DNA of 64,000 bases from Cyanophora paradoxa CCMP329 (taxonomy: Eukaryota > Plantae > Glaucophyta). Under the pieces are notes generated by a model. The model saw nothing but the letters and a program-made list of their open reading frames with translations. It did not search any database and was not told the DNA's origin. Each line of letters starts with the position of its first letter. Within the stretch, counting starts at the first letter, position 1. Positions 1 through 64,000 of the stretch are shown piece after piece. The stretch is taken from the NCBI GenBank assembly GCA_004431415.1, contig QPMI01000565.1:1-64000 (forward strand), in the 5' to 3' direction. Both the position numbers and the translations under genes were made by a program.

Positions 1-497
1 ATCTCAGGTGCATTAATTCTTGTAGTAGCTGTGATAGTTCCATACTGAATACTTCCTGAAAGACCACCATTAAAGGTCATCAATCCTGCAAATCTTGTCC
101 CACTCACATTCAATTGATTTGCTGTCAGAGTCTGCACATTTGCTCCATCACCAATGTATGCTCCTCCACTTTTACTACAGAGCAGAAGTATTACTTGTGT
201 TATCAAAAGTAACTATCTTTGCTGTGGTGAATCCACCCACATTATCATATATTGCTGAATCGGGGACTATTGACCCGCTTGAACTTGATTTTGTTCGAGA
301 TAATAATGCCTGTGGTTCTTATCTTACCATTATTGCGATCACATCGATTTCTTACTCTCAGTATATTCTTCTGTAAAGAGGTATTACTTGTGTTTCAGTG
401 CAAATAAAACCGGGTGTAGAGTCACTACTTCATGTGAGGTGCTATGGAGTGATTTGGCTGCAAGTTCATAGTTTGGGATTTCTAATAGAGAGGTCAT
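1..497 (-). CDS. Fibre protein of the ELRCD-anchor family (partial, frameshifted)
   Basis: Starts MTSLLEIPNYELAAKSLHSTSHEVV, the same N-terminus as 47884..48951; runs off the window edge. Confidence 0.75.
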
Positions 498-516
498 CTT
501 TGTAATAACGAAATAG

Positions 517-3500
517 TTAAATTGCGACAGCAGTGTAATGAATTGTAACTGGAAATCCTGGTCTGTCAAAAGAACTTAATGGAACTTTCAAGCTCACAAG
601 TGAAATAGCTACTGTAAACTTGTTTAAGCCTAACATACATGCGATAGTAGTAGGCTGTCTCATTGTGTTGTATACCGGTTGTTACATAGGAGGGTTAGCA
701 AAGCTGCTGTTGAAATTAATAGTGAGGTTAAACCTATGGTCAGGAGTTGCCCAAAGATAAGGAGTAGTGTAAACATACGTTCCTGCTTGAAGTTTCCCAT
801 GAAATATGCATTGAGTTGACTGGAAGATCTGCTTCAGTTAAACATCTACTTATAGAAGCTTATTGGAAGGGTTCATAGCGTAAAATTTCTTGCATAGGCA
901 TTTCCACGAACAAGTAAGGTCTTATCAAAGTAATTTTGCGAATTGTGAAAGAACCATGTTTCTTCAAACATAGGTCTGCTGGTTCTACTATCTGACCTGA
1001 TCCTACATACATTGTGTTATTCGCTCTGATGGTGGTAGCTGTGAATGGATCAAGAGTTGGTCTATTGGTCAAATCATTGTAGTTGCCCGAAAAAATCGCT
1101 GGTTGTTATAAATATCTGTATTCCAATCATGAGTGTGTGCAAATCTGTTATCTCTGCCTTTGTGTGATTGTGGGCAAAATCTGTAATCTCTGCCTTTGTA
1201 TGGGTGTGACCAACATATGCAACATTTCCGAGATCTGTTATCTCTGATTTAACATGAGTGTGAGCGAAATTCGTAATATCTGCTCGGCTGTGGGTATGTG
1301 CAAAATCTGTTATTTGGGATCTGGTGTGAGTATGTGCGAAATCTGTGATTTCTGCCTTTGTATGGGTGTGTGATCTATTATTAAGATCGAGGAAGCTACC
1401 CGAAAATGCAACAGGGTGTAGATTTGCTGCGGTCGGTTTGTTTATGAGATCATTATAATCTCCTGTGAATGAAATAGTTTTTAGTTCACCCCTTCCCACA
1501 TAATCAGAAGGGAGATCAATCTTAATGGGCATAATAGCTGGATCATCAGGTATCTCATACTCACCTCCTGGATGAACCACAGGAAAGGTTTGATTGCTTT
1601 CAGTATGGACAAAGAAGTTACATGCTGTTACTGTTCCATCAATAGTCCCACCTGTGAGAGGGAGGTAATTGCCTGTAACACCAATACCTATACCTGCAAT
1701 GATTACATTCAGCTCTGTTTCATCTATGTAGTTTTGGGCTTGAAGGTAATCTCTGTGACTACTCTCGAAATGCTCTCATTGTGTATGTTTTTTGCAGCCA
1801 TTCTTTGATTGGCTTCCAGAACCCCACCATAATCTGTTTTAATCCATGCAAGCTCTGCCCTTCCATAATTATCATTTGCAGTTCCCACTATGGGAATGTA
1901 GGAATACTTATCTCGACTGAAAACTATCATTGGTCTTGAGCCATCTAAGCTGCTTACATCTGCTACATGAACCTGTATAGCAGAGTTGTAATTTTGGTAG
2001 GTTGCTGGGTCTGTTGGGACTCTGAATGTATCTGTGGGAATGTCAGCCTCCATGTAGCTTGACACAAAGATATTTGGTATGGTTGCTCCTGGTGGTGGTG
2101 GGGTTTCGAAAGAGCCTGGTAATGTCCTAATATGAAGTGGTCCTCTCATAGCTGAATTTGCAAGTGTCCCATTCACATGTACATAGTGTTCATTCAAAAA
2201 GATTCTTTCAGGGATATTACAAGTCTGGTAAAGAGAAACCCCCAAGTTATCAAGAGGCTCTACCTTTGCGAATTCTGGTTGGTCATTGATCTCATCCCAA
2301 GTGTGTTCATGTTTGCTTGGTGGGAACTCAGTAGGTATCCCATCAATATCACCCCAATCATGCCTGTGATCTTCTGGTGGATACTTTTGAGGTTTGCCTA
2401 AGATCTCATCCCAATCATGATTGTGATCCTCTGGGGGATACTTTGCAGGTTTATTATTTATTTGTTCATAATCAGGAAAGAACTCCCAGATCTCAGGTCG
2501 AAATCCATCTGGTAACAATTCCTCATGGGGTTCATAAGGTTGCTCATAATCAACAGCTGGTGGATCATGCCCATCTGGCAAATACTCCTCATCAGGTTCA
2601 TAGTTCTGCTCATACTCAAACTCTTGTGGATCTAAGCCATCTGGTAATATTTCCTCCTCATTGGGGTCATATTGATCATACTCATACTCTTGTGGGTCAA
2701 AACCATCTGGTAAATACTCCTCCTCATCTGGAACGAATTGATATTCATCAAGCTCTAATATATCGATTTCAGGAGGTAAATACTGCTCATCTATTTGCTT
2801 TTTGGTTCAATTATAGGTTTATTGCGAACTTGCTCCCAACTAACAATGTGCTGCCAAAGGCTACATCCTCAGTGGCTGTGTATTCTCTTCCAGGCTGCTT
2901 CTTTGGTGTTAAATCGGGTGGTCCATTGGGAAATGGAATAGGGAATGGGACAGTAGGTCCATTGGGACCATAATGCTCAATGATTTCTCTTAGGGTTTTC
3001 TCACTAACAAGTTTCTCCCCATTTGCATACACATTGCTGCCATGGATATTTCGCCATTGCCTGGTTCGAATTCCAAGGTCTTTCACATTGCTATACAAAG
3101 GCAAAAGGTGCCTATCCATTTCGACTAAATCAGGGTGTAAATGGATTGCTACTGGTTGACTGGGGCTACTGTTGATTGTAATTGATGGCTTTTTTTGATG
3201 GACATCTTTTGGAGTAAAAAACCCAAAAGGCTCATTCCTCGCAAAGTCATATGTAATATCCTTGGGTATACATCATTTGTGTAGGAGACCTGATTTGTGT
3301 TGGCAATGGGACCCACTTGCAATACTTGGGGGACCTCAGCTTTTGCAGTGCTGCCCTCATTGTAAATTCGCAAAGCTGTGTTCTGTTTGCCCTGCTCATC
3401 TTGAACATTGAAAATCAATCGACCACTATCGAACCTGGAAGGTATATCTGGGTGAGTGCCACTGGTTTTTAGTTTCCTAGGTCTCCTTCTTGTTGCTTTG

Positions 3501-3745
3501 ATCTCTGCCACTTGGTTTGCTTTCACATTACCCAAACTAAAGGCTACACTGACATCCTCTTTATCTGGATCGGTTTGATTCACAGATAAAGCATGCTCCC
3601 TTGATTGAGTCTTTGATGAATTATCAGAGCTGTGGTCAATTGAAACTGAACCCTTTACTTTAATATTATCAAAGTTCACATGCTTGGTGCTGCTTGCATT
3701 ATCATCTTGAATGGTTTCTAGATTTGGTGGGTAATTGAAGCTCAT
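517..3745 (-). CDS. Long fibre/spike protein with phage-tail-like repeats (several frameshifts)
   Basis: Fragments 3149..3745, 2811..3119, 1724..2581, 1074..1580 and 860..1072 are collinear with the intact 1095-aa ORF 44571..47858; HTHTKAEITD and KPxKYPPEDHxHDW repeats. Confidence 0.8.
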
Positions 3746-3788
3746 GGCTTTTACTATATGGATTTATAAAATTCCTGATAAGTAAAAG

Positions 3789-5333
3789 ATGCCTCTCAAG
3801 GTCGTTTTAAGTCTTTCTGGCGGGGGTGCAAGGGGCATTATCATAACCAGGCTGCTCAAAGAAATCGAAAATCGAACTGGCAGGAGAATAATCGATCTTG
3901 TGGATCTTGTGAGTGGAACTTCCACTGGTGGGATCATTGCAATAGGTTTGAATATAAGGCATCCTGATAAACCAGGTGAACCTAAACTCACAGCAAACGA
4001 TTTACACAATATTTACCTAACTCAACTGCCCTTGATTTTCGCAAATCCTCGAAATATAATCGAAAATGCCCTTTTTAATACAAAGTATGATGTCGGACCT
4101 TGAGACTGCAATTAATTCAGTTACTGTGAATCACTAATACAGGATTCCCTAAAGGACATTGTGATCACATCATTTGACACTCAGAATATGAAACCAATAT
4201 TTATTACAAATGATAACAATTACAACTTTATGCCTTGTAAGATTGCTGCTAGGGCTACTTCTGCTGCTCCTACATATTTCTCTCCTGTAAGCATTGTTGA
4301 TTTCAATCGGGGAGTATATGTCTGTCTAATTGATGGTGCCATTTCGGGAAACAATAATCCAGTGTGTGTGGTTACAGCCATGCAAAGAAGATTTACAGTG
4401 ATGATGATGATATTATAGTAATAAGTATCTCTTGTGGTGAGGTGGACCCACATTTAGAGTCTGATTATGTGGGTTATGCTTATGAGACTGTAAACAGCTG
4501 GGCATTCTCTCATGGATTGCCTCAACAGATGGAAGCCCATTGATTAACATGCTCATGGCTGCAAGTGAGCTTTCTGCCCTTGATAAGATGGAGGAGTTGT
4601 TACCCTACAACTATGATCAGGATTATGGAGATACTATAGGCTATCAGTCCCACTTCCAAATCACATAGTAAGCTCCCTTGATGACACTTCTAAGATCCCA
4701 GATATGCTAGCATTCACTGAAACATACATAGCAGCAAACAATGATATGATAAATAAGCTTTGCAGCCTTCTAGTAGCAAACTATGAACTAAAGAACCCTT
4801 CAAAGGCTTACATTTCATCCACTCTCACTACATCACCTCCTTTGGATGCCAATTGGTATCAGCTTGCAGATGATGCCTTTACTGCCTCATCCTCTGTGAC
4901 AGGTAAAGAGCCTTTCATGGCAAGACCTTCAGCATTTGGCTGGGAAGCTGGAGCCTATGCTCCTGAACAGATATGGGAAACCCCACTGAATACCTACAAG
5001 TTGCTTTTCCATATACTTTTGAACTCTCTTCTGTGATTGCCTATGGATCAGGGGAACAAATGCTTTTATTAAGACTTTCAATGTGGCAACATCCACTGAT
5101 GGGATCAACTGGTCTTTATTCGATCAGATGGCAAAACAAAATATATGTCTGTGAGAACATTAACAATGCTCACAACTCTGGTGATGTGGCTCTATTGAGT
5201 GGATTTCCTCTAAGCATCAAGGATGCTTTTTACATAGGTTTCTCTCTCAGAATCAAATATATTCGCATTTATCCCTTGTGTATGTGAATGCTCCACAATG
5301 AGAGTTGATTTCACAGGTGCCTTTATTCGATAA
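3789..5333 (+). CDS. Patatin-like phospholipase with C-terminal discoidin (F5/8C)-like domain (frameshifted)
   Basis: GGGARG, GTSTG and DGA motifs; collinear with intact 42971..44527. Confidence 0.85.
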
Positions 5334-6249
5334 ACTCAACTGAAACGAATTATCGATTCCATTCATATCAATCAGTTCACCAAAGTAATCTTTAAACTCC
5401 ACAGTGAGTTCCCTTATCACCAGGTTTCTGTCATTGATTTGAATAAATTCTGCATGTTCACCACTATGGTAAACATAGCCACCTATATCTTTACTCAATT
5501 GCAATCTAAGGATAGCCCCTGGTTGTGTGGTTGCGATTTCGGAATTATATTGTGTCTGCTGGCAAAGGGGGCTAGCTCTTTAATATGCATGTACAGATAC
5601 TGCTCAGCATTCATATCAGACATCTTATTACTGGTGAAATAATACTGCAAGGGCTTGAGGAGAGTCTGGGTCCTGAGAAGGTGATTCCCATGCTGGGTGA
5701 TCAGGTGTAATAGGTTTGCCATCATACTTTAAAAGGTTCTCAGGTCGATATGGAGATCCACCAACAGGAGGAGTGCTATAATACCCATTAGTGTATTCAG
5801 TAGAACTTACACCCAAAAGCTTTCCTATTCTCTGGTTGCTTGCAATAAAACGAAACTCATGGTTACTGTAAAACTCCACTTTATAGGTTGTTGGGTTGTA
5901 GAATATCTTGAACTCAAAAGCTACTGTTTTGCCTGCAATAGTTTGGAAGCTTGAATAGTTCAGCCCATAATTATAAGGTGTGTGACCCCAAAATGACCCT
6001 GATTGATGTAGCCACTGGGAAGGGGATACACTTGTTGTGTGATCACTTGGTTATATGAACCATCTTGGTAATTAAACTGAACTGTTAGATGATCAGTTCC
6101 CACACTGTTATAGATACTGTTTGGAATCTCTGCATAGAGAACCCTACATTCCTTGGTCTCTCTACTGGAGTTGTGAGGGTGACCCTGTAAGAGTTTTCAT
6201 TTTGTCCTTGGCTTCTATCCCTGCTATCAATATTAACGAGCCGGTTCAT
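5323..6249 (-). CDS. Penton/minor capsid-like protein 1 (frameshifted)
   Basis: Collinear with intact 42049..42981; N-terminal IDSRDR and C-terminal LTVEFKDYFGELIDMNGIDNSF. Confidence 0.7.
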
Positions 6250-6278
6250 TTTAATATATAAATATAGATAAAAGAAGA

Positions 6279-7284
6279 ATGCCTGTGGATTACATCGAGG
6301 TTAGCTCATTTAATACAATCTCTGGTGATGGTCCACATCAAGCTTTGTGGCTAGACTCCCCAGTAGTTATGAGAATGTGAGGGCTGTGAGACTGGTCTCA
6401 GCCGAATTTATAACAGTATCCCTATGGTGAGTGGTGAAACCAAAGCAGGAGATGTGACAGTTGACAATGCATTTAGCATTTATTATTCTGAACAAACTCC
6501 TGGAGCTGGAAGCTCAGGAATTCCAACAGTTCGCCCAGCTGCTGACTATGAACAATGGAAACAATTCATTATAAGTCGAAACACCCCCATCCAAAGCACC
6601 AGCAACTGGTGAATGTAATTAACTCTAAATTCGAAGGCAGAAATCCCAACCATCCATTCGCTGCAAATGGGATGAATCACTGAAACGAATTATATTCCAC
6701 TCAGCAGTACCATTTTACTTGGCTTTCTCAGTAGCTGTGAACCCAAGCCAACAAACAATCCAAAAGCTGTTGAGTTCAGCTAGACTGCTGGGTCTTGATC
6801 CTGGAAGATATGGTAACTCCCCAATCCAATCACAGGTCTATGATGCTCTCACTGATGGAATCTTTACTGGTGGTCGCGTGAATGGCATTATATCTTCTTT
6901 TGAGCCTGAGAAGACCAGGGACAGTGTTTTGTTTGTGAGAGTAAAGGAGCTGGGTGATCTGGTGCAATGTGGGGATGGTCTTCTGACTGGTTACTTTCAC
7001 AAAATAGTGGTCCCTGATAAAGACTATGGTGAGCATGTTGTTTACAATTCAACAGAAGCTCACCCACTTTACAAATACTATAATAAAAAGGTTGGATTAT
7101 CCACTTTCTCGGTTGATATTGTAAATGCTATTAATGAACCAATTGATTTTGAGGGTCAACCTGTTCATCTTACCTTTGAAATTCGCTATGGTGATGAGCC
7201 AGCTGGGACCCAGTTTATGAATACTTCAAGATGCGAATGTCACAGCTTCACCCTTCCTATCCAGTTATTACAAACTTCGCATAA
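6279..7284 (+). CDS. Penton/minor capsid-like protein 2 (frameshifted)
   Basis: Homologue of 41010..42019; C-terminal FSVDIVNAINEPIDFEGQPVHLTFEI resembles penton ends; lies directly upstream of the MCP. Confidence 0.65.
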
Positions 7285-7337
7285 ATTAAGGATCATTGGT
7301 AGATTTTTTATGTTGCAGTATAATAAAAGAGAATATA

Positions 7338-8702
7338 ATGGATATCACTTCCACTCTTCAAAGACTTTCGCTGAAAGAAGCCCTAACAACCCCAGAGGAG
7401 GCGAAAGCCTTTTTCCTGGATAACTCCCTTATGCTTGGTCTCGAATCCAAGTCTAAGCCAGTTCTAGTTGTTGTGAATCCCAGCAATACTTTTGAGAATA
7501 ATGTTGGAAATCGCATTTCCTTCAAGCTACCTCGCTACAATTTCTGTGGAAAACTCGAACTTGCTTTCGACCTTCCAGCCATCACTTTTGCTGGTGAAGA
7601 TCTAGTTCGCAATGGATACACTCGCCCAGTTGGTGCTTTAGTTCAGCGACTTGAAATTACCTATGGATCTTACACCTACCACATCCCTTCTGATTTCCTT
7701 GCTCATTTCCCCTGGTCTATTATTCGGAGGATCAACTAGCTAAAAAGAAACGCTCAATGGGCATGGTTCATGGTATCCCTGCTCATGGAACCAACCGACT
7801 TGGTGGCTCATTTTTCGTTGAGATCCAGTGCCTTGGCTAAATCACTATCTTCCCTTGGTGCTTTATCTGGTGAAATGGTTGTTACTGTTTGGTTTAAGGA
7901 TGCTGGAAAGGGTTATGTTGAAACTTCCTATGGTGGTCGCTCTCTCCCTGTTGTTGGTGGGACAGCTGCTGATAAGACAGAAGATGATGGTCTTGGTGAT
8001 ACTGCTAATGCTACACTTGCCCATGTTGGTCAAAACATCACCACTTTCAGTCTTGGTGCAACAACCCCTGCTATTTCAATTACTTCTCCTCGCCTTTACA
8101 TGCATGCTATTAATGTTTCTGATGAGCTTTTCGCTACTGTAATTGAAAAAGTAAAGACTACTGGCATGGCTATTCCCTCCCTTGATATTGGATTTGTAGA
8201 TGCCATTGCTTTCCCTGCCAAGGGCAATGCCCAGCCCAATCGAATTAACCTCTCTCAAATCTCAGGTCTTGTCTATGCTCTGCTTGTTTCAGTTCGTGAT
8301 TATGAGACTGTTGACAAATCAAATGGCTCCCACAGTGTTCTTAAGACCTATGCCAACTCCAAAGAGATAACATTCACTGTGGAAATAAATGGTCAGCGAC
8401 TTTTTGCCACTGAGCCAATTTCCCTACTCAAAGGTGCTGAGCTAATTGCTGATGCATTCAAATGCTCTAACATGGACAAGGTCGCAGATAAATATGTCCT
8501 TTCGGGTATGAGTTTCTGCCTTAATGGAGAAAATGCGATTCGAAATATCGCTCAAAGTGGCTTTGTCGACCTGACAAATTCCTCATCTTCATTCCTCACA
8601 CTCTACATGCCCACAGATAAGACAATCAATGTTCAAGTTCGCGCTCTCATGCATAGCTATATTATTGTCGACAAAGATGGTTTACGCAGAATTAATTTAT
8701 AG
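7338..8702 (+). CDS. Putative double jelly-roll major capsid protein (frameshifted)
   Basis: About 450 aa reconstructed; beta-rich, with N-terminal ISFKLP..LELAFDL..LVQRLEITYG pattern; positioned between pentons and packaging ATPase. Confidence 0.7.
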
Positions 8703-8803
8703 ATTGTTACGATATATCGTAAGGCATTTAAGGAAAAATTGATTACTTTTTTATCATCGAAAACTATTTAAAGGTTTGCTTTGCATAGATTGTAAGAAAG
8801 CCA

Positions 8804-9745
8804 ATGAAGCTAAATTCGCTCGAGACCTTTATTCAAAAAAGTGTAAGCATTCATGGAGAGAAATTTGGATATGATCGAGCTACTTATAATGGGGTCAAAT
8901 CGAAAATTACACTTCTATGCAAGTCATGTGACGAATATTTCGAGGTCATTTCTGGAAATCATCTGAATCCAAAAAGCCATGGTGGATGCAAACAATGCAA
9001 AAGAAAATTCTATCAAGCTTGTTTCCAAAAAAAAGCAAACATATTTATTGAAGAAGCAAAGGCAAAGCATGGGGACAAGTATGATTACACAAAGGTAGAA
9101 TATTTGAATGCTCGAACAAAAATTCAAATAAAGTGTAATACCTGTGGTATTGAGTTTTTGCAGGTGCCTGATTCGCATTTGAGAGGTCTAGGCTGTGAAA
9201 AATGTTCTTATAGAAAACGTGGCGAATTAAGGAAAAGGACAATTACACAATTTATTCAAAGAAGTCGGACTGTGCATGGTGACAAATATGAGTATTCTAA
9301 AGCGAATTACACAAACAAATTTGGTAAAGTATTGCTGGGTTGCAAAACATGCGGAAAGGATTTTGAGCAGGAGGCAAATTCTCATCTTCAAGGATCTGGA
9401 TGTCCAAACTGCAAAATGTCAAAAGGGGAGAGCAAAATCGGAATTGTGTTAGACCTAATTGGGATTGAGTTCAAAACCCAAATGAAGTTTCATGGTTGCA
9501 AACATATAAAAGAGCTTCGATTTGATTTCTTCGTTCCATCTCTCAAAATCGCTATCGAATATGATGGCATTCAACATTTCAAGCCTGTGGAACAGTTTGG
9601 AGGTCAGAAGGCATTTGAAGATACCCAAGTTCGTGATGGAATTAAAAATCGCTACTGTGAAGCTAACAACATTAAACTGCTGAGAATCCCATACACCGAA
9701 ACTGATATTGAGGGCTGCATTAAACATTTTCTATCTAACCTTTAA
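8804..9745 (+). CDS. Free-standing endonuclease: three Cys-rich DUF723-like repeats plus Vsr/PD-(D/E)xK-type nuclease domain
   Basis: Repeated HGxK(Y/F)xY..CxxC..HL..GCxxC units; C-terminal RFDFF..IEYDGIQH..RDxxK..LLRIPY. Confidence 0.8.
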   Translation: MKLNSLETFIQKSVSIHGEKFGYDRATYNGVKSKITLLCKSCDEYFEVISGNHLNPKSHGGCKQCKRKFYQACFQKKANIFIEEAKAKHGDKYDYTKVEYLNARTKIQIKCNTCGIEFLQVPDSHLRGLGCEKCSYRKRGELRKRTITQFIQRSRTVHGDKYEYSKANYTNKFGKVLLGCKTCGKDFEQEANSHLQGSGCPNCKMSKGESKIGIVLDLIGIEFKTQMKFHGCKHIKELRFDFFVPSLKIAIEYDGIQHFKPVEQFGGQKAFEDTQVRDGIKNRYCEANNIKLLRIPYTETDIEGCIKHFLSNL

Positions 9746-9811
9746 ACTATAAACCATAATCAGTAACATTTCATTATTTTTATCTGTCTTTATTTAGGAA
9801 GATCTACAACA

Positions 9812-10594
9812 ATGCAAGATTTAGAAGAGTTTAATGTTTCTGAAATGATAAAAGGTGTTTTCAGAGCCATTTTTATAGGCAAAAGTTGTACGGGAAAAAG
9901 CGAATGTGTAAAGTATTGGTTAAAGCAATTACATGATGCCAAAGTTATTGATGTTGTCCTAGTTGTGAGTGGGACCAGCTTCAATCATTTCTGGAGAGAG
10001 GTTGCAACAGTAGAACTTGGTAAATGGGATGCCGGTTACATTTCAAAGCTTTTGGATGAAAGGCAGGAGAAAATCGAAAAGGGTGAACCTGTGAACCACA
10101 TGTGTGTTGTTTTAGATGATTTAATTGATAATGAGATAGTCGATCTCACAAGGGATAAAATAATCGGATCCTTGTATTCCAGAGGTCGCCATTCGAAAAT
10201 ATCCATTATCTGCATTACACAGAAACTCAGAAAAGTCTCTTCGACTATTCGAGTTAATTCTGATTATGCTGTTTTCCTGAGTGCTGCTAATCGCAAAGAA
10301 CTTGAAGCCATAGAGGAAGAATACAATATAATGCGAAACAAGGAGGACTTTTACAAAATGTTTGAAGAGTATGTCCACTCCTATCAGTATATCGTTTGGT
10401 CTTCTGCTGGCTACTCAGTTAAATACTTTGTAGATAAAGCGGACCTTGTGAAAGATTTCCCATTTCCTCGCTTCCACAGGAAGCCAAAAAAGAAAGAAGA
10501 TGAACTGAAACCACCAGAGAAAGAGGAAGCCCCCAAAGAAGTGAAAAGCCAAGTCCATAGCAATAAATTGATGCGATATAAACGCGGTTTATAA
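9812..10594 (+). CDS. A32/FtsK-like genome packaging ATPase
   Basis: Walker A GKSCTGKS, Walker B VVLDDL, and RGRHSKISIICITQ. Confidence 0.92.
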   Translation: MQDLEEFNVSEMIKGVFRAIFIGKSCTGKSECVKYWLKQLHDAKVIDVVLVVSGTSFNHFWREVATVELGKWDAGYISKLLDERQEKIEKGEPVNHMCVVLDDLIDNEIVDLTRDKIIGSLYSRGRHSKISIICITQKLRKVSSTIRVNSDYAVFLSAANRKELEAIEEEYNIMRNKEDFYKMFEEYVHSYQYIVWSSAGYSVKYFVDKADLVKDFPFPRFHRKPKKKEDELKPPEKEEAPKEVKSQVHSNKLMRYKRGL

Positions 10595-10622
10595 AATTAT
10601 CTCTCATTCTAATAAAGATACA

Positions 10623-11357
10623 ATGCCTCCCAAACGAAAAATAGGGATCCCAGCTGGGGCTGTTGGCTATTCAGGTGGTGGAAACAATGGATCCATTAAC
10701 ACAGATCCACTGAAATTCAATGGTATGAATGAGGTGAAGCCCTCACAACAAGAAGAAGACCCTCTTAATGCTGCCTATGAGGAATCAGTCGATGACAAAG
10801 CCCCACAGGCTTCAACCAGTGACCAACTCAACATCTCACCAGAAGCCTCAAAAATGAAAGCTGTTGCTGAGGGTGCCAGGCGAATTATTGGTGCTGCTGA
10901 TGATAAAGGTTTAGGCTTGCAAGATCTGTCATTGGCTCGCAAAGGTGAAGGTCTTAGTAAGGAATCAGACAAGGTTATTCAGTCTATGGCTGGTGAAGTC
11001 ACATACAAGACTGCGCCCACTCAAAATATTCATCGAATTCCCAAGGCTCAATGGGATGAGATGACTGCTAAACTCAAAGATCTGGAAGCCAAATCAAGTG
11101 CCTTGGAGCAGTATGTTACTGAGAAGAAAGAGAGAGCCAAGCTAAAGGAGATGCTTCGAAAGGAAGTTTATAAAATGGGTATTACTGGTGTCCCAGATAA
11201 ACAGTTTATTGCTAAGAAAGAGAACCAAATCGATGAGCAAGCAGTAGATGAAATGAAAACAAAGACCCAGAAGGGAACCATTGAACCTGGTGCCACCAAA
11301 GCTGAAGTCGAAAAGGGAGTAGCCCCAACAGTATATAAAAGACGAGTTTGGCTTTAA
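10623..11357 (+). CDS. Conserved hypothetical protein (possible core/virion protein)
   Basis: Intact 244 aa; almost identical to 37978..38712. Confidence 0.7.
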   Translation: MPPKRKIGIPAGAVGYSGGGNNGSINTDPLKFNGMNEVKPSQQEEDPLNAAYEESVDDKAPQASTSDQLNISPEASKMKAVAEGARRIIGAADDKGLGLQDLSLARKGEGLSKESDKVIQSMAGEVTYKTAPTQNIHRIPKAQWDEMTAKLKDLEAKSSALEQYVTEKKERAKLKEMLRKEVYKMGITGVPDKQFIAKKENQIDEQAVDEMKTKTQKGTIEPGATKAEVEKGVAPTVYKRRVWL

Positions 11358-11379
11358 TTTTCTCTGTTTTATTAGAGAC

Positions 11380-11652
11380 ATGGATATAATACGAAAGTTT
11401 ATTGAGATGCTCAGTCTGCATGTGGTGAGCAATTGCCACAGTGGATGCTGTGACACAACAATAGAGTTTGAGATGTCAGATACTGAGGATAATGCCTCAG
11501 AAGCAAGAGAGAGAAGGAGGTCTACGATTTCTGTGGAGTCAATGCCAGCAGACCCCACAGAGTATACATATGAGCAACAGGAGTATCCAAGGAGAAGTTC
11601 TTTACCTGGTGAAAACGTTTTCTCTGGGAATATAAATGGAGGACACTATTAG
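11380..11652 (+). CDS. Conserved hypothetical protein
   Basis: 90 aa, conserved in B (37683..37955). Confidence 0.6.
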   Translation: MDIIRKFIEMLSLHVVSNCHSGCCDTTIEFEMSDTEDNASEARERRRSTISVESMPADPTEYTYEQQEYPRRSSLPGENVFSGNINGGHY

Positions 11653-11983
11653 TTTGATCGAGTTTACCAGTGATGAGCCTTTAACTGAGGGTGCTATTAG
11701 ACACATTCTAGCAATGCAGAAACGATATAGAGAGGACCCAGCATATAGAGAGTATAAAAAGCAGCAAGCCTTGGCATCCTATTATCGCAGAAAAGCCCAA
11801 AAAGAGGAGCAGAGACCCAGAGGTAGACCAATTAAATATTATTTGCCTACTGAAAGTAGCAATGGACCCCAGGTCTATAAGATAATTGAGAAAAAGCGGT
11901 CTCAGTATGCCACTGAGGCAGCTATAAAACTTTACAGACAGGAACTGGTGTTGACCGCAAAAAATGACTTAAAGAAAAAGTAG
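11636..11983 (+). CDS. Small basic protein with AT-hook-like motif
   Basis: RPRGRP motif; YRExxxYREyKKxxAL similarity to 12033..12359; conserved in B. Confidence 0.6.
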   Translation: MEDTISLIEFTSDEPLTEGAIRHILAMQKRYREDPAYREYKKQQALASYYRRKAQKEEQRPRGRPIKYYLPTESSNGPQVYKIIEKKRSQYATEAAIKLYRQELVLTAKNDLKKK

Positions 11984-12032
11984 ATAGGTTGTATTGAGGA
12001 AAAATTATTTTCGTATCTACTATTAAAGAGAA

Positions 12033-12359
12033 ATGCCAAATATCCGCAAGATACTCACAGATGATGAAAAAGCAGAGAAGCTGAGACTGAAAAGGGAGCA
12101 AGATGCCCAAAGAAAACGCGAAGCCTATCATAAAAAGAAGGAGGAACGATTATCCCAAGGAGCCGCTACAGTTCACACACCAGAAGAACTCAAAAAGATT
12201 GCCCTCAGACACCAGAGGAAATACAGGGAAAATGAAGAATATCGCGAGCAGAAAAAGGCAAAAGCGCTGGAATATTACCACAAGAAGAAAGATGAACAGC
12301 CCAAGACACCCAAAGAGCATAAACCGGTTGGAAGACCTCGGAAATATATCGAAGAATAA
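12033..12359 (+). CDS. Small basic protein with AT-hook-like motif
   Basis: C-terminal GRPRKY; highly charged. Confidence 0.6.
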   Translation: MPNIRKILTDDEKAEKLRLKREQDAQRKREAYHKKKEERLSQGAATVHTPEELKKIALRHQRKYRENEEYREQKKAKALEYYHKKKDEQPKTPKEHKPVGRPRKYIEE

Positions 12360-12454
12360 ATTCTCGATCAAACCAAATCTTGTAGAAATTGATTTGATCG
12401 GAGGCAAAAAAATGACAGCTTTCTTCCCTCTTTTTTAAAACTGTACCTATATAT

Positions 12455-12515
12455 CGAGACAGTATCCCTACCCAAAACTACTTAAGGACTTGGCAAATAA
12501 AAGGATATATATAAA
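12455..12515 (+). promoter_or_regulatory. Putative promoter of helicase A
   Basis: CCCAAAACTACTTAA followed by TATATATAAA; the same motifs occur upstream of helicase B (34533). Confidence 0.55.
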
Positions 12516-12577
12516 AGACAATTCCTCCTTCCGAAATTATTTTCTTTGTTAAAGGTAGAAGTCCCCCAAAATCGAAA

Positions 12578-15164
12578 ATGAACAAAATCGAGAAATTCGC
12601 CACCCCTGTTGAAAATGCTACATTCCTTAGTACTCTCATTGGTGATCGCAACAAGGTCACCCATGTATTTGATTCTGCTGAAGATGCCTTGAAGCAATTG
12701 ATAATAGCAAGGTTAAGACCTGGGCTGAATGCATTCAGCCTGAACAAGTCACCAGAGTTTACCTGGACCTGGATAGATTCGTTGATTTGAAGGAGAACAT
12801 TGCTGATAATTATGCTGAGGCGGAAACTGTTGTAAGAGAGATGAGAGATAAGTTATGGAAGCGATCTGGGACCACTTCAATTAACGATATTGCTGTTGCA
12901 GTTCGCCATAGAAAGGTCCATTTGATCAAGGAGGATGGTATTAAGTTCAAGATCTCAGCCCACTTTATCATTAAATCGCTTGCATGCAAACATGAAGATA
13001 TCCCAAGCTTTTCAAAGCTATGGATTGGTGCAAAATGAGGATTATGACAGTGGAGTTTACAGCTCCACACAGAACCTTATCTGCCTCAATTGCTGCAAAG
13101 GTGAGACTCTCGATGCTCAAAATAAATCAAAGAAAGATGTTGATAAAAACGTTTGCTTTAAGAAATTCGTTGACTGTGACAAAGTGTTAATGCGAAATGA
13201 GGACTTCTTTGTATCTTTCTTCTCAGCTTCTACTAAACTTGTGGATGAATCGAATATTTCTGCATTCGCAAATTATAGCCCTGAGCCAAAACCAGTTAAA
13301 AAGGAGCCAAAAAGTGATAAAGTGAAGACTGAGAAGGTAGAAGCTGAAAAAGACACTGAACCCGAAAATCCTGTTACTTTCGAACTGCTACAAAGTGTTA
13401 TAATGGGTCTAAATGGTGAGAGAGCTAATGAGTATAAAACTTGGATTGATGTAGGACTGGTCATCATCAATGTTGGGGAAGACAACAAGTTCACCCCTAA
13501 AATGCAAGCTGAACTCTTCCACCAATTCTCAGAACAGAGTGACAAGTATGATTATGATGAATGCCAGGAGAAGTTTACACAGCTTCGCAGAAGCAAGAAG
13601 AAGGCTGAGCCTGGCAAAGTGTTGACCTTCAAATCCTTGGTTTATTGGTTGAGCAAAGATAACAATGAGCTTTTCAAGGAACTCTTCCCCAAAAAGTATG
13701 CATTCCTACCAGAGGACACAGATGAAATCGATTACAAGACTGCAAGTATCCCTCCTTTGGCTGAACATTACAATGTGCATAAGAGGTATTTCAATGCTCG
13801 AATGCATCATGTTGAAAATGTTGGTTGTGTGATGCTCTGGGATGAACAACTACTTTGCTGGATGCCCAAAGATATTGGAAGCTCTCTACAAAGCATTTCC
13901 CCATTTGATGCATAAGGTGATTGTCAATGAGGGAACAGATAATGAGAAAGAGAAATGGGAGCAATCATTTAGGAAATGGATTGTGGATCCAACAGCCACA
14001 AGATCAACTTACATGGATTTCCTTCCCCTCCTGCTTCTCTCAGTGCAAAATGCAAGTCTGTATTTAATCTCTATCCAGGAATGAAGGTCGACCATCAGCA
14101 ATTCGAAAATGCTCCAGAGGATGTAACTGCTGAGATGATTAAGCCTTTCCTAGATCACTTGTTCTTAATGTCTGGTGAGGATCAAAATACCTATGAATAT
14201 CTGTTGAAATGGTTTGCCCACATGCTGCAAAAGCCTGGGAACTCAATGGAGTATCCTTAATCTTCATTGGTGAGCAGGGAACTGGTAAAAATGTGTTGGT
14301 TGATACTTTCCAAAAGAAGATACTTGGAGATGCCCTAAGTTATGCAACTGGAAAGCCAAAAGAGGATCTGTTTGGTCGATTTGCCCACAATAGAGAGGAT
14401 AAGATCTTGATTGTTGTGAATGAAGCCTCAGGCAAGGACACATTCGAAAATAATGATATGCTCAAAGATCTCATAACTTCTGATAAGATTGTAATTGAAC
14501 ACAAAGGGATAGATTCATACACAAAAAGCAACTTTGCCAGGATTATATTCACCAGCAATAACAACATTCCAGTGAAAATTGAAGCTGGAGATAGGCGATT
14601 TGTGGTTGTTGAAGTTAGTAAGAAATTCGCAAAGGATAGGTCATACTTCCTTCCACTTGTAAAATGGCTAAATGATCACTGCAATATTCGAAACATTGCC
14701 CACTATTTGAGAACCAAAGTTGACTGTGAGGATGTGAACTGGATTGCTGATAGACCCCTTACAAATAAATACTATTTAGCCCAACAGGTGTGCGCTCCAA
14801 TCATTCTTATGTTCACTAAGTGGCTTGTGGATCGAGGCTTAATTTCCGAGAATAAATGCAAGTCTGGTAGCCTTGTGGAAACCTGGAAGTGGTTCCAGGA
14901 GTTATTACCAGCAATAAATATAAAAACGATTATAATAGTCGCCGATATTATACTGAAATGAGAAGTGTTACATATATCCAAGTGAAAACTACAAATGGCA
15001 AACAATACTATCATTTCCTATTCCCACAAGTATTTGAGGAATTCAGAAAGATGAAGCTTGTAGATGATGAGACTATTGAGGAAGAAGCTAATCCAAGGAT
15101 GAAACAGGACCTACCTGCTGCTGATCCTGATGCATCAGATTATGATTCTGATGTTGAAGTTTAG
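12578..15164 (+). CDS. AEP primase-PriCT-2-SF3 helicase (frameshifted)
   Basis: SAHFII and DSGVYS primase-like motifs; PriCT-2-like YKTWIDVG..FSEQSDKYD; Walker A GEQGTGKN, VVNEA, IFTSNN, DRRF. Confidence 0.8.
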
Positions 15165-15357
15165 GTTTACTCAAAAGTGGACTCATGGTTGACTCAAATT
15201 TATCATAAAAGACCCAAACAGTCTTTTATTTATGGTTTATTTATCGATTAGGTTGACTAAGTGGGGGGAGTTGACTCTTTTGTTCACAGATTCTAAAAAA
15301 GGACTCTGCCCTAAAAAGAAATAAAAAGTGCCTCAACTTCACCCACTAAGTCAACCA
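15165..15357. repeat. A-type iteron array (GTTGACT/GTGGACT) in inverted arrangement after helicase A
   Basis: GGTTGACTAAGTGGGGGGAGTTGAC (15251-15275) is the exact reverse complement of 21356-21380. Confidence 0.75.
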
Positions 15358-15407
15358 AAAAATGATTTAAGAGATAGAAAAATATATTTATATGTTAGAA
15401 GTAAGAC

Positions 15408-15758
15408 ATGGCTGGAACAGATCATGATTCTGGATCGATCTATATGATTGAGAGTCAGGAAATGAACAAAATCTACATAGGGAGAACCTCACAGCCACTA
15501 CACAAAAGATGGAGACAACACAAATCAGGTGAAATGAAATCCACAGCAGACCTATGCAAGGCTTCTGATGTGAGGTTTTCAGTCCTTTATTCAACTAAGA
15601 AGGGTGGGCATGAAGACCTTATGAACAGAGAAGCATATTACATGTATCTCTTTGAACCTTGGATAGTCAATCTACAAAAACCGAAATCTCGATTTAGGAT
15701 TAATAGGTTTTTGCGATTTCATTCAGAGGAAGCCAATGGATCCATTAAAACATTTTAA
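15408..15758 (+). CDS. GIY-YIG endonuclease
   Basis: GSIYMI...IYIGRT..L.KRWRQH...REAYY. Confidence 0.85.
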   Translation: MAGTDHDSGSIYMIESQEMNKIYIGRTSQPLHKRWRQHKSGEMKSTADLCKASDVRFSVLYSTKKGGHEDLMNREAYYMYLFEPWIVNLQKPKSRFRINRFLRFHSEEANGSIKTF

Positions 15759-15818
15759 ATTGCGTTTAGAACATCCTAAAATAAAATATCCCCTTAGAAT
15801 AGGAACAAGTTAGGAATA

Positions 15819-18800
15819 ATGCCCCGAATTACCAACAAACTCATAAGGGAGAAGAAATGGAACTCATGGGATTGCTGGGAACACTATATGCAGCCCATGA
15901 AATAACAGAGGCTGAATATGACCGGGAAATAGATTTAATTGCAAGGGCAGACCCACTTTAAGCAGATTAACCAGAAAAGCAAATAACCTATATGATAAAA
16001 TTGAAACCTTGGATGAACTGGATAGGCTTAGGCAAATAGAACCAGAGGCAGAAGATGGAACAGCCATGAATGAATTATATCGCTGGCTCACATACAGAGC
16101 CAGAAGGGAAGTTGTTGTAGATGTGATTGAATTCCTGGATAGAATTGCTACATCCCTTCCAAATCGATTAAAGCAGGGTTTAGATCAATTCAGGGCAATC
16201 AAGGTTCGCTTGTCTTTTATCTGCAAGTTCGTTAAAGTGAGCAATCCACAGGTTTGGATATCGAAATACATTTACAGTGATTACTTTGTATTAACCAGGT
16301 CGAGAAATATTCGAACTGAGCTGAATAAAGCAGCCCAAATGTGTCAGGAGCAGATGAATGTGGTTGATAGCTATCGCTTAGAAAGAATTGAAATACTCAG
16401 AGTGGCTATTATGAGTTATGCTCCAACTGGTGGATGCTTTCTACAAACCCCAGAGTGGATTGCTAGGAAGAGAGCCACAGTGAATATTCGAAATATAGAT
16501 GATTCCTGCTTCGAAAATGCGATTTTAGCCTCGATTTACAGAAAATCTATTAACTCCCATAAGAGGAATGAGCTTTCACAATATCGCAAATGGAAATACT
16601 CAGCAATCGCTTATAATCCGCTGGCTCTCAATTTCGACAATATCCCATTCCCTGTTGCCTGTGATGCTGAAATAATTGATAAATTCGAGGCTCAAAATGC
16701 AGGCATTAGCATTAATATATTCGGAATCGATGGAGAGGTTGTTTATCCCCTGCATCAATCCAGTTACCCAGGCAGAAAGCATAAGGTTAATCTCATGCTG
16801 ATATTTGATGATGAAGGGAATGGTCATTATATTACAATCATGTCCCTTTCAAGATTATTGAAAGTAAACCATGAAACATACAATGATCAGAAGTTACACT
16901 ACTGTGATACATGCTTATCTCGATTCAGGTCTGAGGCTAAACTCACTGCTCATGTGGACTCAAACAGATGCATTGATTGGAGACTCTCAAAGGGAATCAC
17001 ACCTAAACCTGAGACCACCATAGAGTTTGGACTCAAAAACCTCAGGAAAACTGTTTGGCTTCCTGTTGTGGTTTACTGCAAGATTGAACATAGAAGCATC
17101 CCCATTGATGCATCGAAATCCAAGAGGGAAGTCTCAGCAGTCAACATTAGAATAGTCACTGGGGCAGATGTTCAGGAGTTTCGATTTGAGGGTCAGGATC
17201 CAATGGGAGGTCTGTTTGAATGCTTGGAGTCCAAAGCAAGAGAGCTAATCGATTTCCTGTTCACCAATATTCCCATGAATGAACTCACAGATGAGCAAAA
17301 GGCTATTTACAGAGCTACCAAACACTGTTACCTTTGCAGTGAGAGGTTCACCAAGGAAAACTTCAAATGCAGGGATCATGATCACCACACAGGTAATTAC
17401 ATTGCACCTGCATGCAGAAACTGCAATCTCCATAGGAGAATCTCAAAGCAAACAAAAGTAGCAGTGGTTGTTGACCAAATGGATGACTGTGGGACATTCA
17501 TTTTCAGAAAAATAGCAGGCATGGGTGATAAAAAGCGAATCGAAATCCTTTCGAAAAACTTTGATCAATACCTTTCATTGCAATGGGGTCTTTACAAGTT
17601 CATTGATGCAAGTAATTTATGGACTTTGGGGCTGCTGATGTAGATGAGTTAATGAGCAAATTCCAGGCTTTCAGAAGGCTTTCACACTCAGTATATGGAT
17701 TGGACCCAGTTCATTATGTATCTGCACCTGGTTATCTTGGGATGCTATGCTTAGGACCACCAAGGCAAAAATAGAGCTTATAAGTGATGTAGAGCAATAC
17801 GAATTTGTTGAGAGGGAATCAGGGTGGCTTTGCAACAATGCCTTGTAGGTATGCTGAGGCTGATGGTGAAAACTCCCACATTATGCTGTTTGATGCTAAC
17901 AACTTGTATGGCTACTGTTTGAGTCAGCCAATTCCAGTTGGTGATTTTAGATGGGAGACCGAATTCAACCCACAAGATAACAGATCCAGTTTCCTAGAAG
18001 TTGATCTGGATTACCCAATTAGGCTGTTTCTAGATCACAGTGATTCCCCCTAATTATTAACAAGAAAATAATAGATTATGCCGAATTATCACAATATCAA
18101 AAGAGCCTATTAGATCTTTCAGGAGAAGAGCTTGATAAGACCCCTAAGCTAACTGCAACCTTTGGTTCTGTGACAAACTATGTGATTTCTGAGCCTCTTC
18201 TGCAATATCTGTTGGACAAAGGGGTGAAATTAAAGAAAGTTCACAGGGTCCTATCATTTACTGTGGCTCCTGTAATGAAACCCTATATTGAGCTGAATAC
18301 TGACATGAGAAGGAAAGCAGTGAATAAATTCGAGGCTGATTTCTATAAACTCATGAATAACTCAATCTATGGGAAATGCATTGAATCTTGCAGAGGTAGA
18401 TCTGTGGTTAAGATTGCAAACAGTGAGAAACTGTTTATGAAATATGCAGCCTCCCCATTGGTGAAATCAACAAGTCCCATAAACGAAAAAGCAGTTGCCT
18501 TTGAGTTTTACACAAAGCATGTGAAGCTAGATAAGCCAGTTGCTATTGGGGCTTATGTTCTGGATGCAGCCAAACTGCATAACTACAAGTTCTTCTATGA
18601 TACTGTAAGGTCCCAATGGACAAAAGCAAAGTTACTATTCCATGATACTGACTCCTTTTGTCTATATATCGAATCTAAGACCCTACAAAAAGATATAGAG
18701 AATATATCCTATGCATTAGACCTTGGAGGTGATTCCAGAATGACCCAGGTAAATACAAAAATGAAATGCCTGGCTCTGCTATATTGGAGTATGTGGGTCT

Positions 18801-19056
18801 GAGAGCTAAAGTTTACAGTTTCAGAACTGCTGAGATTGAGAGGAGTAAGCTCTCTGGGACTTCAACTGAGGAACTCCAATTTAATGATTTTAAACAGTGT
18901 TTATTTGCAGGTATCAGCAAGACTGTGACTGCAAAGCAGAAAAGAAGGGCAGATCACACAATAATAGACACTGTGAGTAGAAGGGTTGCCCTAAGCTGCT
19001 TTGATGCAAAGAGATACATCTTACCAGATGGTATTAATTCTGTTCCTTTTAATTAA
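15819..19056 (+). CDS. polB: Protein-primed family B DNA polymerase (terminal-protein/OTU-like N-terminus, endonuclease VII-like insert, degenerate exonuclease; frameshifted)
   Basis: Motif A FDANNLYG, motif B KLMNNSIYGK, motif C FHDTDS; RDHDHHTG..ACRNCN insert; DDSCF..GHY OTU-like Cys/His. Confidence 0.92.
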
Positions 19057-19059
19057 GAG

Positions 19060-20441
19060 ATGCCAGCAACTGGAAGAATAGTTAGGAGAACCACTGAGCA
19101 ACTACAAGGTAACCTACTGCCTATCACAGTTCCCAAGGAGGAAAAGGGAGAATCTCGAATTGTAAAAAAGTCAGAGATGAAAGAGCTTGTCCCAGTAGAG
19201 ATCCCAGTTGCTATTGCAGTGAAAGAAACCAGCAAGATTGCCAAGAGATTCTATGATGTGAGAACTGGTTACAAAGGGCTTCAAGCTATGAGGGCTGAGT
19301 TACCTGATGAATCCTATAAGCAGTTGCAAGAGTTCTATAAAAAACAAGAAGTTGTTCAGATCAATGCACCTGCTATATCTAGGAAGAGAGATCCCATGGT
19401 CCCAATTAGGCAACCCTTGATACCTATGTGATTGATTTGCTCTTTTCCCAGCTTATAAGAAACAAAACAATGGCTATGATACCTTTATGACTGCAATGGA
19501 ATCTACACTGAGAACTGGGTATATCATACCTATAAGGATAAATCAGCTCTCACTACATTAGCTGCATTTAAACAGCTTGAAATGAGAGTGGCAAGACCCA
19601 TAGTAAAAGTTCAATCAGATGCTGGAGTGAATTCCAAAATCGAATATTCCAGGAGTATTTATCTAGTAAATTCATAGAACACCAAGTGAGTGGAACTGCT
19701 GACCATAGAAGCCAAGGTCGAATTGAAGCCTTTAACAAGCAGATTAAGAGACTGATCACAAACTATTGCATAGCTAATAACACAGCTAGATTCTTTGATG
19801 TGTTAGGTGATATTGAGTATAATTACAATAATACAGTTCACTCAGCTACTAAGATGAAGCCAGGCGAAACTACAGAGGAGCATTATAGGTATATAGTGGG
19901 ATTAGAAGATGAAAGATTCAAGAAATCAATAGCTTACCTTGATACCATGCAGCCTGGCATGTTTGTTAGAGTGAAAGTTGAGAAGAACCCCTTTGCTAAA
20001 CAGGGTAACAATTGGTCTAGGATGGTTTACACTGTTGATAGTAGGGAAGGCTTTAAGTTTAAGCTAAGGAGTCCCACTGGTGAGATCATAGAAAACAGGT
20101 TTGCTTTCCATGAGCTGTTGCCTGTGAATGCAGTTGAATATCTAGAAACCCCTACAGTGGATGCCTTGGAGCAAGCCAAAGAGGAAGCCAAGGTTGATGC
20201 TGCTATAAGGAGAGAAGGCATAGAAGCTGCTAATGAAGTCCCAGATAAGCCTTTGATAGAGGCTAGAAAGGAGAAGACTGGCAAGGTTAATAGGGAACTC
20301 AAAAAGCTCACTATAGCAGGGACACAGAAACTTTCTGAGGTTAATAGCCAGAGATGGTATAATGACTTTCAGACTACTAAGGAGTCATATACAGCCCCTA
20401 AACCTCAGAGAACACTAAGAGAAAGGACCAAAACTAGCTAG
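19060..20441 (+). CDS. Retroviral-like (rve, DDE) integrase (frameshifted)
   Basis: Collinear with C copy, which shows VIDL, QSDAGSEF and IEAFN catalytic motifs. Confidence 0.9.
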
Positions 20442-20484
20442 TTTGCTAGGACCAAAACTAGCCCAGGAGTCGACTTGGTGGTAA

Positions 20485-20609
20485 GCCGTTTTTGGCTCAG
20501 AGAATAGAGCGCTTGATTTCTGACTCAAAACTACGCGGTTCAAATCCGCTCGGGAACCTTTACTTCGTTCGCCGTGAAACTTGAAAAGTAAAAAAAAACG
20601 CGGTTTTTT
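20485..20609 (+). ncRNA. tRNA-like / Pol III promoter-like element
   Basis: TGGCTCAGAGAATAGAGC (A-box/D-arm), TTGA..TCAA arm, GCGGTTCAAATCCGC (B-box/T-arm), T6 at 20604-20609; acceptor stem does not pair. Confidence 0.35.
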
Positions 20610-21907
20610 CTAGATTAATGCTGTACCCGTCTAGAAAATCAATATTAACGTTTGCTACGATATCTCAACACCAACTTATCAAATCGATGCGCTTAAAACG
20701 TCATAAAATCGAGCATTTCAAGGCGGTCACAGCGCTTATGAGCCATATCGGAATTTCACTAACTGTAACTCCAAATCGCGATGAAACCGATTTTGAATTT
20801 CGATTTTAAATTCGATTAAAATCCATTAAACGTGAGTTTTTAATATAGATCACTAGGAAGTTATCAAATCGATGCACTGACGGTCGAATATAATCACATA
20901 TATCATACATAACAATAACTTGCAATCACATATACGAATCGCAATGTGTATAGATCGCTATTACGATTAAAGCGAGTTTTGAAATTCAAAATTAATTCGA
21001 TTAAATTCGATTATAACTCAAAAATCGCGATTTATAACCATATACTTATCGTTTCGATCAACTTATGATATCGAATATTCAACTATATTATATTGCTTCG
21101 ATAACTGTGATCCCATCTATGATCCCATCAATCTAACACTGCATTTAGTAAGCATCTCCCCTTGATTCCCCCTATTATATTATATTTATATTTAAGTGGA
21201 CTCAAGGTTGACTCATATTAATCGTAAAAGTAGTAAAAGTATATGGATTTTGTTACGAATTCAATGCAAGGGTTGACTAAGTGGGTTGAGTTGACTCAAA
21301 TTTCACAGGAAATATTTGGGACCAAAAGTTTTCTAAAAAGGATTTCAAAAAATGTGTCAACTCCCCCCACTTAGTCAACCCTGACCATAAACAGTAAGGA
21401 TTTGAGCTAACATGTATCACAAAGTGAACATTTTGAGTCCACTTAGAAGATCCACTTTTGAAATCAAAGTTGATTTTGCTTGAAATTTCAAAGTTGATCT
21501 AAAAGTGAGTCCACCCTGATTGATTATGGTAACAAAGTTGACTAAGTTGACTAAGTTGAGTCATCTTAAGAAATTCAAGGAGACTAAGAGTTCAAAATGT
21601 TTATGAAAAGTGAGTCAACTTAGACCACTTATGATAACAAAGTTAAATATTTAATTGATTTAATCGGAAAAGAACATGATTTAATCGAATTTATTGATAT
21701 AATTCCGATTAGATTCATTTAGAATTCAATTAAAATCAATCGAAGTTATTGATATAATTCCGATTAACTACAATTAAGATACAATATCGATTAATCGAGT
21801 TTATCGATATAACATCGATTAAATTAATTGAAATTGCATATAAAAATATGAAAATTCATGTGAAAATTCAAATAAATTAATCGATTTTATTGATATAACA
21901 TCGAATC

Positions 21908-21980
21908 ACACATATGAATATTCATATTTTAATCCTGAGGCGGAACGCCGAGGGATTAAAATATGAATATTCATATGTGT
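21908..21980. repeat. Terminal hairpin of A: perfect 28-bp arms with 17-nt loop
   Basis: ACACATATGAATATTCATATTTTAATCC / GGATTAAAATATGAATATTCATATGTGT. Confidence 0.95.
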
Positions 21981-24900
21981 GACGCGCAGCGCGAGTACTA
22001 CAAACTCGAGAACGAAAAGAAGCAATGGAGCGAGCTGAAAGACAAGGAAATGACAGAGGTCGCGGAGAAGAAGGCGGAAGCGAACAAGCTGATGACAGAC
22101 GCGCAAAGGCAGGAAGAGAGCGCCCTCACCGCGCTAAGGTCGGCAGAGCGCCAGGTCGCGGAAGAGCGCACGAAAATGATACTCGAAGCCGAGGAGGAGC
22201 TGAAGAGGATAAACGAGCAAAGGGAAGCCGCCAAGGCGAAAAAGCTCCAGGAAATTGAGGCGCTTACCGCGGGCACAGAGCTGCTCGAGGCGCAGAGGAA
22301 AGAGATCGAGGATAGGAAGAAGAAATTGGAAAAGGAGGCAGAGGCAAGGAGGCAGCTGCTGGAAGAGGAAGAGGAAACGAGGAGAAAGGCAGGAGAGCTG
22401 CAAACGGGCGCGGTGCAGGAGGCGAACAGGCTCCGGGAGGAGATCAAAAATTTAAAGGAGGCGGCCGAGCGAGCAGACGAGCAGTCGAAAAAATTCAAGG
22501 CCAACGCGGACGAGCTGGCGCAGAGGCTGCTCAAGTACGCGGCCACCGCAGAGGCACGCTCGCCCATGGGGACGGCCGAGACGCAGACCACACCGAGGCC
22601 CGACCCGAGGCCGGCGGCAGAGAGGCTACCCTTTGCGCGTCTGGGTAGGAGCGACCAGGTGAAAGAGCTCATCGGCCTCACGGTCGAGGACCAGAGGGCC
22701 CTCTTCGATGCGTTAGAGCAGCGGCGCAGGGCGGACGAGGAGGCGGTCGCCAAGACAGAAGAGGAACGACTGAAGGCAATGCAAACTGCATCGGACGAGG
22801 AATTCGCACGTCTCGAAGAGCCAAAGGTTGCGGGACGGAAGAGGGCCCTCGAGGCCTTCAAAAACAACACCCTCGATGCCATGGGGGCAAAGATGCGAGA
22901 GCTGAAGAGAAACGAATCGCGCAACGGCGAGAAAATACGAGCTCTCGGGGTTGACATTCGCGACTTCACATATGTGATGAATCAGCTGACGGGCAGGGGC
23001 CAGAAAGACGCGGAAGAGCTGAGGAGAAAGATGGCCGATGAGAAGTGGAAAAACTTTGAGCGCGCGTACGTGCAAAGGTACATCAGCGATGCCATCTGGA
23101 TAGCATACGGCGACGCGGAGGAGATGCACCGCGAACTGCGGACCGAAGCGAGCCTATGGCGGGGCGGCCTCGAATGGTCACTGTACCGGATGCAAAAGGG
23201 GGAGTTTCTGGCAGAGCTGCGAGCCAATCCGAAAACGGTGAGCATCGGCGCACAGAGCGCGTACGTCGGCATGGTCAATTACGTGGAGAAGCTGAGCAAG
23301 TTTTGGGAAAAGCGAAGAGCCGTCATTCCAGCGGAGGGTCTTGCACAGTACGACGCCATGGTGCGCGATCTGGAGGCCTTTAAACGTGAGCATCCACCCG
23401 CCAAATACAAGCTTTACATAGATACAACGGCGTTCATAGGCGAACTAAGGAAGAGAGGAGACGAGGCCAAGAGTCAGATCGAGGAGCGCTACAGAAAGGC
23501 CCAAGCGGACAAGGAGTACGCAAACAGGGTGATTGAAGAGCGGAAGCAGCAGGCGAAGGAGAACGCGGCGAGACGCAACGCCGAGATAGAAGAGCAGAGG
23601 AGGAAGATCGCAGAGCGCAAGGCGGCAGAGGAGGAGGCGAGAAAAACAAAGGTAGAAACAGAGTACCAAGCCTTGAAGCGGGAGGCCAATCAAATATTAA
23701 AACGAAGGGGAAGGGCGTACGCCGATGAGGGCGCGGGCGTCGGCTTGGCCAGCCCAGACGACATCACACTCGCGGAGAGGGACGACGTTTCCGTGGAGGA
23801 GATGCGCCCGGGCACCGCCCGCCTGCCCTCCGAGGGCGTGTTTCAGACGCTCGACAGGCGCGTGATGGGCGACTCGGACGTTATTTTGCGCAACGCCCTG
23901 ATGCCCTACGGCGACTGGAACCGCGCCACCGCCGACGCCCTTGCGGATTTCGACCTCGAGCGATTCACCACCAAAGAGCAGCGCGACGCCTACCTGGGGC
24001 GCCCGAGGGCAAGGCGGCCCGGGGTGGCCAAGGAGGCCCTCAGCGCCGAGACGCTCTTCTCCGCGATGGGTACGGCGAACAACGATGGCATGCCCTTTGG
24101 TGTGGCCGACCTCTTCCAGGGGGCGGGTATCGACCTGGTGGGCGCCGGGCTTGGGGGTACGGGCTCAAGGGCCGGCAGACGACTGGGGGCGGGGGCGACC
24201 GGCCTTGGGCTGACGGCACTGGGCGGGCTACTCTCGTCCTACCAAGCCCTGGAGAGCGGACAGATCACGCAAGCGCAGTTCATGGACAACTTCCGCGACA
24301 GCATGATCATGACCGTGGGCTCGTTTGGCCTTCAGCAGGGGCTCACGTCCGGCCTTCAGTTCCTGAGACCTGGCATGAAGATTGGGTTCGTGGGTGGCAT
24401 GGGCCTGTCGATCCTCGCAGGAATGATCGCCGGCGTCTTCGTGGACATCCTGAACAAGAGGGATGTGGGTACCATCATCAAGAACTTTTTTATGTACCCC
24501 ATCAACTGGGCAGCCGATACGATTCAGTTCATCGGCAAGATCGCGCAGGACATGGTCGAGTGGGGCATTGAGACCTTCGGCTCCGAGGCCGAGCAACTGA
24601 GGATGCGGATTCGGCGAATTGAGGGCGAGCTAGGCGACAACCCCATGGGCGTTTTTACCGGAAGGGGCGGCGACAACGGGGCGCTGAAACTCATCATGGA
24701 GATCGAAACGCTGAAGATGGACGCTGGAAACCAGAAGCAGCCCGAAAGCCTGCAGAAGTTCATCCACGCACTCGACAACGCAATCAACGATTACCGTACC
24801 CCCAAGGACCAGAAGACTCTGCTCGAAATTGATCGTGCAACGGTGCTATACCTGTCGCAGCTCACGGAAACAATGCAGGATGGGCTACTGGCCCTGAACA

Positions 24901-26240
24901 TTGGCCTAAAGCAGGTGATGCTGGATCTAAAGGAAATGATGACGGCGGAGGCCAAGAACAGGAAGCGCGTATTAATTGCGGTCTACCAGGAGGGCCTCAA
25001 CAGAATCAACCACATCGACGCCCTAAGGCGCGAATTCGGCTCGGCCATCCGTCACTCGGGCGTCTCGTCGAACGGAGGGGCGCAGGTGGCCCGCCTGGCG
25101 GACGCCAACTCGCGCCTCGAAATTCCCGGGACCTTCCGCATGCAGGATTGGTGGGAGGCCGGGGCCTTCAGGAACTACGGGGCCTTCATAGACAACGGGA
25201 TTAATTCGCAGAGCCCCAAGGCAAACTGGCTGGTACCCAAGGCGTACGTCGATAAATTGATGGACAGGCCCGCGGCACCCTACACCAAAAAGATCACCAA
25301 AGGCATCGAGTACTGGGCACCCTCGGCTGACCAGCCCGTCTTTGCCTCGCAGAATTACGAGTGGCACATGGCGCCAGGGGCGAGTCAGGCAGTCAGCACC
25401 GTGGGCGTAATTGCGCCTCAGCTGGCGACGGTGGCGCACACAGGTGAATACGAAGACCTGAAAGGCAAGCCAACGATACCGACTGTACCAACAACGTGGG
25501 GGTGGGATAGCATTACAGGCAAGCCGACGCAGACAACACGAAACGCAGCCCAGCTCGAGTACCCCGTGACCCAGCCCGTGAGCACCGTCGGCGTCGTGCA
25601 GCCCCGCCTGGCGACGGTTGCTTACACGGGTGCCTTTGCGGATTTGAGTGGCAGGGGGCACACGCACTCGCTTTCGGAGATAAGGGACTGGGCGGGGGCG
25701 CCAGATTTATCGGGGTACGCCCTCTCGACCCACAATCACGAAGGGGTGTATGCAACTGCAGGGCACGATCACGAGGGGACGTACGCCCCCTTCACCCACA
25801 GCCACACCCAGTACTCAACGACCGGTCACGATCACGACGATGCGTACGCTTCAAAGCGGAGGGTGAACGAACAGGCGTACGTTCAGACGGGGAAAACGTC
25901 GCGTATTCTTGGAAACAGAGAATACACAGACGGAGAAGTTGTGACAGCGTCGGGGTCAGAGACCTTTTCGATAGAGTACATGAATGACCCTTCCATTTCA
26001 CTCTCGTTCAAATCGAAGAGCGGATACAGCAGCTACTTTGATGTTGCTATTCTGGAAGCGCTGGACATCCCCTACGGTTTGGACAGCAACGGTAACATTA
26101 CCTACAGCACCGTCAAAGGATTTGGCTGGGTGCTGAAGCTTAAGTGCCGGGGTGGGGTGACCCTCGCAGGAGGCCCCTGGACGTTTGAGGTGCAGTGGAT
26201 TGCAGCGGGGCCACGACTGGAAGACCAACTGCTGGTGTAA
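21981..26240 (+). CDS. Giant coiled-coil/tape-measure-like protein with C-terminal tail-fibre repeats; 5'-truncated by insertion of A
   Basis: About 1420 codons open. The ORF-track start lies inside A's hairpin. Coiled coil, then Gly-rich hydrophobic helices, then YEDLKGKP, WDSITGKP and HxH repeats. Confidence 0.7.
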   Translation, partial: DAQREYYKLENEKKQWSELKDKEMTEVAEKKAEANKLMTDAQRQEESALTALRSAERQVAEERTKMILEAEEELKRINEQREAAKAKKLQEIEALTAGTELLEAQRKEIEDRKKKLEKEAEARRQLLEEEEETRRKAGELQTGAVQEANRLREEIKNLKEAAERADEQSKKFKANADELAQRLLKYAATAEARSPMGTAETQTTPRPDPRPAAERLPFARLGRSDQVKELIGLTVEDQRALFDALEQRRRADEEAVAKTEEERLKAMQTASDEEFARLEEPKVAGRKRALEAFKNNTLDAMGAKMRELKRNESRNGEKIRALGVDIRDFTYVMNQLTGRGQKDAEELRRKMADEKWKNFERAYVQRYISDAIWIAYGDAEEMHRELRTEASLWRGGLEWSLYRMQKGEFLAELRANPKTVSIGAQSAYVGMVNYVEKLSKFWEKRRAVIPAEGLAQYDAMVRDLEAFKREHPPAKYKLYIDTTAFIGELRKRGDEAKSQIEERYRKAQADKEYANRVIEERKQQAKENAARRNAEIEEQRRKIAERKAAEEEARKTKVETEYQALKREANQILKRRGRAYADEGAGVGLASPDDITLAERDDVSVEEMRPGTARLPSEGVFQTLDRRVMGDSDVILRNALMPYGDWNRATADALADFDLERFTTKEQRDAYLGRPRARRPGVAKEALSAETLFSAMGTANNDGMPFGVADLFQGAGIDLVGAGLGGTGSRAGRRLGAGATGLGLTALGGLLSSYQALESGQITQAQFMDNFRDSMIMTVGSFGLQQGLTSGLQFLRPGMKIGFVGGMGLSILAGMIAGVFVDILNKRDVGTIIKNFFMYPINWAADTIQFIGKIAQDMVEWGIETFGSEAEQLRMRIRRIEGELGDNPMGVFTGRGGDNGALKLIMEIETLKMDAGNQKQPESLQKFIHALDNAINDYRTPKDQKTLLEIDRATVLYLSQLTETMQDGLLALNIGLKQVMLDLKEMMTAEAKNRKRVLIAVYQEGLNRINHIDALRREFGSAIRHSGVSSNGGAQVARLADANSRLEIPGTFRMQDWWEAGAFRNYGAFIDNGINSQSPKANWLVPKAYVDKLMDRPAAPYTKKITKGIEYWAPSADQPVFASQNYEWHMAPGASQAVSTVGVIAPQLATVAHTGEYEDLKGKPTIPTVPTTWGWDSITGKPTQTTRNAAQLEYPVTQPVSTVGVVQPRLATVAYTGAFADLSGRGHTHSLSEIRDWAGAPDLSGYALSTHNHEGVYATAGHDHEGTYAPFTHSHTQYSTTGHDHDDAYASKRRVNEQAYVQTGKTSRILGNREYTDGEVVTASGSETFSIEYMNDPSISLSFKSKSGYSSYFDVAILEALDIPYGLDSNGNITYSTVKGFGWVLKLKCRGGVTLAGGPWTFEVQWIAAGPRLEDQLLV

Positions 26241-26263
26241 TGCTTTTTCTAAGTATCTGGTAA

Positions 26264-27085
26264 ATGTCCGTCGCTGTCCCTCTATTCACCTATGCCGCCA
26301 GCGTGAATCACAAGGCAGATCACACAATAAAAGAGACGGTCCTCGGCAACCAGGCCACCGAGACCCCCTACAACGCCACGGCCGTCCCCTTCTCCGAGGC
26401 CGATCTCGTCCGCGTCGGCGAGCTGCGCTGCGATAAGATGCGCACACGGGAGGGCGGGTCGGCCGTGCCGGGGCGCGTGAGGACGCAGAGGCTCACCGTC
26501 ACGAACGGGGCCTGGGACGGGAGTGGGTACAGCACAAACCAGATGGCCTTTAACGGGGCTGCCGATGGGGAGGGGAACGCGGCGCTGTACGTGCAGGGAG
26601 GGGGTGCCAATATCGTCGGCGGTGCGAGGGTCAACGGCGACGCAACGGTCACGGGCACGGTGACGACGAACGTAGTGAAGGCAAATCAGCATGAATTCAT
26701 GACCGTTTACGCACTCGGGGGAAACAATTCGGGCACTACTCTGGCTACGTACACAGGCTTCAACAGCATTATTCTAAACAGGTTGGGTGCTTCCACCATT
26801 TACAATGGACGATTCACGGCAAAGAAGGCAGGCATCTACCTGGTTGCCTTTTCCGCTCTCACGGCGAATTCCCCGGTCGGCAACACCGCAGAGGCGCAGC
26901 TGTGGAAAACAGGGAGCTGGACTGGCGTTCGCTGTTTCACAGAGCTCGCTGGAAGGCACGAGTGCATTGCGTTCACTATCTTCATCCAACTGAACGTGGA
27001 CGATTACCTGGAAATGAAATTACAAAACATTTGGGCAGACTCGTCCATGTTCTTTACGGTGGGATTAATCACAGCCACCGACTAG
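26264..27085 (+). CDS. Fibre protein with ELRCD anchor and C1q-like head
   Basis: VRVGELRCDK, GGGANIVGGARV, GRFTAKKAGIYLVAFS. Confidence 0.75.
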   Translation: MSVAVPLFTYAASVNHKADHTIKETVLGNQATETPYNATAVPFSEADLVRVGELRCDKMRTREGGSAVPGRVRTQRLTVTNGAWDGSGYSTNQMAFNGAADGEGNAALYVQGGGANIVGGARVNGDATVTGTVTTNVVKANQHEFMTVYALGGNNSGTTLATYTGFNSIILNRLGASTIYNGRFTAKKAGIYLVAFSALTANSPVGNTAEAQLWKTGSWTGVRCFTELAGRHECIAFTIFIQLNVDDYLEMKLQNIWADSSMFFTVGLITATD

Positions 27086-27087
27086 AA

Positions 27088-29175
27088 CTACATCAGCGCG
27101 TGTACAGCTGCAAGGTCGGTGATGGCGCTGTTGAATACGATAATGTCATCGACCCATCCGTTCCACCCGAACGTGCCCACCTCCGTCTCCGTTTCGCCTG
27201 CGCCAACACGGAAGGGGTGCTGGGTGTTGGGAAGGAAGCCGGAGTTGACGGAATAGGCCGTCCCGTTGCTCGTGAAGATGTGCGTGGTTCCGTTGTAGCT
27301 GCCAGCGAACTTATACTTCGTGTTGGCCGAGGAAGCGAAGTTGCCCAGCGTGTTCTGCCCCGGTCCCGGGGTCACCGTCCAGTGCTGAATCGCACCCGCG
27401 CTCGTCCTGTAAAACATGTAGCCGCCGGGGGTACCGCGCGAGGAGAGCGGCGACATGAAGTCCGCGGGGGATGGCGCCGACGTGAACAGACAGCTGAACG
27501 AAACCGTGAAAGGTGAAGTGTTGAACGCGGCCGTGTAGGGCACCTGCAGACTGGTTGTGTTTGCGTAGTTGAAAACGACCCTGCCCCCCGAGTAGGCCGG
27601 CTGCCTTGCCAGCGTGCTGCGGGCCAGGTCCCGCCCGAGGCCGCTCTGATCGTACATCTTCTGCACGGTGGCCGTGTACCCAGAAATCCAAGTGGCAAAC
27701 GGCGTCCCGCTTCGATTGTACGCGGTGTTCAGGTTGCCCGCCGCGTCGGCATAAAAGTCGGTAATGGTACCATCGCTTCTGCGCAGCTCGAGCGTAGGCC
27801 CCACGTACGCCGCCCGGAGCCTGCGGGTCGAATACCCCGCGATCGCCGCATTCTTGGTGGCCGTCGAAATGGTCGCTGCATCGAGCATGTAGCTGCCAAC
27901 CGGCGCTGCAGAGGAGCTGCTAGAGGGAGGGCCCTCCTCGCCAATCTGGTTCACACCCTTCACGGTGTACGTGTACGTCGAGCCGAAGTACGTGGCCACG
28001 TCCGAGTAGGGGCCCGAGCTCACGTTTGCGTAGAAGACGCCGTCCCTGTAAATGTTGTAGGAGGTCGTAACGCCAGTGGCTGGCGCCGACCAAGTCAGCA
28101 CAATGGGCTGCTCGGTGCCCGCCGCAGGGGCCGTGGCCACCAGCCCCGTGGGCGCTGCCGGATCCGTGGTGACGTAGGCGGCTATACTCTTCGGCCCCTG
28201 CCCTCCCGTGTTCGTCGCGGAGACCTGGTACTCGTACCCCGTACCCCAGACCGTGGTCGCGTCGCTGTACGAGTTTGTCACAGAGTCTACAAGGTAGGCC
28301 CCGTCCCTGTAGATCTTGTACCCCGTGGCCCCCGTGGAAGCGGTCCAGCTGATGCTGACGGGCTGCTGCTGGTCGTCTGGTGCCGTTGCAATTAAGGCTG
28401 TGGGCGCGTTCGGTATCGTCCAGACCAGGAGCGGATCAGACTTATCGTATTCTTCTGTGCCTATAATACCGGCCACCTGGTAGGAGTATTCCGTACCCCA
28501 CGTAAGGGCGGTGCTATCGTCAATGTACGAGGTAGATAGGGCGCTGCTTGCGAATCCGATGGGGGTACCGTCCCTGTAAATTCGAATCGAGTCCGCGCCC
28601 TCCATGGCCACCCAGTTGATTGTGACGACAATGGCGGGTTTCGGGAAGCCCGCAGAGGCGGGGCCGCCCCCTGCGATAAAATCGCCGTAGGTCTGGGCCG
28701 TGGCAGTCGTGAGCGTGGTGTAGGCTTCGATTGGAGGGTCGAAGCCGCCTACACCTTGGAAGGCAATGTAATTACTCATGGCACCCTCGTGCGTGTAGAG
28801 AAGGGTCTGCGTGTAGGTGGTGGGCGGGGCTCTACCATCCGAGCCGGTGCTGCTGCTGCTCTGTTCGCGCACGGCCGTCACACGGTAGATTCTGAAATCA
28901 CCCAAGTTGAAGGGCGAGTCCGTGTACGTGAGCGTGGGAGCGTTGACAGTGACCACCAGCGTCCACGGCCCGTCAACGTCATCGCCTCTATACACCTTGT
29001 ACTTTACGGCGTTGGTGACGGCGTTCCAGAACAGCTGAAATCTGTAGGTGCTGTCCCCGTTGCTGAATGTGTCGCCTGATCGGATCTGGGGCCTGCCCAC
29101 AGTCAGCGAGATCGGCTCCACGCCGTACTGCGGGGCCTGCACCACCTGTTTCTTCACGAATACGAAGCGGGGCAT
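27088..29175 (-). CDS. Fibronectin type III repeat protein with C-terminal ConA/LamG-like lectin domain
   Basis: About four W..YxIYRDG..Y.D..Y.Y.V units; YSTRRL..YDQSG segment; GWVDDIIVFNSAI LamG-like end. Confidence 0.75.
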   Translation of the reverse strand: MPRFVFVKKQVVQAPQYGVEPISLTVGRPQIRSGDTFSNGDSTYRFQLFWNAVTNAVKYKVYRGDDVDGPWTLVVTVNAPTLTYTDSPFNLGDFRIYRVTAVREQSSSSTGSDGRAPPTTYTQTLLYTHEGAMSNYIAFQGVGGFDPPIEAYTTLTTATAQTYGDFIAGGGPASAGFPKPAIVVTINWVAMEGADSIRIYRDGTPIGFASSALSTSYIDDSTALTWGTEYSYQVAGIIGTEEYDKSDPLLVWTIPNAPTALIATAPDDQQQPVSISWTASTGATGYKIYRDGAYLVDSVTNSYSDATTVWGTGYEYQVSATNTGGQGPKSIAAYVTTDPAAPTGLVATAPAAGTEQPIVLTWSAPATGVTTSYNIYRDGVFYANVSSGPYSDVATYFGSTYTYTVKGVNQIGEEGPPSSSSSAAPVGSYMLDAATISTATKNAAIAGYSTRRLRAAYVGPTLELRRSDGTITDFYADAAGNLNTAYNRSGTPFATWISGYTATVQKMYDQSGLGRDLARSTLARQPAYSGGRVVFNYANTTSLQVPYTAAFNTSPFTVSFSCLFTSAPSPADFMSPLSSRGTPGGYMFYRTSAGAIQHWTVTPGPGQNTLGNFASSANTKYKFAGSYNGTTHIFTSNGTAYSVNSGFLPNTQHPFRVGAGETETEVGTFGWNGWVDDIIVFNSAITDLAAVHALM

Positions 29176-29214
29176 TTTCCTCTACGATCCGAAAAAATAT
29201 CTGCCCCGGTGTAA

Positions 29215-29895
29215 ATGACTTCCAACTGGTACCAGACCCTCAAAGGTGATCTGGATGTTGGTACCAACGCCAAGGATTTCGCACGCATCTCCTCTGGCAG
29301 CTACGTGGACGTCTTCCTGCAGAATCCCGTCGTGATTCAGGCCGTTCAGAACGCCTATGCCACGCCCAAGATTTACTCCTATCAGCTCTTCTTCGACCCT
29401 CTGAGCCTCAGCGCAGAGGTAATCGAGCTGCTGCACGAATCAGGACTCGTGAAAAAGGTGGCACCTGCCACGGCCACTGCCAACGTCTTGCGCTGTCTCG
29501 AGGTCAAGTTCAGGGAGACGGGGTACGGCCCCACCGTGAACCGGTACCCCAGTTCTTCGAATCTTCCGGGCACGGGAGTCTACCAGATGAGGGGTACGCT
29601 CAAGGGCGACGCGCTCTTCACGAAATTCAATCCAAGTCCCGCGACCCTGGGGGCCCTCTACACGGGCGGCAACCCACGCGGCTCGACTCTACCCCGCTTC
29701 CCCTTCACCTTTTTCAGGTTCCAGGTCTTCCCCCTCTCCTACGCCGCCGACCAGCCCCACTTCAGCACGGGCGCCAGCCTCTGCGCGGAGCTGCGCGAGT
29801 GCTCGATTTCCTACGCGTACGGCACCGACGCGGACTCCGTGCCTGGGATCCGCGTCATGAACATCGGTGGCGACATCACCCTCTTTCACGGATAA
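29215..29895 (+). CDS. Beta-rich hypothetical protein, paralogue of 29919..30731
   Basis: Shared QNPV, SGLxKK, RxLExKF, PR..FTxFxF and G..L.AE motifs. Confidence 0.65.
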   Translation: MTSNWYQTLKGDLDVGTNAKDFARISSGSYVDVFLQNPVVIQAVQNAYATPKIYSYQLFFDPLSLSAEVIELLHESGLVKKVAPATATANVLRCLEVKFRETGYGPTVNRYPSSSNLPGTGVYQMRGTLKGDALFTKFNPSPATLGALYTGGNPRGSTLPRFPFTFFRFQVFPLSYAADQPHFSTGASLCAELRECSISYAYGTDADSVPGIRVMNIGGDITLFHG

Positions 29896-29918
29896 TCTTT
29901 CTCATTTGAGGTCGCAAA

Positions 29919-30731
29919 ATGCCGACCACCTCGGCCACCATCGTGAAGACCGTGTCTGCCGGCTCGATCGTCCCCGATTTCTACGGCAACGCTGGGAACG
30001 TGGCCAACGCAGGGACGGACAAGGTGGAGTGGGACGGAAACTACGCCACCCCGCTCACCGTGAGGGTCCAGAATCCCGTCATGTTGCGCGTCACCTCCAA
30101 CGATTTCGAGAATCCCGCCTCGTGCTCCGTGTACGTGTACTTTGACATCGACTCGGGCGTGAGCGCGGATGAGGCGGAGGCGCTCTGGCTCTCGGGCCTC
30201 CTGAAAAAGATAGAGCCCTCCGTCCCCGACAGGCCCGCGATTCGCGTGCTCGAGCTCAAGTTCACTGCGAACACCGCCCTCACTCGTAAGTTCACGAATG
30301 GTGCGAATCCGAACATCAAAACGCATTTAGATGGCGCCCTCATCGATGCCACACACAAGACCACGCAGGCCGTTCCCTTTGAGATGTACAACCTCTGGAA
30401 GATGACCGCAAAGGAGATGATGACGAATGCCACCACGGGCGGCGCCTCGGGTACCGATTATTCATACGGCGCCTCGAATCCCCGTACCCAGGTCTGGCCC
30501 CGGCTCCTCTTCACGAAATTCACTTTCAAATTGTACAACAACATCGCCGGAATGCCTACCTCTGGAATGGTCGTGGGCTCTACCCTCATGGCCGAAGTAA
30601 TTGAGGCAGAGGCGGACTACACGACTGCGACTACCAACTCGACAGCGCCAGGCGCCGGAGCCGAAGTTTACGTGGCCTGGGAAACGGTCGGTCGCGAGTA
30701 CGACACCAAGATTCACACCACTAGCGTCTAG
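29919..30731 (+). CDS. Beta-rich hypothetical protein, paralogue of 29215..29895
   Basis: Same shared motif series as 29215..29895. Confidence 0.65.
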   Translation: MPTTSATIVKTVSAGSIVPDFYGNAGNVANAGTDKVEWDGNYATPLTVRVQNPVMLRVTSNDFENPASCSVYVYFDIDSGVSADEAEALWLSGLLKKIEPSVPDRPAIRVLELKFTANTALTRKFTNGANPNIKTHLDGALIDATHKTTQAVPFEMYNLWKMTAKEMMTNATTGGASGTDYSYGASNPRTQVWPRLLFTKFTFKLYNNIAGMPTSGMVVGSTLMAEVIEAEADYTTATTNSTAPGAGAEVYVAWETVGREYDTKIHTTSV

Positions 30732-31086
30732 ACTGGCTAAGCTGCATTAGCGCCTGTGCCGCCTCCATCATCTCCCGAATCTCCTCGCTCTTCTCCTGTA
30801 AATTGGCGTACCCCCTCCTCTTCTTGCGAATATCCGACATTGATGCCCAGCGCAGGTTCTCCCTCCTGTAGTCCAGCGGGTTGCCGTTGATGTGTTCCAC
30901 GTAGCGTCCACGTGGCGACTTCCCGAGGATCAGTTGGGAGAGGTAGTGCTTGCGCCCTCCGAATGTCTTGCTCACCCTGTCCCTGTCCACTCTCCAGGGA
31001 AACTCCAAGGCACTCGGGGGTACGTCCGAGTTGACCAGGACGTTGTAGGCGACGTCTTGCGAGTCGGTGCACCGGAGCAGGGCCAT
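30721..31086 (-). CDS. HNH-family endonuclease (possibly inactive)
   Basis: VEHINGNPLDYRRENLRW; the usual DN is DY. Confidence 0.75.
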   Translation of the reverse strand: MALLRCTDSQDVAYNVLVNSDVPPSALEFPWRVDRDRVSKTFGGRKHYLSQLILGKSPRGRYVEHINGNPLDYRRENLRWASMSDIRKKRRGYANLQEKSEEIREMMEAAQALMQLSQSRR

Positions 31087-31108
31087 TTTGCCCTAGGTTC
31101 AGAAAAAC

Positions 31109-31622
31109 CTGGGACTTGGGACTTGGGACTTGGGACTTGGGACTTGGGAAGAGTTGAAACCCAGGTCCCGGCCCAGACTTTCTCCAGGATCAGAAATTTG
31201 TCAGACAAGTCAGGTGAGTTTTTCTACCGACTTTTTTACTCCTACCACCCCTCGTACTCTTTTTTACTCGTAGTCTTTTTTACTCGTATCCCATCTCGTA
31301 CCCTCCTTCTCTCGACATCTCGCACGAATACTCCTACCCCTCTTCACATCCTTTTTCGGTTGCATACTCTCGTGAGCTTTCATGTCCAGTATCATGCTAC
31401 AAGTCGTACGACAGTTCAGACTCTACCTCGCTTGAAATCTCACCTGGAATGTCACCAGAAACGTCGTATCCAGAATTCCGTACCCCTTTCTAAGTCTGCC
31501 CGGTGGTTAGGGACTTGGTGCAGCAAACTCTCAGATCCAGAGAAAGTCAGGGCCCAGACCCTGAGTCTAACTCTTCCCAAGTCCCAAGTCCCAAGTCCCA
31601 AGTCCCAAGTCCCAAGTCCCAG
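31109..31622. repeat. Imperfect ~95-bp inverted repeats capped by (GGGACTT)5 and (AAGTCCC)6
   Basis: Arrays at 31111-31148 and 31576-31620, with complementary inner flanks. Confidence 0.9.
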
Positions 31623-31694
31623 GATCGCGCCAAGTCACAACTGAATAGTCGGCCAATTTTTACAAGTATGTACAATGGAATGACGCAATACTAT

Positions 31695-32753
31695 TTACAG
31701 CATCTCAAAGTCAGAGTCATCGTCATCGGAAACCAAGTCAATCGGGGCCTCGGGCGCCGACTTAAGGGGAATGCGGGGAAGGGCCTGCGCTGCCTGCACT
31801 AAGTCCTGCCGCTCCTGCTCGCGCTGCGCCGCCAAGGCCGCTGCCGCCTCTGCCTCGCGCTGCCGCCGAGCCTCGATGCGCGCCTTGAGCTCGGCTGCCT
31901 CCTTCTGCTTGCGCTCGGCAATCTTGGCCAACGTCATCTCGCGACGAAGAAGGCGCTCGTGACGCAGCTTGCGCCGGAGTTCGGCCATTTCGCGCTTGGC
32001 GATGATGCGCTTCTCAATGGTCTTGACGTGCTGAGTCAGGCGCTTGGTGTAGTGTGACGTCACGCGAGAACGGGCAATGCCGGCGCCGAGCTTCAAGTCC
32101 TTCTCGTGTTCCTTGGTGGGGTTCTTGACGCGCTCGGAGTTGTCGGTGAATGACGTGGTCTCCATGAACTTCTTCTTGACGATTGACTTGGTCCTGATAA
32201 TGCGGCGCTTGCGAGTCGGGTTTTCGTTGTCGCCTTCAGAGTCAGAAGACGACTCAGAGTCGTATGGAATCGGCACGTCAAAGTCGATGAAGTCGTTGAT
32301 GTCAGACTCGGCGTCAGAGGCCTCGGACTTGGCGTCATCGGCGGGCTGAGGGGCGGGCTCGGCGACGGGCTGAGGGGCAGATGACGACGATGACGGAGGG
32401 GGGTAATTCGTGAAGACTTGAGGGGGGTAGGCCCAGGCGAGCGTCTCGGCGGCAGACTCGGCGAAAAGCTTGGGGTCGCCCCAGCCGTTGGCGGTCTTGA
32501 CCCAGCCCGGGACGGGGGGCACGTCGACGGGGGGCTCGGGCTTGGGCTCGGGCTTGGGTTGCTTGGACTTGGGCAGGAGGGCGGGTACAAAGTTGAGGTT
32601 GATGGTGCGGACGTTACCGTCGCTGTAAGCTTGGTAGCAGTACCCCAGATTGCGGGCACGCTTCTCCATTTCACGGGTAGGCCAATCGCGGGACTTAGTC
32701 CACATCTCGCGGGCCTTGGCAAGGTCCTCAACAAGCTCAGAGGGAAGCGACAT
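31695..32753 (-). CDS. Hypothetical low-complexity protein (Pro-rich, acidic, coiled coil)
   Basis: Long ORF with GC-rich third positions; likely start MSLPSEL. Confidence 0.55.
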   Translation of the reverse strand: MSLPSELVEDLAKAREMWTKSRDWPTREMEKRARNLGYCYQAYSDGNVRTINLNFVPALLPKSKQPKPEPKPEPPVDVPPVPGWVKTANGWGDPKLFAESAAETLAWAYPPQVFTNYPPPSSSSSAPQPVAEPAPQPADDAKSEASDAESDINDFIDFDVPIPYDSESSSDSEGDNENPTRKRRIIRTKSIVKKKFMETTSFTDNSERVKNPTKEHEKDLKLGAGIARSRVTSHYTKRLTQHVKTIEKRIIAKREMAELRRKLRHERLLRREMTLAKIAERKQKEAAELKARIEARRQREAEAAAALAAQREQERQDLVQAAQALPRIPLKSAPEAPIDLVSDDDDSDFEML

Positions 32754-33148
32754 CTGCGCAAAGGGAAAAGAGATCAGCAAAGGCAAAACGTGAGGTGACT
32801 GAGAGAGCGGACTTGTGAAAATTCGGAGAGGCAGGGTTTCCTTGGGCTGAGAGAAGGCGGCGAACCCGTTTCAAGAGTGAGGCAAAATGGCGGCGGACCG
32901 CGGTTTTGTTGCCGATTTTTTTCGCGGTCTAGTTCGCAACGGAAAACGTTGCCAACTGGCCTGAAAAAAGCCAAATTTAGCGTTGGACCAAAGACAGAAA
33001 AAGGAGCCGGCCTGACGGATTCAATGAATTCGCACACACCGAGACAATACGGCTAATGATAGAACTGAGTGACGGAAATTGCCCGAGTGTGTCCGCCGAA
33101 GGTCGAGTCTCGGATGGGGGGTACACCCTCAGGGGGCCCCCTGGCCCC

Positions 33149-33619
33149 TCACCCTGGTAGTACCCTCTCAAGGGGATTTTCGAAGCCGTACAATTCTTGG
33201 TAAGTCTCGTAATCCGGGCTGTACCCCCTCACAATCTGCGGGAGCCCCATTGAAAGCCTCCGTCTATCCTCTCTCAATTCCCTGCGGAAAAGTCTACGGT
33301 CTTCTCGAGCTTCGCGCGTCACGCCAGCTGGGCGTGGTCTATGATTGTTAGGGTTGTCGTAGCCTGGTCCCACCAGCCTCACGAAATTTTCGCGTATGGC
33401 CTCGGGGAGACTCTGGAAACGGTTCGTTGCGTGGAACTCGATCCATTCATTGAATCGACGCGGATATTGACGGATGACTTCAAGCACGCCCTGTGTGTTG
33501 GGCTCTGGTGTTATGTCGGGAATGTCATGTCCTGTGAGGTGCCAACGCCAGAACTCGCGCAGCCTCTCGAATGCCATATTCAACTCAAAGGGGAAATCGT
33601 AATAGAGATTGCCTGACAT
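33149..33619 (-). CDS. Hypothetical protein
   Basis: 156-aa ATG ORF just downstream of the third repeat array on the minus strand. Confidence 0.45.
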   Translation of the reverse strand: MSGNLYYDFPFELNMAFERLREFWRWHLTGHDIPDITPEPNTQGVLEVIRQYPRRFNEWIEFHATNRFQSLPEAIRENFVRLVGPGYDNPNNHRPRPAGVTREAREDRRLFRRELREDRRRLSMGLPQIVRGYSPDYETYQELYGFENPLERVLPG

Positions 33620-33667
33620 TTTTCTCCCCGTCCGAAAATTTCCCCGCTTCGAGTCCAGACTCTGATT

Positions 33668-33730
33668 CTAACTCTTCCCAAGTCCCAAGTCCCAAGTCCC
33701 AAGTCCCAAGTCCCAAGTCCCAAGTCCCAG
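33668..33730. repeat. Third heptamer array (AAGTCCC)7
   Basis: 33677-33728, with the same CTAACTCTT flank as the 31576 array. Confidence 0.9.
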
Positions 33731-34126
33731 GTCACATTTTTCTCCCATTTTGACTCGAGATTCTGACCAAGTCCAAATCCGGGCCCGGGATTCGAACCCT
33801 CGTTTTCGATCGATTTCACGCGTGAAAACGGCACTTTTCGGCCTTTTCCGATTTTTCCTTTCTCGCGATCGCATTAATGTCCCCGATCTCGAAATCGCGA
33901 TCGAAAAGGGTCGCGATCGGGAGAAAATCGCGATCGCCAGGGTCGCGATCGGCTCGTGATCGCCGCGATCGCCAGCCTCGGAGGGGGTACCCCCACAGCT
34001 GTTGCGGCGGTTATAAGAACCTCCGCAATCCAAGCGTCACTTCCGAGTCTCGAGCTCTCGGAGTTGACTTTTCGCGTTTGGCCCATTGATGGCCCTCCTA
34101 TATATATTAAGAGAGACAGAGGAAAA

Positions 34127-34381
34127 ATGCCACTCAGTGAAGCCCAGAAGAGAGCTATGAAGAGATACCAGCAAACTGAAAAAGGTAAGGCTCAAATAAA
34201 AAAGTTTAACGAAAAAATAGCCACACAGCTTAGAGATCTATATAACACTGATGATACTTATAGAGCCATGAAAATAGCAAGTTCATGTCAGCGAAAGTAT
34301 GCAGCCAATGCAGTCTGCTTTGTCAAGTATTTGTATGATGTCCCTTACTCAAATCGAGGGAGAAAATTGAAACATGTCTAA
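34127..34381 (+). CDS. Small basic hypothetical protein
   Basis: MPLSEAQKRAMKRYQQ; TATA-like upstream sequence. Confidence 0.55.
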   Translation: MPLSEAQKRAMKRYQQTEKGKAQIKKFNEKIATQLRDLYNTDDTYRAMKIASSCQRKYAANAVCFVKYLYDVPYSNRGRKLKHV

Positions 34382-34490
34382 ATTATTTTTCCCAGCATAT
34401 TACTAGGCTGGGATATGCTGTTTATTCGCTGAAATACTACTTTATCGTTTTTGTATCTGAACCACTCGATATATCATGTGGATAAATTTC

Positions 34491-34571
34491 GTAGGGATAC
34501 TTTCTCGATTTCCAACAAAAAATGATTGGGGACCCAAAACTACTTAAAGAAAAATCTTCTATATATATAAA
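34491..34571 (+). promoter_or_regulatory. Putative promoter of helicase B
   Basis: GTAGGGATACTTTCTCG (inverted 16/17 match to 12455-12471), CCCAAAACTACTTAA and TATATATAAA. Confidence 0.55.
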
Positions 34572-34591
34572 AGGGACCCCGATCGCTGAAA

Positions 34592-36918
34592 ATGAACGCC
34601 AAACAGACCAAGTTAATTAAATCGCTCGCTAACTGGCTTCGTTCTGATGAGGAACTTGCCAAAAACATGATTATCCCAGTGAAACCTGACAGCAAAGACC
34701 CAGTTTTCAAGCATAAGGGAGGTGCTTGGTCCTGGGAAAAGTATGAGGAAGCGCTGGCAACTAATCAGTATGTATCTTGGGGCATTCTGCTCTCAGACAA
34801 CATGATGGTTATTGACTTTGATGATGAGGAGGACTTTGAGAAATTCCGAGATATGTTTCCTGATGACTTTGATGCCAATCAACCCATGGCAAAAACTAAA
34901 AAAGGCTATCATGTCTACTTTAAACGACCTGAGGAGTTCAATAAACTCAAAATCACCGATAAGGCTCCAGGCTTTAAAGGCTTTGAAAAGGTTGACCTGA
35001 AAACAATCACTGGAACTGGAACTTCTGGATTGATCAATGTTTGTCCTAGTGTGAACAAGACTTGGGTGATTGCCCCATGGGATGATACCTGTGATTTCAA
35101 TGAGCCTACTGATGAGTTCAAAAAGTGGATTATAGACAACTATATCTATAAGAGTGAGTATACTGCTAATGCTACCTCACATGATGAATTGGAAAAGAGT
35201 ATTATGAAAGAGCTGGTGGATATGGGCTTTATGCATCCCAATATAATCTCTAAAACTGAACTGGGCTTTAACTTTGATGCTGCTAATAAGGGACTCAATT
35301 GCCCATGCTGCAATGGGTCACATGAATCGAATAACTGGTATGTTATGAAAGCCAAAGGGGAAGATAAAAAGTATATTGTGTCCAGCTACAGTGGCAATTG
35401 CAAAAAACGATTTATCTTCATTGGAATGCAATCTGATATCTTCAATCTCATTGATAAATCCGCTGGCTCTGGAGGCGCTCATTATGATGTCAGTCTTGTG
35501 TGCAAAGAGGTCCTACAACACACTTGGAGATACTCCAAAAAGTCATGGTTCAAACTCAATACTGATACTGGGATTTGGGAGCATGATGACACAAACCAAA
35601 AGATTTACCTAGATATTAGTTGCCTTGTTGTCCCTCAATACCTTGGCAGGGCTGTGCATTATAGCCAAAGAGCTTTGAAGGATGAAGAGAATAGAACAGC
35701 TTTCGAAGAGAAATCAAAAACATTAATTTCTATTGCCAAAAATCTTAAACAATCAGGATATCGCAAATCCCTTCTGACTGATCTGCTCCCTCTGCTAAAT
35801 GATGATGAATTCTATGAAAAGATTGATACAGTTCCATATGTAATTGGATTCGATAATGGTGTATTTGATCTGACAACTATGACTTTCAGAAAGGGTAAAC
35901 TGGAAGATATGGTGAGCAAGAGTGTGGGTTATGATTTTACTGAGAATGTAGACCCCAAGAAAGTGGAGCATCTCAATCAGATTTATAGAGAGATTGTAGA
36001 TGATCCAGCAGAGCGAAACTATCTTCTGGCATCTATTGCAATTGCTTTGAGTGGATCAACAAAATCACAGAAGTTCTACATGTGGACTGGTGCTGGTGCT
36101 AATGGTAAATCACTTGTTCAGGAATACTGCAAACAGATATCTGGGGCTTATTACAGCCCTCTCGAAATATCGTATTGGACCAAACCTAAGAAGAACTCAT
36201 CAGATGCTACCCCTGAACTTGCCAAACTCCTGGGAAAGCGACTTGTATTCAGTAATGAGGCTGAAGATGGTGATAAACTGCAAATTTCCAAAATTAAGGA
36301 GGTCACAGGTGGAAATGAAATGACTGTGAGAGCCTTGTTCAAAGACCCAGTAATCCTCACTCCAATGTTCCAGGTTTACATTACAACTAATGACAATTTG
36401 ACTATAAATAAACCAGACTTTGCAATTCAAAGAAGGCTTTCATACCAGAGATTCAATAATATATTCAGAGAGAAGCCTGAAGCTGGTCAAAAGAAAGCTG
36501 ACCCAACTCTGTTCACACTTCTTCACAATGATGATGAGTATAAGATGGCTCACATGAAGATATTACTGGATATGTGGAAGAACAAAGAAGTTGAAGAGAT
36601 CTTAAGAAATCCCCTCAATCGATTATTGAGCAGGGAATAAACTTTATAGCTGAAAATGACAAGATTGGTGAATGGCTTAGGGATAATTTCGAAGTTACCC
36701 ATAATGCAAACGACTTTGTTTCGAGTGATACCATTTACAAATCATACAGAAGTGTGGATGATAAAGTTGAATGTGTTTCTGTGATGAAGAGAGTAAGGGA
36801 AATCTTCAATGTGAAATCAGAGGTTAAACGAATTCAGGGAACCAGAGCAAGGGGCTACATTGGACTTCGAAAGATAACAAGGGTTCAAGAAGACAATGGA
36901 GAGGATGTTGAATATTAA
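34592..36918 (+). CDS. Bifunctional Prim-Pol plus D5/P4-family SF3 helicase (one frameshift near 36620)
   Basis: IPVKP..K.P, VIDFD and KTKKGYHVYF Prim-Pol motifs; CPCC..H zinc motif; D5_N-like IGFDNGVFDL; Walker A GAGANGKS. Confidence 0.88.
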
Positions 36919-36960
36919 ACAAAACGATTTATGATTGAAATGTATATTTAATTTTTATAG

Positions 36961-37071
36961 CCTTACTGGAAATGGTGTTGTTCACAGGTGTCACAGGTCC
37001 ATCCCATCTAGGGGGCTATAAAAAGAAAAATGACCAGGGGACGATAAAAACCTGTGAACACCTGTGACACC
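36961..37071. repeat. B-type iteron array (GTGTCACAG) in inverted arrangement after helicase B
   Basis: TCACAGGTGTCACAGGTCCATCCCA (36982-37006) is the exact reverse complement of 53195-53219. Confidence 0.8.
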
Positions 37072-37138
37072 TATCGAAAAAGACCAAAATTTGACAAGAA
37101 TACTTAAGGCTTACTTGATTGTGTATAGTGAAGACAAA

Positions 37139-37360
37139 ATGGCAAAGACTCTTGATGAGATGACCATGAGTGAGTTAGATAAATGCATAAAGCATGGAGA
37201 TATAGGGGCATATATCGAAATGTCACAGAGATTGATAGGTTACAATATGTATGCAGCTAAACCAAAGAGGAATAGATCAGTAAACATTCACATAACTGTT
37301 TCAGTGTCTGAAAATGCAAACAAAAAATTACAAAAGCATATTTACAAAAGTTATCTGTGA
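37139..37360 (+). CDS. Small hypothetical protein
   Basis: ATG ORF preceded by TACTTAAGG motif. Confidence 0.4.
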   Translation: MAKTLDEMTMSELDKCIKHGDIGAYIEMSQRLIGYNMYAAKPKRNRSVNIHITVSVSENANKKLQKHIYKSYL

Positions 37361-37699
37361 CTTGCAATTGATTGCAAGTATAAAGCCAATTCCTTTGTAT
37401 ATATTTTTATAGCTGCCTCAGTGGCATACTGAGACCGCTTTTGCTCAATTATCTTATAGACCTGGGGGTCCATTGCTACTATCAGTAGGCAAATAATATT
37501 TAATCGGTCTCCCTCTGGGTCTCTGCTCCTCTTTTTGGGCTTTTCTGCGATAATAGGATGCCAGGGCTTGCTGCTTTTTATACTCTCTATATTCTGGGTC
37601 CTCTCTATATCGTTTCTGCATTGCCAGAATGTGTCTTATAGACCCCTCAGTAACAGGTTTATCACTGGTAAACTCGATTAAACTAATAGTGTCCTCCAT
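37351..37699 (-). CDS. AT-hook-like small protein (homologue of 11636..11983, frameshifted)
   Basis: Near-identical N-terminal ~78 aa. Confidence 0.6.
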
Positions 37700-37955
37700 T
37701 TATATTCCCAGAGAAAACGTTTTCTGCTGGCAGAGAACTTCTCCTTGGATACTCCTGTTGCTCATATGTATACTCTGTGGGGTCTGCTGGCATTGACTCC
37801 ACAGAAACTGTTGATCTCCTTCTCTCTCTTGCCTCAGATACATTATCCTCAGTATCTGACATCTCAAACTCTATTGTTGTGTCACAGCATCCACTGTGGC
37901 AATTGCTTACCACATGCAGACTGAGCATCTCAATAAACTTTCGTATTATATCCAT
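37683..37955 (-). CDS. Conserved hypothetical protein
   Basis: Homologue of 11380..11652. Confidence 0.6.
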   Translation of the reverse strand: MDIIRKFIEMLSLHVVSNCHSGCCDTTIEFEMSDTEDNVSEARERRRSTVSVESMPADPTEYTYEQQEYPRRSSLPAENVFSGNINGGHY

Positions 37956-37977
37956 GTCTCTAATAAAACAGAGAAAA

Positions 37978-38712
37978 TTAAAGCCAAACTCGTCTTTTAT
38001 ATACTGTGGGAGCTACTCCCTTTTCTACTTCAGCTTTAGTGGCACCAGGTTCAATGGTTCCCTTTTGGGTCTTTGTTTTCATTTCATCTACTGCTTGCTC
38101 ATCGATTTGGTTCTCTTTCTTAGCAATAAACTGTTTATCTGGGACACCAGTAATGCCCATTTTATAAACTTCCTTTCGAAGCATCTCCTTTAGCTTGGCT
38201 CTCTCTTTCTTCTCAGTCACATACTGCTCCAAGGCACTGGATTTGGCTTCCAGATCTTTGAGTTTAGCAGTCATCTCATCCCATTGAGCCTTTGGAATTC
38301 GATGAATATTTTGAGTGGGAGCAGTCTTATATGTGACTTCACCAGCCATAGACTGGATTACCTTGTCTGATTCTTTACTGAGACCCTCACCTTTGCGAGC
38401 CAGTGATAGATCTTGCAAGCCTAAACCTTTATCATCAGCAGCACCAATAATTCGCCTGGCTCCCTCAGCTACAGCCTTCATCTTTGAGGCTTCAGGTGAA
38501 ATGTTGAGTTGGTCACTGGTTGAAGCCTGTGGGGCTTTGTCATCAAATGATTCCTCATAGGCAGCATTGAGGGGGTCTTCTTGTTGTTGAGAGGGCTTCA
38601 CTTCATTCATACCATTGAATTTCAGTGGGTCTGTGTTAATGGATCCATTGTTTCCACCACCTGAATAGCCAACAGCCCCAGCAGGGATCCCTATTTTTCG
38701 TTTGGGAGGCAT
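37978..38712 (-). CDS. Conserved hypothetical protein
   Basis: Homologue of 10623..11357. Confidence 0.7.
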   Translation of the reverse strand: MPPKRKIGIPAGAVGYSGGGNNGSINTDPLKFNGMNEVKPSQQQEDPLNAAYEESFDDKAPQASTSDQLNISPEASKMKAVAEGARRIIGAADDKGLGLQDLSLARKGEGLSKESDKVIQSMAGEVTYKTAPTQNIHRIPKAQWDEMTAKLKDLEAKSSALEQYVTEKKERAKLKEMLRKEVYKMGITGVPDKQFIAKKENQIDEQAVDEMKTKTQKGTIEPGATKAEVEKGVAPTVYKRRVWL

Positions 38713-38740
38713 TGTATCTTTATTAGAATGAGAGATAATT

Positions 38741-39523
38741 TTATAAACCGCGTTTATATCGCATCAATTTATTGCTATGGACTTGGCTTTTCACTTCTTT
38801 AGGGGCTTCCTCTTTCTCTGGAGGTTTCAGTTCATCTTCTTTCTTTTTTGGCTTTCTGTGGAAGCGAGGAAATGGGAAATCTTTCACAAGCTCAGCTTTA
38901 TCTACATAGTATTTAACTGAGTAGTTTGCAGAGGACCAAATAATATACTGATAGGAGTGAACATACTCTTCAAACATCTTGTAAAAATCCTCTTTATTTC
39001 GCATTATATTGTATTCTTCCTCTATGGCTTCCAGTTCTTTGCGATTTGCAGCACTTAAAAACATAGCATAGTCCGAATTAACTCGAATAGTCGAAGAGAC
39101 TTTCCTTAGCTTTTGTGTGATGCAGATAATGGATATTTTCGAATGGCGACCTCTGGAATACAGAGAGCCAATAATTTTATCACGAGTTAGGTCTACAATC
39201 TCATTATCTATAAGATCATCTAAAACTACACATAACTGGTTAACAGGTTGACCTTTTTCTATTTTCTCTTGCCTTTCATCTAGCAATTTAGCAATGTAAG
39301 GGGCATCCCATTTTCCCAGTTGCAATGTTGCAACTTTATCCCAGAAATGATTGAAGCTGGTTCCACTCACAACTAATACAACATCAATCTTTTTGGCATC
39401 ATGCAACTGCTTCAACCAATACTTTACAGCTTCTGATTTACCAGTTGCTGATTTTCCTATTGCCAGTACACGAAATGGTGGCTCTATCATTTCACCAGCC
39501 ACAAATTCATCCAAATCAGTCAT
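38741..39523 (-). CDS. A32/FtsK-like packaging ATPase
   Basis: GKSATGKS, VVLDDL, RGRH. Confidence 0.92.
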   Translation of the reverse strand: MTDLDEFVAGEMIEPPFRVLAIGKSATGKSEAVKYWLKQLHDAKKIDVVLVVSGTSFNHFWDKVATLQLGKWDAPYIAKLLDERQEKIEKGQPVNQLCVVLDDLIDNEIVDLTRDKIIGSLYSRGRHSKISIICITQKLRKVSSTIRVNSDYAMFLSAANRKELEAIEEEYNIMRNKEDFYKMFEEYVHSYQYIIWSSANYSVKYYVDKAELVKDFPFPRFHRKPKKKEDELKPPEKEEAPKEVKSQVHSNKLMRYKRGL

Positions 39524-39588
39524 TGTTGTATATCTTTCTTAATAAAGACATATAAAAATAATGCAGGGAGACTGAATATCGTCACAAT

Positions 39589-40957
39589 CTACAAATTTAT
39601 ACGACGAAGCCCATCTTTGTCCAAAATTATATAGGAATGCATGAGAGCGCGAACATTAACATCGATTACCTTATCTGAAGGCATGTACAGGGTGAGGAAT
39701 GAAGAGGAGGAATTTGTTAAATCAACATAACCAGACTGGGCAATATTTCGAATTGCCTTCTCTCCATCAATGCAGAAACTTAAACCTGAAAGGACATAGC
39801 GATCAGCAACCTTATCCATGTTAGAGCATTTGAAGGCATCAGCAATTAGCTCAGCACCTTTGAGTAGGGAAATTGGCTCAGTGGCAAAAAGTCGCTGACC
39901 ATTAATTTCAACAGTGAAAGTAATATCTTTGGAGTTGGCATAGGTCTTAAGAACACTGTGGGAGCCAGTGGATTTATCAACAGTTGCATTATCACGAACT
40001 GAAACAAGCAGAGCATAAACAAGACCTGAGATTTGAGAGAGGTTAATTCGATTGGGTTGGGCATTGCCCTTGGCAGGGAAAGCACTAGCATCTACAAATC
40101 CAATATCAAGGGAGGGAATAGCCATGCCAGTAGTCTTTACTTTTTCAATTACAGTAGCGAAAAGCTCATCAGAAACATTAATAGCATGCATGTAAAGGCG
40201 AGGAGAAGTAATAGAAATGACAGGGGTTGTTGCACCAAGAGTAAAGTCTGTGATGTTTTGACCAACATTTGCCAGAACAGTTTCAGCAGGGGCAGTTCCA
40301 AGACCATCATCTTTTGAATAATCTACATCAGCTGCTGCAACAGTAAGACCACGACCACCATAGGAAGTTTCAACATAACCCTTTCCAGCATCCTTAAACC
40401 AAACAGTAACAACCATTTCACCAGATAAAGCACCAAGGGAAGGTAGTGATTTAGCCAAGGCACAGGAATTTCAACGAAAAATGAGCCACCAAGGCGGTTG
40501 GTTCCATGAGCAGGAATGCCATGAACCATGCCCATTGATCGCTTCTTTTTAGCTAGTTGATCCTCCGAATAATAGACCAGGGGAAATGAGCAAGGAAATC
40601 AGATGGAATATGGTAGGTGTAAGATCCATAGGTAATTTCAAGTCGCTGAACTAAAGCACCAACTGGGCGAGTGTATCCATTGCGAACTAGGTCAGTATCA
40701 CCAGCAAAAGTGATGGCTGGAAGGTCGAAAGCAAGTTCGAGTTTTCCACAGAAATTGTAGCGAGGTAGCTTGAAGGAAATGCGATTTCCAACATTATTCT
40801 CAAAAGTATTGCTGGGATTCACAACAACTAGAACTGGCTTAGACTTGGATTCGAGACCAAGCATAAGGGAGTTATCCAGGAAAAAGGCTTTCGCCTCCTC
40901 TGGGGTTGTTAGGGCTTCTTTCAGCGAAAGTCTTTGAAGAGTGGAAGTGATATCCAT
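39589..40957 (-). CDS. Putative major capsid protein (frameshifted)
   Basis: Homologue of 7338..8702. Confidence 0.7.
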
Positions 40958-41009
40958 TATATTCTCTTTTATTATACTGCAACATAAAAATCTACCAATG
41001 ATCCTTAAT

Positions 41010-42019
41010 TTATGCGAAGCTTGTAATAACTGGATAGGAAGGGTGAAGCTGCGACATTCTCATCTTAAAGTATTCATAAACTGGGTCTCCTGCTGGCTCA
41101 TCACCATAGCGAATTTCAAAGGTCAGATGAACAGGTTGACCCTCAAAATCAATTGGTTCATTTACAGCATTAACAATATCAACCGAGAAAGTGGATAATC
41201 CAACCTTTTGTTATAGTATTTATAAAGTGGATGAGCCTCTGTTGAATTGTAAACAACATGCTCACCATAATCTTTGTCAGGAACCACTATTTTATGAAAG
41301 TAACCAGTCAGAAGACCATCCCCACATTGAACCAGATCACCCAGCTCCTTTACTCTCACAAACAAAACACTGTCCCTGGTCTTCTCAGGCTCAAAAGAAG
41401 ATATAATGCCATTCACTCGACCATCAGTAAAGATTCCATCAGTGAGAGCATCATAAACTTGGGATTTGATTGGGGAATTCCCATATCTTCCAGGATCAAG
41501 ACCAAGCAGTCTAGCTGAACTCAATAGCTTTTGGATTGTTTGTTGGCTTGGGTTTACAGCAAGTGAGAAAGCCAGGTAAAAAGGCACTGCCGAGTGGAAT
41601 ATAATTCGTTTCAGTGACTCATCCCATTTGCAGCGAATGGATGGTTGGGGAGTTCTGCCAATGAATTTTGAGTTGATTACATTCACCAGCTGTTGGTGGC
41701 TTTGGATGGGGGTCTCGCGATTTACCATGAATTGTTTCCATTGTTCAAAATCAGCAGCTGGGCGAGTTGTTGGAATTCCTGAGCTTCCAGCTCCTGGAGT
41801 TTGTTCCGAATAATAAATACTAAATGTGTTATCAACTGTGACATCTCCTGCTTTGGTTTCACCACTCACCATAGGGATGCTGTTATAAAATTCGGCTGAG
41901 ACCAGTCTCACAGCCCTCACATTCTCATAACTACTGGGGAGTCGAGCCACAAAGCTTGATGTTGGACCATCACCAGAGATTGTATTAAATGAGCTAACCT
42001 CGATGTAATCCACAGGCAT
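41010..42019 (-). CDS. Penton/minor capsid-like protein 2
   Basis: SSFVARLP..ENVRAVRLVSAEFYNS N-terminus; frameshift near the 3' end. Confidence 0.65.
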
Positions 42020-42048
42020 TCTTCTTTTATCTATATTTATATATTAAA

Positions 42049-42981
42049 ATGAATCGACTTGTTAATATTGATAGCAGGGATAGAAGCCAAGGACAAAATG
42101 AAAACTCTTACAGGGTCACCCTCACAACTCCAGTAGAGAGACCAAGGGAATGTAGGGTTCTCTATGCAGAGATTCCAAACAGTATCTATAACAGTGTGGG
42201 AACTGATCATCTAACAGTTCAGTTTAATTACCAAGATGGTTCATATAACCAAGTGATCACACAACAAGTGTATCCCCTTCCCAGTGGCTACATCAATCAG
42301 GGTCATTTTGGGGTAACACACCCTTATAATTATGGGCTGAACTATTCAAGCTTCCAAACCATTGCAGGCAAAACAGTAGCTTTTGAGTTCAAGATATTCT
42401 ACAATCCAACTACCTATAAAGTGGAGTTTTACAGTAATCATGAGTTTCGTTTTATTGCAAGCAACAAGCGAATAGGGAAGCTTTTGGGTGTGAGTTCTAC
42501 TGAATACACCACTGGGTATTATAGCACTCCTCCTGTTGGTGGATCTCCCTATCGACCTGAGAACCTTTTAAAGTATGATGGCAAACCTATTACACCTGAT
42601 CACCCAGCATGGGGAATCACCTTCTCAGGACCCAGACTCTCCTCTAAGCCCTTGCAATATTATTTTGACAGCAGGAAGATGTCTGATATGAATGCTGAGC
42701 AGTATCTGTACATGCATATTAAAGAGCTGTCCCCCTTTGCCAGCAGACACAATATAATTCCAAAATCGCAACCACAAAACCAGGGAGCTATCCTTAGATT
42801 GCAATTGAGTAAGGATATAGGGGGCTATGTTTACCATAGTGGTGAGCATGCAGAATTTATTCAAATCAATGACAGAAACCTGGTGATAAGGGAACTCACT
42901 GTGGAGTTTAAAGATTACTTTGGTGAACTGATTGATATGAATGGAATCGATAATTCTTTTCAGTTGGAGTTTATCGAATAA
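42049..42981 (+). CDS. Penton/minor capsid-like protein 1
   Basis: Intact 310 aa; IDSRDR..Y.V.L..AEIPNSIYN and terminal DMNGIDNSFQLEF. Confidence 0.75.
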   Translation: MNRLVNIDSRDRSQGQNENSYRVTLTTPVERPRECRVLYAEIPNSIYNSVGTDHLTVQFNYQDGSYNQVITQQVYPLPSGYINQGHFGVTHPYNYGLNYSSFQTIAGKTVAFEFKIFYNPTTYKVEFYSNHEFRFIASNKRIGKLLGVSSTEYTTGYYSTPPVGGSPYRPENLLKYDGKPITPDHPAWGITFSGPRLSSKPLQYYFDSRKMSDMNAEQYLYMHIKELSPFASRHNIIPKSQPQNQGAILRLQLSKDIGGYVYHSGEHAEFIQINDRNLVIRELTVEFKDYFGELIDMNGIDNSFQLEFIE

Positions 42982-44527
42982 AGGCACCTGTGAAATCAAC
43001 TCTCATTGTGGGAGCATTCACATACACAAGGGGATAAATGCGAATATATTTAATTCTGAGAGAAAAACCTATGTAAAAAGCATCCTTGATGCTGAGAGGG
43101 AACCCACTCAATAGAGCCATATCACCTGAGTTGTGAGCATTGTTAATGTTCTCACAGACATATATTTTGTTCTGCCCATCTGATCGAATAAAAGACCAGT
43201 TGATCCCATCAGTGGATGTTGCCACATTGAAAATCTTAATAAAAGCATTGGTGTCCCCTGATCCATAGGCAATCACAGAAGAGAGTTCAAAAGTATATGG
43301 GAAAGCAACTTGAAGGTATTCAGTGGGGGTTTCCCATATCTGCTCAGGAGCATAGGCTCCAGCTTCCCAGCCAAATGCTGAAGGTCTAGCCATGAAAGGC
43401 TCTTTACCAGTCACAGAGGATGAGGCAGTGAAGGCATCATCTGCAAGCTGATACCAATTAGCATCCAAAGGTGGTGATGTAGTGAGAGTGGATGAAATGT
43501 AAGCCTTTGAAGGGTTCTTTAGTTCATAGTTTGCTACTAGAAGGCTGCAAAGCTTATTGATCATATCATTGTTTGCTGCTATGTATGTTTCTGTGAAAGA
43601 AAGCATATCTGGGATTTTAGAAGTGTCATCAAGGGAGCTTACTATATGATTTGGAAGAGGTACTGATAGCCTGTAATATCTCCCATAATCCTGATCATAG
43701 TTGTAGGGTAACAACTCCTCCATCTTATCAAGGGCAGATAGCTCACTTGCAGCCATGAGCATGTTAATCAATGGGCTTCCATCTGTTGAGGCAATCCATG
43801 AGAGAATGCCCCAGCTGTTGACAGTCTCATAAGCATAACCCACATAATCAGACTCTAAATGTGGGTCCACCTCTCCACAAGAGATACTTATTACTATAAT
43901 GTCATCATCATCACTGTAAATCTTCTTTGCATGGCTGTAACCACACACACTGGGATTATTGTTTCCCGAAATGGCACCATCAATGAGACAGACATATACT
44001 CCCCGATTGAAATCAACAATGCTTACAGGAGAGAAATATGTAGGAGCAGCAGAAGTAGCCCTAGCAGCAATCTTACAAGGCATAAAGTTGTAATTGTTAT
44101 CATTTGTGATAAATATTGGTTTCATATTCTGAGTATCAAAGGATGTAATCACAATGTCCTTTAGGGAATCCTGTATTAGTGATTCACCAGTCACAGAATA
44201 GATTGCAGTTTCCAATGGTCCCACATCATACTTTGTGTTAAATAGGGCATTTTCAATGATATTTCGAGGATTTGCGAAAATCAAGGGCAGTTGAGTTAGG
44301 TAAATATTGTGTAAATCGTTTGCTGTCAGTTTAGGTTCACCTGGTTTATCAGGATGCCTTATATTCAAACCTATTGCAATGATCCCACCAGTGGAAGTTC
44401 CACTCACAAGATCCACAAGATCGATTATTCTCCTGCCAGTTCGATTTTCGATTTCTTTTAGCAGCCTGGTTATGATAATGCCCCTTGCACCCCCGCCAGA
44501 AAGACTTAAAACGACCTTGAGAGGCAT
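42971..44527 (-). CDS. Patatin-like phospholipase fused to discoidin (F5/8C)-like domain
   Basis: Intact 518 aa; GGGARG/GTSTG/DGA; EYLQV..STDGINW..YIRIYP..MRVDFTG. Confidence 0.88.
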   Translation of the reverse strand: MPLKVVLSLSGGGARGIIITRLLKEIENRTGRRIIDLVDLVSGTSTGGIIAIGLNIRHPDKPGEPKLTANDLHNIYLTQLPLIFANPRNIIENALFNTKYDVGPLETAIYSVTGESLIQDSLKDIVITSFDTQNMKPIFITNDNNYNFMPCKIAARATSAAPTYFSPVSIVDFNRGVYVCLIDGAISGNNNPSVCGYSHAKKIYSDDDDIIVISISCGEVDPHLESDYVGYAYETVNSWGILSWIASTDGSPLINMLMAASELSALDKMEELLPYNYDQDYGRYYRLSVPLPNHIVSSLDDTSKIPDMLSFTETYIAANNDMINKLCSLLVANYELKNPSKAYISSTLTTSPPLDANWYQLADDAFTASSSVTGKEPFMARPSAFGWEAGAYAPEQIWETPTEYLQVAFPYTFELSSVIAYGSGDTNAFIKIFNVATSTDGINWSFIRSDGQNKIYVCENINNAHNSGDMALLSGFPLSIKDAFYIGFSLRIKYIRIYPLVYVNAPTMRVDFTGAFIR

Positions 44528-44570
44528 CTTTTACTTATCAGGAATTTTATAAATCCATATAGTAAAAGCC

Positions 44571-47500
44571 ATGAGCTTCAATTACCCACCAAATCTAGAA
44601 ACCATTCAAGATGATAATGCAAGCAGCACCAAGCATGTGAACTTTGATAATATTAAAGTAAAGGGTTCAGTTTCAATTGACCACAGCTCTGATAATTCAT
44701 CAAAGACTCAATCAAGGGAGCATGCTTTATCTGTGAATCAAACCGATCCAGATAAAGAGGAGGTCAGTGTTGCTTTTAGTTTGGGTAATGTGAAAGCAAA
44801 CCAAGTGGCAGAGATCAAAGCAACAAGAAGGAGACCTAGGAAACTAAAACCCAGTGGCACTCACCCAGATATACCTTCCAGGTTCGATAGTGGTCGATTG
44901 ATTTTCAATGTTCAAGATGAGCAGGGCAAACAGAACACAGCTTTGCGAATTTACAATGAGGGCAGCACTGCAAAAGCTGAGGTCCCCCAAGTATTGCAAG
45001 TGGGTCCCATTGCCAACACAAATCAGGTCTCCTACACAAATGATGTATACCCCAAGGATATTACATATGACTTTGCGAGGAATGAGCCTTTTGGGTTTTT
45101 TACTCCAAAAGATGTCCATCAAAAAAAGCCATCAATTACAATCAACAGTAGCCCCAGTCAACCAGTAGCAATCCATTTACATCCTGATTTAGTCGAAATG
45201 GATAGGCACCTTTTGCCTTTGTATAGCAATGTGAAAGACCTTGGAATTCGAACCAGGCAATGGCGAAATATCCATGGCAGTAATGTGTATGCAAATGGTG
45301 AGAAGCTTGTTAGTGAGAAAACCCTAAGAGAAATCATTGAGCATTATGGTCCCAATGGACCTACTGTCCCATTCCCTATTCCATTTCCCAATGGACCACC
45401 CGATCTAACACCAAAGAAGCAGCCTGGAAGAGAATACACAGCAACTGAAGATGTAGCCTTTGGGCAGCATATTGTTAGTTGGGAGCAAGTTCGCAATAAA
45501 CCTATAATTGAACCCAGAAAGCAAATAGATGAGCAGTATTTACCTCCTGAAGTCGATATATTAGAGCTTGATGAATATCAATTCGTTCCAGATGAGGAAG
45601 AATATTTACCAGATGGTTTTGACCCACAAGAATATGAGTATGATCAATTTGACCCCAATGAGGAGGAGATACTCCCAGATGGTTTTGACCCACAAGAATA
45701 TGAGTATGAACAGAACTATGAACATGATGAGGAGTATTTACCAGATGGTCATGATCCACCAGCTGTTGATTATGAGCAACCTTATGAACCCCATGAGGAA
45801 TTGTTACCAGATGGATTTCGACCTGAGATCTGGGAGTTTTTTCCTGATTATGAACAAATTAATAATAAACCTGCAAAGTATCCCCCAGAGGATCACAATC
45901 ATGATTGGGATGAGATCTTAGGCAAACCTCAAAAGTATCCACCAGAAGATCACAGGCATGATTGGGGTGATATTGATGGGATACCTACTGAGTTCCCACC
46001 AAGCAAACATGAACACACTTGGGATGAGATCAATGACCAACCAGAATTCGCAAAGGTAGAGCCTCTTGATAACTTGGGGGTTTCTCTTTATCAGACTTGT
46101 AATGTCCCTGAAAGAATCTTTTTGAATGAACACTATGTACATGTGAATGGGACACTTGCAAATTCAGCTATGAGAGGACCACTTCATATTAGGACATTAC
46201 CAGGCTCTTTTGAAACCCCACCACCACCAGGAGCAACCATACCAAATATCTTTGTGTCAAGCTACATGGAGGCTGACATTCCCACAGATACATTCAGAGT
46301 CCCAACAGACCCAGCAACCTACCAAAATTACAACTCTGCTATACAGGTTCATGTAGCAGATGTAAGCAGCTTAGATGGCTCAAGACCAATGATAGTTTTC
46401 AGTCGAGATAAGTATTCCTACATTCCCATAGTGGGAACTGCAAATGATAATTATGGAAGGGCAGAGCTTGCATGGATTAAAACAGATTATGGTGGGGTTC
46501 TGGAAGCCAATCAAAGAATGGCTGCAAAAAACATACACAATGAGAGCATTTCGAGAGTAGTCACAGAGGATTACCTTCAAGCTCAGAACTACATAGATGA
46601 AACAGAACTAAATACAATCATTGCAGGTATAGGTATTGGTGTTACAGGCAATTACCTCCCTCTCACAGGTGGGACTATTGATGGAACAGTAACAGCATGT
46701 AACTTCTTTGTCCATACTGAAAGCAATCAAACCTTTCCTGTGGTTCATCCAGGAGGTGAGTATGAGATACCTGATGATCCAGCTATTATGCCCATTAAAA
46801 TCGATCTCCCTTCTGATTATGTGGGAAGGGGTGAACTAAAAACCATCTCTTTCACAGGAGATTATAATGATCTCATAAATAAACCTACTGCTGCAAATTT
46901 GCACCCTGTTGCATTTTCGGGTAGTTTCCTTGATCTTAATAATAGATCACACACCCACACAAAGGCAGAAATTATAGATTTTGCACACACTCACACCAAA
47001 TCCCAGATAACAGATTTTGCTCACTTCCACACCAGAGCAGATATTACGAATTTCGCTCACACTCATGTTAAATCTGAGATCTTAGATCTCGGAAATGTTG
47101 CATATGTGGGTCACACCCATACCAAGGCAGAGATTACAGATCTTGGAAATGTTGCATATGTAGGTCACACCCACACTAAGGCAGAGATTACAGATTTTGC
47201 TCATACTCATGATTGGAATACAGATATATATAACAAACCAGCGATTTTCTCGGGCAACTACAATGATCTGACCAATAAACCCACCCTTGATCCCTTTACA
47301 GCAAATAATATCACTGCAAATGCAAACCTTCTCATTGGATCAGGTTACTTTCTCGATTATGACCCATATATTATGCCTGATCCTCCTGTTATTTGGAATT
47401 TCCACAATTCAACCCTTTCTACTAACTCTATATCTTACTATCAGGATAAAACCCTACTTGTTCGTGGAAATGCATATGCAAGAGAAATGTGGGTAATGGA

Positions 47501-47858
47501 TCCTCGAGATAACTCCAAGGTGACTAAGTTGGCACCCCAATACATGCTTGATAACCTGATTAGAAAGGGTATACAATCCATTACCATAACCAATCCTCAA
47601 CAGATGAACAATTCAGCAACTGCAAGACCAAATTTTACTTTCACTCTCAATTGGAGTCCAGCATTTTCAACTTCACCCTCTGTTGTTACAAATATGCAAG
47701 GATTACTTGCGGATTGCACTGATCTCGGATATAAAATTGCAATTACCAACAACTCAACAACATCAACAACAGTCAATGTACAAGTCTGGGTTGTGGGTTG
47801 GAATACACTTTACCCTACAAGCTTCACAGTATATATCCATTGGATAGCAACAGCATAA
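44571..47858 (+). CDS. Long fibre/spike protein (1095 aa)
   Basis: Acidic EEYLPDGFDP repeats, KPxKYPPEDHxHDW repeats, seven HxH units, beta-rich tip ending WIATA. Confidence 0.8.
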   Translation: MSFNYPPNLETIQDDNASSTKHVNFDNIKVKGSVSIDHSSDNSSKTQSREHALSVNQTDPDKEEVSVAFSLGNVKANQVAEIKATRRRPRKLKPSGTHPDIPSRFDSGRLIFNVQDEQGKQNTALRIYNEGSTAKAEVPQVLQVGPIANTNQVSYTNDVYPKDITYDFARNEPFGFFTPKDVHQKKPSITINSSPSQPVAIHLHPDLVEMDRHLLPLYSNVKDLGIRTRQWRNIHGSNVYANGEKLVSEKTLREIIEHYGPNGPTVPFPIPFPNGPPDLTPKKQPGREYTATEDVAFGQHIVSWEQVRNKPIIEPRKQIDEQYLPPEVDILELDEYQFVPDEEEYLPDGFDPQEYEYDQFDPNEEEILPDGFDPQEYEYEQNYEHDEEYLPDGHDPPAVDYEQPYEPHEELLPDGFRPEIWEFFPDYEQINNKPAKYPPEDHNHDWDEILGKPQKYPPEDHRHDWGDIDGIPTEFPPSKHEHTWDEINDQPEFAKVEPLDNLGVSLYQTCNVPERIFLNEHYVHVNGTLANSAMRGPLHIRTLPGSFETPPPPGATIPNIFVSSYMEADIPTDTFRVPTDPATYQNYNSAIQVHVADVSSLDGSRPMIVFSRDKYSYIPIVGTANDNYGRAELAWIKTDYGGVLEANQRMAAKNIHNESISRVVTEDYLQAQNYIDETELNTIIAGIGIGVTGNYLPLTGGTIDGTVTACNFFVHTESNQTFPVVHPGGEYEIPDDPAIMPIKIDLPSDYVGRGELKTISFTGDYNDLINKPTAANLHPVAFSGSFLDLNNRSHTHTKAEIIDFAHTHTKSQITDFAHFHTRADITNFAHTHVKSEILDLGNVAYVGHTHTKAEITDLGNVAYVGHTHTKAEITDFAHTHDWNTDIYNKPAIFSGNYNDLTNKPTLDPFTANNITANANLLIGSGYFLDYDPYIMPDPPVIWNFHNSTLSTNSISYYQDKTLLVRGNAYAREMWVMDPRDNSKVTKLAPQYMLDNLIRKGIQSITITNPQQMNNSATARPNFTFTLNWSPAFSTSPSVVTNMQGLLADCTDLGYKIAITNNSTTSTTVNVQVWVVGWNTLYPTSFTVYIHWIATA

Positions 47859-47883
47859 TTAAGATTCTCACACTATTACAAAG

Positions 47884-48951
47884 ATGACCTCTCTATTAGA
47901 AATCCCAAACTATGAACTTGCAGCCAAATCACTCCACAGCACCTCTCATGAAGTAGTCGACTCTACACCCGGTTTTATTTGCACTGAAACTACAAGTAAT
48001 ACCTCTTTCACAGAGAACAGTATACTGAGGGTCAAAGAAATTCGATGTGATCGAAATGGAGGCAAGATTAGAACCACAGGAATAATTATCTCGAATAAAA
48101 ATCAGGTTCAAGCAGGTCAAGTAGTCCCCGATTCGTCAATATATGATAATGTGGGTGGATTCACCACAGCCCAGATAGTTACTTTTGGTAACACAAGCAA
48201 TAATTCCGCTCTTGTAGTTAAGAGTGGAGGGGCATACATTGGAGATGGAGCAAATGTAGCAGGAACTGTCACAGCAAATCAATTAAATGTGAGTGGGACA
48301 AGTAGTTTTGGTGGGTATATGAATTTCAATGGTGGGCTTTCAGGGAGTATTCAGTATGGAACTCTCACACTTACAACAAGAATAAATACACCTGAGATTG
48401 ACAACATGAGTGACACAGTCATGAATTACAAGAGGAATGGGGATACCATTCTTTCTCTTCAAAAAACTACTCAGACAGATAACACAACTGTTCAACATCT
48501 CACACTTCCGACAAGCAAATATCTCAAATTAAGTAGCCATCCTCGTTTCTTTGCAACAAAACAGCAACCAAATGGGTCAATAACTGCAACAATTTCCTCA
48601 ATAAATATATATCCAACAACAGGAGTCATAGTGAACCAAGGAAATCATTTCGATCCTGCGACAGGGCTTTTTACTGCCCCTGTTACAGGAAACTATCTTG
48701 TCACATTTAGTGGATCCTGTTATTGGACTGGAAGAACAACTAATATTGTTACATTTTTACAGAAAAACGGAAGCTCATCTGGAATTGAAGTGCATACTAA
48801 TTATGCATCTGCATATGCAAACAATGGGTTCGAAATTATTGTAGACCTTCAAGCCAATGATTCCATCAGAATATCATATAATAGCAGTGGTGGAGGTTCT
48901 ATATATTATAATATCAGATGGTTCTTTGGATGTATGCTTGTCCATTCATAA
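47884..48951 (+). CDS. Fibre paralogue 1: ELRCD-type anchor plus C1q-like head
   Basis: KEIRCDRN, SGGAYIGDG, GLFTAPVTGNYLVTFS. Confidence 0.8.
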   Translation: MTSLLEIPNYELAAKSLHSTSHEVVDSTPGFICTETTSNTSFTENSILRVKEIRCDRNGGKIRTTGIIISNKNQVQAGQVVPDSSIYDNVGGFTTAQIVTFGNTSNNSALVVKSGGAYIGDGANVAGTVTANQLNVSGTSSFGGYMNFNGGLSGSIQYGTLTLTTRINTPEIDNMSDTVMNYKRNGDTILSLQKTTQTDNTTVQHLTLPTSKYLKLSSHPRFFATKQQPNGSITATISSINIYPTTGVIVNQGNHFDPATGLFTAPVTGNYLVTFSGSCYWTGRTTNIVTFLQKNGSSSGIEVHTNYASAYANNGFEIIVDLQANDSIRISYNSSGGGSIYYNIRWFFGCMLVHS

Positions 48952-48973
48952 TATTGTCTACATAATATAAAGA

Positions 48974-49990
48974 ATGTCTACACAAATAGCTGTTCCTGTT
49001 TTCTGTTATGCTGCCCCAAAATTACATCAACTCAATCACACAGTAACAGATGCAACCCCTGGTTTATTTGCACTGAAACAACAGGAGCCGATTCATTTTC
49101 TCAAAACTCTGTGATCAGATGCAAAGAAATTCGATGTGATCGCAATGGGGCAAGGTGAGAACCACAGGTTTAATAGTTTCAAACAAGAACCAAGTTCAAT
49201 CAGGTCAAATTGTTTCCGATTCATCAATATATGATGATGTAGGAGGGTTCACCACACCCAAAATAGTAACATTTAACAACACAATCAATAACTCTGCTCT
49301 TGTTGTGAGAAGTGGAGGAGCTTACATTGGAGATGGGGCGAGAGTTGATGGAACTCTCACAGCAAATCAGGTAAGTATTACAGGAACAAGCACCTTTACA
49401 GGATTGGTAACAGCAAATGCTGGTATTTCACTACCAATTGCCTCACAATCCATAATCACAGCAACAAACAAGGTTGTCACACCAGAAATCGATACAGGAG
49501 CCAATGTAGACCTTCTTCTCAAACGAAATAGTAACACTGTCGCTACTCTGGAAGCGAATAGTTTGACAGTTAATACAGGGTGTTATCTCAAAACATCACA
49601 TCCACGATTTTCAGTTCAACTTGGCTACAATCACACTGCTACAACTTCTGCTGATCTAATAAACTGGGCAACAGTTCGAGTAAACAATACCAATTCATTC
49701 AGCACATCAACTGGAAGGTTCACAGCACCTGTTGCAGGACACTATCGTTTTTCAGTATTCACTTCTTCAACCACAACTTCTGCTATTGAATTGTTTCTCA
49801 GGGTAAACAATGCAGATCCAGGGGATTGAGCATTTCCCAAGTTCACAATCTGTCAACAACAAATAAAGCGCTGTGTTTCTCTTGCATTCTCAATCTTGCC
49901 CAAAACGAATTTGTTACACTTGTTACAAATTCAGTCGGTTCATATGCAAGTCAAACAGCCTTCTCAGGTGAATTAATAAGCATCGTTTAA
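48974..49990 (+). CDS. Fibre paralogue 2: anchor plus C1q-like head (frameshifted)
   Basis: KEIRCDRN, SGGAYIGDG, GRFTAPVAGHYRFS. Confidence 0.75.
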
Positions 49991-50012
49991 TTTTCTTATG
50001 GTAGTTTAGGAA

Positions 50013-50273
50013 ATGTCGAATATTTACCAAGTGGTTCTATCTGATATTGAGAAGTTGGGAATGGAATTTTGTGCTGCTTCTGTTCAGGATTGGATCGATA
50101 ATGCTGCCCATAACAGAGCAAGAATTGCAATTGATGAGATTGTTCAGAAAGAAATCCATTCTTGCATCTCAGGTGGAGTTCAAATACCAACCTCAAAGGA
50201 AGCGATTGTATTACAGGCATTCCAAAGGGGAACTGTGAAGAAAGCAATTGAGTATAACAATGTCACAGAATAG
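50013..50273 (+). CDS. Small fibre-associated protein
   Basis: QDWIDNA..NRARIAIDEIV; recalled (not searched) as resembling small ORFs next to phage tail-fibre genes. Confidence 0.55.
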   Translation: MSNIYQVVLSDIEKLGMEFCAASVQDWIDNAAHNRARIAIDEIVQKEIHSCISGGVQIPTSKEAIVLQAFQRGTVKKAIEYNNVTE

Positions 50274-50313
50274 TATTGTACATTATTTTCTTTCCTTCTT
50301 AGTAAAAGAAGCA

Positions 50314-51158
50314 ATGGGTGAATATAATCGAGTTCAACTGCCTATATATTCCTTGGATCCCCTGCAATGCATTTTCGCCAGCATGAAGTAAATGATGAGG
50401 TTCGTGGATTGGAATCCACAGAGAGACCCAATTCCAATGGCAACTCCTTTGATAAAAATTCGATTATTCGAGTTAAAGAGCTGAGAGCTGATAAGAACTC
50501 AGGTGTGGTGAAAACAACTCGACTTCTTGTCACAAATGCTAACTTTTTCCAGCCTACTAATGGAGGTCCTGATGCTTACAGTGTTGATCTGAAAGCCCTT
50601 GATTATGATAAAAACACTGCTGCTGTAACTGTGAGATCAGGAGGAGCTTTTATTGGTGGTGGCTGCAGAGTTTCAGGTCAGCTTTCATCCTCAATTTCGT
50701 ATAATGATGTCCCAGATACTCTTGAACAAAATGTAGAGAACCCACAACGAATTCGATTATATATACCAGTTGCACAACAGCCAATTATTCAATTTTACCA
50801 AGGTTATACTGTCACACTTGAAAACTCTGAATTGATTGAAGGAACCAAAAGAGTAATGAGAGGGCTGGTCATTCCTTCTGCAATGCTTTCTTTATGTAGA
50901 GCCAACAATAACCAGCCAGGTCACAGATACAATTTCAGTGTTCAAGGATATGATCATTTTGGCACAGGGTTCTGTGTTTATAATAACAATTTCACCTATG
51001 ATCTGTTTGTTACAGATATTGGAAAATATACAATTACAGTTATGGGTATCAGAACAGATATAGCTGCTGTCTCAGCTCTAAGAGGTGTTACTCCTGATAC
51101 TCTTTCTCAAACAGGGTTTTACCAAGAGCCAGATGTAATTGATGACCCAACCCCATAA
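50314..51158 (+). CDS. Fibre paralogue 3 (different head type; 5' frameshift)
   Basis: KELRADKN, SGGAFIGGG; ends MGIRTD. Confidence 0.7.
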
Positions 51159-51181
51159 AAGATATATCCCTTTAATGTAAA

Positions 51182-52012
51182 ATGGCTGAGCAACCCCCAC
51201 TTGAACGAATTATCACCCCACAACTATCATTAGCTGCACCTGCAAACCATGTTTTACAGCATGCTACCTTTGATGATGTGGAAGGTCTCCAATCCACAGA
51301 GGTCCAACCTACAATGAACACCTTTGGTTCCACCCACAAGCTGAGATTACAGGAACTCAGATGTGATAAAAATAATGGAATAGTTAAGACAACTAAGCTA
51401 CTTGTCACAAATGCAAACTTTTCTGCTCATTATGGAGACCCAGATAGCTATGGAGATCCTCTGTCTACTTATTCTTTTGAATCTAGGTCGGGAGCTATTA
51501 ACTGCAAATCGGGGGGAGCTTATATTGGTGATGGTCTTCGGGTTGGTGGGGCTGTTGGAGCGCCTTTATTTGTGAATGATCAACCCAATCCATTGATCCT
51601 AACACCAGAATTCGAACCTATGTCCCAGCATGAATGCCCCTATATAATCAAAATATTCCCCATTGTGGTAAATGAACAGACAGCAGTTGTAGACTCTCTT
51701 GTTGAGATTGGTGACCACTACAAGGTTGTTGTGGATATTCCACCAGATGTATATGCTGTATGTCAAGTGGAGGGTGGAACTCCTAATTTTGCAGTTGTGA
51801 TCACCCCATATGATAATTTCGGAATTGCTTATCATGGAGTCAATTTTGGTTTGGAAGATTATCAGTTCCTGGTTAGAGCCACCAAGTTTGGTATCTACAA
51901 GTGTGTATTATATGCTGAGAGAACTGATTTTATTGCAAAGCAGAATACCTATGCTGAGTACTATGGCACTAATCGATATTTCCCCATTTTTGGGCAGGAT
52001 ACTGCTCCATAA
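51182..52012 (+). CDS. Fibre paralogue 4 (head related to paralogue 3)
   Basis: QELRCDKN, SGGAYIGDG; YDNFG..YAERTD. Confidence 0.75.
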   Translation: MAEQPPLERIITPQLSLAAPANHVLQHATFDDVEGLQSTEVQPTMNTFGSTHKLRLQELRCDKNNGIVKTTKLLVTNANFSAHYGDPDSYGDPLSTYSFESRSGAINCKSGGAYIGDGLRVGGAVGAPLFVNDQPNPLILTPEFEPMSQHECPYIIKIFPIVVNEQTAVVDSLVEIGDHYKVVVDIPPDVYAVCQVEGGTPNFAVVITPYDNFGIAYHGVNFGLEDYQFLVRATKFGIYKCVLYAERTDFIAKQNTYAEYYGTNRYFPIFGQDTAP

Positions 52013-52034
52013 GAATATTGGTTATATATAGAGT

Positions 52035-52306
52035 ATGGATAGTAAAACAAAAAAGTTTATTGATGCTGCTATGACAGTTCATGGTAAAGATAAATTCGAT
52101 TACAGTGAGACACATTACATCAAAGCTCAAGAGAAAGTATCTGTTAGATGTTTGCAGTGTAATAAGGTGATCCTTACCTATCCCTTTAATCATGTGAAGG
52201 GATCAGGTTGCAGGAATGCAACAAAAAGCATTCTCAAGCTTATAGGAAAAGGGCTACTTCATCAATCACAGTGGAATATAGAGATGTTTGCATTAGGTTC
52301 GATTAG
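52035..52306 (+). CDS. Single DUF723-like Cys-rich repeat protein or endonuclease remnant
   Basis: HGKDKFDY..CLQC..NHVKGSGC resembles the repeats of 8804..9745; no nuclease domain. Confidence 0.55.
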
Positions 52307-52334
52307 GTTTAATAATTTTTCTAAGGTATTCTTA

Positions 52335-52733
52335 ATGGAGACTCAATACAGGGGCTTTCATGTTATGCTTGATTACAAGGCTAAAACAGCTATTGCAACA
52401 GGACATGAGCATGTAAGCTTCCTTGGTAATTGGATTATGAGAACCCTTGAACAAGCAGTATTAAGGCAAGGCATTAGGATTGTTCACAAACATTGTGAGA
52501 TATTTGATGGCAAAGTATCACCTCCTGGTTTTGCATTGGTTCTGCTATTAGATGAAAGCCATTGTACAGCTCATTGTTATTCCAATGAAGGCATGTTAGC
52601 AATTGATATATTCAGTTGTGGTAAAGACGCTCAGCATAAAACACAAGCAGTAGCAGATGAGATCGATAAAACAATGAATTTCTTAACATTTGAGAAGACT
52701 GAGAGGCATAAACATGATAGATTTCCGTTTTGA
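52335..52733 (+). CDS. speD: S-adenosylmethionine decarboxylase proenzyme (short prokaryote-type)
   Basis: G.HVMLD N-terminus, LLLDESHCTAH self-cleavage motif, AIDIFSCG. Confidence 0.85.
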   Translation: METQYRGFHVMLDYKAKTAIATGHEHVSFLGNWIMRTLEQAVLRQGIRIVHKHCEIFDGKVSPPGFALVLLLDESHCTAHCYSNEGMLAIDIFSCGKDAQHKTQAVADEIDKTMNFLTFEKTERHKHDRFPF

Positions 52734-52883
52734 TGGGTTTCTATAATGATGATCAGGGTGATTTACCTTTTTTATTACAATAACATTGATCAGCTATTAT
52801 AACAAAAGGATATAATATATCCCTTTCCTACAATAGAATATGTTACAATTTCGAATACTATCGATTTCCTTACAATAAAACTC

Positions 52884-53036
52884 AGCATCTCCCCTTCATT
52901 CCCCAATTATAATTTAAGTGGACTCAAGGTTGACTCATATTAATCGTAAAAGTAGTAATAGTATATGGATTTTGTTACGAATTCAATGCAAGGGTTGACT
53001 AAGTGGGTTGAGTTGACTCAAATTTCACAGGAAATA
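52884..53036. repeat. Relic A-type terminal/iteron segment within B's terminal region
   Basis: Near-identical to 21151-21314. Confidence 0.85.
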
Positions 53037-53108
53037 ACAATGAATCAGAGTATAAATGCATTTTTTGAATCAACTACACCAACTAACACTGAGATTTTAA
53101 CAATATAT

Positions 53109-53407
53109 GAGGTCCTTACTGAATATGGTATGTGTCACAGGTGTCACAGGTTTATCCCAAAGTTTCTCCTATAAAGAGTAAATTTCCAAAAGTTTGGGAT
53201 GGACCTGTGACACCTGTGACACTCGATTAAATCATTTATTCATTTAATTAGAAATACATAGATAAGATTATGACTGAGTTTTTCATTATAAAAGAGGTCC
53301 TTACTGAATATGGTATGTGTCACAGGTGTCACAGGTTTATCCCAAAGTTTCTCCTATAAAGAGTGAATTTTCAAAAGTTTGGGATGGACCTGTGACACCT
53401 GTGACAC
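53109..53407. repeat. Duplicated ~114-bp B-type iteron unit
   Basis: 53109-53222 and 53294-53407, each GTGTCACAGGTGTCACAGG...CCTGTGACACCTGTGACAC. Confidence 0.9.
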
Positions 53408-53660
53408 CCAATTATTCATTAAATTCCTAAGGGTCCCCCCTTAGACTCATTAAAACATGATAATAACATATCAATTTCATGTATAATTACGATTGAATTC
53501 AATAAGAGATCGATTTGTTTTATTAAACAAATGAATCTTTTATGGATCTTAATCGAGTTAAGCGATATGTTTACGATTAAATGAATTAAATTTAATTAAA
53601 TTTAATCGAGAAAGAACATGAATATAATATCGATTAAATCAATTAACAAAAAGACCAATC

Positions 53661-53688
53661 ACACATAGTAAAATGCGGAGTTTTAACC
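53661..53688. repeat. Inner 28-bp arm of B terminal inverted repeat
   Basis: ACACATAGTAAAATGCGGAGTTTTAACC; exact reverse complement at 57279-57306. Confidence 0.92.
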
Positions 53689-53723
53689 AGAGGCAAGATC
53701 TAATTGAGATTCAGTTATATTAT

Positions 53724-54094
53724 TGCGCTGAGCGGGATGCGCTAAGCAGTTGGCTAGGCCCAGAGGCGCCCCAAGCAGAGAGGGACAGGCCCGTACAGCA
53801 CCGTAGGGCGACGGCGAGCGGGTGCCATTACGTACACAGCAGGCGCAGAGCCGGCGTAAGACAGCAAGTAACAGGTACAGCGTAAGACAGTAAGTACAGA
53901 GAACAGGGACGAGAACGACAGCCAGCAAGCGAGCGCCGCGCAGGGCAAGCGAGGGCCCAGGGCTAAAATAAGCGGTCCAGTTGGCAACAACGTGGCACCA
54001 GGAATAGCAGGCTACAAAGGGTACAAGGCAAGGCAAGCTGCCGGCTTAGAGCCGACGACCAGGGCTAGCTGGGAGTCGGAAAGTGGGCGGCACA
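53724..54094 (-). repeat. 3' LTR
   Basis: Apparently identical to 56712-57082. Confidence 0.92.
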
Positions 54095-56711
54095 CGCTTC
54101 CCGCTACAAAAAGCCGTCCTCGGCGCTACGAGCTAAAGGCTGAACTAAAGCTGCGTAGGCGAGGCTGAACGGACTACGAGCCAAAAGCCGGCTACCGTCC
54201 CTGCACAGAAAGCCGTCCTCGGCGCCACAGCGGGCGGGCCAGAGGGGCAAATTAAAATCCATCAGGCCGTCGGCACCAGTATGAGGAACTGGGCCCAACA
54301 AGGAAAGTTGGGTGAGGGACCCACGACCTGACGCCAGAGCGCGCGGAGCGCCGCCAGCCAACCGGGGGCAAACCCTCTAAATCCCGCCGGAGGGGAAAAC
54401 CGGTTTGAACGAGTGCTAGCGCTAGCACTAAGCTCGAATTCGAAGCCGGCGCCGCGCCGCAAGCCGCCGGGCTGCGGCGGCGCCGGGTCGAAAGTTCCAC
54501 AGTGTAGAAGGTACTTGACGTAGAGTGTAGGAGTGTAGGACCGCAGGCTCGATCAGCAGAGCCGCAGCGGCAGAGTACGCGTTGCGGGCCAAGCTCGGCG
54601 CAGCTTGCCGCAGTGCGTTGCCAAGTGACTCGGCCAGCGGAGTCACGAAGCGGAGCGATCGGACAGCACAGTAGCGTGTGCAGCCGCGTACGCGTAGAGC
54701 AGGCAAGCCATGAAGAGTAGAAGCGGCGAGCCAGTCGTACGGGGTCAGGCTCCACAGCAGCAGCAGGCCACTGGTCGCATCATACAGACCCATCGCCAAG
54801 GATCCTCCGCGATCAGACGGGATGGCAAACCACGGATACAGCCATCGAGTCCGCCGGCATACGCTGATGCAGCGCGTAGCCGGGGCTTAGGCAGGCCACC
54901 ATCGCGGGACAAGAGACAGCATCAGCGCGGCCCGGAATGATCATCGGTGCTCGCGTGATAGTCGTAGGCAGACGTATGGACCTCTCAGCAGCGGAGAGTC
55001 GCAAGCGGAGGCTTGATCGGAAGCACCCGGACTAGAGCGCCGGTGCGTGCTGGCTTGGTCAGCGTGGAATCACCCACAGCTAAGCAGACCGAAACAGCGC
55101 TGGCGTCCAGCTGGCATCACCCAGCTGCCAGGTTCAACCGATGCACGGGAATCACCCGACGGGCCGACGCAGTCGACGCGCGAACGTGAAGACTGGTCGC
55201 GGGGCATCACCCAGTGCTGCTTGCTGACGCTCCTCAACAGATAGGTCCGCTGTCCGCCGTCCAACTTTAGCTATGGCTGCTCACGTCGTCGTAGGACGTT
55301 CCAGAGCGCATCCTTTACGCTTCTGATGACCTTCGCCCGCTGGACAGGCCTCGGTCAGACCTCCGCCCGCTGAACAGGCCTCGGTCGCTGATCAAACGCC
55401 CACGACAGGAAAGAACGACAGTCCGCACACGCTTGAGATGTGCGTGAAGCGACTGACATCTGGCTTGACGAGCTGGACGTCCCGGAGAAGGGCAGCTACG
55501 TCGTCGGAGCCAGGGCAAGGTCTTCGCATCTTGTCTGCCTTCTCGGTGCGACAGCGCGCACGGTAGACTGGACAACAGATAGATGCGCTTCCTCGCATAG
55601 AGATCGCTGTCAAGTGGAGCTGCGCCGGCTTCCACTGACGCGTACGCAACCCGCAGAGCCGAGAGAGACGCGGAGCCGCACGTCCTCTGGATGCAGGGTG
55701 GAGTCAAGTGGAGTGATCCTCACGAGGGATGCCACTCGCCGCCGCTGAGCGTGCCTCGGGAGGTCCGCAGGCGCCACAGCAGCCGTCGTAGTAAGACCTC
55801 GGGCGCGTACTGGGGCCATGTTATCCCAGGGGCTTTCACGTCGCAGCGGTTTGACTCCATGCGTTCTTCAGATACACTCGCCACCATTGAGCGTGCCTCG
55901 GGCTAGCCGGAGGTGCCATCGCAGCCGTCGTAGGTGAGACCTCGGGCGCGGACTGGGGCCATGTTATCCCAGGGCATTCACGTCTTGGCGGGCTGACTCT
56001 GTACTTTCTGCAGAGAGAAAAGATTGATTGACCGGCGCTTCATAGCTGCCTGGCGAGCCTGGCATGTCACGAGCATGCGGGCAACTCGACAAAACAAGAC
56101 GACGACGAAAAGAAGGTATGTTCATGAAGAATACTCATTCAGAGAGTTTCTATCATCATATGTCGCACAGTACGTGGACCAGAGAAGAAACGACATGCCA
56201 CGACGACAAGAAGGTCATCATTCGATCGGCGGCAACACGCAATTCGATCGTTATGACGACGTGTGTAGATGTAGAGGGTGTTGCTCCACATACAATACAT
56301 TTAGTAGTACGTTGTGGAGTCGTCCCCCGATACAATGCAATACAGTTTCACTCGACATGCGCGCGGGCTGCATCAGCATTTGCTCTTGAGCGCAGCCACG
56401 GCACGTTTAGGTGACTGTGAGCGCATGCGGCTCAATAGACGGGTTGGCGGACGCTTCCCACTACAGAAAGAGTGGTGCGCCGGGGCCGTAAGCAAGAAAA
56501 GGCGCGCGCAGTGGCGGGTGGAAAGGCATGAACCATGCGGTTCGCAAAGCCGAGCTCCGCGGCATAGGCGCTTCTCACTACAAGAGAGTGGAGGCCGTAC
56601 GCGCAAGCCGAGGCAAACGATGGCGTGCTTGTCCAGGGGTTCGGGCAAGAGCGCAGCGTTCGTCCCCAGGCATACGAGCTAAAAAGTCGAAGCCCAACGC
56701 AGCAGCCCCCA

Positions 56712-57082
56712 TGCGCTGAGCGGGATGCGCTAAGCAGTTGGCTAGGCCCAGAGGCGCCCCAAGCAGAGAGGGACAGGCCCGTACAGCACCGTAGGGCGAC
56801 GGCGAGCGGGTGCCATTACGTACACAGCAGGCGCAGAGCCGGCGTAAGACAGCAAGTAACAGGTACAGCGTAAGACAGTAAGTACAGAGAACAGGGACGA
56901 GAACGACAGCCAGCAAGCGAGCGCCGCGCAGGGCAAGCGAGGGCCCAGGGCTAAAATAAGCGGTCCAGTTGGCAACAACGTGGCACCAGGAATAGCAGGC
57001 TACAAAGGGTACAAGGCAAGGCAAGCTGCCGGCTTAGAGCCGACGACCAGGGCTAGCTGGGAGTCGGAAAGTGGGCGGCACA
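56712..57082 (-). repeat. 5' LTR
   Basis: Followed on the minus strand by the PBS-like TGGGGGCT. Confidence 0.92.
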
Positions 57083-57278
57083 TTATTCGGAATTTTATAC
57101 AGATTATCGATAGAATCAGTAAGACTAATCGGAAAATAAGAGAAATTTACGATAAAATATCGAAAAGAATACAAAATAATCGAAATAATTGAATATTCGA
57201 TAAGATATACACAGATTATCGATTGATTGAAATAGAATATACGAGATATATCAACAAAATCAATTAAGATAAGCCGAG

Positions 57279-57306
57279 GGTTAAAACTCCGCATTTTACT
57301 ATGTGT
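57279..57306. repeat. Outer 28-bp arm and terminus of B
   Basis: GGTTAAAACTCCGCATTTTACTATGTGT. Confidence 0.92.
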
Positions 57307-57592
57307 CTCTGATCAAACAGGGGCACCCCAAGCGACGGCGAAATCTTGAAAAGGATCACCTTGGCGTCGATTCCAGGAGTGTTTGCCAGGTTCTGCAAAA
57401 CGAAGAAGAAAATTTAGTTTCAAGCGGAAAGCTGACAGGTAATGTCAACGGAAACAAAGGCGAACCGGGAAAGCCTGCATAACCTTCAGAAGGAGCTGCG
57501 CCCCCTGAATAGCGGACGTTTCCTGCGCGCAATCGGCTTGCGTCAGCCTCTGAGCCTCCGGGCCACTTTCTGCAAAACTATTAGCTATAGTG
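57307..57592 (+). other. 286-bp target remnant between B and C, apparently two interrupted ORFs
   Basis: An ORF tail ending ..KTKKKI* is followed about 25 bp later by MSTETKANRE.., which is cut by C's terminus. Confidence 0.4.
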
Positions 57593-57665
57593 ACACATAT
57601 GAATATTCATATTTTAATCCCTCGGCGTTCCGCCTCAGGATTAAAATATGAATATTCATATGTGT
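57593..57665. repeat. Terminal hairpin of C
   Basis: Exact reverse complement of 21908-21980. Confidence 0.95.
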
Positions 57666-59313
57666 GATTCGATGTTATATCAATAAAATCGATTAATTTA
57701 TTTGAATTTTCACCTGAATTTTCATATTTTTATATGCATTTTCAATTAATTTAATCGATGTTATATCGATAAACTCGATTAATCGATATTGTATCTTAAT
57801 TGTAGTTAATCGGAATTATATCAATAACTTCGATTGATCTTAATTGAATCCTAAATGAATCTAATCGGAATTATATCAATAAATTCGATTAAATCATGTT
57901 CTTTTCCGATTAAATCAATTAAATATTTAACTTTGTTATCAGAAGTGGTCTAAGTTGACTCACTTTTCATAAACATTTTGAACTCTTAGTCTCTTTGAAT
58001 TTCTTAAGATGACTCAACTTAGTCAACTTAGTCAACTTTGTTACCATAATCAATCAGGGTGGACTCACTTTTAGATCAACTTTGAAATTTCAAGCAAAAT
58101 CAACTTGGATTTCAAAAGTGGATCTTCTAAGTGGACTCAAAATGTTCACTTTGTGATACATGTTAGCTCAAATCCTTACTGTTTATGGTCAGGGTTGACT
58201 AAGTGGGGGGAGTTGACACATTTTTTGAAATCCTTTTTAGAAAACTTTAGGTCCCAAATATTTCCTGTGAAATTTGAGTCAACTCAACCCACTTAGTCAA
58301 CCCTTGCATTGAATTCGTAACAAAATCCATATACTATTACTACTTTTACGATTAATATGAGTCAACCTTGAGTCCACTTTAATATAAATATTATATAATA
58401 GGGGGAATCTAGGGCAGATGCTTACTAAATGCAGTGTTAGATTGATGGGATCATAGATGGGATCACAGTTATCGAAGCAATATAATATAGTTGAATATTC
58501 GATATCATAAGTTGATCGAAACGATAAGTATATGGTTATAAATCGCGATTTTTGAGTTATAATCGAATTTAATCGAATTAATTTTGAATTTCAAAACTCG
58601 CTTTAATCGTAATAGCGATCTATACACATTGAGATTCGTATATGTGATTGCAAGTTATTGTTATGTATGATATATGTGATTATATTCGACCGTCAGTGCA
58701 TCGATTTGATAACTTGCTAGTGATCTATATTAAAAACTCACGTTTAATGGATTTTAATCGAATTTATAATCAAAATTCAAAATCGGTTTCATCGCGATTT
58801 GGAGTTACAGTTAGTGAAATTCCGATATGGCTCATAAGCGCTGTGACCGCCTTGAAATGCTCGATTTTATGACGTTTTAAGCGCATCGATTTGATCAGTT
58901 GGTGTTGAGATATCGTAGCAAACGTTAATATTGATTTTCTAGACGGGTACAGCATTAATCTAGAAAAAACCGCGTTTTTTTTTTACTTTTCAAGTTTCAC
59001 GGCGAACGAAGTAAAGGTTCCCGAGCGGATTTGAACCGCGTAGTTTTGAGTCAGAAATCAAGCGCTCTATTCTCTGAGCCAAAACGGCTTACCACCAAGT
59101 CGACTCCTGGGCTAGTGTTTCACCAAGTCTACTATGGCAAGTGACTTTTGCATCTTCAAACTGTTATATCTCATCACCAGATCATCAAAACGCAACGTTC
59201 TGCATATCGCTGTGAAGCGCTTGATACGATCTACAAGACTATGTGTATATCATGTGCATATATGTATATCAGTCATACATATATTTGGAAAAAACGAGTT
59301 TTTGCCTAGCAAA

Positions 59314-60698
59314 CTAGCTAGTTTTGGTCCTTTCTCTTAGTGTTCTCTGAGGTTTAGGGCTGTATATGACTCCTTAGTAGTCTGAAAGTCATTATACCAT
59401 CTCTGGCTATTAACCTCAGAAAGTTTCTGTGTCCCTGCTATAGTGAGCTTTTTGAGTTCCCTGTTAACTTTCCCAGCCTTCTCCTTTCTAGCCTCTATCA
59501 AAGGCTTATCTGGGACTTCATTAGCAGCTTCTATGCCTTCTCTCCTTATAGCAGCATCAGCCCTGGCTTCCTCTTTAGCTTGCTCCAAGGCATCCACTGT
59601 AGGTGTTTCCAGATACTCAACTGAATTCACAGGTAACAGCTCATGGAAAGCAAACCTGTTTTCTATGATCTCACCAGTGGGACTCCTTAGCTTAAACTTA
59701 AAGCCTTCCCTACTATCAACAGTGTAAACCATCCTAGACCAATTGTTACCCTGTTTAGCAAAGGCATTTTTCTCAACTTTCACTCTAACAAACATGCCTG
59801 GCTGCATGGTATCAAGGTAAGCTATTGATTTCTTGAATCTTTCATCTTCTAATCCCACTATATACCTATAATGCTCCTCTGTAGTTTCGCCTGGCTTCAT
59901 CTTAGTAGCTGAGTGAACTGTATTATTGTAATTATACTCAATATCACCTAACACATCAAAGAATCTAGCTGTGTTATTAGCTATGCAGTAGTTTGTGATC
60001 AGTCTCTTAATCTGCTTGTTAAAGGCTTCAATTCGACCTTGGCTTCTATGGTCAGCAGTTCCACTCACTTGGTGTTCTATGAATTTACTAGATAAATACT
60101 CCTGGAATATTCGATTTTGGAACTCACTCCCAGCATCTGATTGAACTTTTACTATGGGTCTTGCCACTCTCATTTCAAGCTGCTTAAATGCAGCTAATGT
60201 AGTGAGAGCTGATTTATCTCTTATAGGTATGATATATCCAGTTCTCAGTGTTGATTCCATAGCAGTCATAAAGGTATCATAGCCATTGTTTTGTTTCTTA
60301 TAAGCTGGGAAAAAGAGCAAATCAATCACATAGGTATCAAGGGGTTGCCTTATTGGAACCATGGGATCTCTCTTCCTAGATATAGCAGGTGCATTGATCT
60401 GAACTACCTCTTGTTTTTTATAGAACTCTTGCAACTGCTTATAGGATTCATCTGGTAACTCAGCCCTCATAGCTTGAAGCCCTTTGTAACCAGTCCTCAC
60501 ATCATAGAATCTCTTGGCAATCTTGCTAGTTTCTTTCACTGCAATAGCAACTGGGATCTCCACAGGGACAAGCTCTTTCATCTCTGATTTTTTGACAATT
60601 CGAGATTCCCCTTTTTCCTCCTTTGGAACTGTGATAGGCAGTAGGTTACCTTGTAGTTGCTCAGTGGTTCTCCTAACTATTCTTCCAGTTGCTGGCAT
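59314..60698 (-). CDS. rve DDE integrase (nearly intact)
   Basis: YVIDLLF, QSDAGSEF, GRIEAFNKQIK, YNNTVHSATKMKP; frameshift only near the last codons. Confidence 0.93.
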
Positions 60699-60701
60699 CT
60701 C

Positions 60702-63700
60702 TTAATTAAAAGGAACAGAATTAATACCATCTGGTAAGATGTATCTCTTTGCATCAAAGCAGTTAGGGCAACCCTTCTACTCACGGTATCTATTATTGTG
60801 TGATCTGCCCTTCTCTTCTGCTTTGCAGTCACAGTCTTGCTGATACCTGCAAATAAACACTGCTTAAAATCATTAAATTGGAGTTCCTCAGTGGAAGTCC
60901 CAGAGAGCTTACTCCTCTCAATCTCAGCAGTTCTGAAACTGTAAACTTTTGCTCTCAGACCTACATACTCCAATATTGCAGAGCCAGGCATTTCATTTTT
61001 GTATTTACCTGGGTCATTCTGTTAGATCCCCCTAGGTCCAAGGCATAAGATATATTCTCTATATCTTTTTGTAAGGTCTTAGATTCAATATATAGACAGA
61101 AGGAGTCAGTATCATGGAATAGTAACTTGCTTTTGTCCATTGGGACCTTACAGTATCATAGAAGAACTGGTAATTATGCAGTTTGGCTGCATCCAAAACA
61201 TAAGCCCCAATTGCAACAGGCTTATCTAGTTTCACATGCTTTGTGTAAAACTCAAAGGCAACTGCTTTTTCGTTTATGGGACTTGTTGATTTCACCAATG
61301 GGGAAGCTGCATATTTCATAAACAGTTTCTCACTGTTTGCAATCTTAACCACAGATCTACCTCTGCAAGATTCAATGCATTTCCCATAGATTGAGTTATT
61401 CATGAGTTATAGAAATCAGCCTCGAATTTATTCACTGCTTTCCTTCTCATCTCAGTATTCAGCTCAATGTAGGGTTTCATTACAGGAGCCACAGTAAATG
61501 AGAGGACCCTGTGAATTTTCTTTAATTTCACACCTTTGTCCAACAGATATTGCAGAAGAGGCTCAGAAATCACATAGTTTGCCACAGAACCAAAGGTTGC
61601 AGTTAGCTTAGGGGTCTTATCAAGCTCTTCTCCTGAAAGATCCAACAGGCTCTTTTGATATTGTGATAATTCCGCATATTCTACTATTTCTTGTTAATAA
61701 TTAGGGGAAATCACTGTGGTCTAGATATAGCCTTATTGGGTATTCCAGATCAACTTCCAGGAAACTGGATCTGTTATCTTGTGGGTTGAATTCGGTCTCC
61801 CATCTAAAATCACCAACTGGAATTGGCTGACTCAAACAGTAGCCATACAAGTTGTTAGCATCAAACAGCATAATGTGGGAGTTCTCACCATCAGCCTCAG
61901 CATACCTACAAGGCATTGTTGCAAAGCCACCCCTGATTCCCCTCTCAACAAATTCGTATTGCTCTACATCACTTATAAGCTCTATTTTTGCCTCGGTGGT
62001 CCTAAGCATAGCATCCAAGATAACCCAGGTGCAGATACATAATGAACTGGTCAAGTCCATATACTGAGTGTGAAAGCCTTCTGAAGGCTTGGAATTTGTT
62101 CATTAACTCATCTACATCAGCAGCTCCAAAATCCATGAAATTGCTTGCATCAATGAACTTGTAAAGACCCCATTGCAATGAAAGGTATTGATCAAAGTTT
62201 TCGAAAGGATTTCGATTCGCTTTTATCACCCATGCCTGCTATTTTTCTGAAAATGAATGTCCCACAGTCATCCATTTGGTCAACAACTACTGCAACTTTG
62301 GTTTGCTTTGAGATTCTCCTATGGAGATTGCAGTTTCTGCATGCAGGAGCAATATAATGACCTGTGTGGTGATCATGATCCCTGCATTTGAAGTTCTCCT
62401 TAGTGAACCTCTCACTGCAAAGGTAACAGTGTTTGGTAGCTCTGTAAATTGCTTTCTGCTCATCTGTGAGTTCATTCATAGGAATGTTGGTAAACAGGAA
62501 ATCGATTAGTTCTCTTGCTTTGGACTCCAAGCATTCAAAGAGACCTCCCATTGGATCCTGACCCTCAAATCGAAACTCCTGAACATCTGCCCAGTGACTA
62601 CTCTCAGGTTGACTGCTGAGACTTCCCTCTTAGATTTTGATGCATCAATGGGGATGCTTCTATGTTCAATCTTGCAGTAAACCACAACAGGAAGCCAAAC
62701 AGTTTTCCTGAGGTTTTTCAGTCCAAACTCTATGGTGGTCTCAGGTTTTGGTGTGATTCCCTTTGAGAGTCTCCAATCAATGCATCTATTTGAGTCCACA
62801 TGAGCAGTGAGTTTAGCCTCAGACCTGAATCGAGATAAGCATGTGTCACAGTAGTGTAACTTCTGATCATTGTATGTTTCATGGTTTACTTTCAATAATC
62901 TTGAAAGGGACATGATTGTAATATAATGACCATTCCCTTCATCATCAAATATCAGCATGAGATTAACCTTATGCTTTCTGCCTGGGTAACTGGATTGATG
63001 CAGGGGATAAACAACCTCTCCATCGATTCCGAATATATTAATGCTAATGCCTGCATTTTGAGCCTCGAATTTATCAATTATTTCAGCATCACAGGCAACA
63101 GGGAATGGGATATTGTCGAAATTGAGAGCCAGCGGATTATAAGCGATTGCTGAGTATTTCCATTTGCGATATTGTAAAAGCTCATTCCTCTTATGGGAGT
63201 TAATAGATTTTCTGTAAATCGAGGCTAAAATCGCATTTTCGAAGCAGGAATCATCTATATTTCGAATATTCACTGTGGCTCTCTTCCTAGCAATCCACTC
63301 TGGGGTTTGTAGAAAGCATCCACAGTTGGAGCATAACTCATAATAGCCACTCTGAGTATTTCAATTCTTTCTAAGCGATAGCTATCAACCACATTCATCT
63401 GCTCCTGACACATTTGGGCTGCTTTATTCAGCTCAGTTCGAATATTTCTCGACCTGGTTAATACAAAGTAATCACTGTAAATGTATTTCGATATCCAAAC
63501 CTGTGGATTGCTCACTTTAACGAACTTGCAGATAAAAGACAAGCGAACCTTGATTGCCCTGAATTGATCTAAACCCTGCTTTAATCGATTTGGAAGGGAT
63601 GTAGCAATTCTATCCAGGAATTCAATCACATCTACAACAACTTCCCTTCTGGCTCTGTATGTGAGCCAGCGATATAATTCATTCATGGCTGTTCCATCTT

Positions 63701-63933
63701 CTGCCTCTGGTTCTATTTGCCTAAGCCTATCCAGTTCATCCAAGGTTTCAATTTTATCATATAGGTTATTTGCTTTTCTGGTTAATCTGCTTAAAGTGGT
63801 CTGCCCCTTGCAATTAAATCTATTTCCCGGTCATATTCAGCCTCTGTTATTTCATGGGCTGCATATAGTGTTCCCAGCAATCCCATGAGTTCCCATTTCT
63901 TCTCCCTTATGAGTTTGTTGGTAATTCGGGCAT
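60702..63933 (-). CDS. polB: Protein-primed PolB (frameshifted)
   Basis: Collinear with 15819..19056. Confidence 0.9.
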
Positions 63934-64000
63934 TATTCCTAACTTGTTCCTATTCTAAGGGATATTTTATTTTAGGATGTTCTAAACGCAATTTAAAATG

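Follow-up and report, generated by a model that had tools for sequence, protein, structure and literature searches.

Polinton-like viruses (PLVs) are abundant in protist genomes, many of them without a recognisable polymerase, and the start of their replication is an open question in the parts of PMC10120064 and PMC12220804 that were available. The locus described here raises this question in a particular form. In the window, which is the whole 64,000-nucleotide stretch of DNA that was analysed, two elements (A and B) encode SF3 primase-helicases that are unrelated to each other despite a near-identical capsid module. The original prediction held that each helicase comes with its own repeat word, placed both behind the gene and in the terminus of the element.

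Table 1. Coordinates of the features of elements A, B and C in the window.
Feature	Position	Strand	Description
Small basic gene	12033..12359	+	beside helicase A only; weak AT-hook match, Pfam E 0.022
Primase-helicase A	12515..15164	+	PriCT_2 and DUF5906-type SF3 helicase; at least six open pieces
A internal unit	15177..15356	+	upstream doublet, arm 1 (15251-15275), AT-rich core, degenerate inverted arm 2
GIY-YIG endonuclease gene	15408..15758	+	directly behind the A unit; Pfam E 4.5e-11
Broken protein-primed family B polymerase and rve integrase of A	16066..20441	+	Pfam
A terminal unit	21196..21380	+	homologue of the internal unit, with an arm 2 that exactly inverts internal arm 1
Further A-type repeats	21436..21620		A's terminus
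Outer terminus of A	21640..21982		ATCGA-rich array; 29-bp inverted repeat at the very end
Small basic gene	34127..34381	+	beside helicase B; translation; without a Pfam family
Primase-helicase B	34592..36918	+	Prim-Pol, D5_N, SF3 helicase and predicted winged helix
B internal unit	36961..37072	+	CCTTACTG flank, two TCACAGG-type repeats, core, two inverted repeats
Structural module of B	37386..47302		inverted copy of A 1038-11948
A-type half unit	52884..53036	+	B's inner terminus; 91% to A 21151-21314; cut after arm 1
Two tandem B-type units	53088..53414	+	slot where A has arm 2 and further repeats
Outer terminus of B	53415..57306		ATCGA-rich, homologous to A's outer terminus
Terminus of C	57593..58422	-	99% copy of A's terminus

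Elements with a Common Capsid Module

A sequence comparison revealed that the structural module of B is 90.6-94.7% identical to that of A. It contains genes for a packaging ATPase, two minor-capsid-like proteins, a lipase, a fibre and a predicted double jelly-roll capsid protein, and Patatin is among its Pfam matches. The A32-type packaging ATPase is present in both elements (Pox_A32, E 9e-12 and 5e-11 in Pfam). The capsid homologue P0173 (55%) leads, at 0.98, to Atlas clusters in which 12-18% of the members carry Capsid_N or Capsid_NCLDV, a low recognition; the capsid profile gave no match to other PLV-like capsids. The polymerase pieces of A (DNA_pol_B_2, E 6e-5 and 0.011) and its integrase (rve, E 2.4e-4) score below Pfam's cut-off, and the integrase frame is open in C (59337-60698, minus strand). 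As far as B is visible, it yielded no piece of either gene. With rve, the DNA_pol_B_2 pieces and the SF3 helicases, the locus combines an integrase and replicases as Polinton-like viruses do, and A and B are endogenous Polinton-like elements, that is, integrated DNA viruses.

The third element, C, had been put forward as a further case. It contains the 25-mer of A, but it is a 97-99% copy of A that leaves the window before reaching its helicase; C is, therefore, no independent case, and n = 2. None of the three elements has both ends inside the window. The visible end of A lies on one side of the capsid module and that of B on the other, and the two have common sequence; this suggests terminal inverted repeats at both ends.

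Searches of viral contigs for close relatives retrieved none with the ATPase and 0 distinct loci with helicase B, a metagenome search returned one 1-kb contig, and the arm pattern of A gave 0 matches. The summed contig depth, which is no copy number and no part of the argument, was about 25-35k for the structural module, 6-9k for helicase B and 20k for the bin of the B-type terminus (X2).

Helicase Genes and Their C-Terminal Tails

Helicase A matches PriCT_2 (E 1.7e-9) and DUF5906 (E 5.7e-22) in Pfam, and the frame of helicase B has a single break, ahead of the last domain. Winged-helix C-termini are predicted for B from homology and weak folds, and on the A side only by way of the relative L002. 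The tail of B resembles D5-type tails with an HMM E value of 1e-6, as compared with 0.07 for the best of 1000 shuffles; one of the eight scanned members of this D5-type set passes Pox_D5. The structure model of the tail is poor (pLDDT 48), its fold matches are weak (Z 5.0 or less), and sequence searches of the PDB and Pfam gave nothing useful. A's own tail is broken and was matched over half only. The tail of L002 folds as a winged helix (pLDDT ~78) that superimposes on the MCM8 winged helix (Z 7.5, rmsd 2.2, 68 aligned), and its helicase and tail together match NrS-1 (Z 11.4, rmsd 7.3, 274 aligned) and SaPI5 PriRep (Z 10.7, rmsd 5.7, 253 aligned).

The small basic proteins encoded beside the two helicases are rival candidate binders of the repeats. 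The gene next to helicase A is a paralogue of a shared gene at 11636-11983.

Repeat Units behind the Helicase Genes

Both internal units begin at most 45 bases past the helicase stop codon and have the same plan, with two short repeats, a core and two inverted repeats facing them. The core is 71% AT in A and only 57% AT in B, within an element of 40% GC. The inverted GTTGACT-type repeats first observed behind helicase A are present, but the inverted arm is degenerate: the exact word occurs three times on the plus strand and once on the minus strand. A repeat score, built after the units were already known, gave 23.5 and 19.8 for the units and at most 12.5 behind 35 other genes of the window.

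Recurrence of the Units in the Termini

As first observed, a 25-mer of each internal unit recurs exactly in the termini. That of A (15251-15275) is found inverted at 21356-21380 and again at 58193-58217 in C, and that of B (36982-37006) is found inverted at 53195-53219 and 53380-53404, in the duplicated unit. The chance expectation for any one 25-mer across the window is ~4e-11, and when the other 240-bp tiles of the two elements (n = 161) were compared with their own terminus, the longest match was 14. Both chance and a tandem-repeat artefact were dismissed as the cause. The homology of internal and terminal copies spans the whole unit in direct orientation (68% over 191 nt in A, 83% over 46 nt in B); because the cores align directly, an inversion between the arms as the source of the inverted 25-mer is ruled out as well.

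As exact 25-mers, the units recur in the matching terminus only, and cross matches lie at background: 11 when the A unit is compared with the B-type portion of B's terminus, and 10 when the B unit is compared with A's terminus. The inner terminus of B also keeps an A-type half unit. Doublets of the A word (n = 17) are confined to the internal unit of A, the A and C termini and the inner terminus of B; of the B word there are eight doublets, six in B's three units and two in the fibre gene of A and B, these with two mismatches. The two tandem units of B type (142 bp, 93% alike) fold with a z of -10.7, and the terminal unit of A with a z of -6.7. In A's outer terminus ATCGA occurs 35 times per kb, as compared with ~3, and the fold z is -14. 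The outer terminus of B contains a 28-bp inverted repeat (53661-53688 / 57279-57306) and carries an LTR element inserted at 53724-57082. Three runs connect the terminal context with an internal-type arm, and a contig 13% divergent from the end of helicase B still continues into the B arm. Specificity groups could not be upheld as originally stated: they would rest on two helicases, and the end of B is a chimera.

Between internal and terminal copies the repeats are conserved and the cores have diverged, and the terminal units are more perfect than the internal ones, which suggests selection. This pattern argues against the view that the units were left by a mobile helicase cassette (through homing or invasion of the terminus, after the model of Barth 2024) and that the terminal copies are relics, dispensable for replication. 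We consider that view unlikely, even though it would account for the GIY-YIG gene immediately behind the A unit, for the recent tandem duplication of the terminal unit in B's chimeric end, and for the fact that one unit suffices in complete relatives. Section 9 of PMC11296320, the part bearing on this point, also describes mobile helicases flanked by repeats and a repeat that the terminus and end module of Gezel-14T have in common.

Units behind Related Helicases

Units were also found behind six of seven related TVpol-SF3 helicases, with scores that exceed the 95th percentile in a set of 84 control genes and with words that differ from those of A and B. This supports the proposal of helicase-plus-repeat cassettes, each with its own word, beside one common capsid module. 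A word for each helicase type was borne out for close kin, since L093 and L095 (95% identical) have a common word, but not for L002 and L093, whose words differ at 72% identity of the helicases and 65% of the tails; the predicted recognition-helix and wing residues of these two differ also. Nor does the helicase family fix the word. The exact doublet of B forms 13 inverted arrays among 71 viral stretches, eight of them directly behind SF3-like helicase genes, on eight phage-like contigs, and the helicases ahead of it there are of the VapE/DUF5906 type, a subfamily other than that of helicase B. Pfam was used for this assignment, as our own helicase profiles miss VapE-type proteins and placed just one of the 71 B-word loci near a helicase. 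It is likely the winged-helix tail, rather than the helicase family, that sets the word.

The distribution of the units is limited. A D5_N-type helicase on a PLV-like contig (L220) has a 2+3 unit 16 bases past its stop codon, and no unit was found behind a virophage-like Prim-Pol/D5_N helicase (L044) or behind any of three helicases of a more distant clade. Giant-virus D5 genes are mostly without a unit: the 95th percentile is exceeded by 4 of 75, and the 99th by 4 of 67. A k-mer detector gave 4/12 against 1/121 in the A-type set and 1/76 against 3/748 in the B-type set; a strict repeat detector misses A's own unit. A second copy of the unit was absent from both complete relatives and from all 13 self-compared loci. 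The terminal copy looks like a trait of this lineage and not like part of a general two-part origin.

Two further explanations were weighed. The units might act as hairpins or cruciforms (a stem-loop origin like that of pRN1, or folds for end-priming), structure being what counts and the word secondary. Each of the four units examined forms a much better fold than its shuffles (z -3.3 to -10.7), and helicase B has the domain order of pRN1, whose origin is a stem-loop behind the gene according to the accessible text of PMC4234260. However, the arms in B, L002, L093 and L220 are tandem short repeats with a 9-base period, which a plain hairpin does not need, and extra unpaired copies occur in the A and phage arrays; we regard this explanation as quite improbable. 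Least probable are operator or promoter sites through which small basic proteins or a host factor would control the downstream gene: type-specific small basic genes adjoin both helicases, small genes come after both internal units and the cores contain a TATA-like word, but those downstream genes have their own AT-rich stretch near the start codon, the terminal units point towards the end of the element and have no gene after them, and the layout is identical behind helicase genes of unrelated viruses.

Proposed Mechanism

The comparisons made here suggest that the units behind the genes and in the termini are SaPI-type replication origins. The winged-helix tail of each SF3 primase-helicase is predicted to read its own unit; helicase rings would assemble on the facing repeats, open the core and start priming, both inside the element and near its ends. 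B may have arisen when a helicase-B cassette displaced helicase A and B-type units displaced the matching terminal slot, half an A unit being left as a scar.

The elements probably carry helicase-plus-origin cassettes of the SaPI type, together with a corresponding terminal slot that can be exchanged. Only tentatively do we propose that one code is read at two sites, behind the gene and in the terminal repeats, that both are needed, and that helicase swaps demand a matching swap of the slot; one capsid family would then be split into plasmid-like replication groups, and B would be a swap caught with its scar. A protein-primed polymerase needs no internal origin, and the presence of one in A counts against the main reading.

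The window offers candidate origins of ~100 bases and candidate tails of ~90 residues as a natural matched pair, so that the question becomes reducible to two proteins and two oligonucleotides. A literature search covering few subscription papers found nothing that links short-repeat origins to Polinton-like viruses.

Comparison with Known Systems

SaPI/PICI elements are bacterial phage satellites without a capsid module of their own. A and B have their own packaging ATPase, capsid-like genes and rve integrase, and do not belong to that group proper. Their replication modules are, nevertheless, closest to its pri-rep-ori modules, above all to that of SaPI5 PriRep5 (PMC9371898; bioRxiv 10.64898/2026.10.17.759575, each in the part available): a primase fused to the SF3 helicase or placed ahead of it, a predicted winged-helix tail, a candidate origin that follows the gene directly, two or more opposed repeats on either side of an AT-rich core (one repeat of internal arm 2 being degenerate in A, and the internal core only 57% AT in B), and element-specific words. 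SaPI origins of this layout are bound by the winged-helix tail, according to the same part of PMC9371898. Unlike the SaPI/PICI systems as covered in these sources, A and B are eukaryotic-type viruses with second copies of the unit in the terminus.

The label of a P4-like bipartite origin was given up, as the layout is nearer to SaPI, the primases are not of the Toprim type and neither of the two complete relatives has a second copy. The alpha protein of phage P4 uses repeats at two separate sites, ori and crr, the latter just behind the gene, and both are needed in cis. A and B likewise have the same repeats at two separate sites, and the order of primase, SF3 helicase and (predicted) winged helix is that of alpha, which binds through its winged helix in the available text of PMC4234260 and PMC2777425. 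By contrast, the primase is a Toprim (DnaG-type) one in P4 (PMC4234260, same text) and of the AEP/Prim-Pol kind here (PriCT_2 in A, Prim-Pol in B), each of the two sites here is a complete opposed unit, and it is the terminal one that is duplicated. Helicase B further resembles ORF904 of plasmid pRN1 in its Prim-Pol, D5_N, SF3 and predicted winged-helix domains and in the candidate origin behind the gene; the pRN1 origin, as described in the same portions of these two papers, differs in being a stem-loop without repeats for which no specific binding was detected.

Among Polinton-like viruses, the nearest precedent is the 'end module' or replicon-replacement model of Barth 2024, who proposed terminal origins and replicon turnover. 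Within the accessible part of PMC11296320, terminal repeats are proposed as the origin of the primase-helicase, and helicase and termini are exchanged with the capsid genes kept; the window lends sequence-level support to this published idea, and the matched swap with its scar would be its new contribution. Sections 8 and 9 of that source describe no short-repeat code, winged-helix link or matched pair in one capsid family, and A and B differ from its end modules in their internal helicase and rve-type integrase. A parallel is the direct repeat of Gezel-14T, which in the same sections occurs both in the terminus and just past the replication module, with a GIY-YIG gene nearby, and which may prove to be such a unit (PMC11296320 supplements).

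Virus-like elements in the window

The GC-rich DNA of the window harbours three AT-rich virus-like elements (about 40% GC), designated A, B and C, which are most likely endogenous polinton-like viruses (PLVs). Elements A and B have in common a structural module, present as inverted copies of 90.6–94.7% identity, that contains A32-type ATPase, lipase, fibre and capsid-like genes. The capsid has a single homologue (P0173, a EukProt gene model, 55%), and the double jelly-roll clusters indicated in the Atlas serve as a lead only. A and C contain fragments of a protein-primed polymerase and of an rve integrase; as far as B is visible, it yielded none. Element C is an inverted copy of A (97–99%) from A position 15751 to the end of A and, as a near-copy, adds no independent case. 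Contigs of three runs from one organism contain a many-variant family of these elements. Because the run contigs mostly disagree with the window at the break of helicase B and at several others, assembly errors may account for some of the breaks, or these may be peculiar to the window copy. Between A and B, the genes of the GC-rich stretch show weak similarity to the fibre and spikes of B, and this stretch is likely a fourth virus-like element, abutted or interrupted by A. The two ORFs of the neighbouring stretch match no Pfam family.

Features of the window and their coordinates
Feature	Coordinates	Observation
Element A	before base 1 to about 21982	
Zinc-finger endonuclease-like gene	8804-9745	between capsid and ATPase of A; absent from B
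A 25-mer	15251-15275	copies 21356-21380 and 58193-58217 (C)
TTCACAG word	15284-15290, 21302-21309	resembles B's repeat; in both A units, directly internal to arm 1
ATCGA-rich arrays	21640-21907, 53415-53723, 57083-57306	19-35 per kb vs about 3; common to A-type and B-type ends
Perfect inverted repeat, A and C ends	21908-21982, 57593-57667	29 bp, 17-base loop
GC-rich stretch	21984-30731	59% GC; 1425-aa coiled-coil and fibre-like gene, C1q spike-like gene, fn3 gene
Neighbouring stretch	31100-33750	~2.6 kb between inverted arrays of a 7-base repeat; two ORFs
Element B	about 34100 to 57306	
B-unit flank	36961-36969	CCTTACTG-type
B 25-mer	36982-37006	copies 53195-53219 and 53380-53404
S-adenosylmethionine decarboxylase domain	52035-52733	fused to endonuclease-type N-terminal piece; adjoins B's terminus
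Junction in B's terminus	52861-53099	
A-type stretch in B's terminus	52884-53036	91% to A; ends after arm 1
Perfect inverted repeat, B end	53661-57306	28 bp, long loop; outer motif common with A and C ends
Inserted element	53724-57082	identical 371-bp ends, 4-base target duplication; in loop of B's end repeat
Element C	57593 to beyond right window edge	

Repeat units matched to two helicases

The SF3 primase-helicases of A and B differ in domain make-up (PriCT_2 plus DUF5906 in helicase A, Prim-Pol plus D5_N in helicase B), and no significant alignment was found between them. Each is accompanied by a unit of its own type that lies 3' of the helicase gene and recurs at the terminus. Such a unit has a flank motif and a ~50-base core, with two repeats before the core and two inverted ones after it. 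Both 25-mers and every copy reported in the original prediction were confirmed. The types are exclusive: cross matches between A and B measure 10 and 11, and the longest terminus match among 161 other tiles is 14. In A and B alike, internal arm 1 is the inverse of terminal arm 2 and the cores align in direct orientation; a flipped segment is, therefore, ruled out as the origin of the inverted 25-mers. We conclude that the unit is a real feature and probably part of a helicase-origin module of the SaPI type, hosted by a eukaryotic-type virus and matched by a copy at the terminus.

The terminus of B is chimeric. It opens with an A-type stretch, followed by two B-type units and an outer part homologous to that of A; the outer part common to both ends comprises an ATCGA-rich array and the end repeat, in short collinear matches. 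The B-type units thus occupy the slot that in A holds arm 2 and additional repeats. The junction is covered by one contig from the organism-B run, and in one organism-A run loose ends at its borders continue as A or C. Neither helicase occurs solely with the other's repeat word, the pattern that would refute the original prediction, but the A stretch in B's terminus means that the ends are not pure types. Judging from this scar, B may have arisen through a swap, tentatively placed in this direction, in which both its terminal slot and its helicase cassette were replaced. That the units themselves are the relic of a mobile cassette is unlikely.

We infer that the element ends are terminal inverted repeats. 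The short perfect inverted repeats there are possible hairpin ends or integrase sites, and the ATCGA-rich arrays are candidate sites for a shared protein. No long coding frame was found in the element inserted at B's end.

Units in related helicases

Alignment scans for A-type helicases yielded 11 and 10 loci. The scored set comprises 12 distinct helicases, excluding L003 and L098 (too little DNA 3' of the stop), L099 (gene cut) and the same-contig repeats L006, L092, L094 and L096. Seven of the 12 belong to the TVpol-SF3 clade and lie on small contigs with a gene layout that is PLV-like by eye; their capsid-like genes received no Pfam name. By a repeat score devised after the units had been seen, six of these seven have an inverted unit beyond the 95th percentile set by 84 other genes, L093 and L095 (95% identical) being nearly one case. 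Within 300 bases, no inverted unit passes this percentile at three helicases of a more distant clade or at two phage-like loci, both of which have repeat arrays farther out. The repeat words differ between L002 (ATGGAGG, three versus three) and L093 (ACGGAAG, two versus two). At 72% identity, these two helicases are also distinct in their predicted recognition helix and wing. The closest folds to the L002 helicase model, which has a C-terminal winged helix, are NrS-1, ASFV PrimPol, SaPI5 PriRep and vaccinia D5. A winged-helix tail is firmly predicted for L002, weakly predicted for helicase B and tentatively predicted for helicase A, whose broken tail was half matched. On the 27-kb contig of L005 and L006 the helicase region appears twice, inverted, possibly through an assembly fold-back.

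Units are rare at D5_N-type helicases, the type of helicase B, which are mostly giant-virus core genes: 4 of 75 exceed the 95th percentile, as do 4 of 67 the 99th in a second, partly overlapping set. L088 and L220 (PLV-like by eye) are clear cases, and none was found at the virophage-like L044. At L088:2973-3080, a Prim-Pol/D5_N helicase close to one end of a giant-virus contig of 225 kb has behind it a perfect inverted repeat of 37 bp with tandem TTGGAA words.

The exact 16-base B doublet is present in 71 viral stretches, mostly single or intragenic, and forms inverted arrays in 13. Eight of these arrays lie directly 3' of VapE or DUF5906 helicase genes, as do two more loci outside the array criterion, which argues that B's word acts as an origin-type word elsewhere. 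Since these helicases belong to another subfamily than B's, helicase family does not fix the word, and the proposal of an own code for each helicase type is borne out only for close kin. The same search with the A pattern gave zero matches. The CCTTACTG-type flank of the B unit also borders phage arrays of the B word (L139, L149 and L159), with 4 matches against 0.39 expected, two of them from one locus.

Nor does a two-site origin look general among the relatives compared. In the complete relative G001, which has inverted ends, doublets are confined to the internal unit (four in total), the complete G003 has a single doublet in each direction, and none of 13 self-compared loci repeats its unit elsewhere. 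The terminal copy is, therefore, special to the A/B lineage among those seen. In Gezel-14T, according to PMC11296320, a repeat of >300 bases is common to the terminus and the region behind the replication module.

Proposed mechanism and comparison with known systems

By analogy with SaPI, as described in PMC9371898 and bioRxiv 10.64898/2026.10.17.759575, helicase rings would load on the two opposed sets of repeats, open the core and carry out priming. It is improbable that the units function instead as hairpins, and least probable that they are the operator of a small basic protein. The feature makes an open question testable; the idea itself has already been published as a hypothesis, and the helicase/word pairing described here rests on two helicases. 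No report of short-repeat origins in PLVs was found in the literature searched. The SaPI-type helicase-origin module is known from bacteria, whereas here its probable counterpart resides in a eukaryotic-type virus and is accompanied by a matched terminal copy.

Follow-up and report, generated by a model that had tools for sequence, protein, structure and literature searches.

Fold-back termini of integrated virus-like elements in Cyanophora paradoxa as candidate hairpin telomeres

The terminal palindrome of parvoviruses appears in full, extended form in duplex DNA, and the left end of MVM carries a mismatch 'bubble' near the hairpin axis in a fixed orientation. In poxviruses, asfarviruses and chloroviruses, replication of the ends is served by covalently closed telomeres, terminal hairpins that are AT-rich and incompletely paired; a virus resolvase forms such ends from concatemer junctions whose palindrome spans the entire terminal region, and they occur in both flip and flop forms. 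A paper on entomopoxvirus PLVs, in its available part, ties PLV end modules to poxvirus terminal repeats (PMC11296320). The ends of Polintons (Mavericks) are described in the available parts of two sources as plain inverted repeats of hundreds of bases (PMC11296320; bioRxiv 10.64898/2026.07.28.741278). The closest described ends are those of Halocafeteria seosinensis, where terminal palindromes are reported in endogenous virophages (subtypes 1, 2, 5 and 6) as well as PLV subtype 4. According to the available text of that preprint, the palindromes adjoin target-site duplications, and hairpin priming is proposed for them and left untested there (bioRxiv 10.64898/2026.07.28.741278). Thus, hairpin priming for ends of this kind is not a new proposal, and, as far as the available text goes, such ends have so far been reported only in this one 2026 preprint.

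We analyzed a window of 64,000 nucleotides from the C. paradoxa contig QPMI01000565.1 that contains parts of three integrated elements, here A, B and C, with one visible end each. An earlier note, made from the sequence alone, had described terminal fold-backs in all three, and the end sequences that it quoted were all found in place. The fold-backs and the sequences between them are arranged as follows.

21908..21935, forward strand: inner arm of A, 28 nt, with the ACACATA tip facing inward and AATC before the tip
21936..21952, forward strand: loop of A, 17 nt, TGAGGCGGAACGCCGAG, read as TGA-GGCG-GAA-CGCC-GAG
21953..21980, forward strand: outer arm of A, 28 nt; the element ends in ...TATGTGT, followed by a flank of 60% GC
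53661..53688, forward strand: inner arm of B, 28 nt, with AATC before it and AGAGGC after it
53689..53723, forward strand: left part of the B spacer, running to the TTAT target duplication of a retroelement
53724..57082, forward strand: LTR retroelement of ~3.36 kb, inserted in the B spacer and not part of the fold-back
57083..57278, forward strand: right part of the B spacer, with ATCGA/TCGAT motifs at 35.5 per kb and GCCGAG at its end
57279..57306, forward strand: outer arm of B, 28 nt; the element ends at 57306
57307..57592, no strand: host DNA that separates B from C, single-copy, with two haplotypes among the public runs
57593..57665, reverse strand: fold-back of C, 73 nt (outer arm 57593-57620, loop 57621-57637, inner arm 57638-57665)

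At every visible end, an inward-facing copy of the element's own 28-nt tip is present, as had been claimed. Folding of the A loop gives a 3x3 mismatch and then a GC clamp of 4 bp that is capped by GAA, and the 73-nt unit of C is the exact reverse complement of that of A; the arms of both contain a 16-nt palindrome. The B arms (53661-53688 and 57279-57306) form a perfect 28-nt inverted pair, and the unit measures 283 nt once the LTR insert is removed, which leaves a spacer of 227 nt, in agreement with the loop of about 227 bp given in the earlier note. In the retroelement that interrupts this spacer, the two 371-bp LTRs (TG..CA) are identical and no ORF exceeds 121 aa; a TTAT duplication of 4 bp accompanies the insertion. 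Most B-type ends lack the retroelement, and their joint 53718->57082 is present at depths of 2878, 3411, 3220 and 410 in four public runs.

The pattern of conserved ends in A, B and C is real, but the number of independent arm sequences is two, not three, because A and C are sister copies that are 97-99% identical. A comparison of the two arm types, without gaps, reveals differences at 9 of the 28 positions, and all nine are matched in the partner arm, so that the claim of a conserved design with a differing, still paired core stands. Both types retain AATC, the ACACATA tip, TTTTAA(T)CC, NGAGGC and GCCGAG. Between A and C, there are no differences within the 73 nt and 4 in the adjacent 248 nt, a contrast that is not significant. 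The A-type and B-type ends may be two unlike ends of one family. At the other boundary of B (~34100), a search of the window with the arm sequences detected no arm.

Chance origin of the fold-backs is excluded. None of 100 shuffles reached 2 or more matches for the B arm or 8 or more for the A arm; the A end folds at -34.7 kcal/mol, compared with -8.2 +/- 2.3 for shuffles (z = -11.5, 0/200), and the 283-nt B unit at -52.2 kcal/mol, compared with -16.5 +/- 3.2 for mononucleotide shuffles (z = -11, 0/100).

Nothing of the element lies beyond the fold-back unit, given that several host flanks adjoin the tips and that one allele lacks B. The exact boundary between element and host falls at the outer tip in short-read contigs, in which molecule ends are invisible, from four public runs dated 2012, 2019 and 2024. 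GC-rich, host-like flank directly follows the outer tip in A and B and directly precedes it in C. The A/C tip adjoins at least six different host flanks, including at least four further ones at 57590-57593 in the contigs, and the B tip adjoins three, two of which are further flanks after 57306. A second haplotype without B joins at 57307 in all four runs; within the window, the left flank of this allele has no match, and the start of the long-loop variant was not found. An artefact of long-read assembly was considered and ruled out, with short-read contigs spanning both junctions without a difference (57281-57380 in X1; 57501-57619 in X5 and X7). The depth of the arms is ~290-350 times that of the host in all four runs, where depth is not copy number. 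The fold-back units are inherited parts of abundant elements.

Next to the arms, all three elements carry subterminal repeats.

21681..21906, forward strand: subterminal array of A, four ~30-nt palindromic units (TTAATCGA..TATNGATATAA..CGATTAA) at 55-nt spacing
53480..53660, forward strand: subterminal ACGATTAAAT-type repeats of B, alignable in part with the A array
57666..57894, reverse strand: subterminal array of C, the same as that of A

The last palindromic unit of the A array adjoins the inner arm, and a degenerate arm-like copy at 21840-21862, 87% identical to the outer arm, lies 115 nt further inward. A subterminal block of 130 bp is common to A, B and C at 98% identity. The ATCGA/TCGAT motifs occur at 23-35 per kb beside the arms and in the B spacer, compared with 2.5-3.1 in the element bodies, and by virtue of this enrichment the element ends look origin-like.

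The loop is oriented in the same way at all three ends, with NGAGGC as its inner flank and GCCGAG as its outer flank. Relative to the element body, the loops of A and C point the same way, so the A/C pair provides no evidence of flip and flop. No other orientation occurs among the contig rows listed (24 of 168 and 24 of 58 loose-end rows), which could not reveal a 73-nt unit in flop form because the 28-nt arms are nearly as long as the 31-letter word of the contigs. A GC-rich loose end behind 57667 in the contigs is of ambiguous origin, because the palindromic arm maps both ways. Searches of the window with the arm sequences detected no solo unit of 73 or 283 bp. The hairpin priming, end repair and mini-element excision suggested in the earlier note are conjectural roles of the fold-backs.

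The gene content bears on the identity of the elements and on the replication machinery that could act on these ends.

9812..10594, forward strand: A32-type packaging ATPase of A
12935..14961, forward strand: primase (PriCT_2) and DUF5906 helicase-type ORFs of A
15922..19056, forward strand: pPolB gene of A, broken, with an endonuclease VII/HNH-like insert
19060-20441: copy of the rve-type integrase in A, broken
34592..36640, forward strand: fused Prim-Pol / D5_N / DUF5906 primase-helicase of B, 682 aa
38741-39523, reverse strand: packaging ATPase copy of B
59337..60698, reverse strand: rve-type integrase of C, intact, 453 aa, 1.7 kb from the fold-back
60677-63830: pPolB copy of C, also broken

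The Polinton label that the earlier note implied holds in part: the pPolB remnants and the rve integrase of A and C fit it, but the primase-helicases do not, nor does the visible part of B, in which the ORF scan detected no pPolB. The PF03175 matches to pPolB are below the 25.8-bit cut-off in both A (18044-18802, E 3.5e-5, 23.3 bits) and C (61701-62099, E 7.8e-5, 22.2 bits). The Pfam match of the integrase is also weak (21.7 bits vs the cut-off of 32.6); 5888 library proteins match it at E <= 0.001, and the matches listed carry PF00665. The A32 packaging ATPase has a match at E 8.9e-12. The capsid genes are Atlas leads only (V18/19-like); single-sequence folds of two candidate capsid proteins have a mean pLDDT of 33.6 each, and the candidate ORFs have no PHROGs family and no useful match among solved structures in a sequence search. 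A split gene (7338-8702) has a 456-aa EukProt homologue without a family. No HUH nickase (Rep/NS1), RuvC/A22-type resolvase or protelomerase is present among the scanned ORFs (Pfam, PHROGs), several of which have no family at all. Among these ORFs, the nucleases are limited to GIY-YIG and HNH genes of the homing type, with a weak endonuclease VII-like domain in addition.

Relatives were sought in other contigs. Scans with the terminal motif yielded no match in the viral or metagenome contig sets, the subterminal repeat pattern had no match in the viral set, and locus scans with single proteins (integrase; ATPase) recovered no relatives in the viral set. A 5-sequence integrase alignment retrieved 11 viral and 46 metagenome loci at 21-35% identity (48% over one 29-residue match). 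In only one of these 57 loci (L018, 25/3/25), there is a palindrome at the contig end that overlaps the integrase start and could be an assembly artefact; in another locus (L006), terminal repeats reach both contig ends and a palindrome is absent. These relatives are too distant, and their contig ends too unreliable, for either locus to count for or against the fold-back architecture.

Compared with the known systems, the C. paradoxa ends appear to be a variant of the Halocafeteria-type terminal palindromes, as judged from sequence and from the available part of the preprint. In both cases, a palindrome forms the extreme end of an integrated small DNA virus, beside host DNA, rve integrases co-occur with primase-type replicases, and such elements are numerous in the host genome and contain nested insertions of other transposons. 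Ends of the Halocafeteria type would also be expected to carry the palindrome at either end of the element, inside the terminal inverted repeats, and here one end per element is visible. The Halocafeteria palindromes, as far as described there, are 52 nt long and were collected under a gap limit of 10, whereas here the arms are separated by a 17-nt loop or a 227-nt spacer, and the latter, repeat-rich form would be missed by that screen. Unlike the Halocafeteria ends as described in this source, those analyzed here contain a conserved asymmetric mismatch in the 17-nt loop and exist in two sequence versions that permit a test of compensation (9/9 matched); furthermore, A and C hold pPolB remnants, and the flanks have 60% GC, compared with 47-48% in the Halocafeteria host.

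The parvovirus hairpins (AAV ITR, MVM left end) resemble the C. paradoxa ends in the extended terminal palindrome with a small inner hairpin at the axis, and the MVM left end also in the conserved near-axis mismatch and its fixed orientation. In contrast to parvoviruses, the elements here are ~20-27 kb of dsDNA with integrase, primase-helicase and candidate capsid genes and without an HUH Rep nickase among the scanned ORFs, and single-stranded packaging has no support here. With the closed telomeres of the large viruses, the likeness is in AT-rich, incompletely paired terminal hairpins; however, concatemer junctions of the poxvirus type were not seen, nor was a flip and flop pair, which contigs are hardly able to show, and the scanned ORFs include no resolvase. 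Polintons share the rve integrase, pPolB (remnants here), the packaging ATPase and subterminal sequence common to the ends, but not the folding back of each tip. Long terminal inverted repeats and a target duplication of 6 bp further characterize Polintons.

We tentatively propose that integrated PLV genomes terminate in these fold-backs, of 73 nt in A and C and of 283 nt in B, and that the fold-backs act as hairpin-forming telomeres, a role that we consider distinctly possible, if still short of probable. When the DNA is single-stranded, or linear and freed, the outer arm would snap back onto the inner arm, where it could prime or complete end replication, with one arm re-copied from the other. 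The integrated form would then correspond to the terminal hairpin in its 'extended' duplex version, much like a terminal palindrome in the duplex replicative form of a parvovirus. With its GGC/GCC clamp, the conserved asymmetric 3x3 mismatch, in which NGA faces GAG, might serve as a recognition or resolution site by which the loop orientation is fixed. Joining to host DNA by the rve integrase would take place at the conserved ...TATGTGT-3' tip, and the nearby palindromic ATCGA-type repeats may bind a replication or integration protein. A more specific version, in which a capsid-encoding dsDNA virus of ~25 kb has parvovirus-like ends of fixed orientation, with asymmetric resolution directed by the conserved mismatch bubble, and is heterotelomeric, with a 73-nt hairpin at the integrase end and one of 283 nt, filled with repeats, at the opposite end of one genome, seems rather unlikely.

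A telomere role is favored by the exact terminal position, the design kept despite sequence change, the strong predicted hairpins, the oriented loop in all three ends, the abundance in all four runs, the origin-like motif density, the primase-helicase genes in A and B, and the Halocafeteria precedent, as far as the available text of the preprint describes it. Against it stand the absence of an HUH nickase, RuvC/A22-type resolvase or protelomerase among the scanned ORFs, the pPolB remnants in A and C (protein priming needs no hairpin), the other boundary of B without an arm, and the existence of only two independent arm versions. Moreover, classical hairpin transfer predicts both loop orientations, and given that no such pair was seen, a telomere role has to assume asymmetric resolution. 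Perfect arms could also result from selection for binding one protein twice. On a rival reading, the rve integrase or a partner protein might bind the arms, two per end and inverted, whose identity would be maintained by the fit to the protein rather than by pairing, with the inner site helping to assemble the integration complex or acting as a spare end. The arms have the 28-nt length that is usual for terminal repeats of DDE-type elements, the alternation along them of conserved stretches (tip, TTTTAA(T)CC) and variable core resembles a protein footprint, and the degenerate third copy in A (21840-21862), the 16-nt palindrome in the A/C arms, which would suit a dimer, the C integrase gene 1.7 kb from the end and the single loop orientation at 3/3 ends, as expected of a static site, all point the same way. 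Such paired sites leave unexplained the central conserved mismatch with its GC clamp and the spacing of either 17 or 227 nt; the B core is not palindromic; and the mobilisable solo units that they predict were not found within the window, although the contigs are unable to resolve such units. On balance, we consider paired protein-binding sites somewhat unlikely.

Protein priming would assign a different role to the tip, that of a replication origin for the element's polymerase B, with the ACACA repeat allowing the terminal protein to slide back and the palindrome rebuilding a duplex origin on the displaced strand. Reiterated ends are known to permit sliding or jumping back in adenovirus and phi29-type replication, both arm types share a short dinucleotide-repeat tip, and pPolB remnants exist in A (18044-18802) and C (61701-62099). 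Nevertheless, such an origin is quite improbable: both pPolB matches fall short of the Pfam cut-off and neither copy of the gene is intact, the same end design occurs without pPolB in the visible part of B, the terminal protein would find the origin hidden by a 3' end that has snapped back, and the Halocafeteria preprint, in its available part, ties the palindromes to non-pPolB replicases (bioRxiv 10.64898/2026.07.28.741278). It is highly improbable that the fold-backs are functionless by-products of one fold-back copying or repair accident per lineage that was inherited by the descendants. The same preprint, in the text available, lists accidental annealing after single-strand breaks as an alternative, perfect arms could merely be young, and the distant relative L006 has terminal repeats without a terminal palindrome. 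However, the same arm length, tip, inner block and oriented loop flanks recur in two sequence versions, the units are very abundant in all four runs, and similar ends occur in several subtypes of another protist's elements, as reported in the available part of the preprint.

Whichever role the arms play, the matched arm changes and the conserved oriented mismatch provide concrete targets for mutation (the tip, the TTTTAACC block and the mismatch). For annotators, the fold-back is an exact marker of element boundaries, and palindrome screens with short gaps would miss variants such as the form with the 227-nt spacer. PLVs and virophages account for several per cent of some protist genomes. The C. 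paradoxa ends touch on the question of how the ends of linear genomes are copied in those PLVs and virophages that lack a working protein-primed polymerase, and their fold-back design suggests an end strategy based on hairpins, which is elsewhere known in parvoviruses and poxviruses.

Three virus-like, low-GC (about 39%) elements of the Polinton-like-virus type are embedded in 60% GC DNA in the window, and one end of each carries a fold-back unit, in which a 28-nt outer arm at the host boundary pairs with a 28-nt inner arm on the body side across a loop (17 nt in A and C) or spacer (227 nt in B):

Element A: before position 1 to 21980; right end in the window
Element B: about 34100-57306; inverted relative to A
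Element C: 57593 to beyond 64000; inverted sister copy of the right part of A
A unit: arm 21908-21935, 17-nt loop, arm 21953-21980; arms perfectly complementary
C unit: 57593-57665; exact reverse complement of the A unit
B arms: 53661-53688 and 57279-57306; perfect 28-nt pair

The terminal sequences quoted in the earlier note are all present in the window. A and C are 99% complementary over the 1394 nt adjoining the end, with further blocks at 94-99%, and A 1175-11870 matches B 37465-47145 in inverted orientation (88-100%), a match that continues between A 1-507 and B 47874-48398 (88%). Given this inversion, the right end of B corresponds to the left end of A, which lies outside the window, and the two types of arm may mark the dissimilar termini of a single family instead of two lineages. 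A and B are separated by a 12-kb block of densely packed ORFs (60% GC), and B and C by a host spacer of 286 nt (57307-57592). The 12-kb block (21984-34100) is intron-free, with ORFs of 1425, 273, 695, 226, 270 and 352 aa and C1q and fn3 domains, and may be another GC-rich viral element instead of plain host DNA; it also contains arrays of the heptamer CCCAAGT at 31107-31158, 31554-31621 and 33655-33736, one of them inverted. The 1425-aa frame begins within the outer arm of A, which suggests that a longer gene was truncated when A inserted.

In both arm types, pairing ends exactly after 28 nt, with no outward extension except for 2 nt in A. The arm matches were never reproduced by shuffling (0/100), and the predicted DNA hairpins are much more stable than shuffled sequences at the A end (z = -11.5, 0/200) and the B end (z = -11, 0/100, mononucleotide shuffles), and the 227-nt spacer of B is by itself more structured than shuffles (-21.2 versus -11.3 +/- 2.5 kcal/mol). 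On folding, the loop flanks form a 3x3 mismatch, with NGA facing GAG and a GGC/GCC closure that in A runs on as GGCG-GAA-CGCC; in all three elements this asymmetry points the same way with respect to the body. An ungapped alignment of the two types of arm gives identity at 19 of 28 positions and, because both arm pairs are perfect, each of the 9 differences is matched in the partner arm, a covariation seen between only two independent arm versions. Both types have AATC ahead of the inner arm, ACACATA as the tip, TTTTAA(T)CC at the arm's inner end, and the loop flanks, NGAGGC adjoining the inner arm and GCCGAG the outer one. A and C show 4 differences in the 248 nt inside the unit versus none in the 73 nt of the unit itself, a zero that is not significant at that rate.

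Palindromic ATCGA-type repeats adjoin the arms, with four such units in A at 55-nt spacing, the final one abutting the inner arm; the motifs occur at 23-35 per kb close to the ends and within the B spacer versus 2.5-3.1 per kb in the bodies. The subterminal regions of A and B are partly alignable, and a third, degenerate sequence resembling the arms lies in A at 21840-21862. A (21186-21314), B (52907-53036) and C (58259-58387) share a 130-bp block at 98% identity within differing surroundings; this block, a candidate regulatory or promoter signal, includes GGGTTGACTAAGTGGG..GAGTTGACTC, a motif that recurs elsewhere in the elements (related motifs at 15240, 21348 and 58182). Palindromic GTGTCACAGGTGTCACAGG motifs, repeated near the right end of B (53114-53222, 53299-53407) and present once behind its primase-helicase gene (36961-37006), might bracket the replication module.

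The A end, whole or partial, is present in 20 of the 24 listed public runs, all under one organism label. The runs are kept as assembled contigs, and four, dated 2012, 2019 and 2024, were compared in detail with the window. Contigs identical to the window span both junctions (57281-57380 in the run labeled X1; 57501-57619 in X5 and X7), which excludes an assembly artefact as the source of the fold-backs. Depth over the host spacer is about 46-152, divided between two haplotypes. In all four runs, the second haplotype matches from 57307 onward, preceded by unrelated GC-rich sequence; this allele is thus without B, whose exact end is 57306. The second haplotype also departs from the window sequence at 57579, ahead of C. 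Thus, both insertions are heterozygous or polymorphic, and hence recent. Contigs with other GC-rich flanks stop on the C side at 57593 (two distinct contigs), 57591 and 57590, and contigs with other flanks stop on the B side at 57309 and 57310. Counting the copies in the window, the number of insertion sites is thus at least six for the A/C tip and at least three for the B tip. All three B-type flanks seen (the window and the loose ends behind 57309 and 57310) start with CTC, which at 57307-57310 could be a target preference or three additional element bases; A/C-type flanks vary.

In each of the four runs the arms are covered about 290-350 times as deeply as the host. As summed contig depth does not equal copy number, the ratio is taken to indicate no more than very many copies, at a similar level over 12 years. 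Such a steady ratio fits inherited insertions better than a fluctuating load of free virus. Arm depths of the two types are similar (16324/30982/14347/49815 versus 29630/39862/13507/49129 in the four runs). At a 2% share, variant letters are listed at 7 positions in the B spacer, 3 in the C body and none in the arms, the table leaving out positions near contig ends, where the arms lie.

The spacer of B is interrupted by an LTR retroelement (53724-57082; 3.36 kb, 61% GC) whose two 371-bp LTRs (TG..CA) are identical and which has a 4-bp TTAT duplication; it has no ORF longer than 121 aa and is non-autonomous. Run depths point to tens of copies of it. Contigs without it (joint 53718->57082) reach depths of 2878, 3411, 3220 and 410 in the four runs, and therefore the usual B-type end is the 283-nt form. 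Other copies have the loop of an A/C-type end interrupted by a second, unrelated sequence (loose end behind 57628; X1, X2, X7).

A encodes an A32-type packaging ATPase (E 8.9e-12), of which DNA similarity points to a copy in B. The morphogenesis part is common to A and B (88-100%) and the replication modules are unlike (B 34592-36640 versus A 11870-19056), a replicase replacement: B has a fused Prim-Pol/D5_N/DUF5906 protein, and A separate ORFs for a PriCT_2 primase and a DUF5906 helicase, with remnants of protein-primed polymerase B (pPolB). These remnants are broken frames in A and C that match pPolB weakly, accompanied by an endonuclease VII-like insert. The elements also encode a patatin lipase, a fibre protein rich in repeats, C1q-domain proteins, a GIY-YIG gene and an rve integrase, intact in C only. 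This integrase has a large family around it, with 5888 library proteins at E <= 0.001; its closest relatives are one 77% match and, next, a protein 36% identical. Among the ORFs scanned there was no HUH nickase, RuvC-type resolvase or protelomerase. An HNH homing endonuclease in A (8804-9745; phrog_559, E 2.6e-70; DUF4379 zinc finger) is missing from B at the matching place (39460-39576) and looks like a mobile gene inside the element. No capsid genes were established in the elements; two adjacent ORFs (7338-7739 and 7770-8702) jointly match one 456-aa EukProt protist protein (63% and 55% identity), to which neither a family nor a structure could be assigned; its size would fit a major capsid protein.

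The searched viral and metagenome collections yielded no informative relatives. One metagenome contig, whose integrase is a distant relative (25% identity), opens with a perfect 25/3/25 palindrome overlapping the integrase start (L018:1-53), which is either a genuine terminus or an artefact of assembly. In a full-text literature search, only one paper, as far as its accessible text goes, links terminal palindromes with Polinton-like elements (bioRxiv 10.64898/2026.07.28.741278, July 2026). According to that text, palindromes in Halocafeteria seosinensis (52 nt in one subtype) lie inside terminal repeats, adjoining target duplications. Four subtypes of virophage and one of PLV have them, and they preferentially accompany non-pPolB replicases and certain rve integrases; hairpin priming is proposed, with accidental annealing as the alternative, and experiments are called for.

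We tentatively read the fold-back as a putative hairpin-forming telomere, visible here in the extended form it takes when integrated; on this reading the integrase would use the conserved tip as its joining end, and the mismatch bubble would be a site fixing orientation. The main rival, a pair of inverted protein-binding sites, appears rather unlikely. A protein-primed origin function is more doubtful, and an accident without function is the least probable of these.

As a putative hairpin-forming telomere, this kind of feature is already in print as a proposal in the accessible text of the Halocafeteria preprint. New in this instance are the split palindrome with its conserved, oriented mismatch, the long-spacer variant in B, the compensation test of the arm differences, and the co-occurrence of terminal palindromes with pPolB remnants.

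What the first reader, a model, noticed from the sequence alone, without database searches (positions are those of the whole stretch)
52884..53407. B's terminus records an origin replacement: truncated A-type iterons next to duplicated B-type iterons
Seen: about 150 bp nearly identical to A's terminal region (21151-21314) breaks off after the first half of the A-type inverted pair and is followed by two B-type units. Inference: B descends from an A-like ancestor whose origin was overwritten when the helicase was exchanged, or B keeps dual specificity to exploit A's replication proteins.
Basis: partly seen in the sequence, partly recalled or inferred. Interest (0 to 1): 0.7.

Follow-up and report, generated by a model that had tools for sequence, protein, structure and literature searches.

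The report
Recombinant terminus of integrated polinton-like virus
One end of an integrated polinton-like virus copy joins a near-identical piece of a sister element's repeat block to its own kind of inverted repeats, which recur beside its own helicase gene and are likely helicase-specific origin sites: a tidy example of module swapping between endogenous viruses, not a new kind of system.

Summary
52884-53036 matches A's 21151-21314 (151 matches, 2 mismatches, 11 gap columns). Near-identity stops at 53036, inside an A-type inverted-repeat unit. Two B-type units follow (53088-53229 and 53273-53414, 93% alike). One correction: a degenerate second arm survives at 53070-53086, so the A-type unit is decayed rather than cleanly truncated.

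The window holds three AT-rich polinton-like or virophage-like integrated elements in GC-rich DNA. A and B share a morphogenetic module (92% identity) but carry unrelated primase-helicases.

The main new result is that each repeat type also lies directly downstream of its own helicase gene: A-type at 15175-15356, B-type at 36960-37075. The outer termini of A and B are diverged homologues.

Unitigs from 4 of 4 public runs cover the junction at high depth, so an assembly chimera is unlikely and many copies probably carry it.

Best reading: B is a recombinant, with one crossover inside the repeat unit. The units are likely helicase-cognate, origin-like sites. That function and the direction of the exchange are inferred. 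Both helicase genes here are frameshifted. No relatives outside this organism were found, so co-variation rests on two element types.

The parts
52884..53036 (+). A-like block at B's right end: AGCATCTCCCC... leader, direct pair GTGGACTCAAGGTTGACTCA (52918-52937) and arm 1 of an A-type inverted-repeat unit (about 52991-53025)
53037..53087 (+). B-specific spacer plus degenerate remnant of A-type arm 2 (53070-53086)
   Evidence: fold z -1.1
53088..53229 (+). B-type unit copy 1: arms 53132-53165 and 53189-53222, GTGTCACAG x2 per arm, centre CTATAAAGAG
   Evidence: (z -9.2)
53273..53414 (+). B-type unit copy 2: arms 53317-53350 and 53374-53407; tandem duplicate of copy 1 (93%)
   Evidence: z -11.1
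53430..53660 (+). Subterminal AT-rich region with CGATTAA-type repeats, a diverged homologue of A 21630-21906
53661..53689 (+). B-type terminal tip CACACATAGTAAAATGCGGAGTTTTAACC; its inverse copy lies at 57278-57306
53724..57082 (+). GC-rich LTR-like insertion between the two tip copies (not part of the terminus): 371-bp identical direct repeats, TG..CA ends, TTAT duplication
   Evidence: empty site in 3 of 4 runs
57083..57306 (-). Remainder of B's terminal structure beyond the insertion, ending in the inverse tip
36960..37075 (+). Internal B-type unit about 45 nt after the end of B's helicase reading frames
34592..36917 (+). B primase-helicase (Prim-Pol, D5_N, DUF5906). The last ~95 residues (36619-36915) are in another frame and are predicted to form a winged helix
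15175..15356 (+). Internal A-type module (direct pair plus inverted unit), 11 nt after the stop of A's helicase frames; 68% identical to 21194-21380
12578..15164 (+). A primase-helicase (PriCT_2, DUF5906), broken by several frameshifts
21151..21640 (+). A's terminal iteron region: counterpart block 21151-21314, unit 1 (arms 21269-21303 / 21348-21382), unit 2 (arms about 21535-21557 / 21608-21630)
21907..21982 (+). A's terminal palindrome (29-nt tip, 17 nt, inverse tip)
58259..58422 (-). Counterpart block in element C, an inverted copy of A 15751-21983

Best explanation
B's right end is a mosaic terminus of an integrated polinton-like virus. DNA nearly identical to sister element A runs up to 53036, inside an inverted-repeat unit. 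From there a diverged terminus follows, carrying two units of the type that also sits next to B's own D5-type primase-helicase gene. These units are likely the helicase's cognate binding or origin-like sites. B likely arose by recombination between an A-like and a B-type element, with one crossover inside the repeat unit.

Shown: the coordinates, identities and repeat architecture; the shared morphogenetic module; the two unrelated helicases; a copy of each repeat type immediately downstream of its own helicase gene; the diverged homology of the outer termini; and the presence of the junction in independent read sets.

Inferred: the C-terminal winged-helix domain of the helicase would read the tandem 9-mers. 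Two helicase assemblies would load head to head on the inverted arms and open the A/T-rich centre. The helicase-adjacent unit and the terminal units would act together as cis sites of one replicon. In the B lineage the older A-type unit would have become dispensable and decayed.
For: Element class: Pox_A32 ATPase in A and B; Prim-Pol/D5_N/DUF5906 in B; PriCT_2 plus DUF5906 in A; weak hits below the Pfam cut-off to rve and DNA_pol_B_2. GC is about 40% against about 60% in the flanks. There is a capsid-like lead for 7770-8702.

Mosaic structure: A and B share 10,898 aligned columns at 92%, ranging from 55% to 99% per 500 bp. Identity ends at 53036. The outer termini are alike far beyond shuffles (local score 60 vs 26 +/- 3.9; 0 of 300 shuffles reach it).

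Co-variation: all 10 exact GTGTCACAGG sites lie either at B's terminus or 45-150 nt after B's helicase. All 19 GTTGACTMA sites lie at the A/C termini, in B's block, or 11-100 nt after A's helicase. Internal and terminal copies are only about 68-70% alike but keep the arms and the centre. Long local inverted repeats are otherwise rare in A and B: 15 pairs in 41.6 kb, 13 of them in the terminal regions.

DNA-binding capacity: B's C-terminal piece aligns to the C-termini of D5-type primase-helicases. It folds at pLDDT 77. The best structural matches are RFX winged-helix DNA-binding domains (8zjr_M E 2.4e-4; 1dp7_P E 2.9e-3), and the ASFV PrimPol is also among the hits.

Not an artefact: unitigs cover the junction in 4 of 4 runs. 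X10 has 53007-53086 with 0 differences at depth 2379; X3 and X6 have 53027-83 at depths 2867 and 3744; X1 has tiling pieces. A single-copy flank has depth 28-116.

Context: a published model proposes that PLV inverted repeats serve as origins for the adjacent primase-helicase and that such end modules are replaced as units (PMC11296320, passages read).
Against: Co-variation rests on two element types in one window. C adds no independent helicase.

Both helicase genes here are frameshifted, so these copies cannot show a working pair.

B has no matching terminus at its left boundary near 34090, so this copy is incomplete. A's left end is off the window, so TIR status is unverified.

The bare 7-mer core is not specific: 34 of 68 loose A-type matches lie outside the clusters.

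The unit centres resemble the TATAWAAAG motif found upstream of both replication genes, which also fits a promoter.

No run holds more than 63% of the sampled words of 52300-53720.

No relatives outside this organism were found. One distant PLV-like contig gave only a low-complexity resemblance.
Confidence: 0.45

Rival explanations
1. B descends from an A-like element. When the helicase module was exchanged, the A-type terminal units were overwritten by B-type units, and 52884-53036 is the fossil left behind.
For: In B the A-type unit has lost its palindrome (z -1.1) and arm 2 is degenerate. The B-type units are a young tandem duplication (93%). The backbone is shared with A.
Against: The outer terminus right of the units is about as diverged as unrelated lineages of the same family, so more than the iterons differs. 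The arm-2 remnant is closer to A's internal copy (15/17) than to A's terminal copy (13/17), which argues against simple descent from A's terminal unit. A fossil should be more diverged than the coding backbone, yet the block is 123/124 identical, no different from 20% of backbone windows. Swapping A's capsid module into a B-type replicon explains the same two breakpoints.
Confidence: 0.18
2. The units are module-specific regulatory elements rather than helicase sites: a promoter or operator bound by a small DNA-binding protein encoded next to them (the 73-aa ORF 37139-37360 in B; the GIY-YIG gene 15408-15758 or another gene in A). They travel with the replication cassette.
For: Each internal unit lies 110-120 nt upstream of the next gene's ATG on the same strand. 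The centres are conserved between internal and terminal copies (CTATAAARAG, TTCTAAAAAGG). They resemble the TATAWAAAG motif found 26-70 nt upstream of both replication genes.
Against: The terminal copies have no downstream ORF of 80 aa or more. The motif clusters are absent from all other intergenic regions. Pfam finds no DNA-binding domain in the 73-aa ORF. In SV40-type origins the promoter and origin overlap (recalled), so this rival does not exclude origin function.
Confidence: 0.18
3. Dual specificity. B keeps the A-type direct pair and arm 1 so that A-type replication proteins can act on it in trans.
For: Five A-type motif copies are retained at 123/124 identity. Unitig depth suggests that the chimeric junction is carried by many copies.
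Against: The inverted arrangement that defines intact units is broken. The identity is not above the backbone level. There is no functional evidence of any kind.
Confidence: 0.06
4. The repeats are subterminal binding sites for the integrase or another end-processing protein, as in DDE transposons, not replication sites.
For: The motifs sit in both orientations within a few hundred bp of the ends. A and C encode an rve-like protein (below the Pfam cut-off).
Against: Each type also has a copy 6.8 kb (A) or 16 kb (B) from the visible end, right after the helicase gene. B shows no integrase gene in the window. The CGATTAA-type subterminal repeats and the tips, which A and B share in diverged form, are better candidates for end recognition.
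Confidence: 0.06
5. The junction is a chimeric assembly of A-type and B-type repeats.
For: The region is highly repeated, and many alternative continuations exist at 53036 and 53094. No listed unitig has 31 letters on both sides of the junction.
Against: Words spanning the junction occur in 4 of 4 runs from 4 studies, at depths 20 to 130 times the single-copy flank. One of these runs may be the source of the window. X1 pieces tile 52978-53092.
Confidence: 0.02

Closest known systems
Replicative end-module and replicon-replacement model for polinton-like viruses (Barth et al., Virus Evol 2024, PMC11296320; passages read)
   Same: The morphogenetic module is kept while the primase-helicase and terminal repeats differ. 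Inverted repeats are proposed as origins for the adjacent primase-helicase. A GIY-YIG nuclease sits beside a replicon locus.
   Different: In that paper the link is a hypothesis drawn from gene order. Here the same repeat is seen both beside the helicase gene and in the terminus, for two helicase types, with a crossover inside a unit. Here the integrase is rve-like, not a tyrosine recombinase. The helicase-adjacent unit is internal, not at the end.
Phage P4 alpha primase-helicase with ori and crr iterons (recalled, no call; a literature search for it found nothing)
   Same: A D5/P4-type primase-helicase with a C-terminal winged-helix DNA-binding domain. There are two separated clusters of short repeats in direct and inverted orientation, both acting as cis sites of one replicon.
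   Different: P4 is a bacterial satellite phage. There is no sequence relation of the repeats. Binding and the need for two sites are shown for P4 and only inferred here.
Origins of SF3-helicase viruses (polyomavirus large T, papillomavirus E1) (recalled)
   Same: Inverted arrays of short binding sites flank an A/T-rich centre that overlaps a promoter-like element. The logic of head-to-head helicase loading is the same.
   Different: The origin-binding domains differ. Nothing has been tested here. The spacers (23-60 nt) are longer.
Endogenous polinton-like viruses and virophage-like elements of protists with nested GC-rich retroelements (PMC12220804, passages read; PMC8547959, listing and start of abstract only)
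   Same: AT-rich 15-40 kb elements in GC-richer hosts, present in many copies, with modular replacement of replication genes and GC-rich insertions flanked by direct repeats.
   Different: The passages I read do not describe helicase-specific repeat units. Supplements were not opened and may hold TIR details.
Plasmid iterons and incompatibility groups
   Same: Short tandem repeats specific to one initiator. Exchange of initiator and iterons together defines a replicon.
   Different: Rep proteins are not SF3 helicases. Copy-number control by handcuffing has no evidence here.

Membership tests
Polinton-like virus / virophage-type integrated element | A32/FtsK-type packaging ATPase | tested here: met
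   Pox_A32 E 8.9e-12 (9812-10594) and 4.7e-11 (38741-39523), both above the cut-off
Polinton-like virus / virophage-type integrated element | Double jelly-roll major capsid protein | tested here: inconclusive
   No Pfam capsid hit. Atlas feature search of 7770-8702 gives viral clusters, some carrying Capsid_NCLDV/Capsid_N, with scores 0.96-0.98 but recognition 1722, below the 2300 mark.
Polinton-like virus / virophage-type integrated element | pPolB or primase-S3H replication protein | tested here: met
   B has Prim-Pol, D5_N and DUF5906. A has PriCT_2 and DUF5906. The closest relatives of B's protein are giant-virus D5 homologues at 32% identity.
Polinton-like virus / virophage-type integrated element | Integrase (rve or tyrosine recombinase) | tested here: inconclusive
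   rve E 2.4e-4, 21.7 bits, below the 32.6 cut-off, in C (59337-60698). None was seen in B.
Polinton-like virus / virophage-type integrated element | Terminal inverted repeats at both ends | tested here: inconclusive
   The left end of A and the far end of C are off the window. B has no inverse copy of its right terminus near 34090. Each visible end carries its own tip palindrome.
Polinton-like virus / virophage-type integrated element | GC contrast with host and many copies | tested here: met
   About 40% vs about 60% GC. Element unitig depths are in the thousands vs 28-116 for the single-copy 57356-57523. Depth is only a rough guide.
Iteron-type replication origin | Clustered short repeats in defined spacing and orientation | tested here: met
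   Tandem 9-mers in inverted arms
Iteron-type replication origin | Specific binding by the cognate initiator | not testable with these tools
   Only indirect evidence: repeat type follows helicase type, and a winged-helix C-terminal domain is predicted
Iteron-type replication origin | Replication starts there | not testable with these tools
   No data
P4-type ori/crr arrangement | Two separated repeat clusters plus a primase-helicase with a C-terminal DNA-binding winged helix | tested here: met
   Clusters lie at 36960-37075 and 53088-53414 (B), and at 15175-15356 and 21151-21640 (A). The winged helix is predicted for B only. A requirement for both sites is untested.
LTR retrotransposon (the 53724-57082 insertion) | Identical LTRs with TG..CA ends and a target-site duplication | tested here: met
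   371-bp repeats 100% identical, TG..CA ends and TTAT on both sides, empty site in 3 of 4 runs
LTR retrotransposon (the 53724-57082 insertion) | Reverse transcriptase / gag-pol genes | tested here: not met
   No stop-to-stop frame above 175 aa. 4 ORFs scanned without a Pfam hit. It is therefore a non-autonomous derivative at best.

The most novel reading that the evidence does not exclude
Endogenous polinton-like viruses carry portable replicon cassettes: a primase-helicase gene with its own inverted 9-mer origin unit, mirrored in the terminus. These cassettes define specificity groups much like plasmid incompatibility groups. The chimeric B terminus is a functional dual-origin end that lets B-type elements be replicated by A-type helicases in the same cell, so sister endogenous viruses parasitise each other's replication proteins.
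Probability: 0.1. Interest if true: 0.7.

Novelty: new variant of a known kind. Interest (0 to 1): 0.45.

Why it matters
How polinton-like viruses and virophage-like elements that use primase-helicases start replication is unknown. The passages I read state the link between their inverted repeats and the helicase only as a hypothesis. This locus gives concrete, short candidate recognition sequences for two unrelated helicases: GTGTCACAG arrays for a D5-type enzyme and GTTGACTNA arrays for a PriCT_2/S3H enzyme. It also gives a natural recombinant in which the two kinds meet inside one unit. That makes the hypothesis testable by binding assays and by a census of family copies. The finding adds no new kind of system. 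Module exchange, nested retroelements and multi-copy endogenous PLVs are all documented.

Tried and rejected
- No whole genome is held for the window. No earlier notes exist by place or by sequence.
- Exact-pattern scans of IMG/VR with the B-type 19-mer (25 loci) and the A-type 15-mer (15 loci) gave only unrelated contigs. Neither blastn nor tblastx against the window found anything.
- Protein-based locus searches found no usable relative. Helicase B in IMG/VR returned 0 loci. The ATPase gave none. Helicase A gave none.
- Both metagenome scans were empty: the A-type 23-base pattern and helicase B.
- Relatives of P0001 are giant-virus D5 genes and unsuitable for a terminus comparison.
- Generalisation test on a 26.6-kb IMG/VR contig that encodes a 37%-identical relative of helicase A. 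A 46-nt stretch just after the helicase resembles one near the contig end (76%), but the DNA is extremely A/T-rich and low in complexity, so the result is inconclusive.
- I tested whether the block is unusually conserved. It is not: 20% of backbone windows do as well.
- I considered a general hairpin gene-end signal (the mimivirus-type hairpin rule, recalled). I rejected it because long local inverted repeats are nearly confined to the termini and the helicase-adjacent units.
- I considered a MITE-like mobile palindrome. I rejected it because upstream flanking sequence is conserved together with the arms.
- A packaging signal is unlikely, because the ATPase is shared while the units differ.
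- PDB sequence search with the helicase C-terminus gave nothing meaningful. Pfam gave only a sub-threshold RFX_DNA_binding hit (E 0.025).
- Rfam gave no family in the window.
- No RNA holder was listed for the stretch.
- Literature: 'iterons'+'virophage' gave 1 unrelated paper. 'iterons'+'polinton' gave 0. 'iteron'+'polinton' gave 3 unrelated papers. The P4 search gave 0.
- The second Atlas query failed twice.
- Searches failed on wrong reading frames, and one search failed on a term that was too short.

Full report
**What the window is.** Base composition alternates between about 40% and about 60% GC. Self-comparison and Pfam resolve three AT-rich elements.
- A runs from 1 to 21982, and its left end is off the window.
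- B runs from about 34090 to 53689, and its terminal structure continues at 57083-57306.
- C runs from 57590 to 64000. It is an inverted copy of A 15751-21983 at 97-98.5% identity.

A and B both encode a Pox_A32-type packaging ATPase. B encodes a Prim-Pol/D5_N/DUF5906 primase-helicase (34592-36640). A encodes PriCT_2 and DUF5906 pieces (12935-15164) and a GIY-YIG protein. A and C also give weak hits, below the Pfam cut-off, to a DNA_pol_B_2 fragment and to rve. A capsid-like lead exists for 7770-8702, but no Pfam capsid hit. I read these as integrated polinton-like or virophage-like viruses. No tRNA and no Rfam family are present.

**The observation.**
- The block 52884-53036 matches A 21151-21314 with 151 matches, 2 mismatches and 11 gap columns, and matches C with 149/4/11. 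The last 124 nt are 123/124 identical to both.
- Identity ends abruptly at 53036, just after arm 1 of an A-type inverted-repeat unit. In A that unit has arms 21269-21303 and 21348-21382.
- Two B-type units follow (53088-53229 and 53273-53414, 93% alike). Each has 34-nt arms around a 23-nt loop and tandem GTGTCACAG 9-mers.
- The motif clustering is far above chance.
At 53070-53086 a degenerate inner half of arm 2 survives at the right spacing. It matches A's internal copy at 15/17 and A's terminal copy at 13/17. None of 1944 control windows reaches 15.
- The palindrome is functionally gone. DNA fold z is -1.1, against -6.9 and -5.1 for intact A-type units and -9.2 and -11.1 for the B-type units.

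Each repeat type has a further copy directly behind its own helicase gene.
- The A-type module (direct pair plus inverted unit) recurs at 15175-15356. This is 11 nt after the stop of A's last helicase frame, and it is 68% identical to 21194-21380.
- The B-type unit recurs at 36960-37075, about 45 nt after B's helicase frames end.
- All 10 exact GTGTCACAGG sites and all 19 GTTGACTMA sites fall in these clusters. The bare 7-mer core is not specific on its own: 34 of 68 loose matches lie elsewhere.
- The two helicases show no BLASTP similarity.
- Internal and terminal copies keep the arms and a short A/T-rich centre while the rest diverges.
- Long local inverted repeats are otherwise rare in the 41.6 kb of A and B.

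**The rest of the terminus.** Outside the units, B's terminus (53430-53689) is a diverged homologue of A's (21630-21982).
- Both share CGATTAA-type repeats and a CACACATA... tip followed by ..GAGGC.
- The local alignment score is 60, against 26 +/- 3.9 for shuffles; 0 of 300 shuffles reach it.
- More than the iterons therefore differs to the right of 53036. That side belongs to another lineage of the same family.
- To the left, the shared module is 92% identical overall and mosaic, ranging from 55% to 99% per 500 bp. The block's 123/124 identity is matched by 20% of windows. It is neither specially conserved nor specially decayed.
- The simplest account is a recombinant with two breakpoints. 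One lies inside the repeat unit at 53036. The other lies near 37386, between the helicase cassette and the morphogenetic module.
- Whether a helicase cassette entered an A-like element or an A-like capsid module entered a B-type replicon cannot be told from here.
- The arm-2 remnant suggests that the B lineage already had its own diverged A-type-like unit. The crossover would then have been homologous.

**Is the junction real?**
- Twenty of 24 listed runs of one coded organism hold part of 52300-53720. None holds more than 63% of the sampled words.
- All runs laid are Logan unitigs, not reads.
- Unitigs cover the junction in 4 of 4 runs. X10 has 53007-53086 with no difference at depth 2379. 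X3 and X6 have 53027-53083 at depths 2867 and 3744. X1 has pieces tiling 52978-53092.
- Other continuations after 53036 are also present: the A/C-type TTTGGGACC and a third variant. Another variant diverges at 53094.
- A single-copy flank (57356-57523) has depth 28-116 in two allelic forms. The junction therefore probably stands in tens of copies, though depth is only a rough guide.
- An assembly chimera is unlikely. One run may be the window's own source.

**Mechanism (inferred).**
- B's helicase gene is frameshifted near its end. The last ~95 residues (36619-36915) lie in another frame.
- That piece aligns with the C-termini of D5-type primase-helicases and folds at pLDDT 77.
- Its best structural matches are RFX winged-helix DNA-binding domains. 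The ASFV PrimPol is also among the hits.
- I infer that this domain reads the tandem 9-mers. I also infer that helicases load head to head on the inverted arms and open the A/T-rich centre.
- I further infer that the gene-proximal and terminal units are two cis sites of one replicon. This is the arrangement I recall for phage P4 alpha with ori and crr, and for SV40 and papillomavirus origins (all recalled, not checked by a call).
- A published model proposes that PLV inverted repeats serve the adjacent primase-helicase as origins and that such end modules are replaced together (PMC11296320, passages read).

**Evidence against this reading, and limits.**
- Only two element types support the co-variation.
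- A's helicase is broken by several frameshifts, and B's by one.
- B has no matching left terminus.
- The unit centres resemble the TATAWAAAG motif upstream of both replication genes, and the internal units lie 110-120 nt before the next ATG. A promoter or operator role for a neighbouring small protein is therefore a live rival.
- No relatives outside this organism were found in IMG/VR or JGI metagenomes.
- One distant contig was uninformative.

**Novelty.**
- Multi-copy AT-rich PLVs, modular replacement of replication genes and nested GC-rich retroelements are documented (PMC12220804, passages read; PMC8547959, listing only).
- Searches pairing iteron(s) with polinton or virophage returned only unrelated papers. 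Supplements were not opened.
- I rate this a new variant of a known kind: a concrete instance of replicon-module turnover with candidate cognate sites.

Noticed in passing
53724-57082: A GC-rich (about 62%) LTR-like insertion in B's terminal loop. It has 371-bp 100% identical direct repeats with TG..CA ends and TTAT on both sides. No frame exceeds 175 aa, and there is an internal 140-bp tandem pair (55733-56014, 82%). The empty site (53718 joined to 57082) stands in 3 of 4 runs, so most copies of this terminus lack the insertion.
   Followed up: partly
21907-21982; 57592-57666; 53661-53689 with 57278-57306: Every visible element end is a palindrome: a 29-nt tip, a loop, then the inverse tip. 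The loop is 17 nt in A and C and about 225 nt (plus the LTR insertion) in B. In B and C the outer tip starts GACACA where the inner one reads CACACA. I have no explanation. Possibilities are a hairpin-forming telomere-like end, or a remnant of a second element lying tail to tail.
   Followed up: partly
21297-21305, 15279-15286, 53019-53027: A-type units carry one TTCACAG(G) right after arm 1, and it is conserved in the 68%-diverged internal copy. It is the core of the B-type 9-mer. A's unit 2 also has a 9-nt tandem period (21537, 21546, 21555). The two repeat types may share ancestry or a common factor.
   Followed up: partly
34592-36917 and 12578-15164: Both primase-helicase genes are frameshifted, B once near its C-terminus and A at least three times. 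These particular copies are decaying.
   Followed up: yes
8716-9752: A carries a 1,044-bp insertion absent from B. It encodes a DUF4379 treble-clef zinc-finger protein (8804-9745).
   Followed up: no
57307-57589: Only about 283 bp of moderately GC-rich, apparently single-copy DNA separates B's end from C's end. Unitigs show two forms of 57356-57523 that differ at 12 positions and 2 gaps, at similar depth, probably alleles. The elements are clustered end to end.
   Followed up: partly
21983-34090: This 12-kb GC-rich stretch lies between A and B. A 1425-aa frame runs open from A's tip. Other ORFs give a sub-threshold C1q-like hit, RGI_lyase/fn3 hits and a GTCCCAA microsatellite (33690-33730). 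Host gene or another element is undecided. B has no terminus on this side.
   Followed up: no
47884-49829 and 42971-44527, 52035-52733: B's accessory genes include C1q-domain proteins (fibre-like), a patatin-like phospholipase fused to an F5/8 type C domain, and an S-adenosylmethionine decarboxylase-like protein.
   Followed up: no
L067:111-156 and 5874-5919: In an IMG/VR contig that encodes a 37%-identical relative of helicase A, the stretch just after the helicase gene resembles one near the contig end (76% over 46 nt). The composition is very A/T-rich, so this may be chance.
   Followed up: partly
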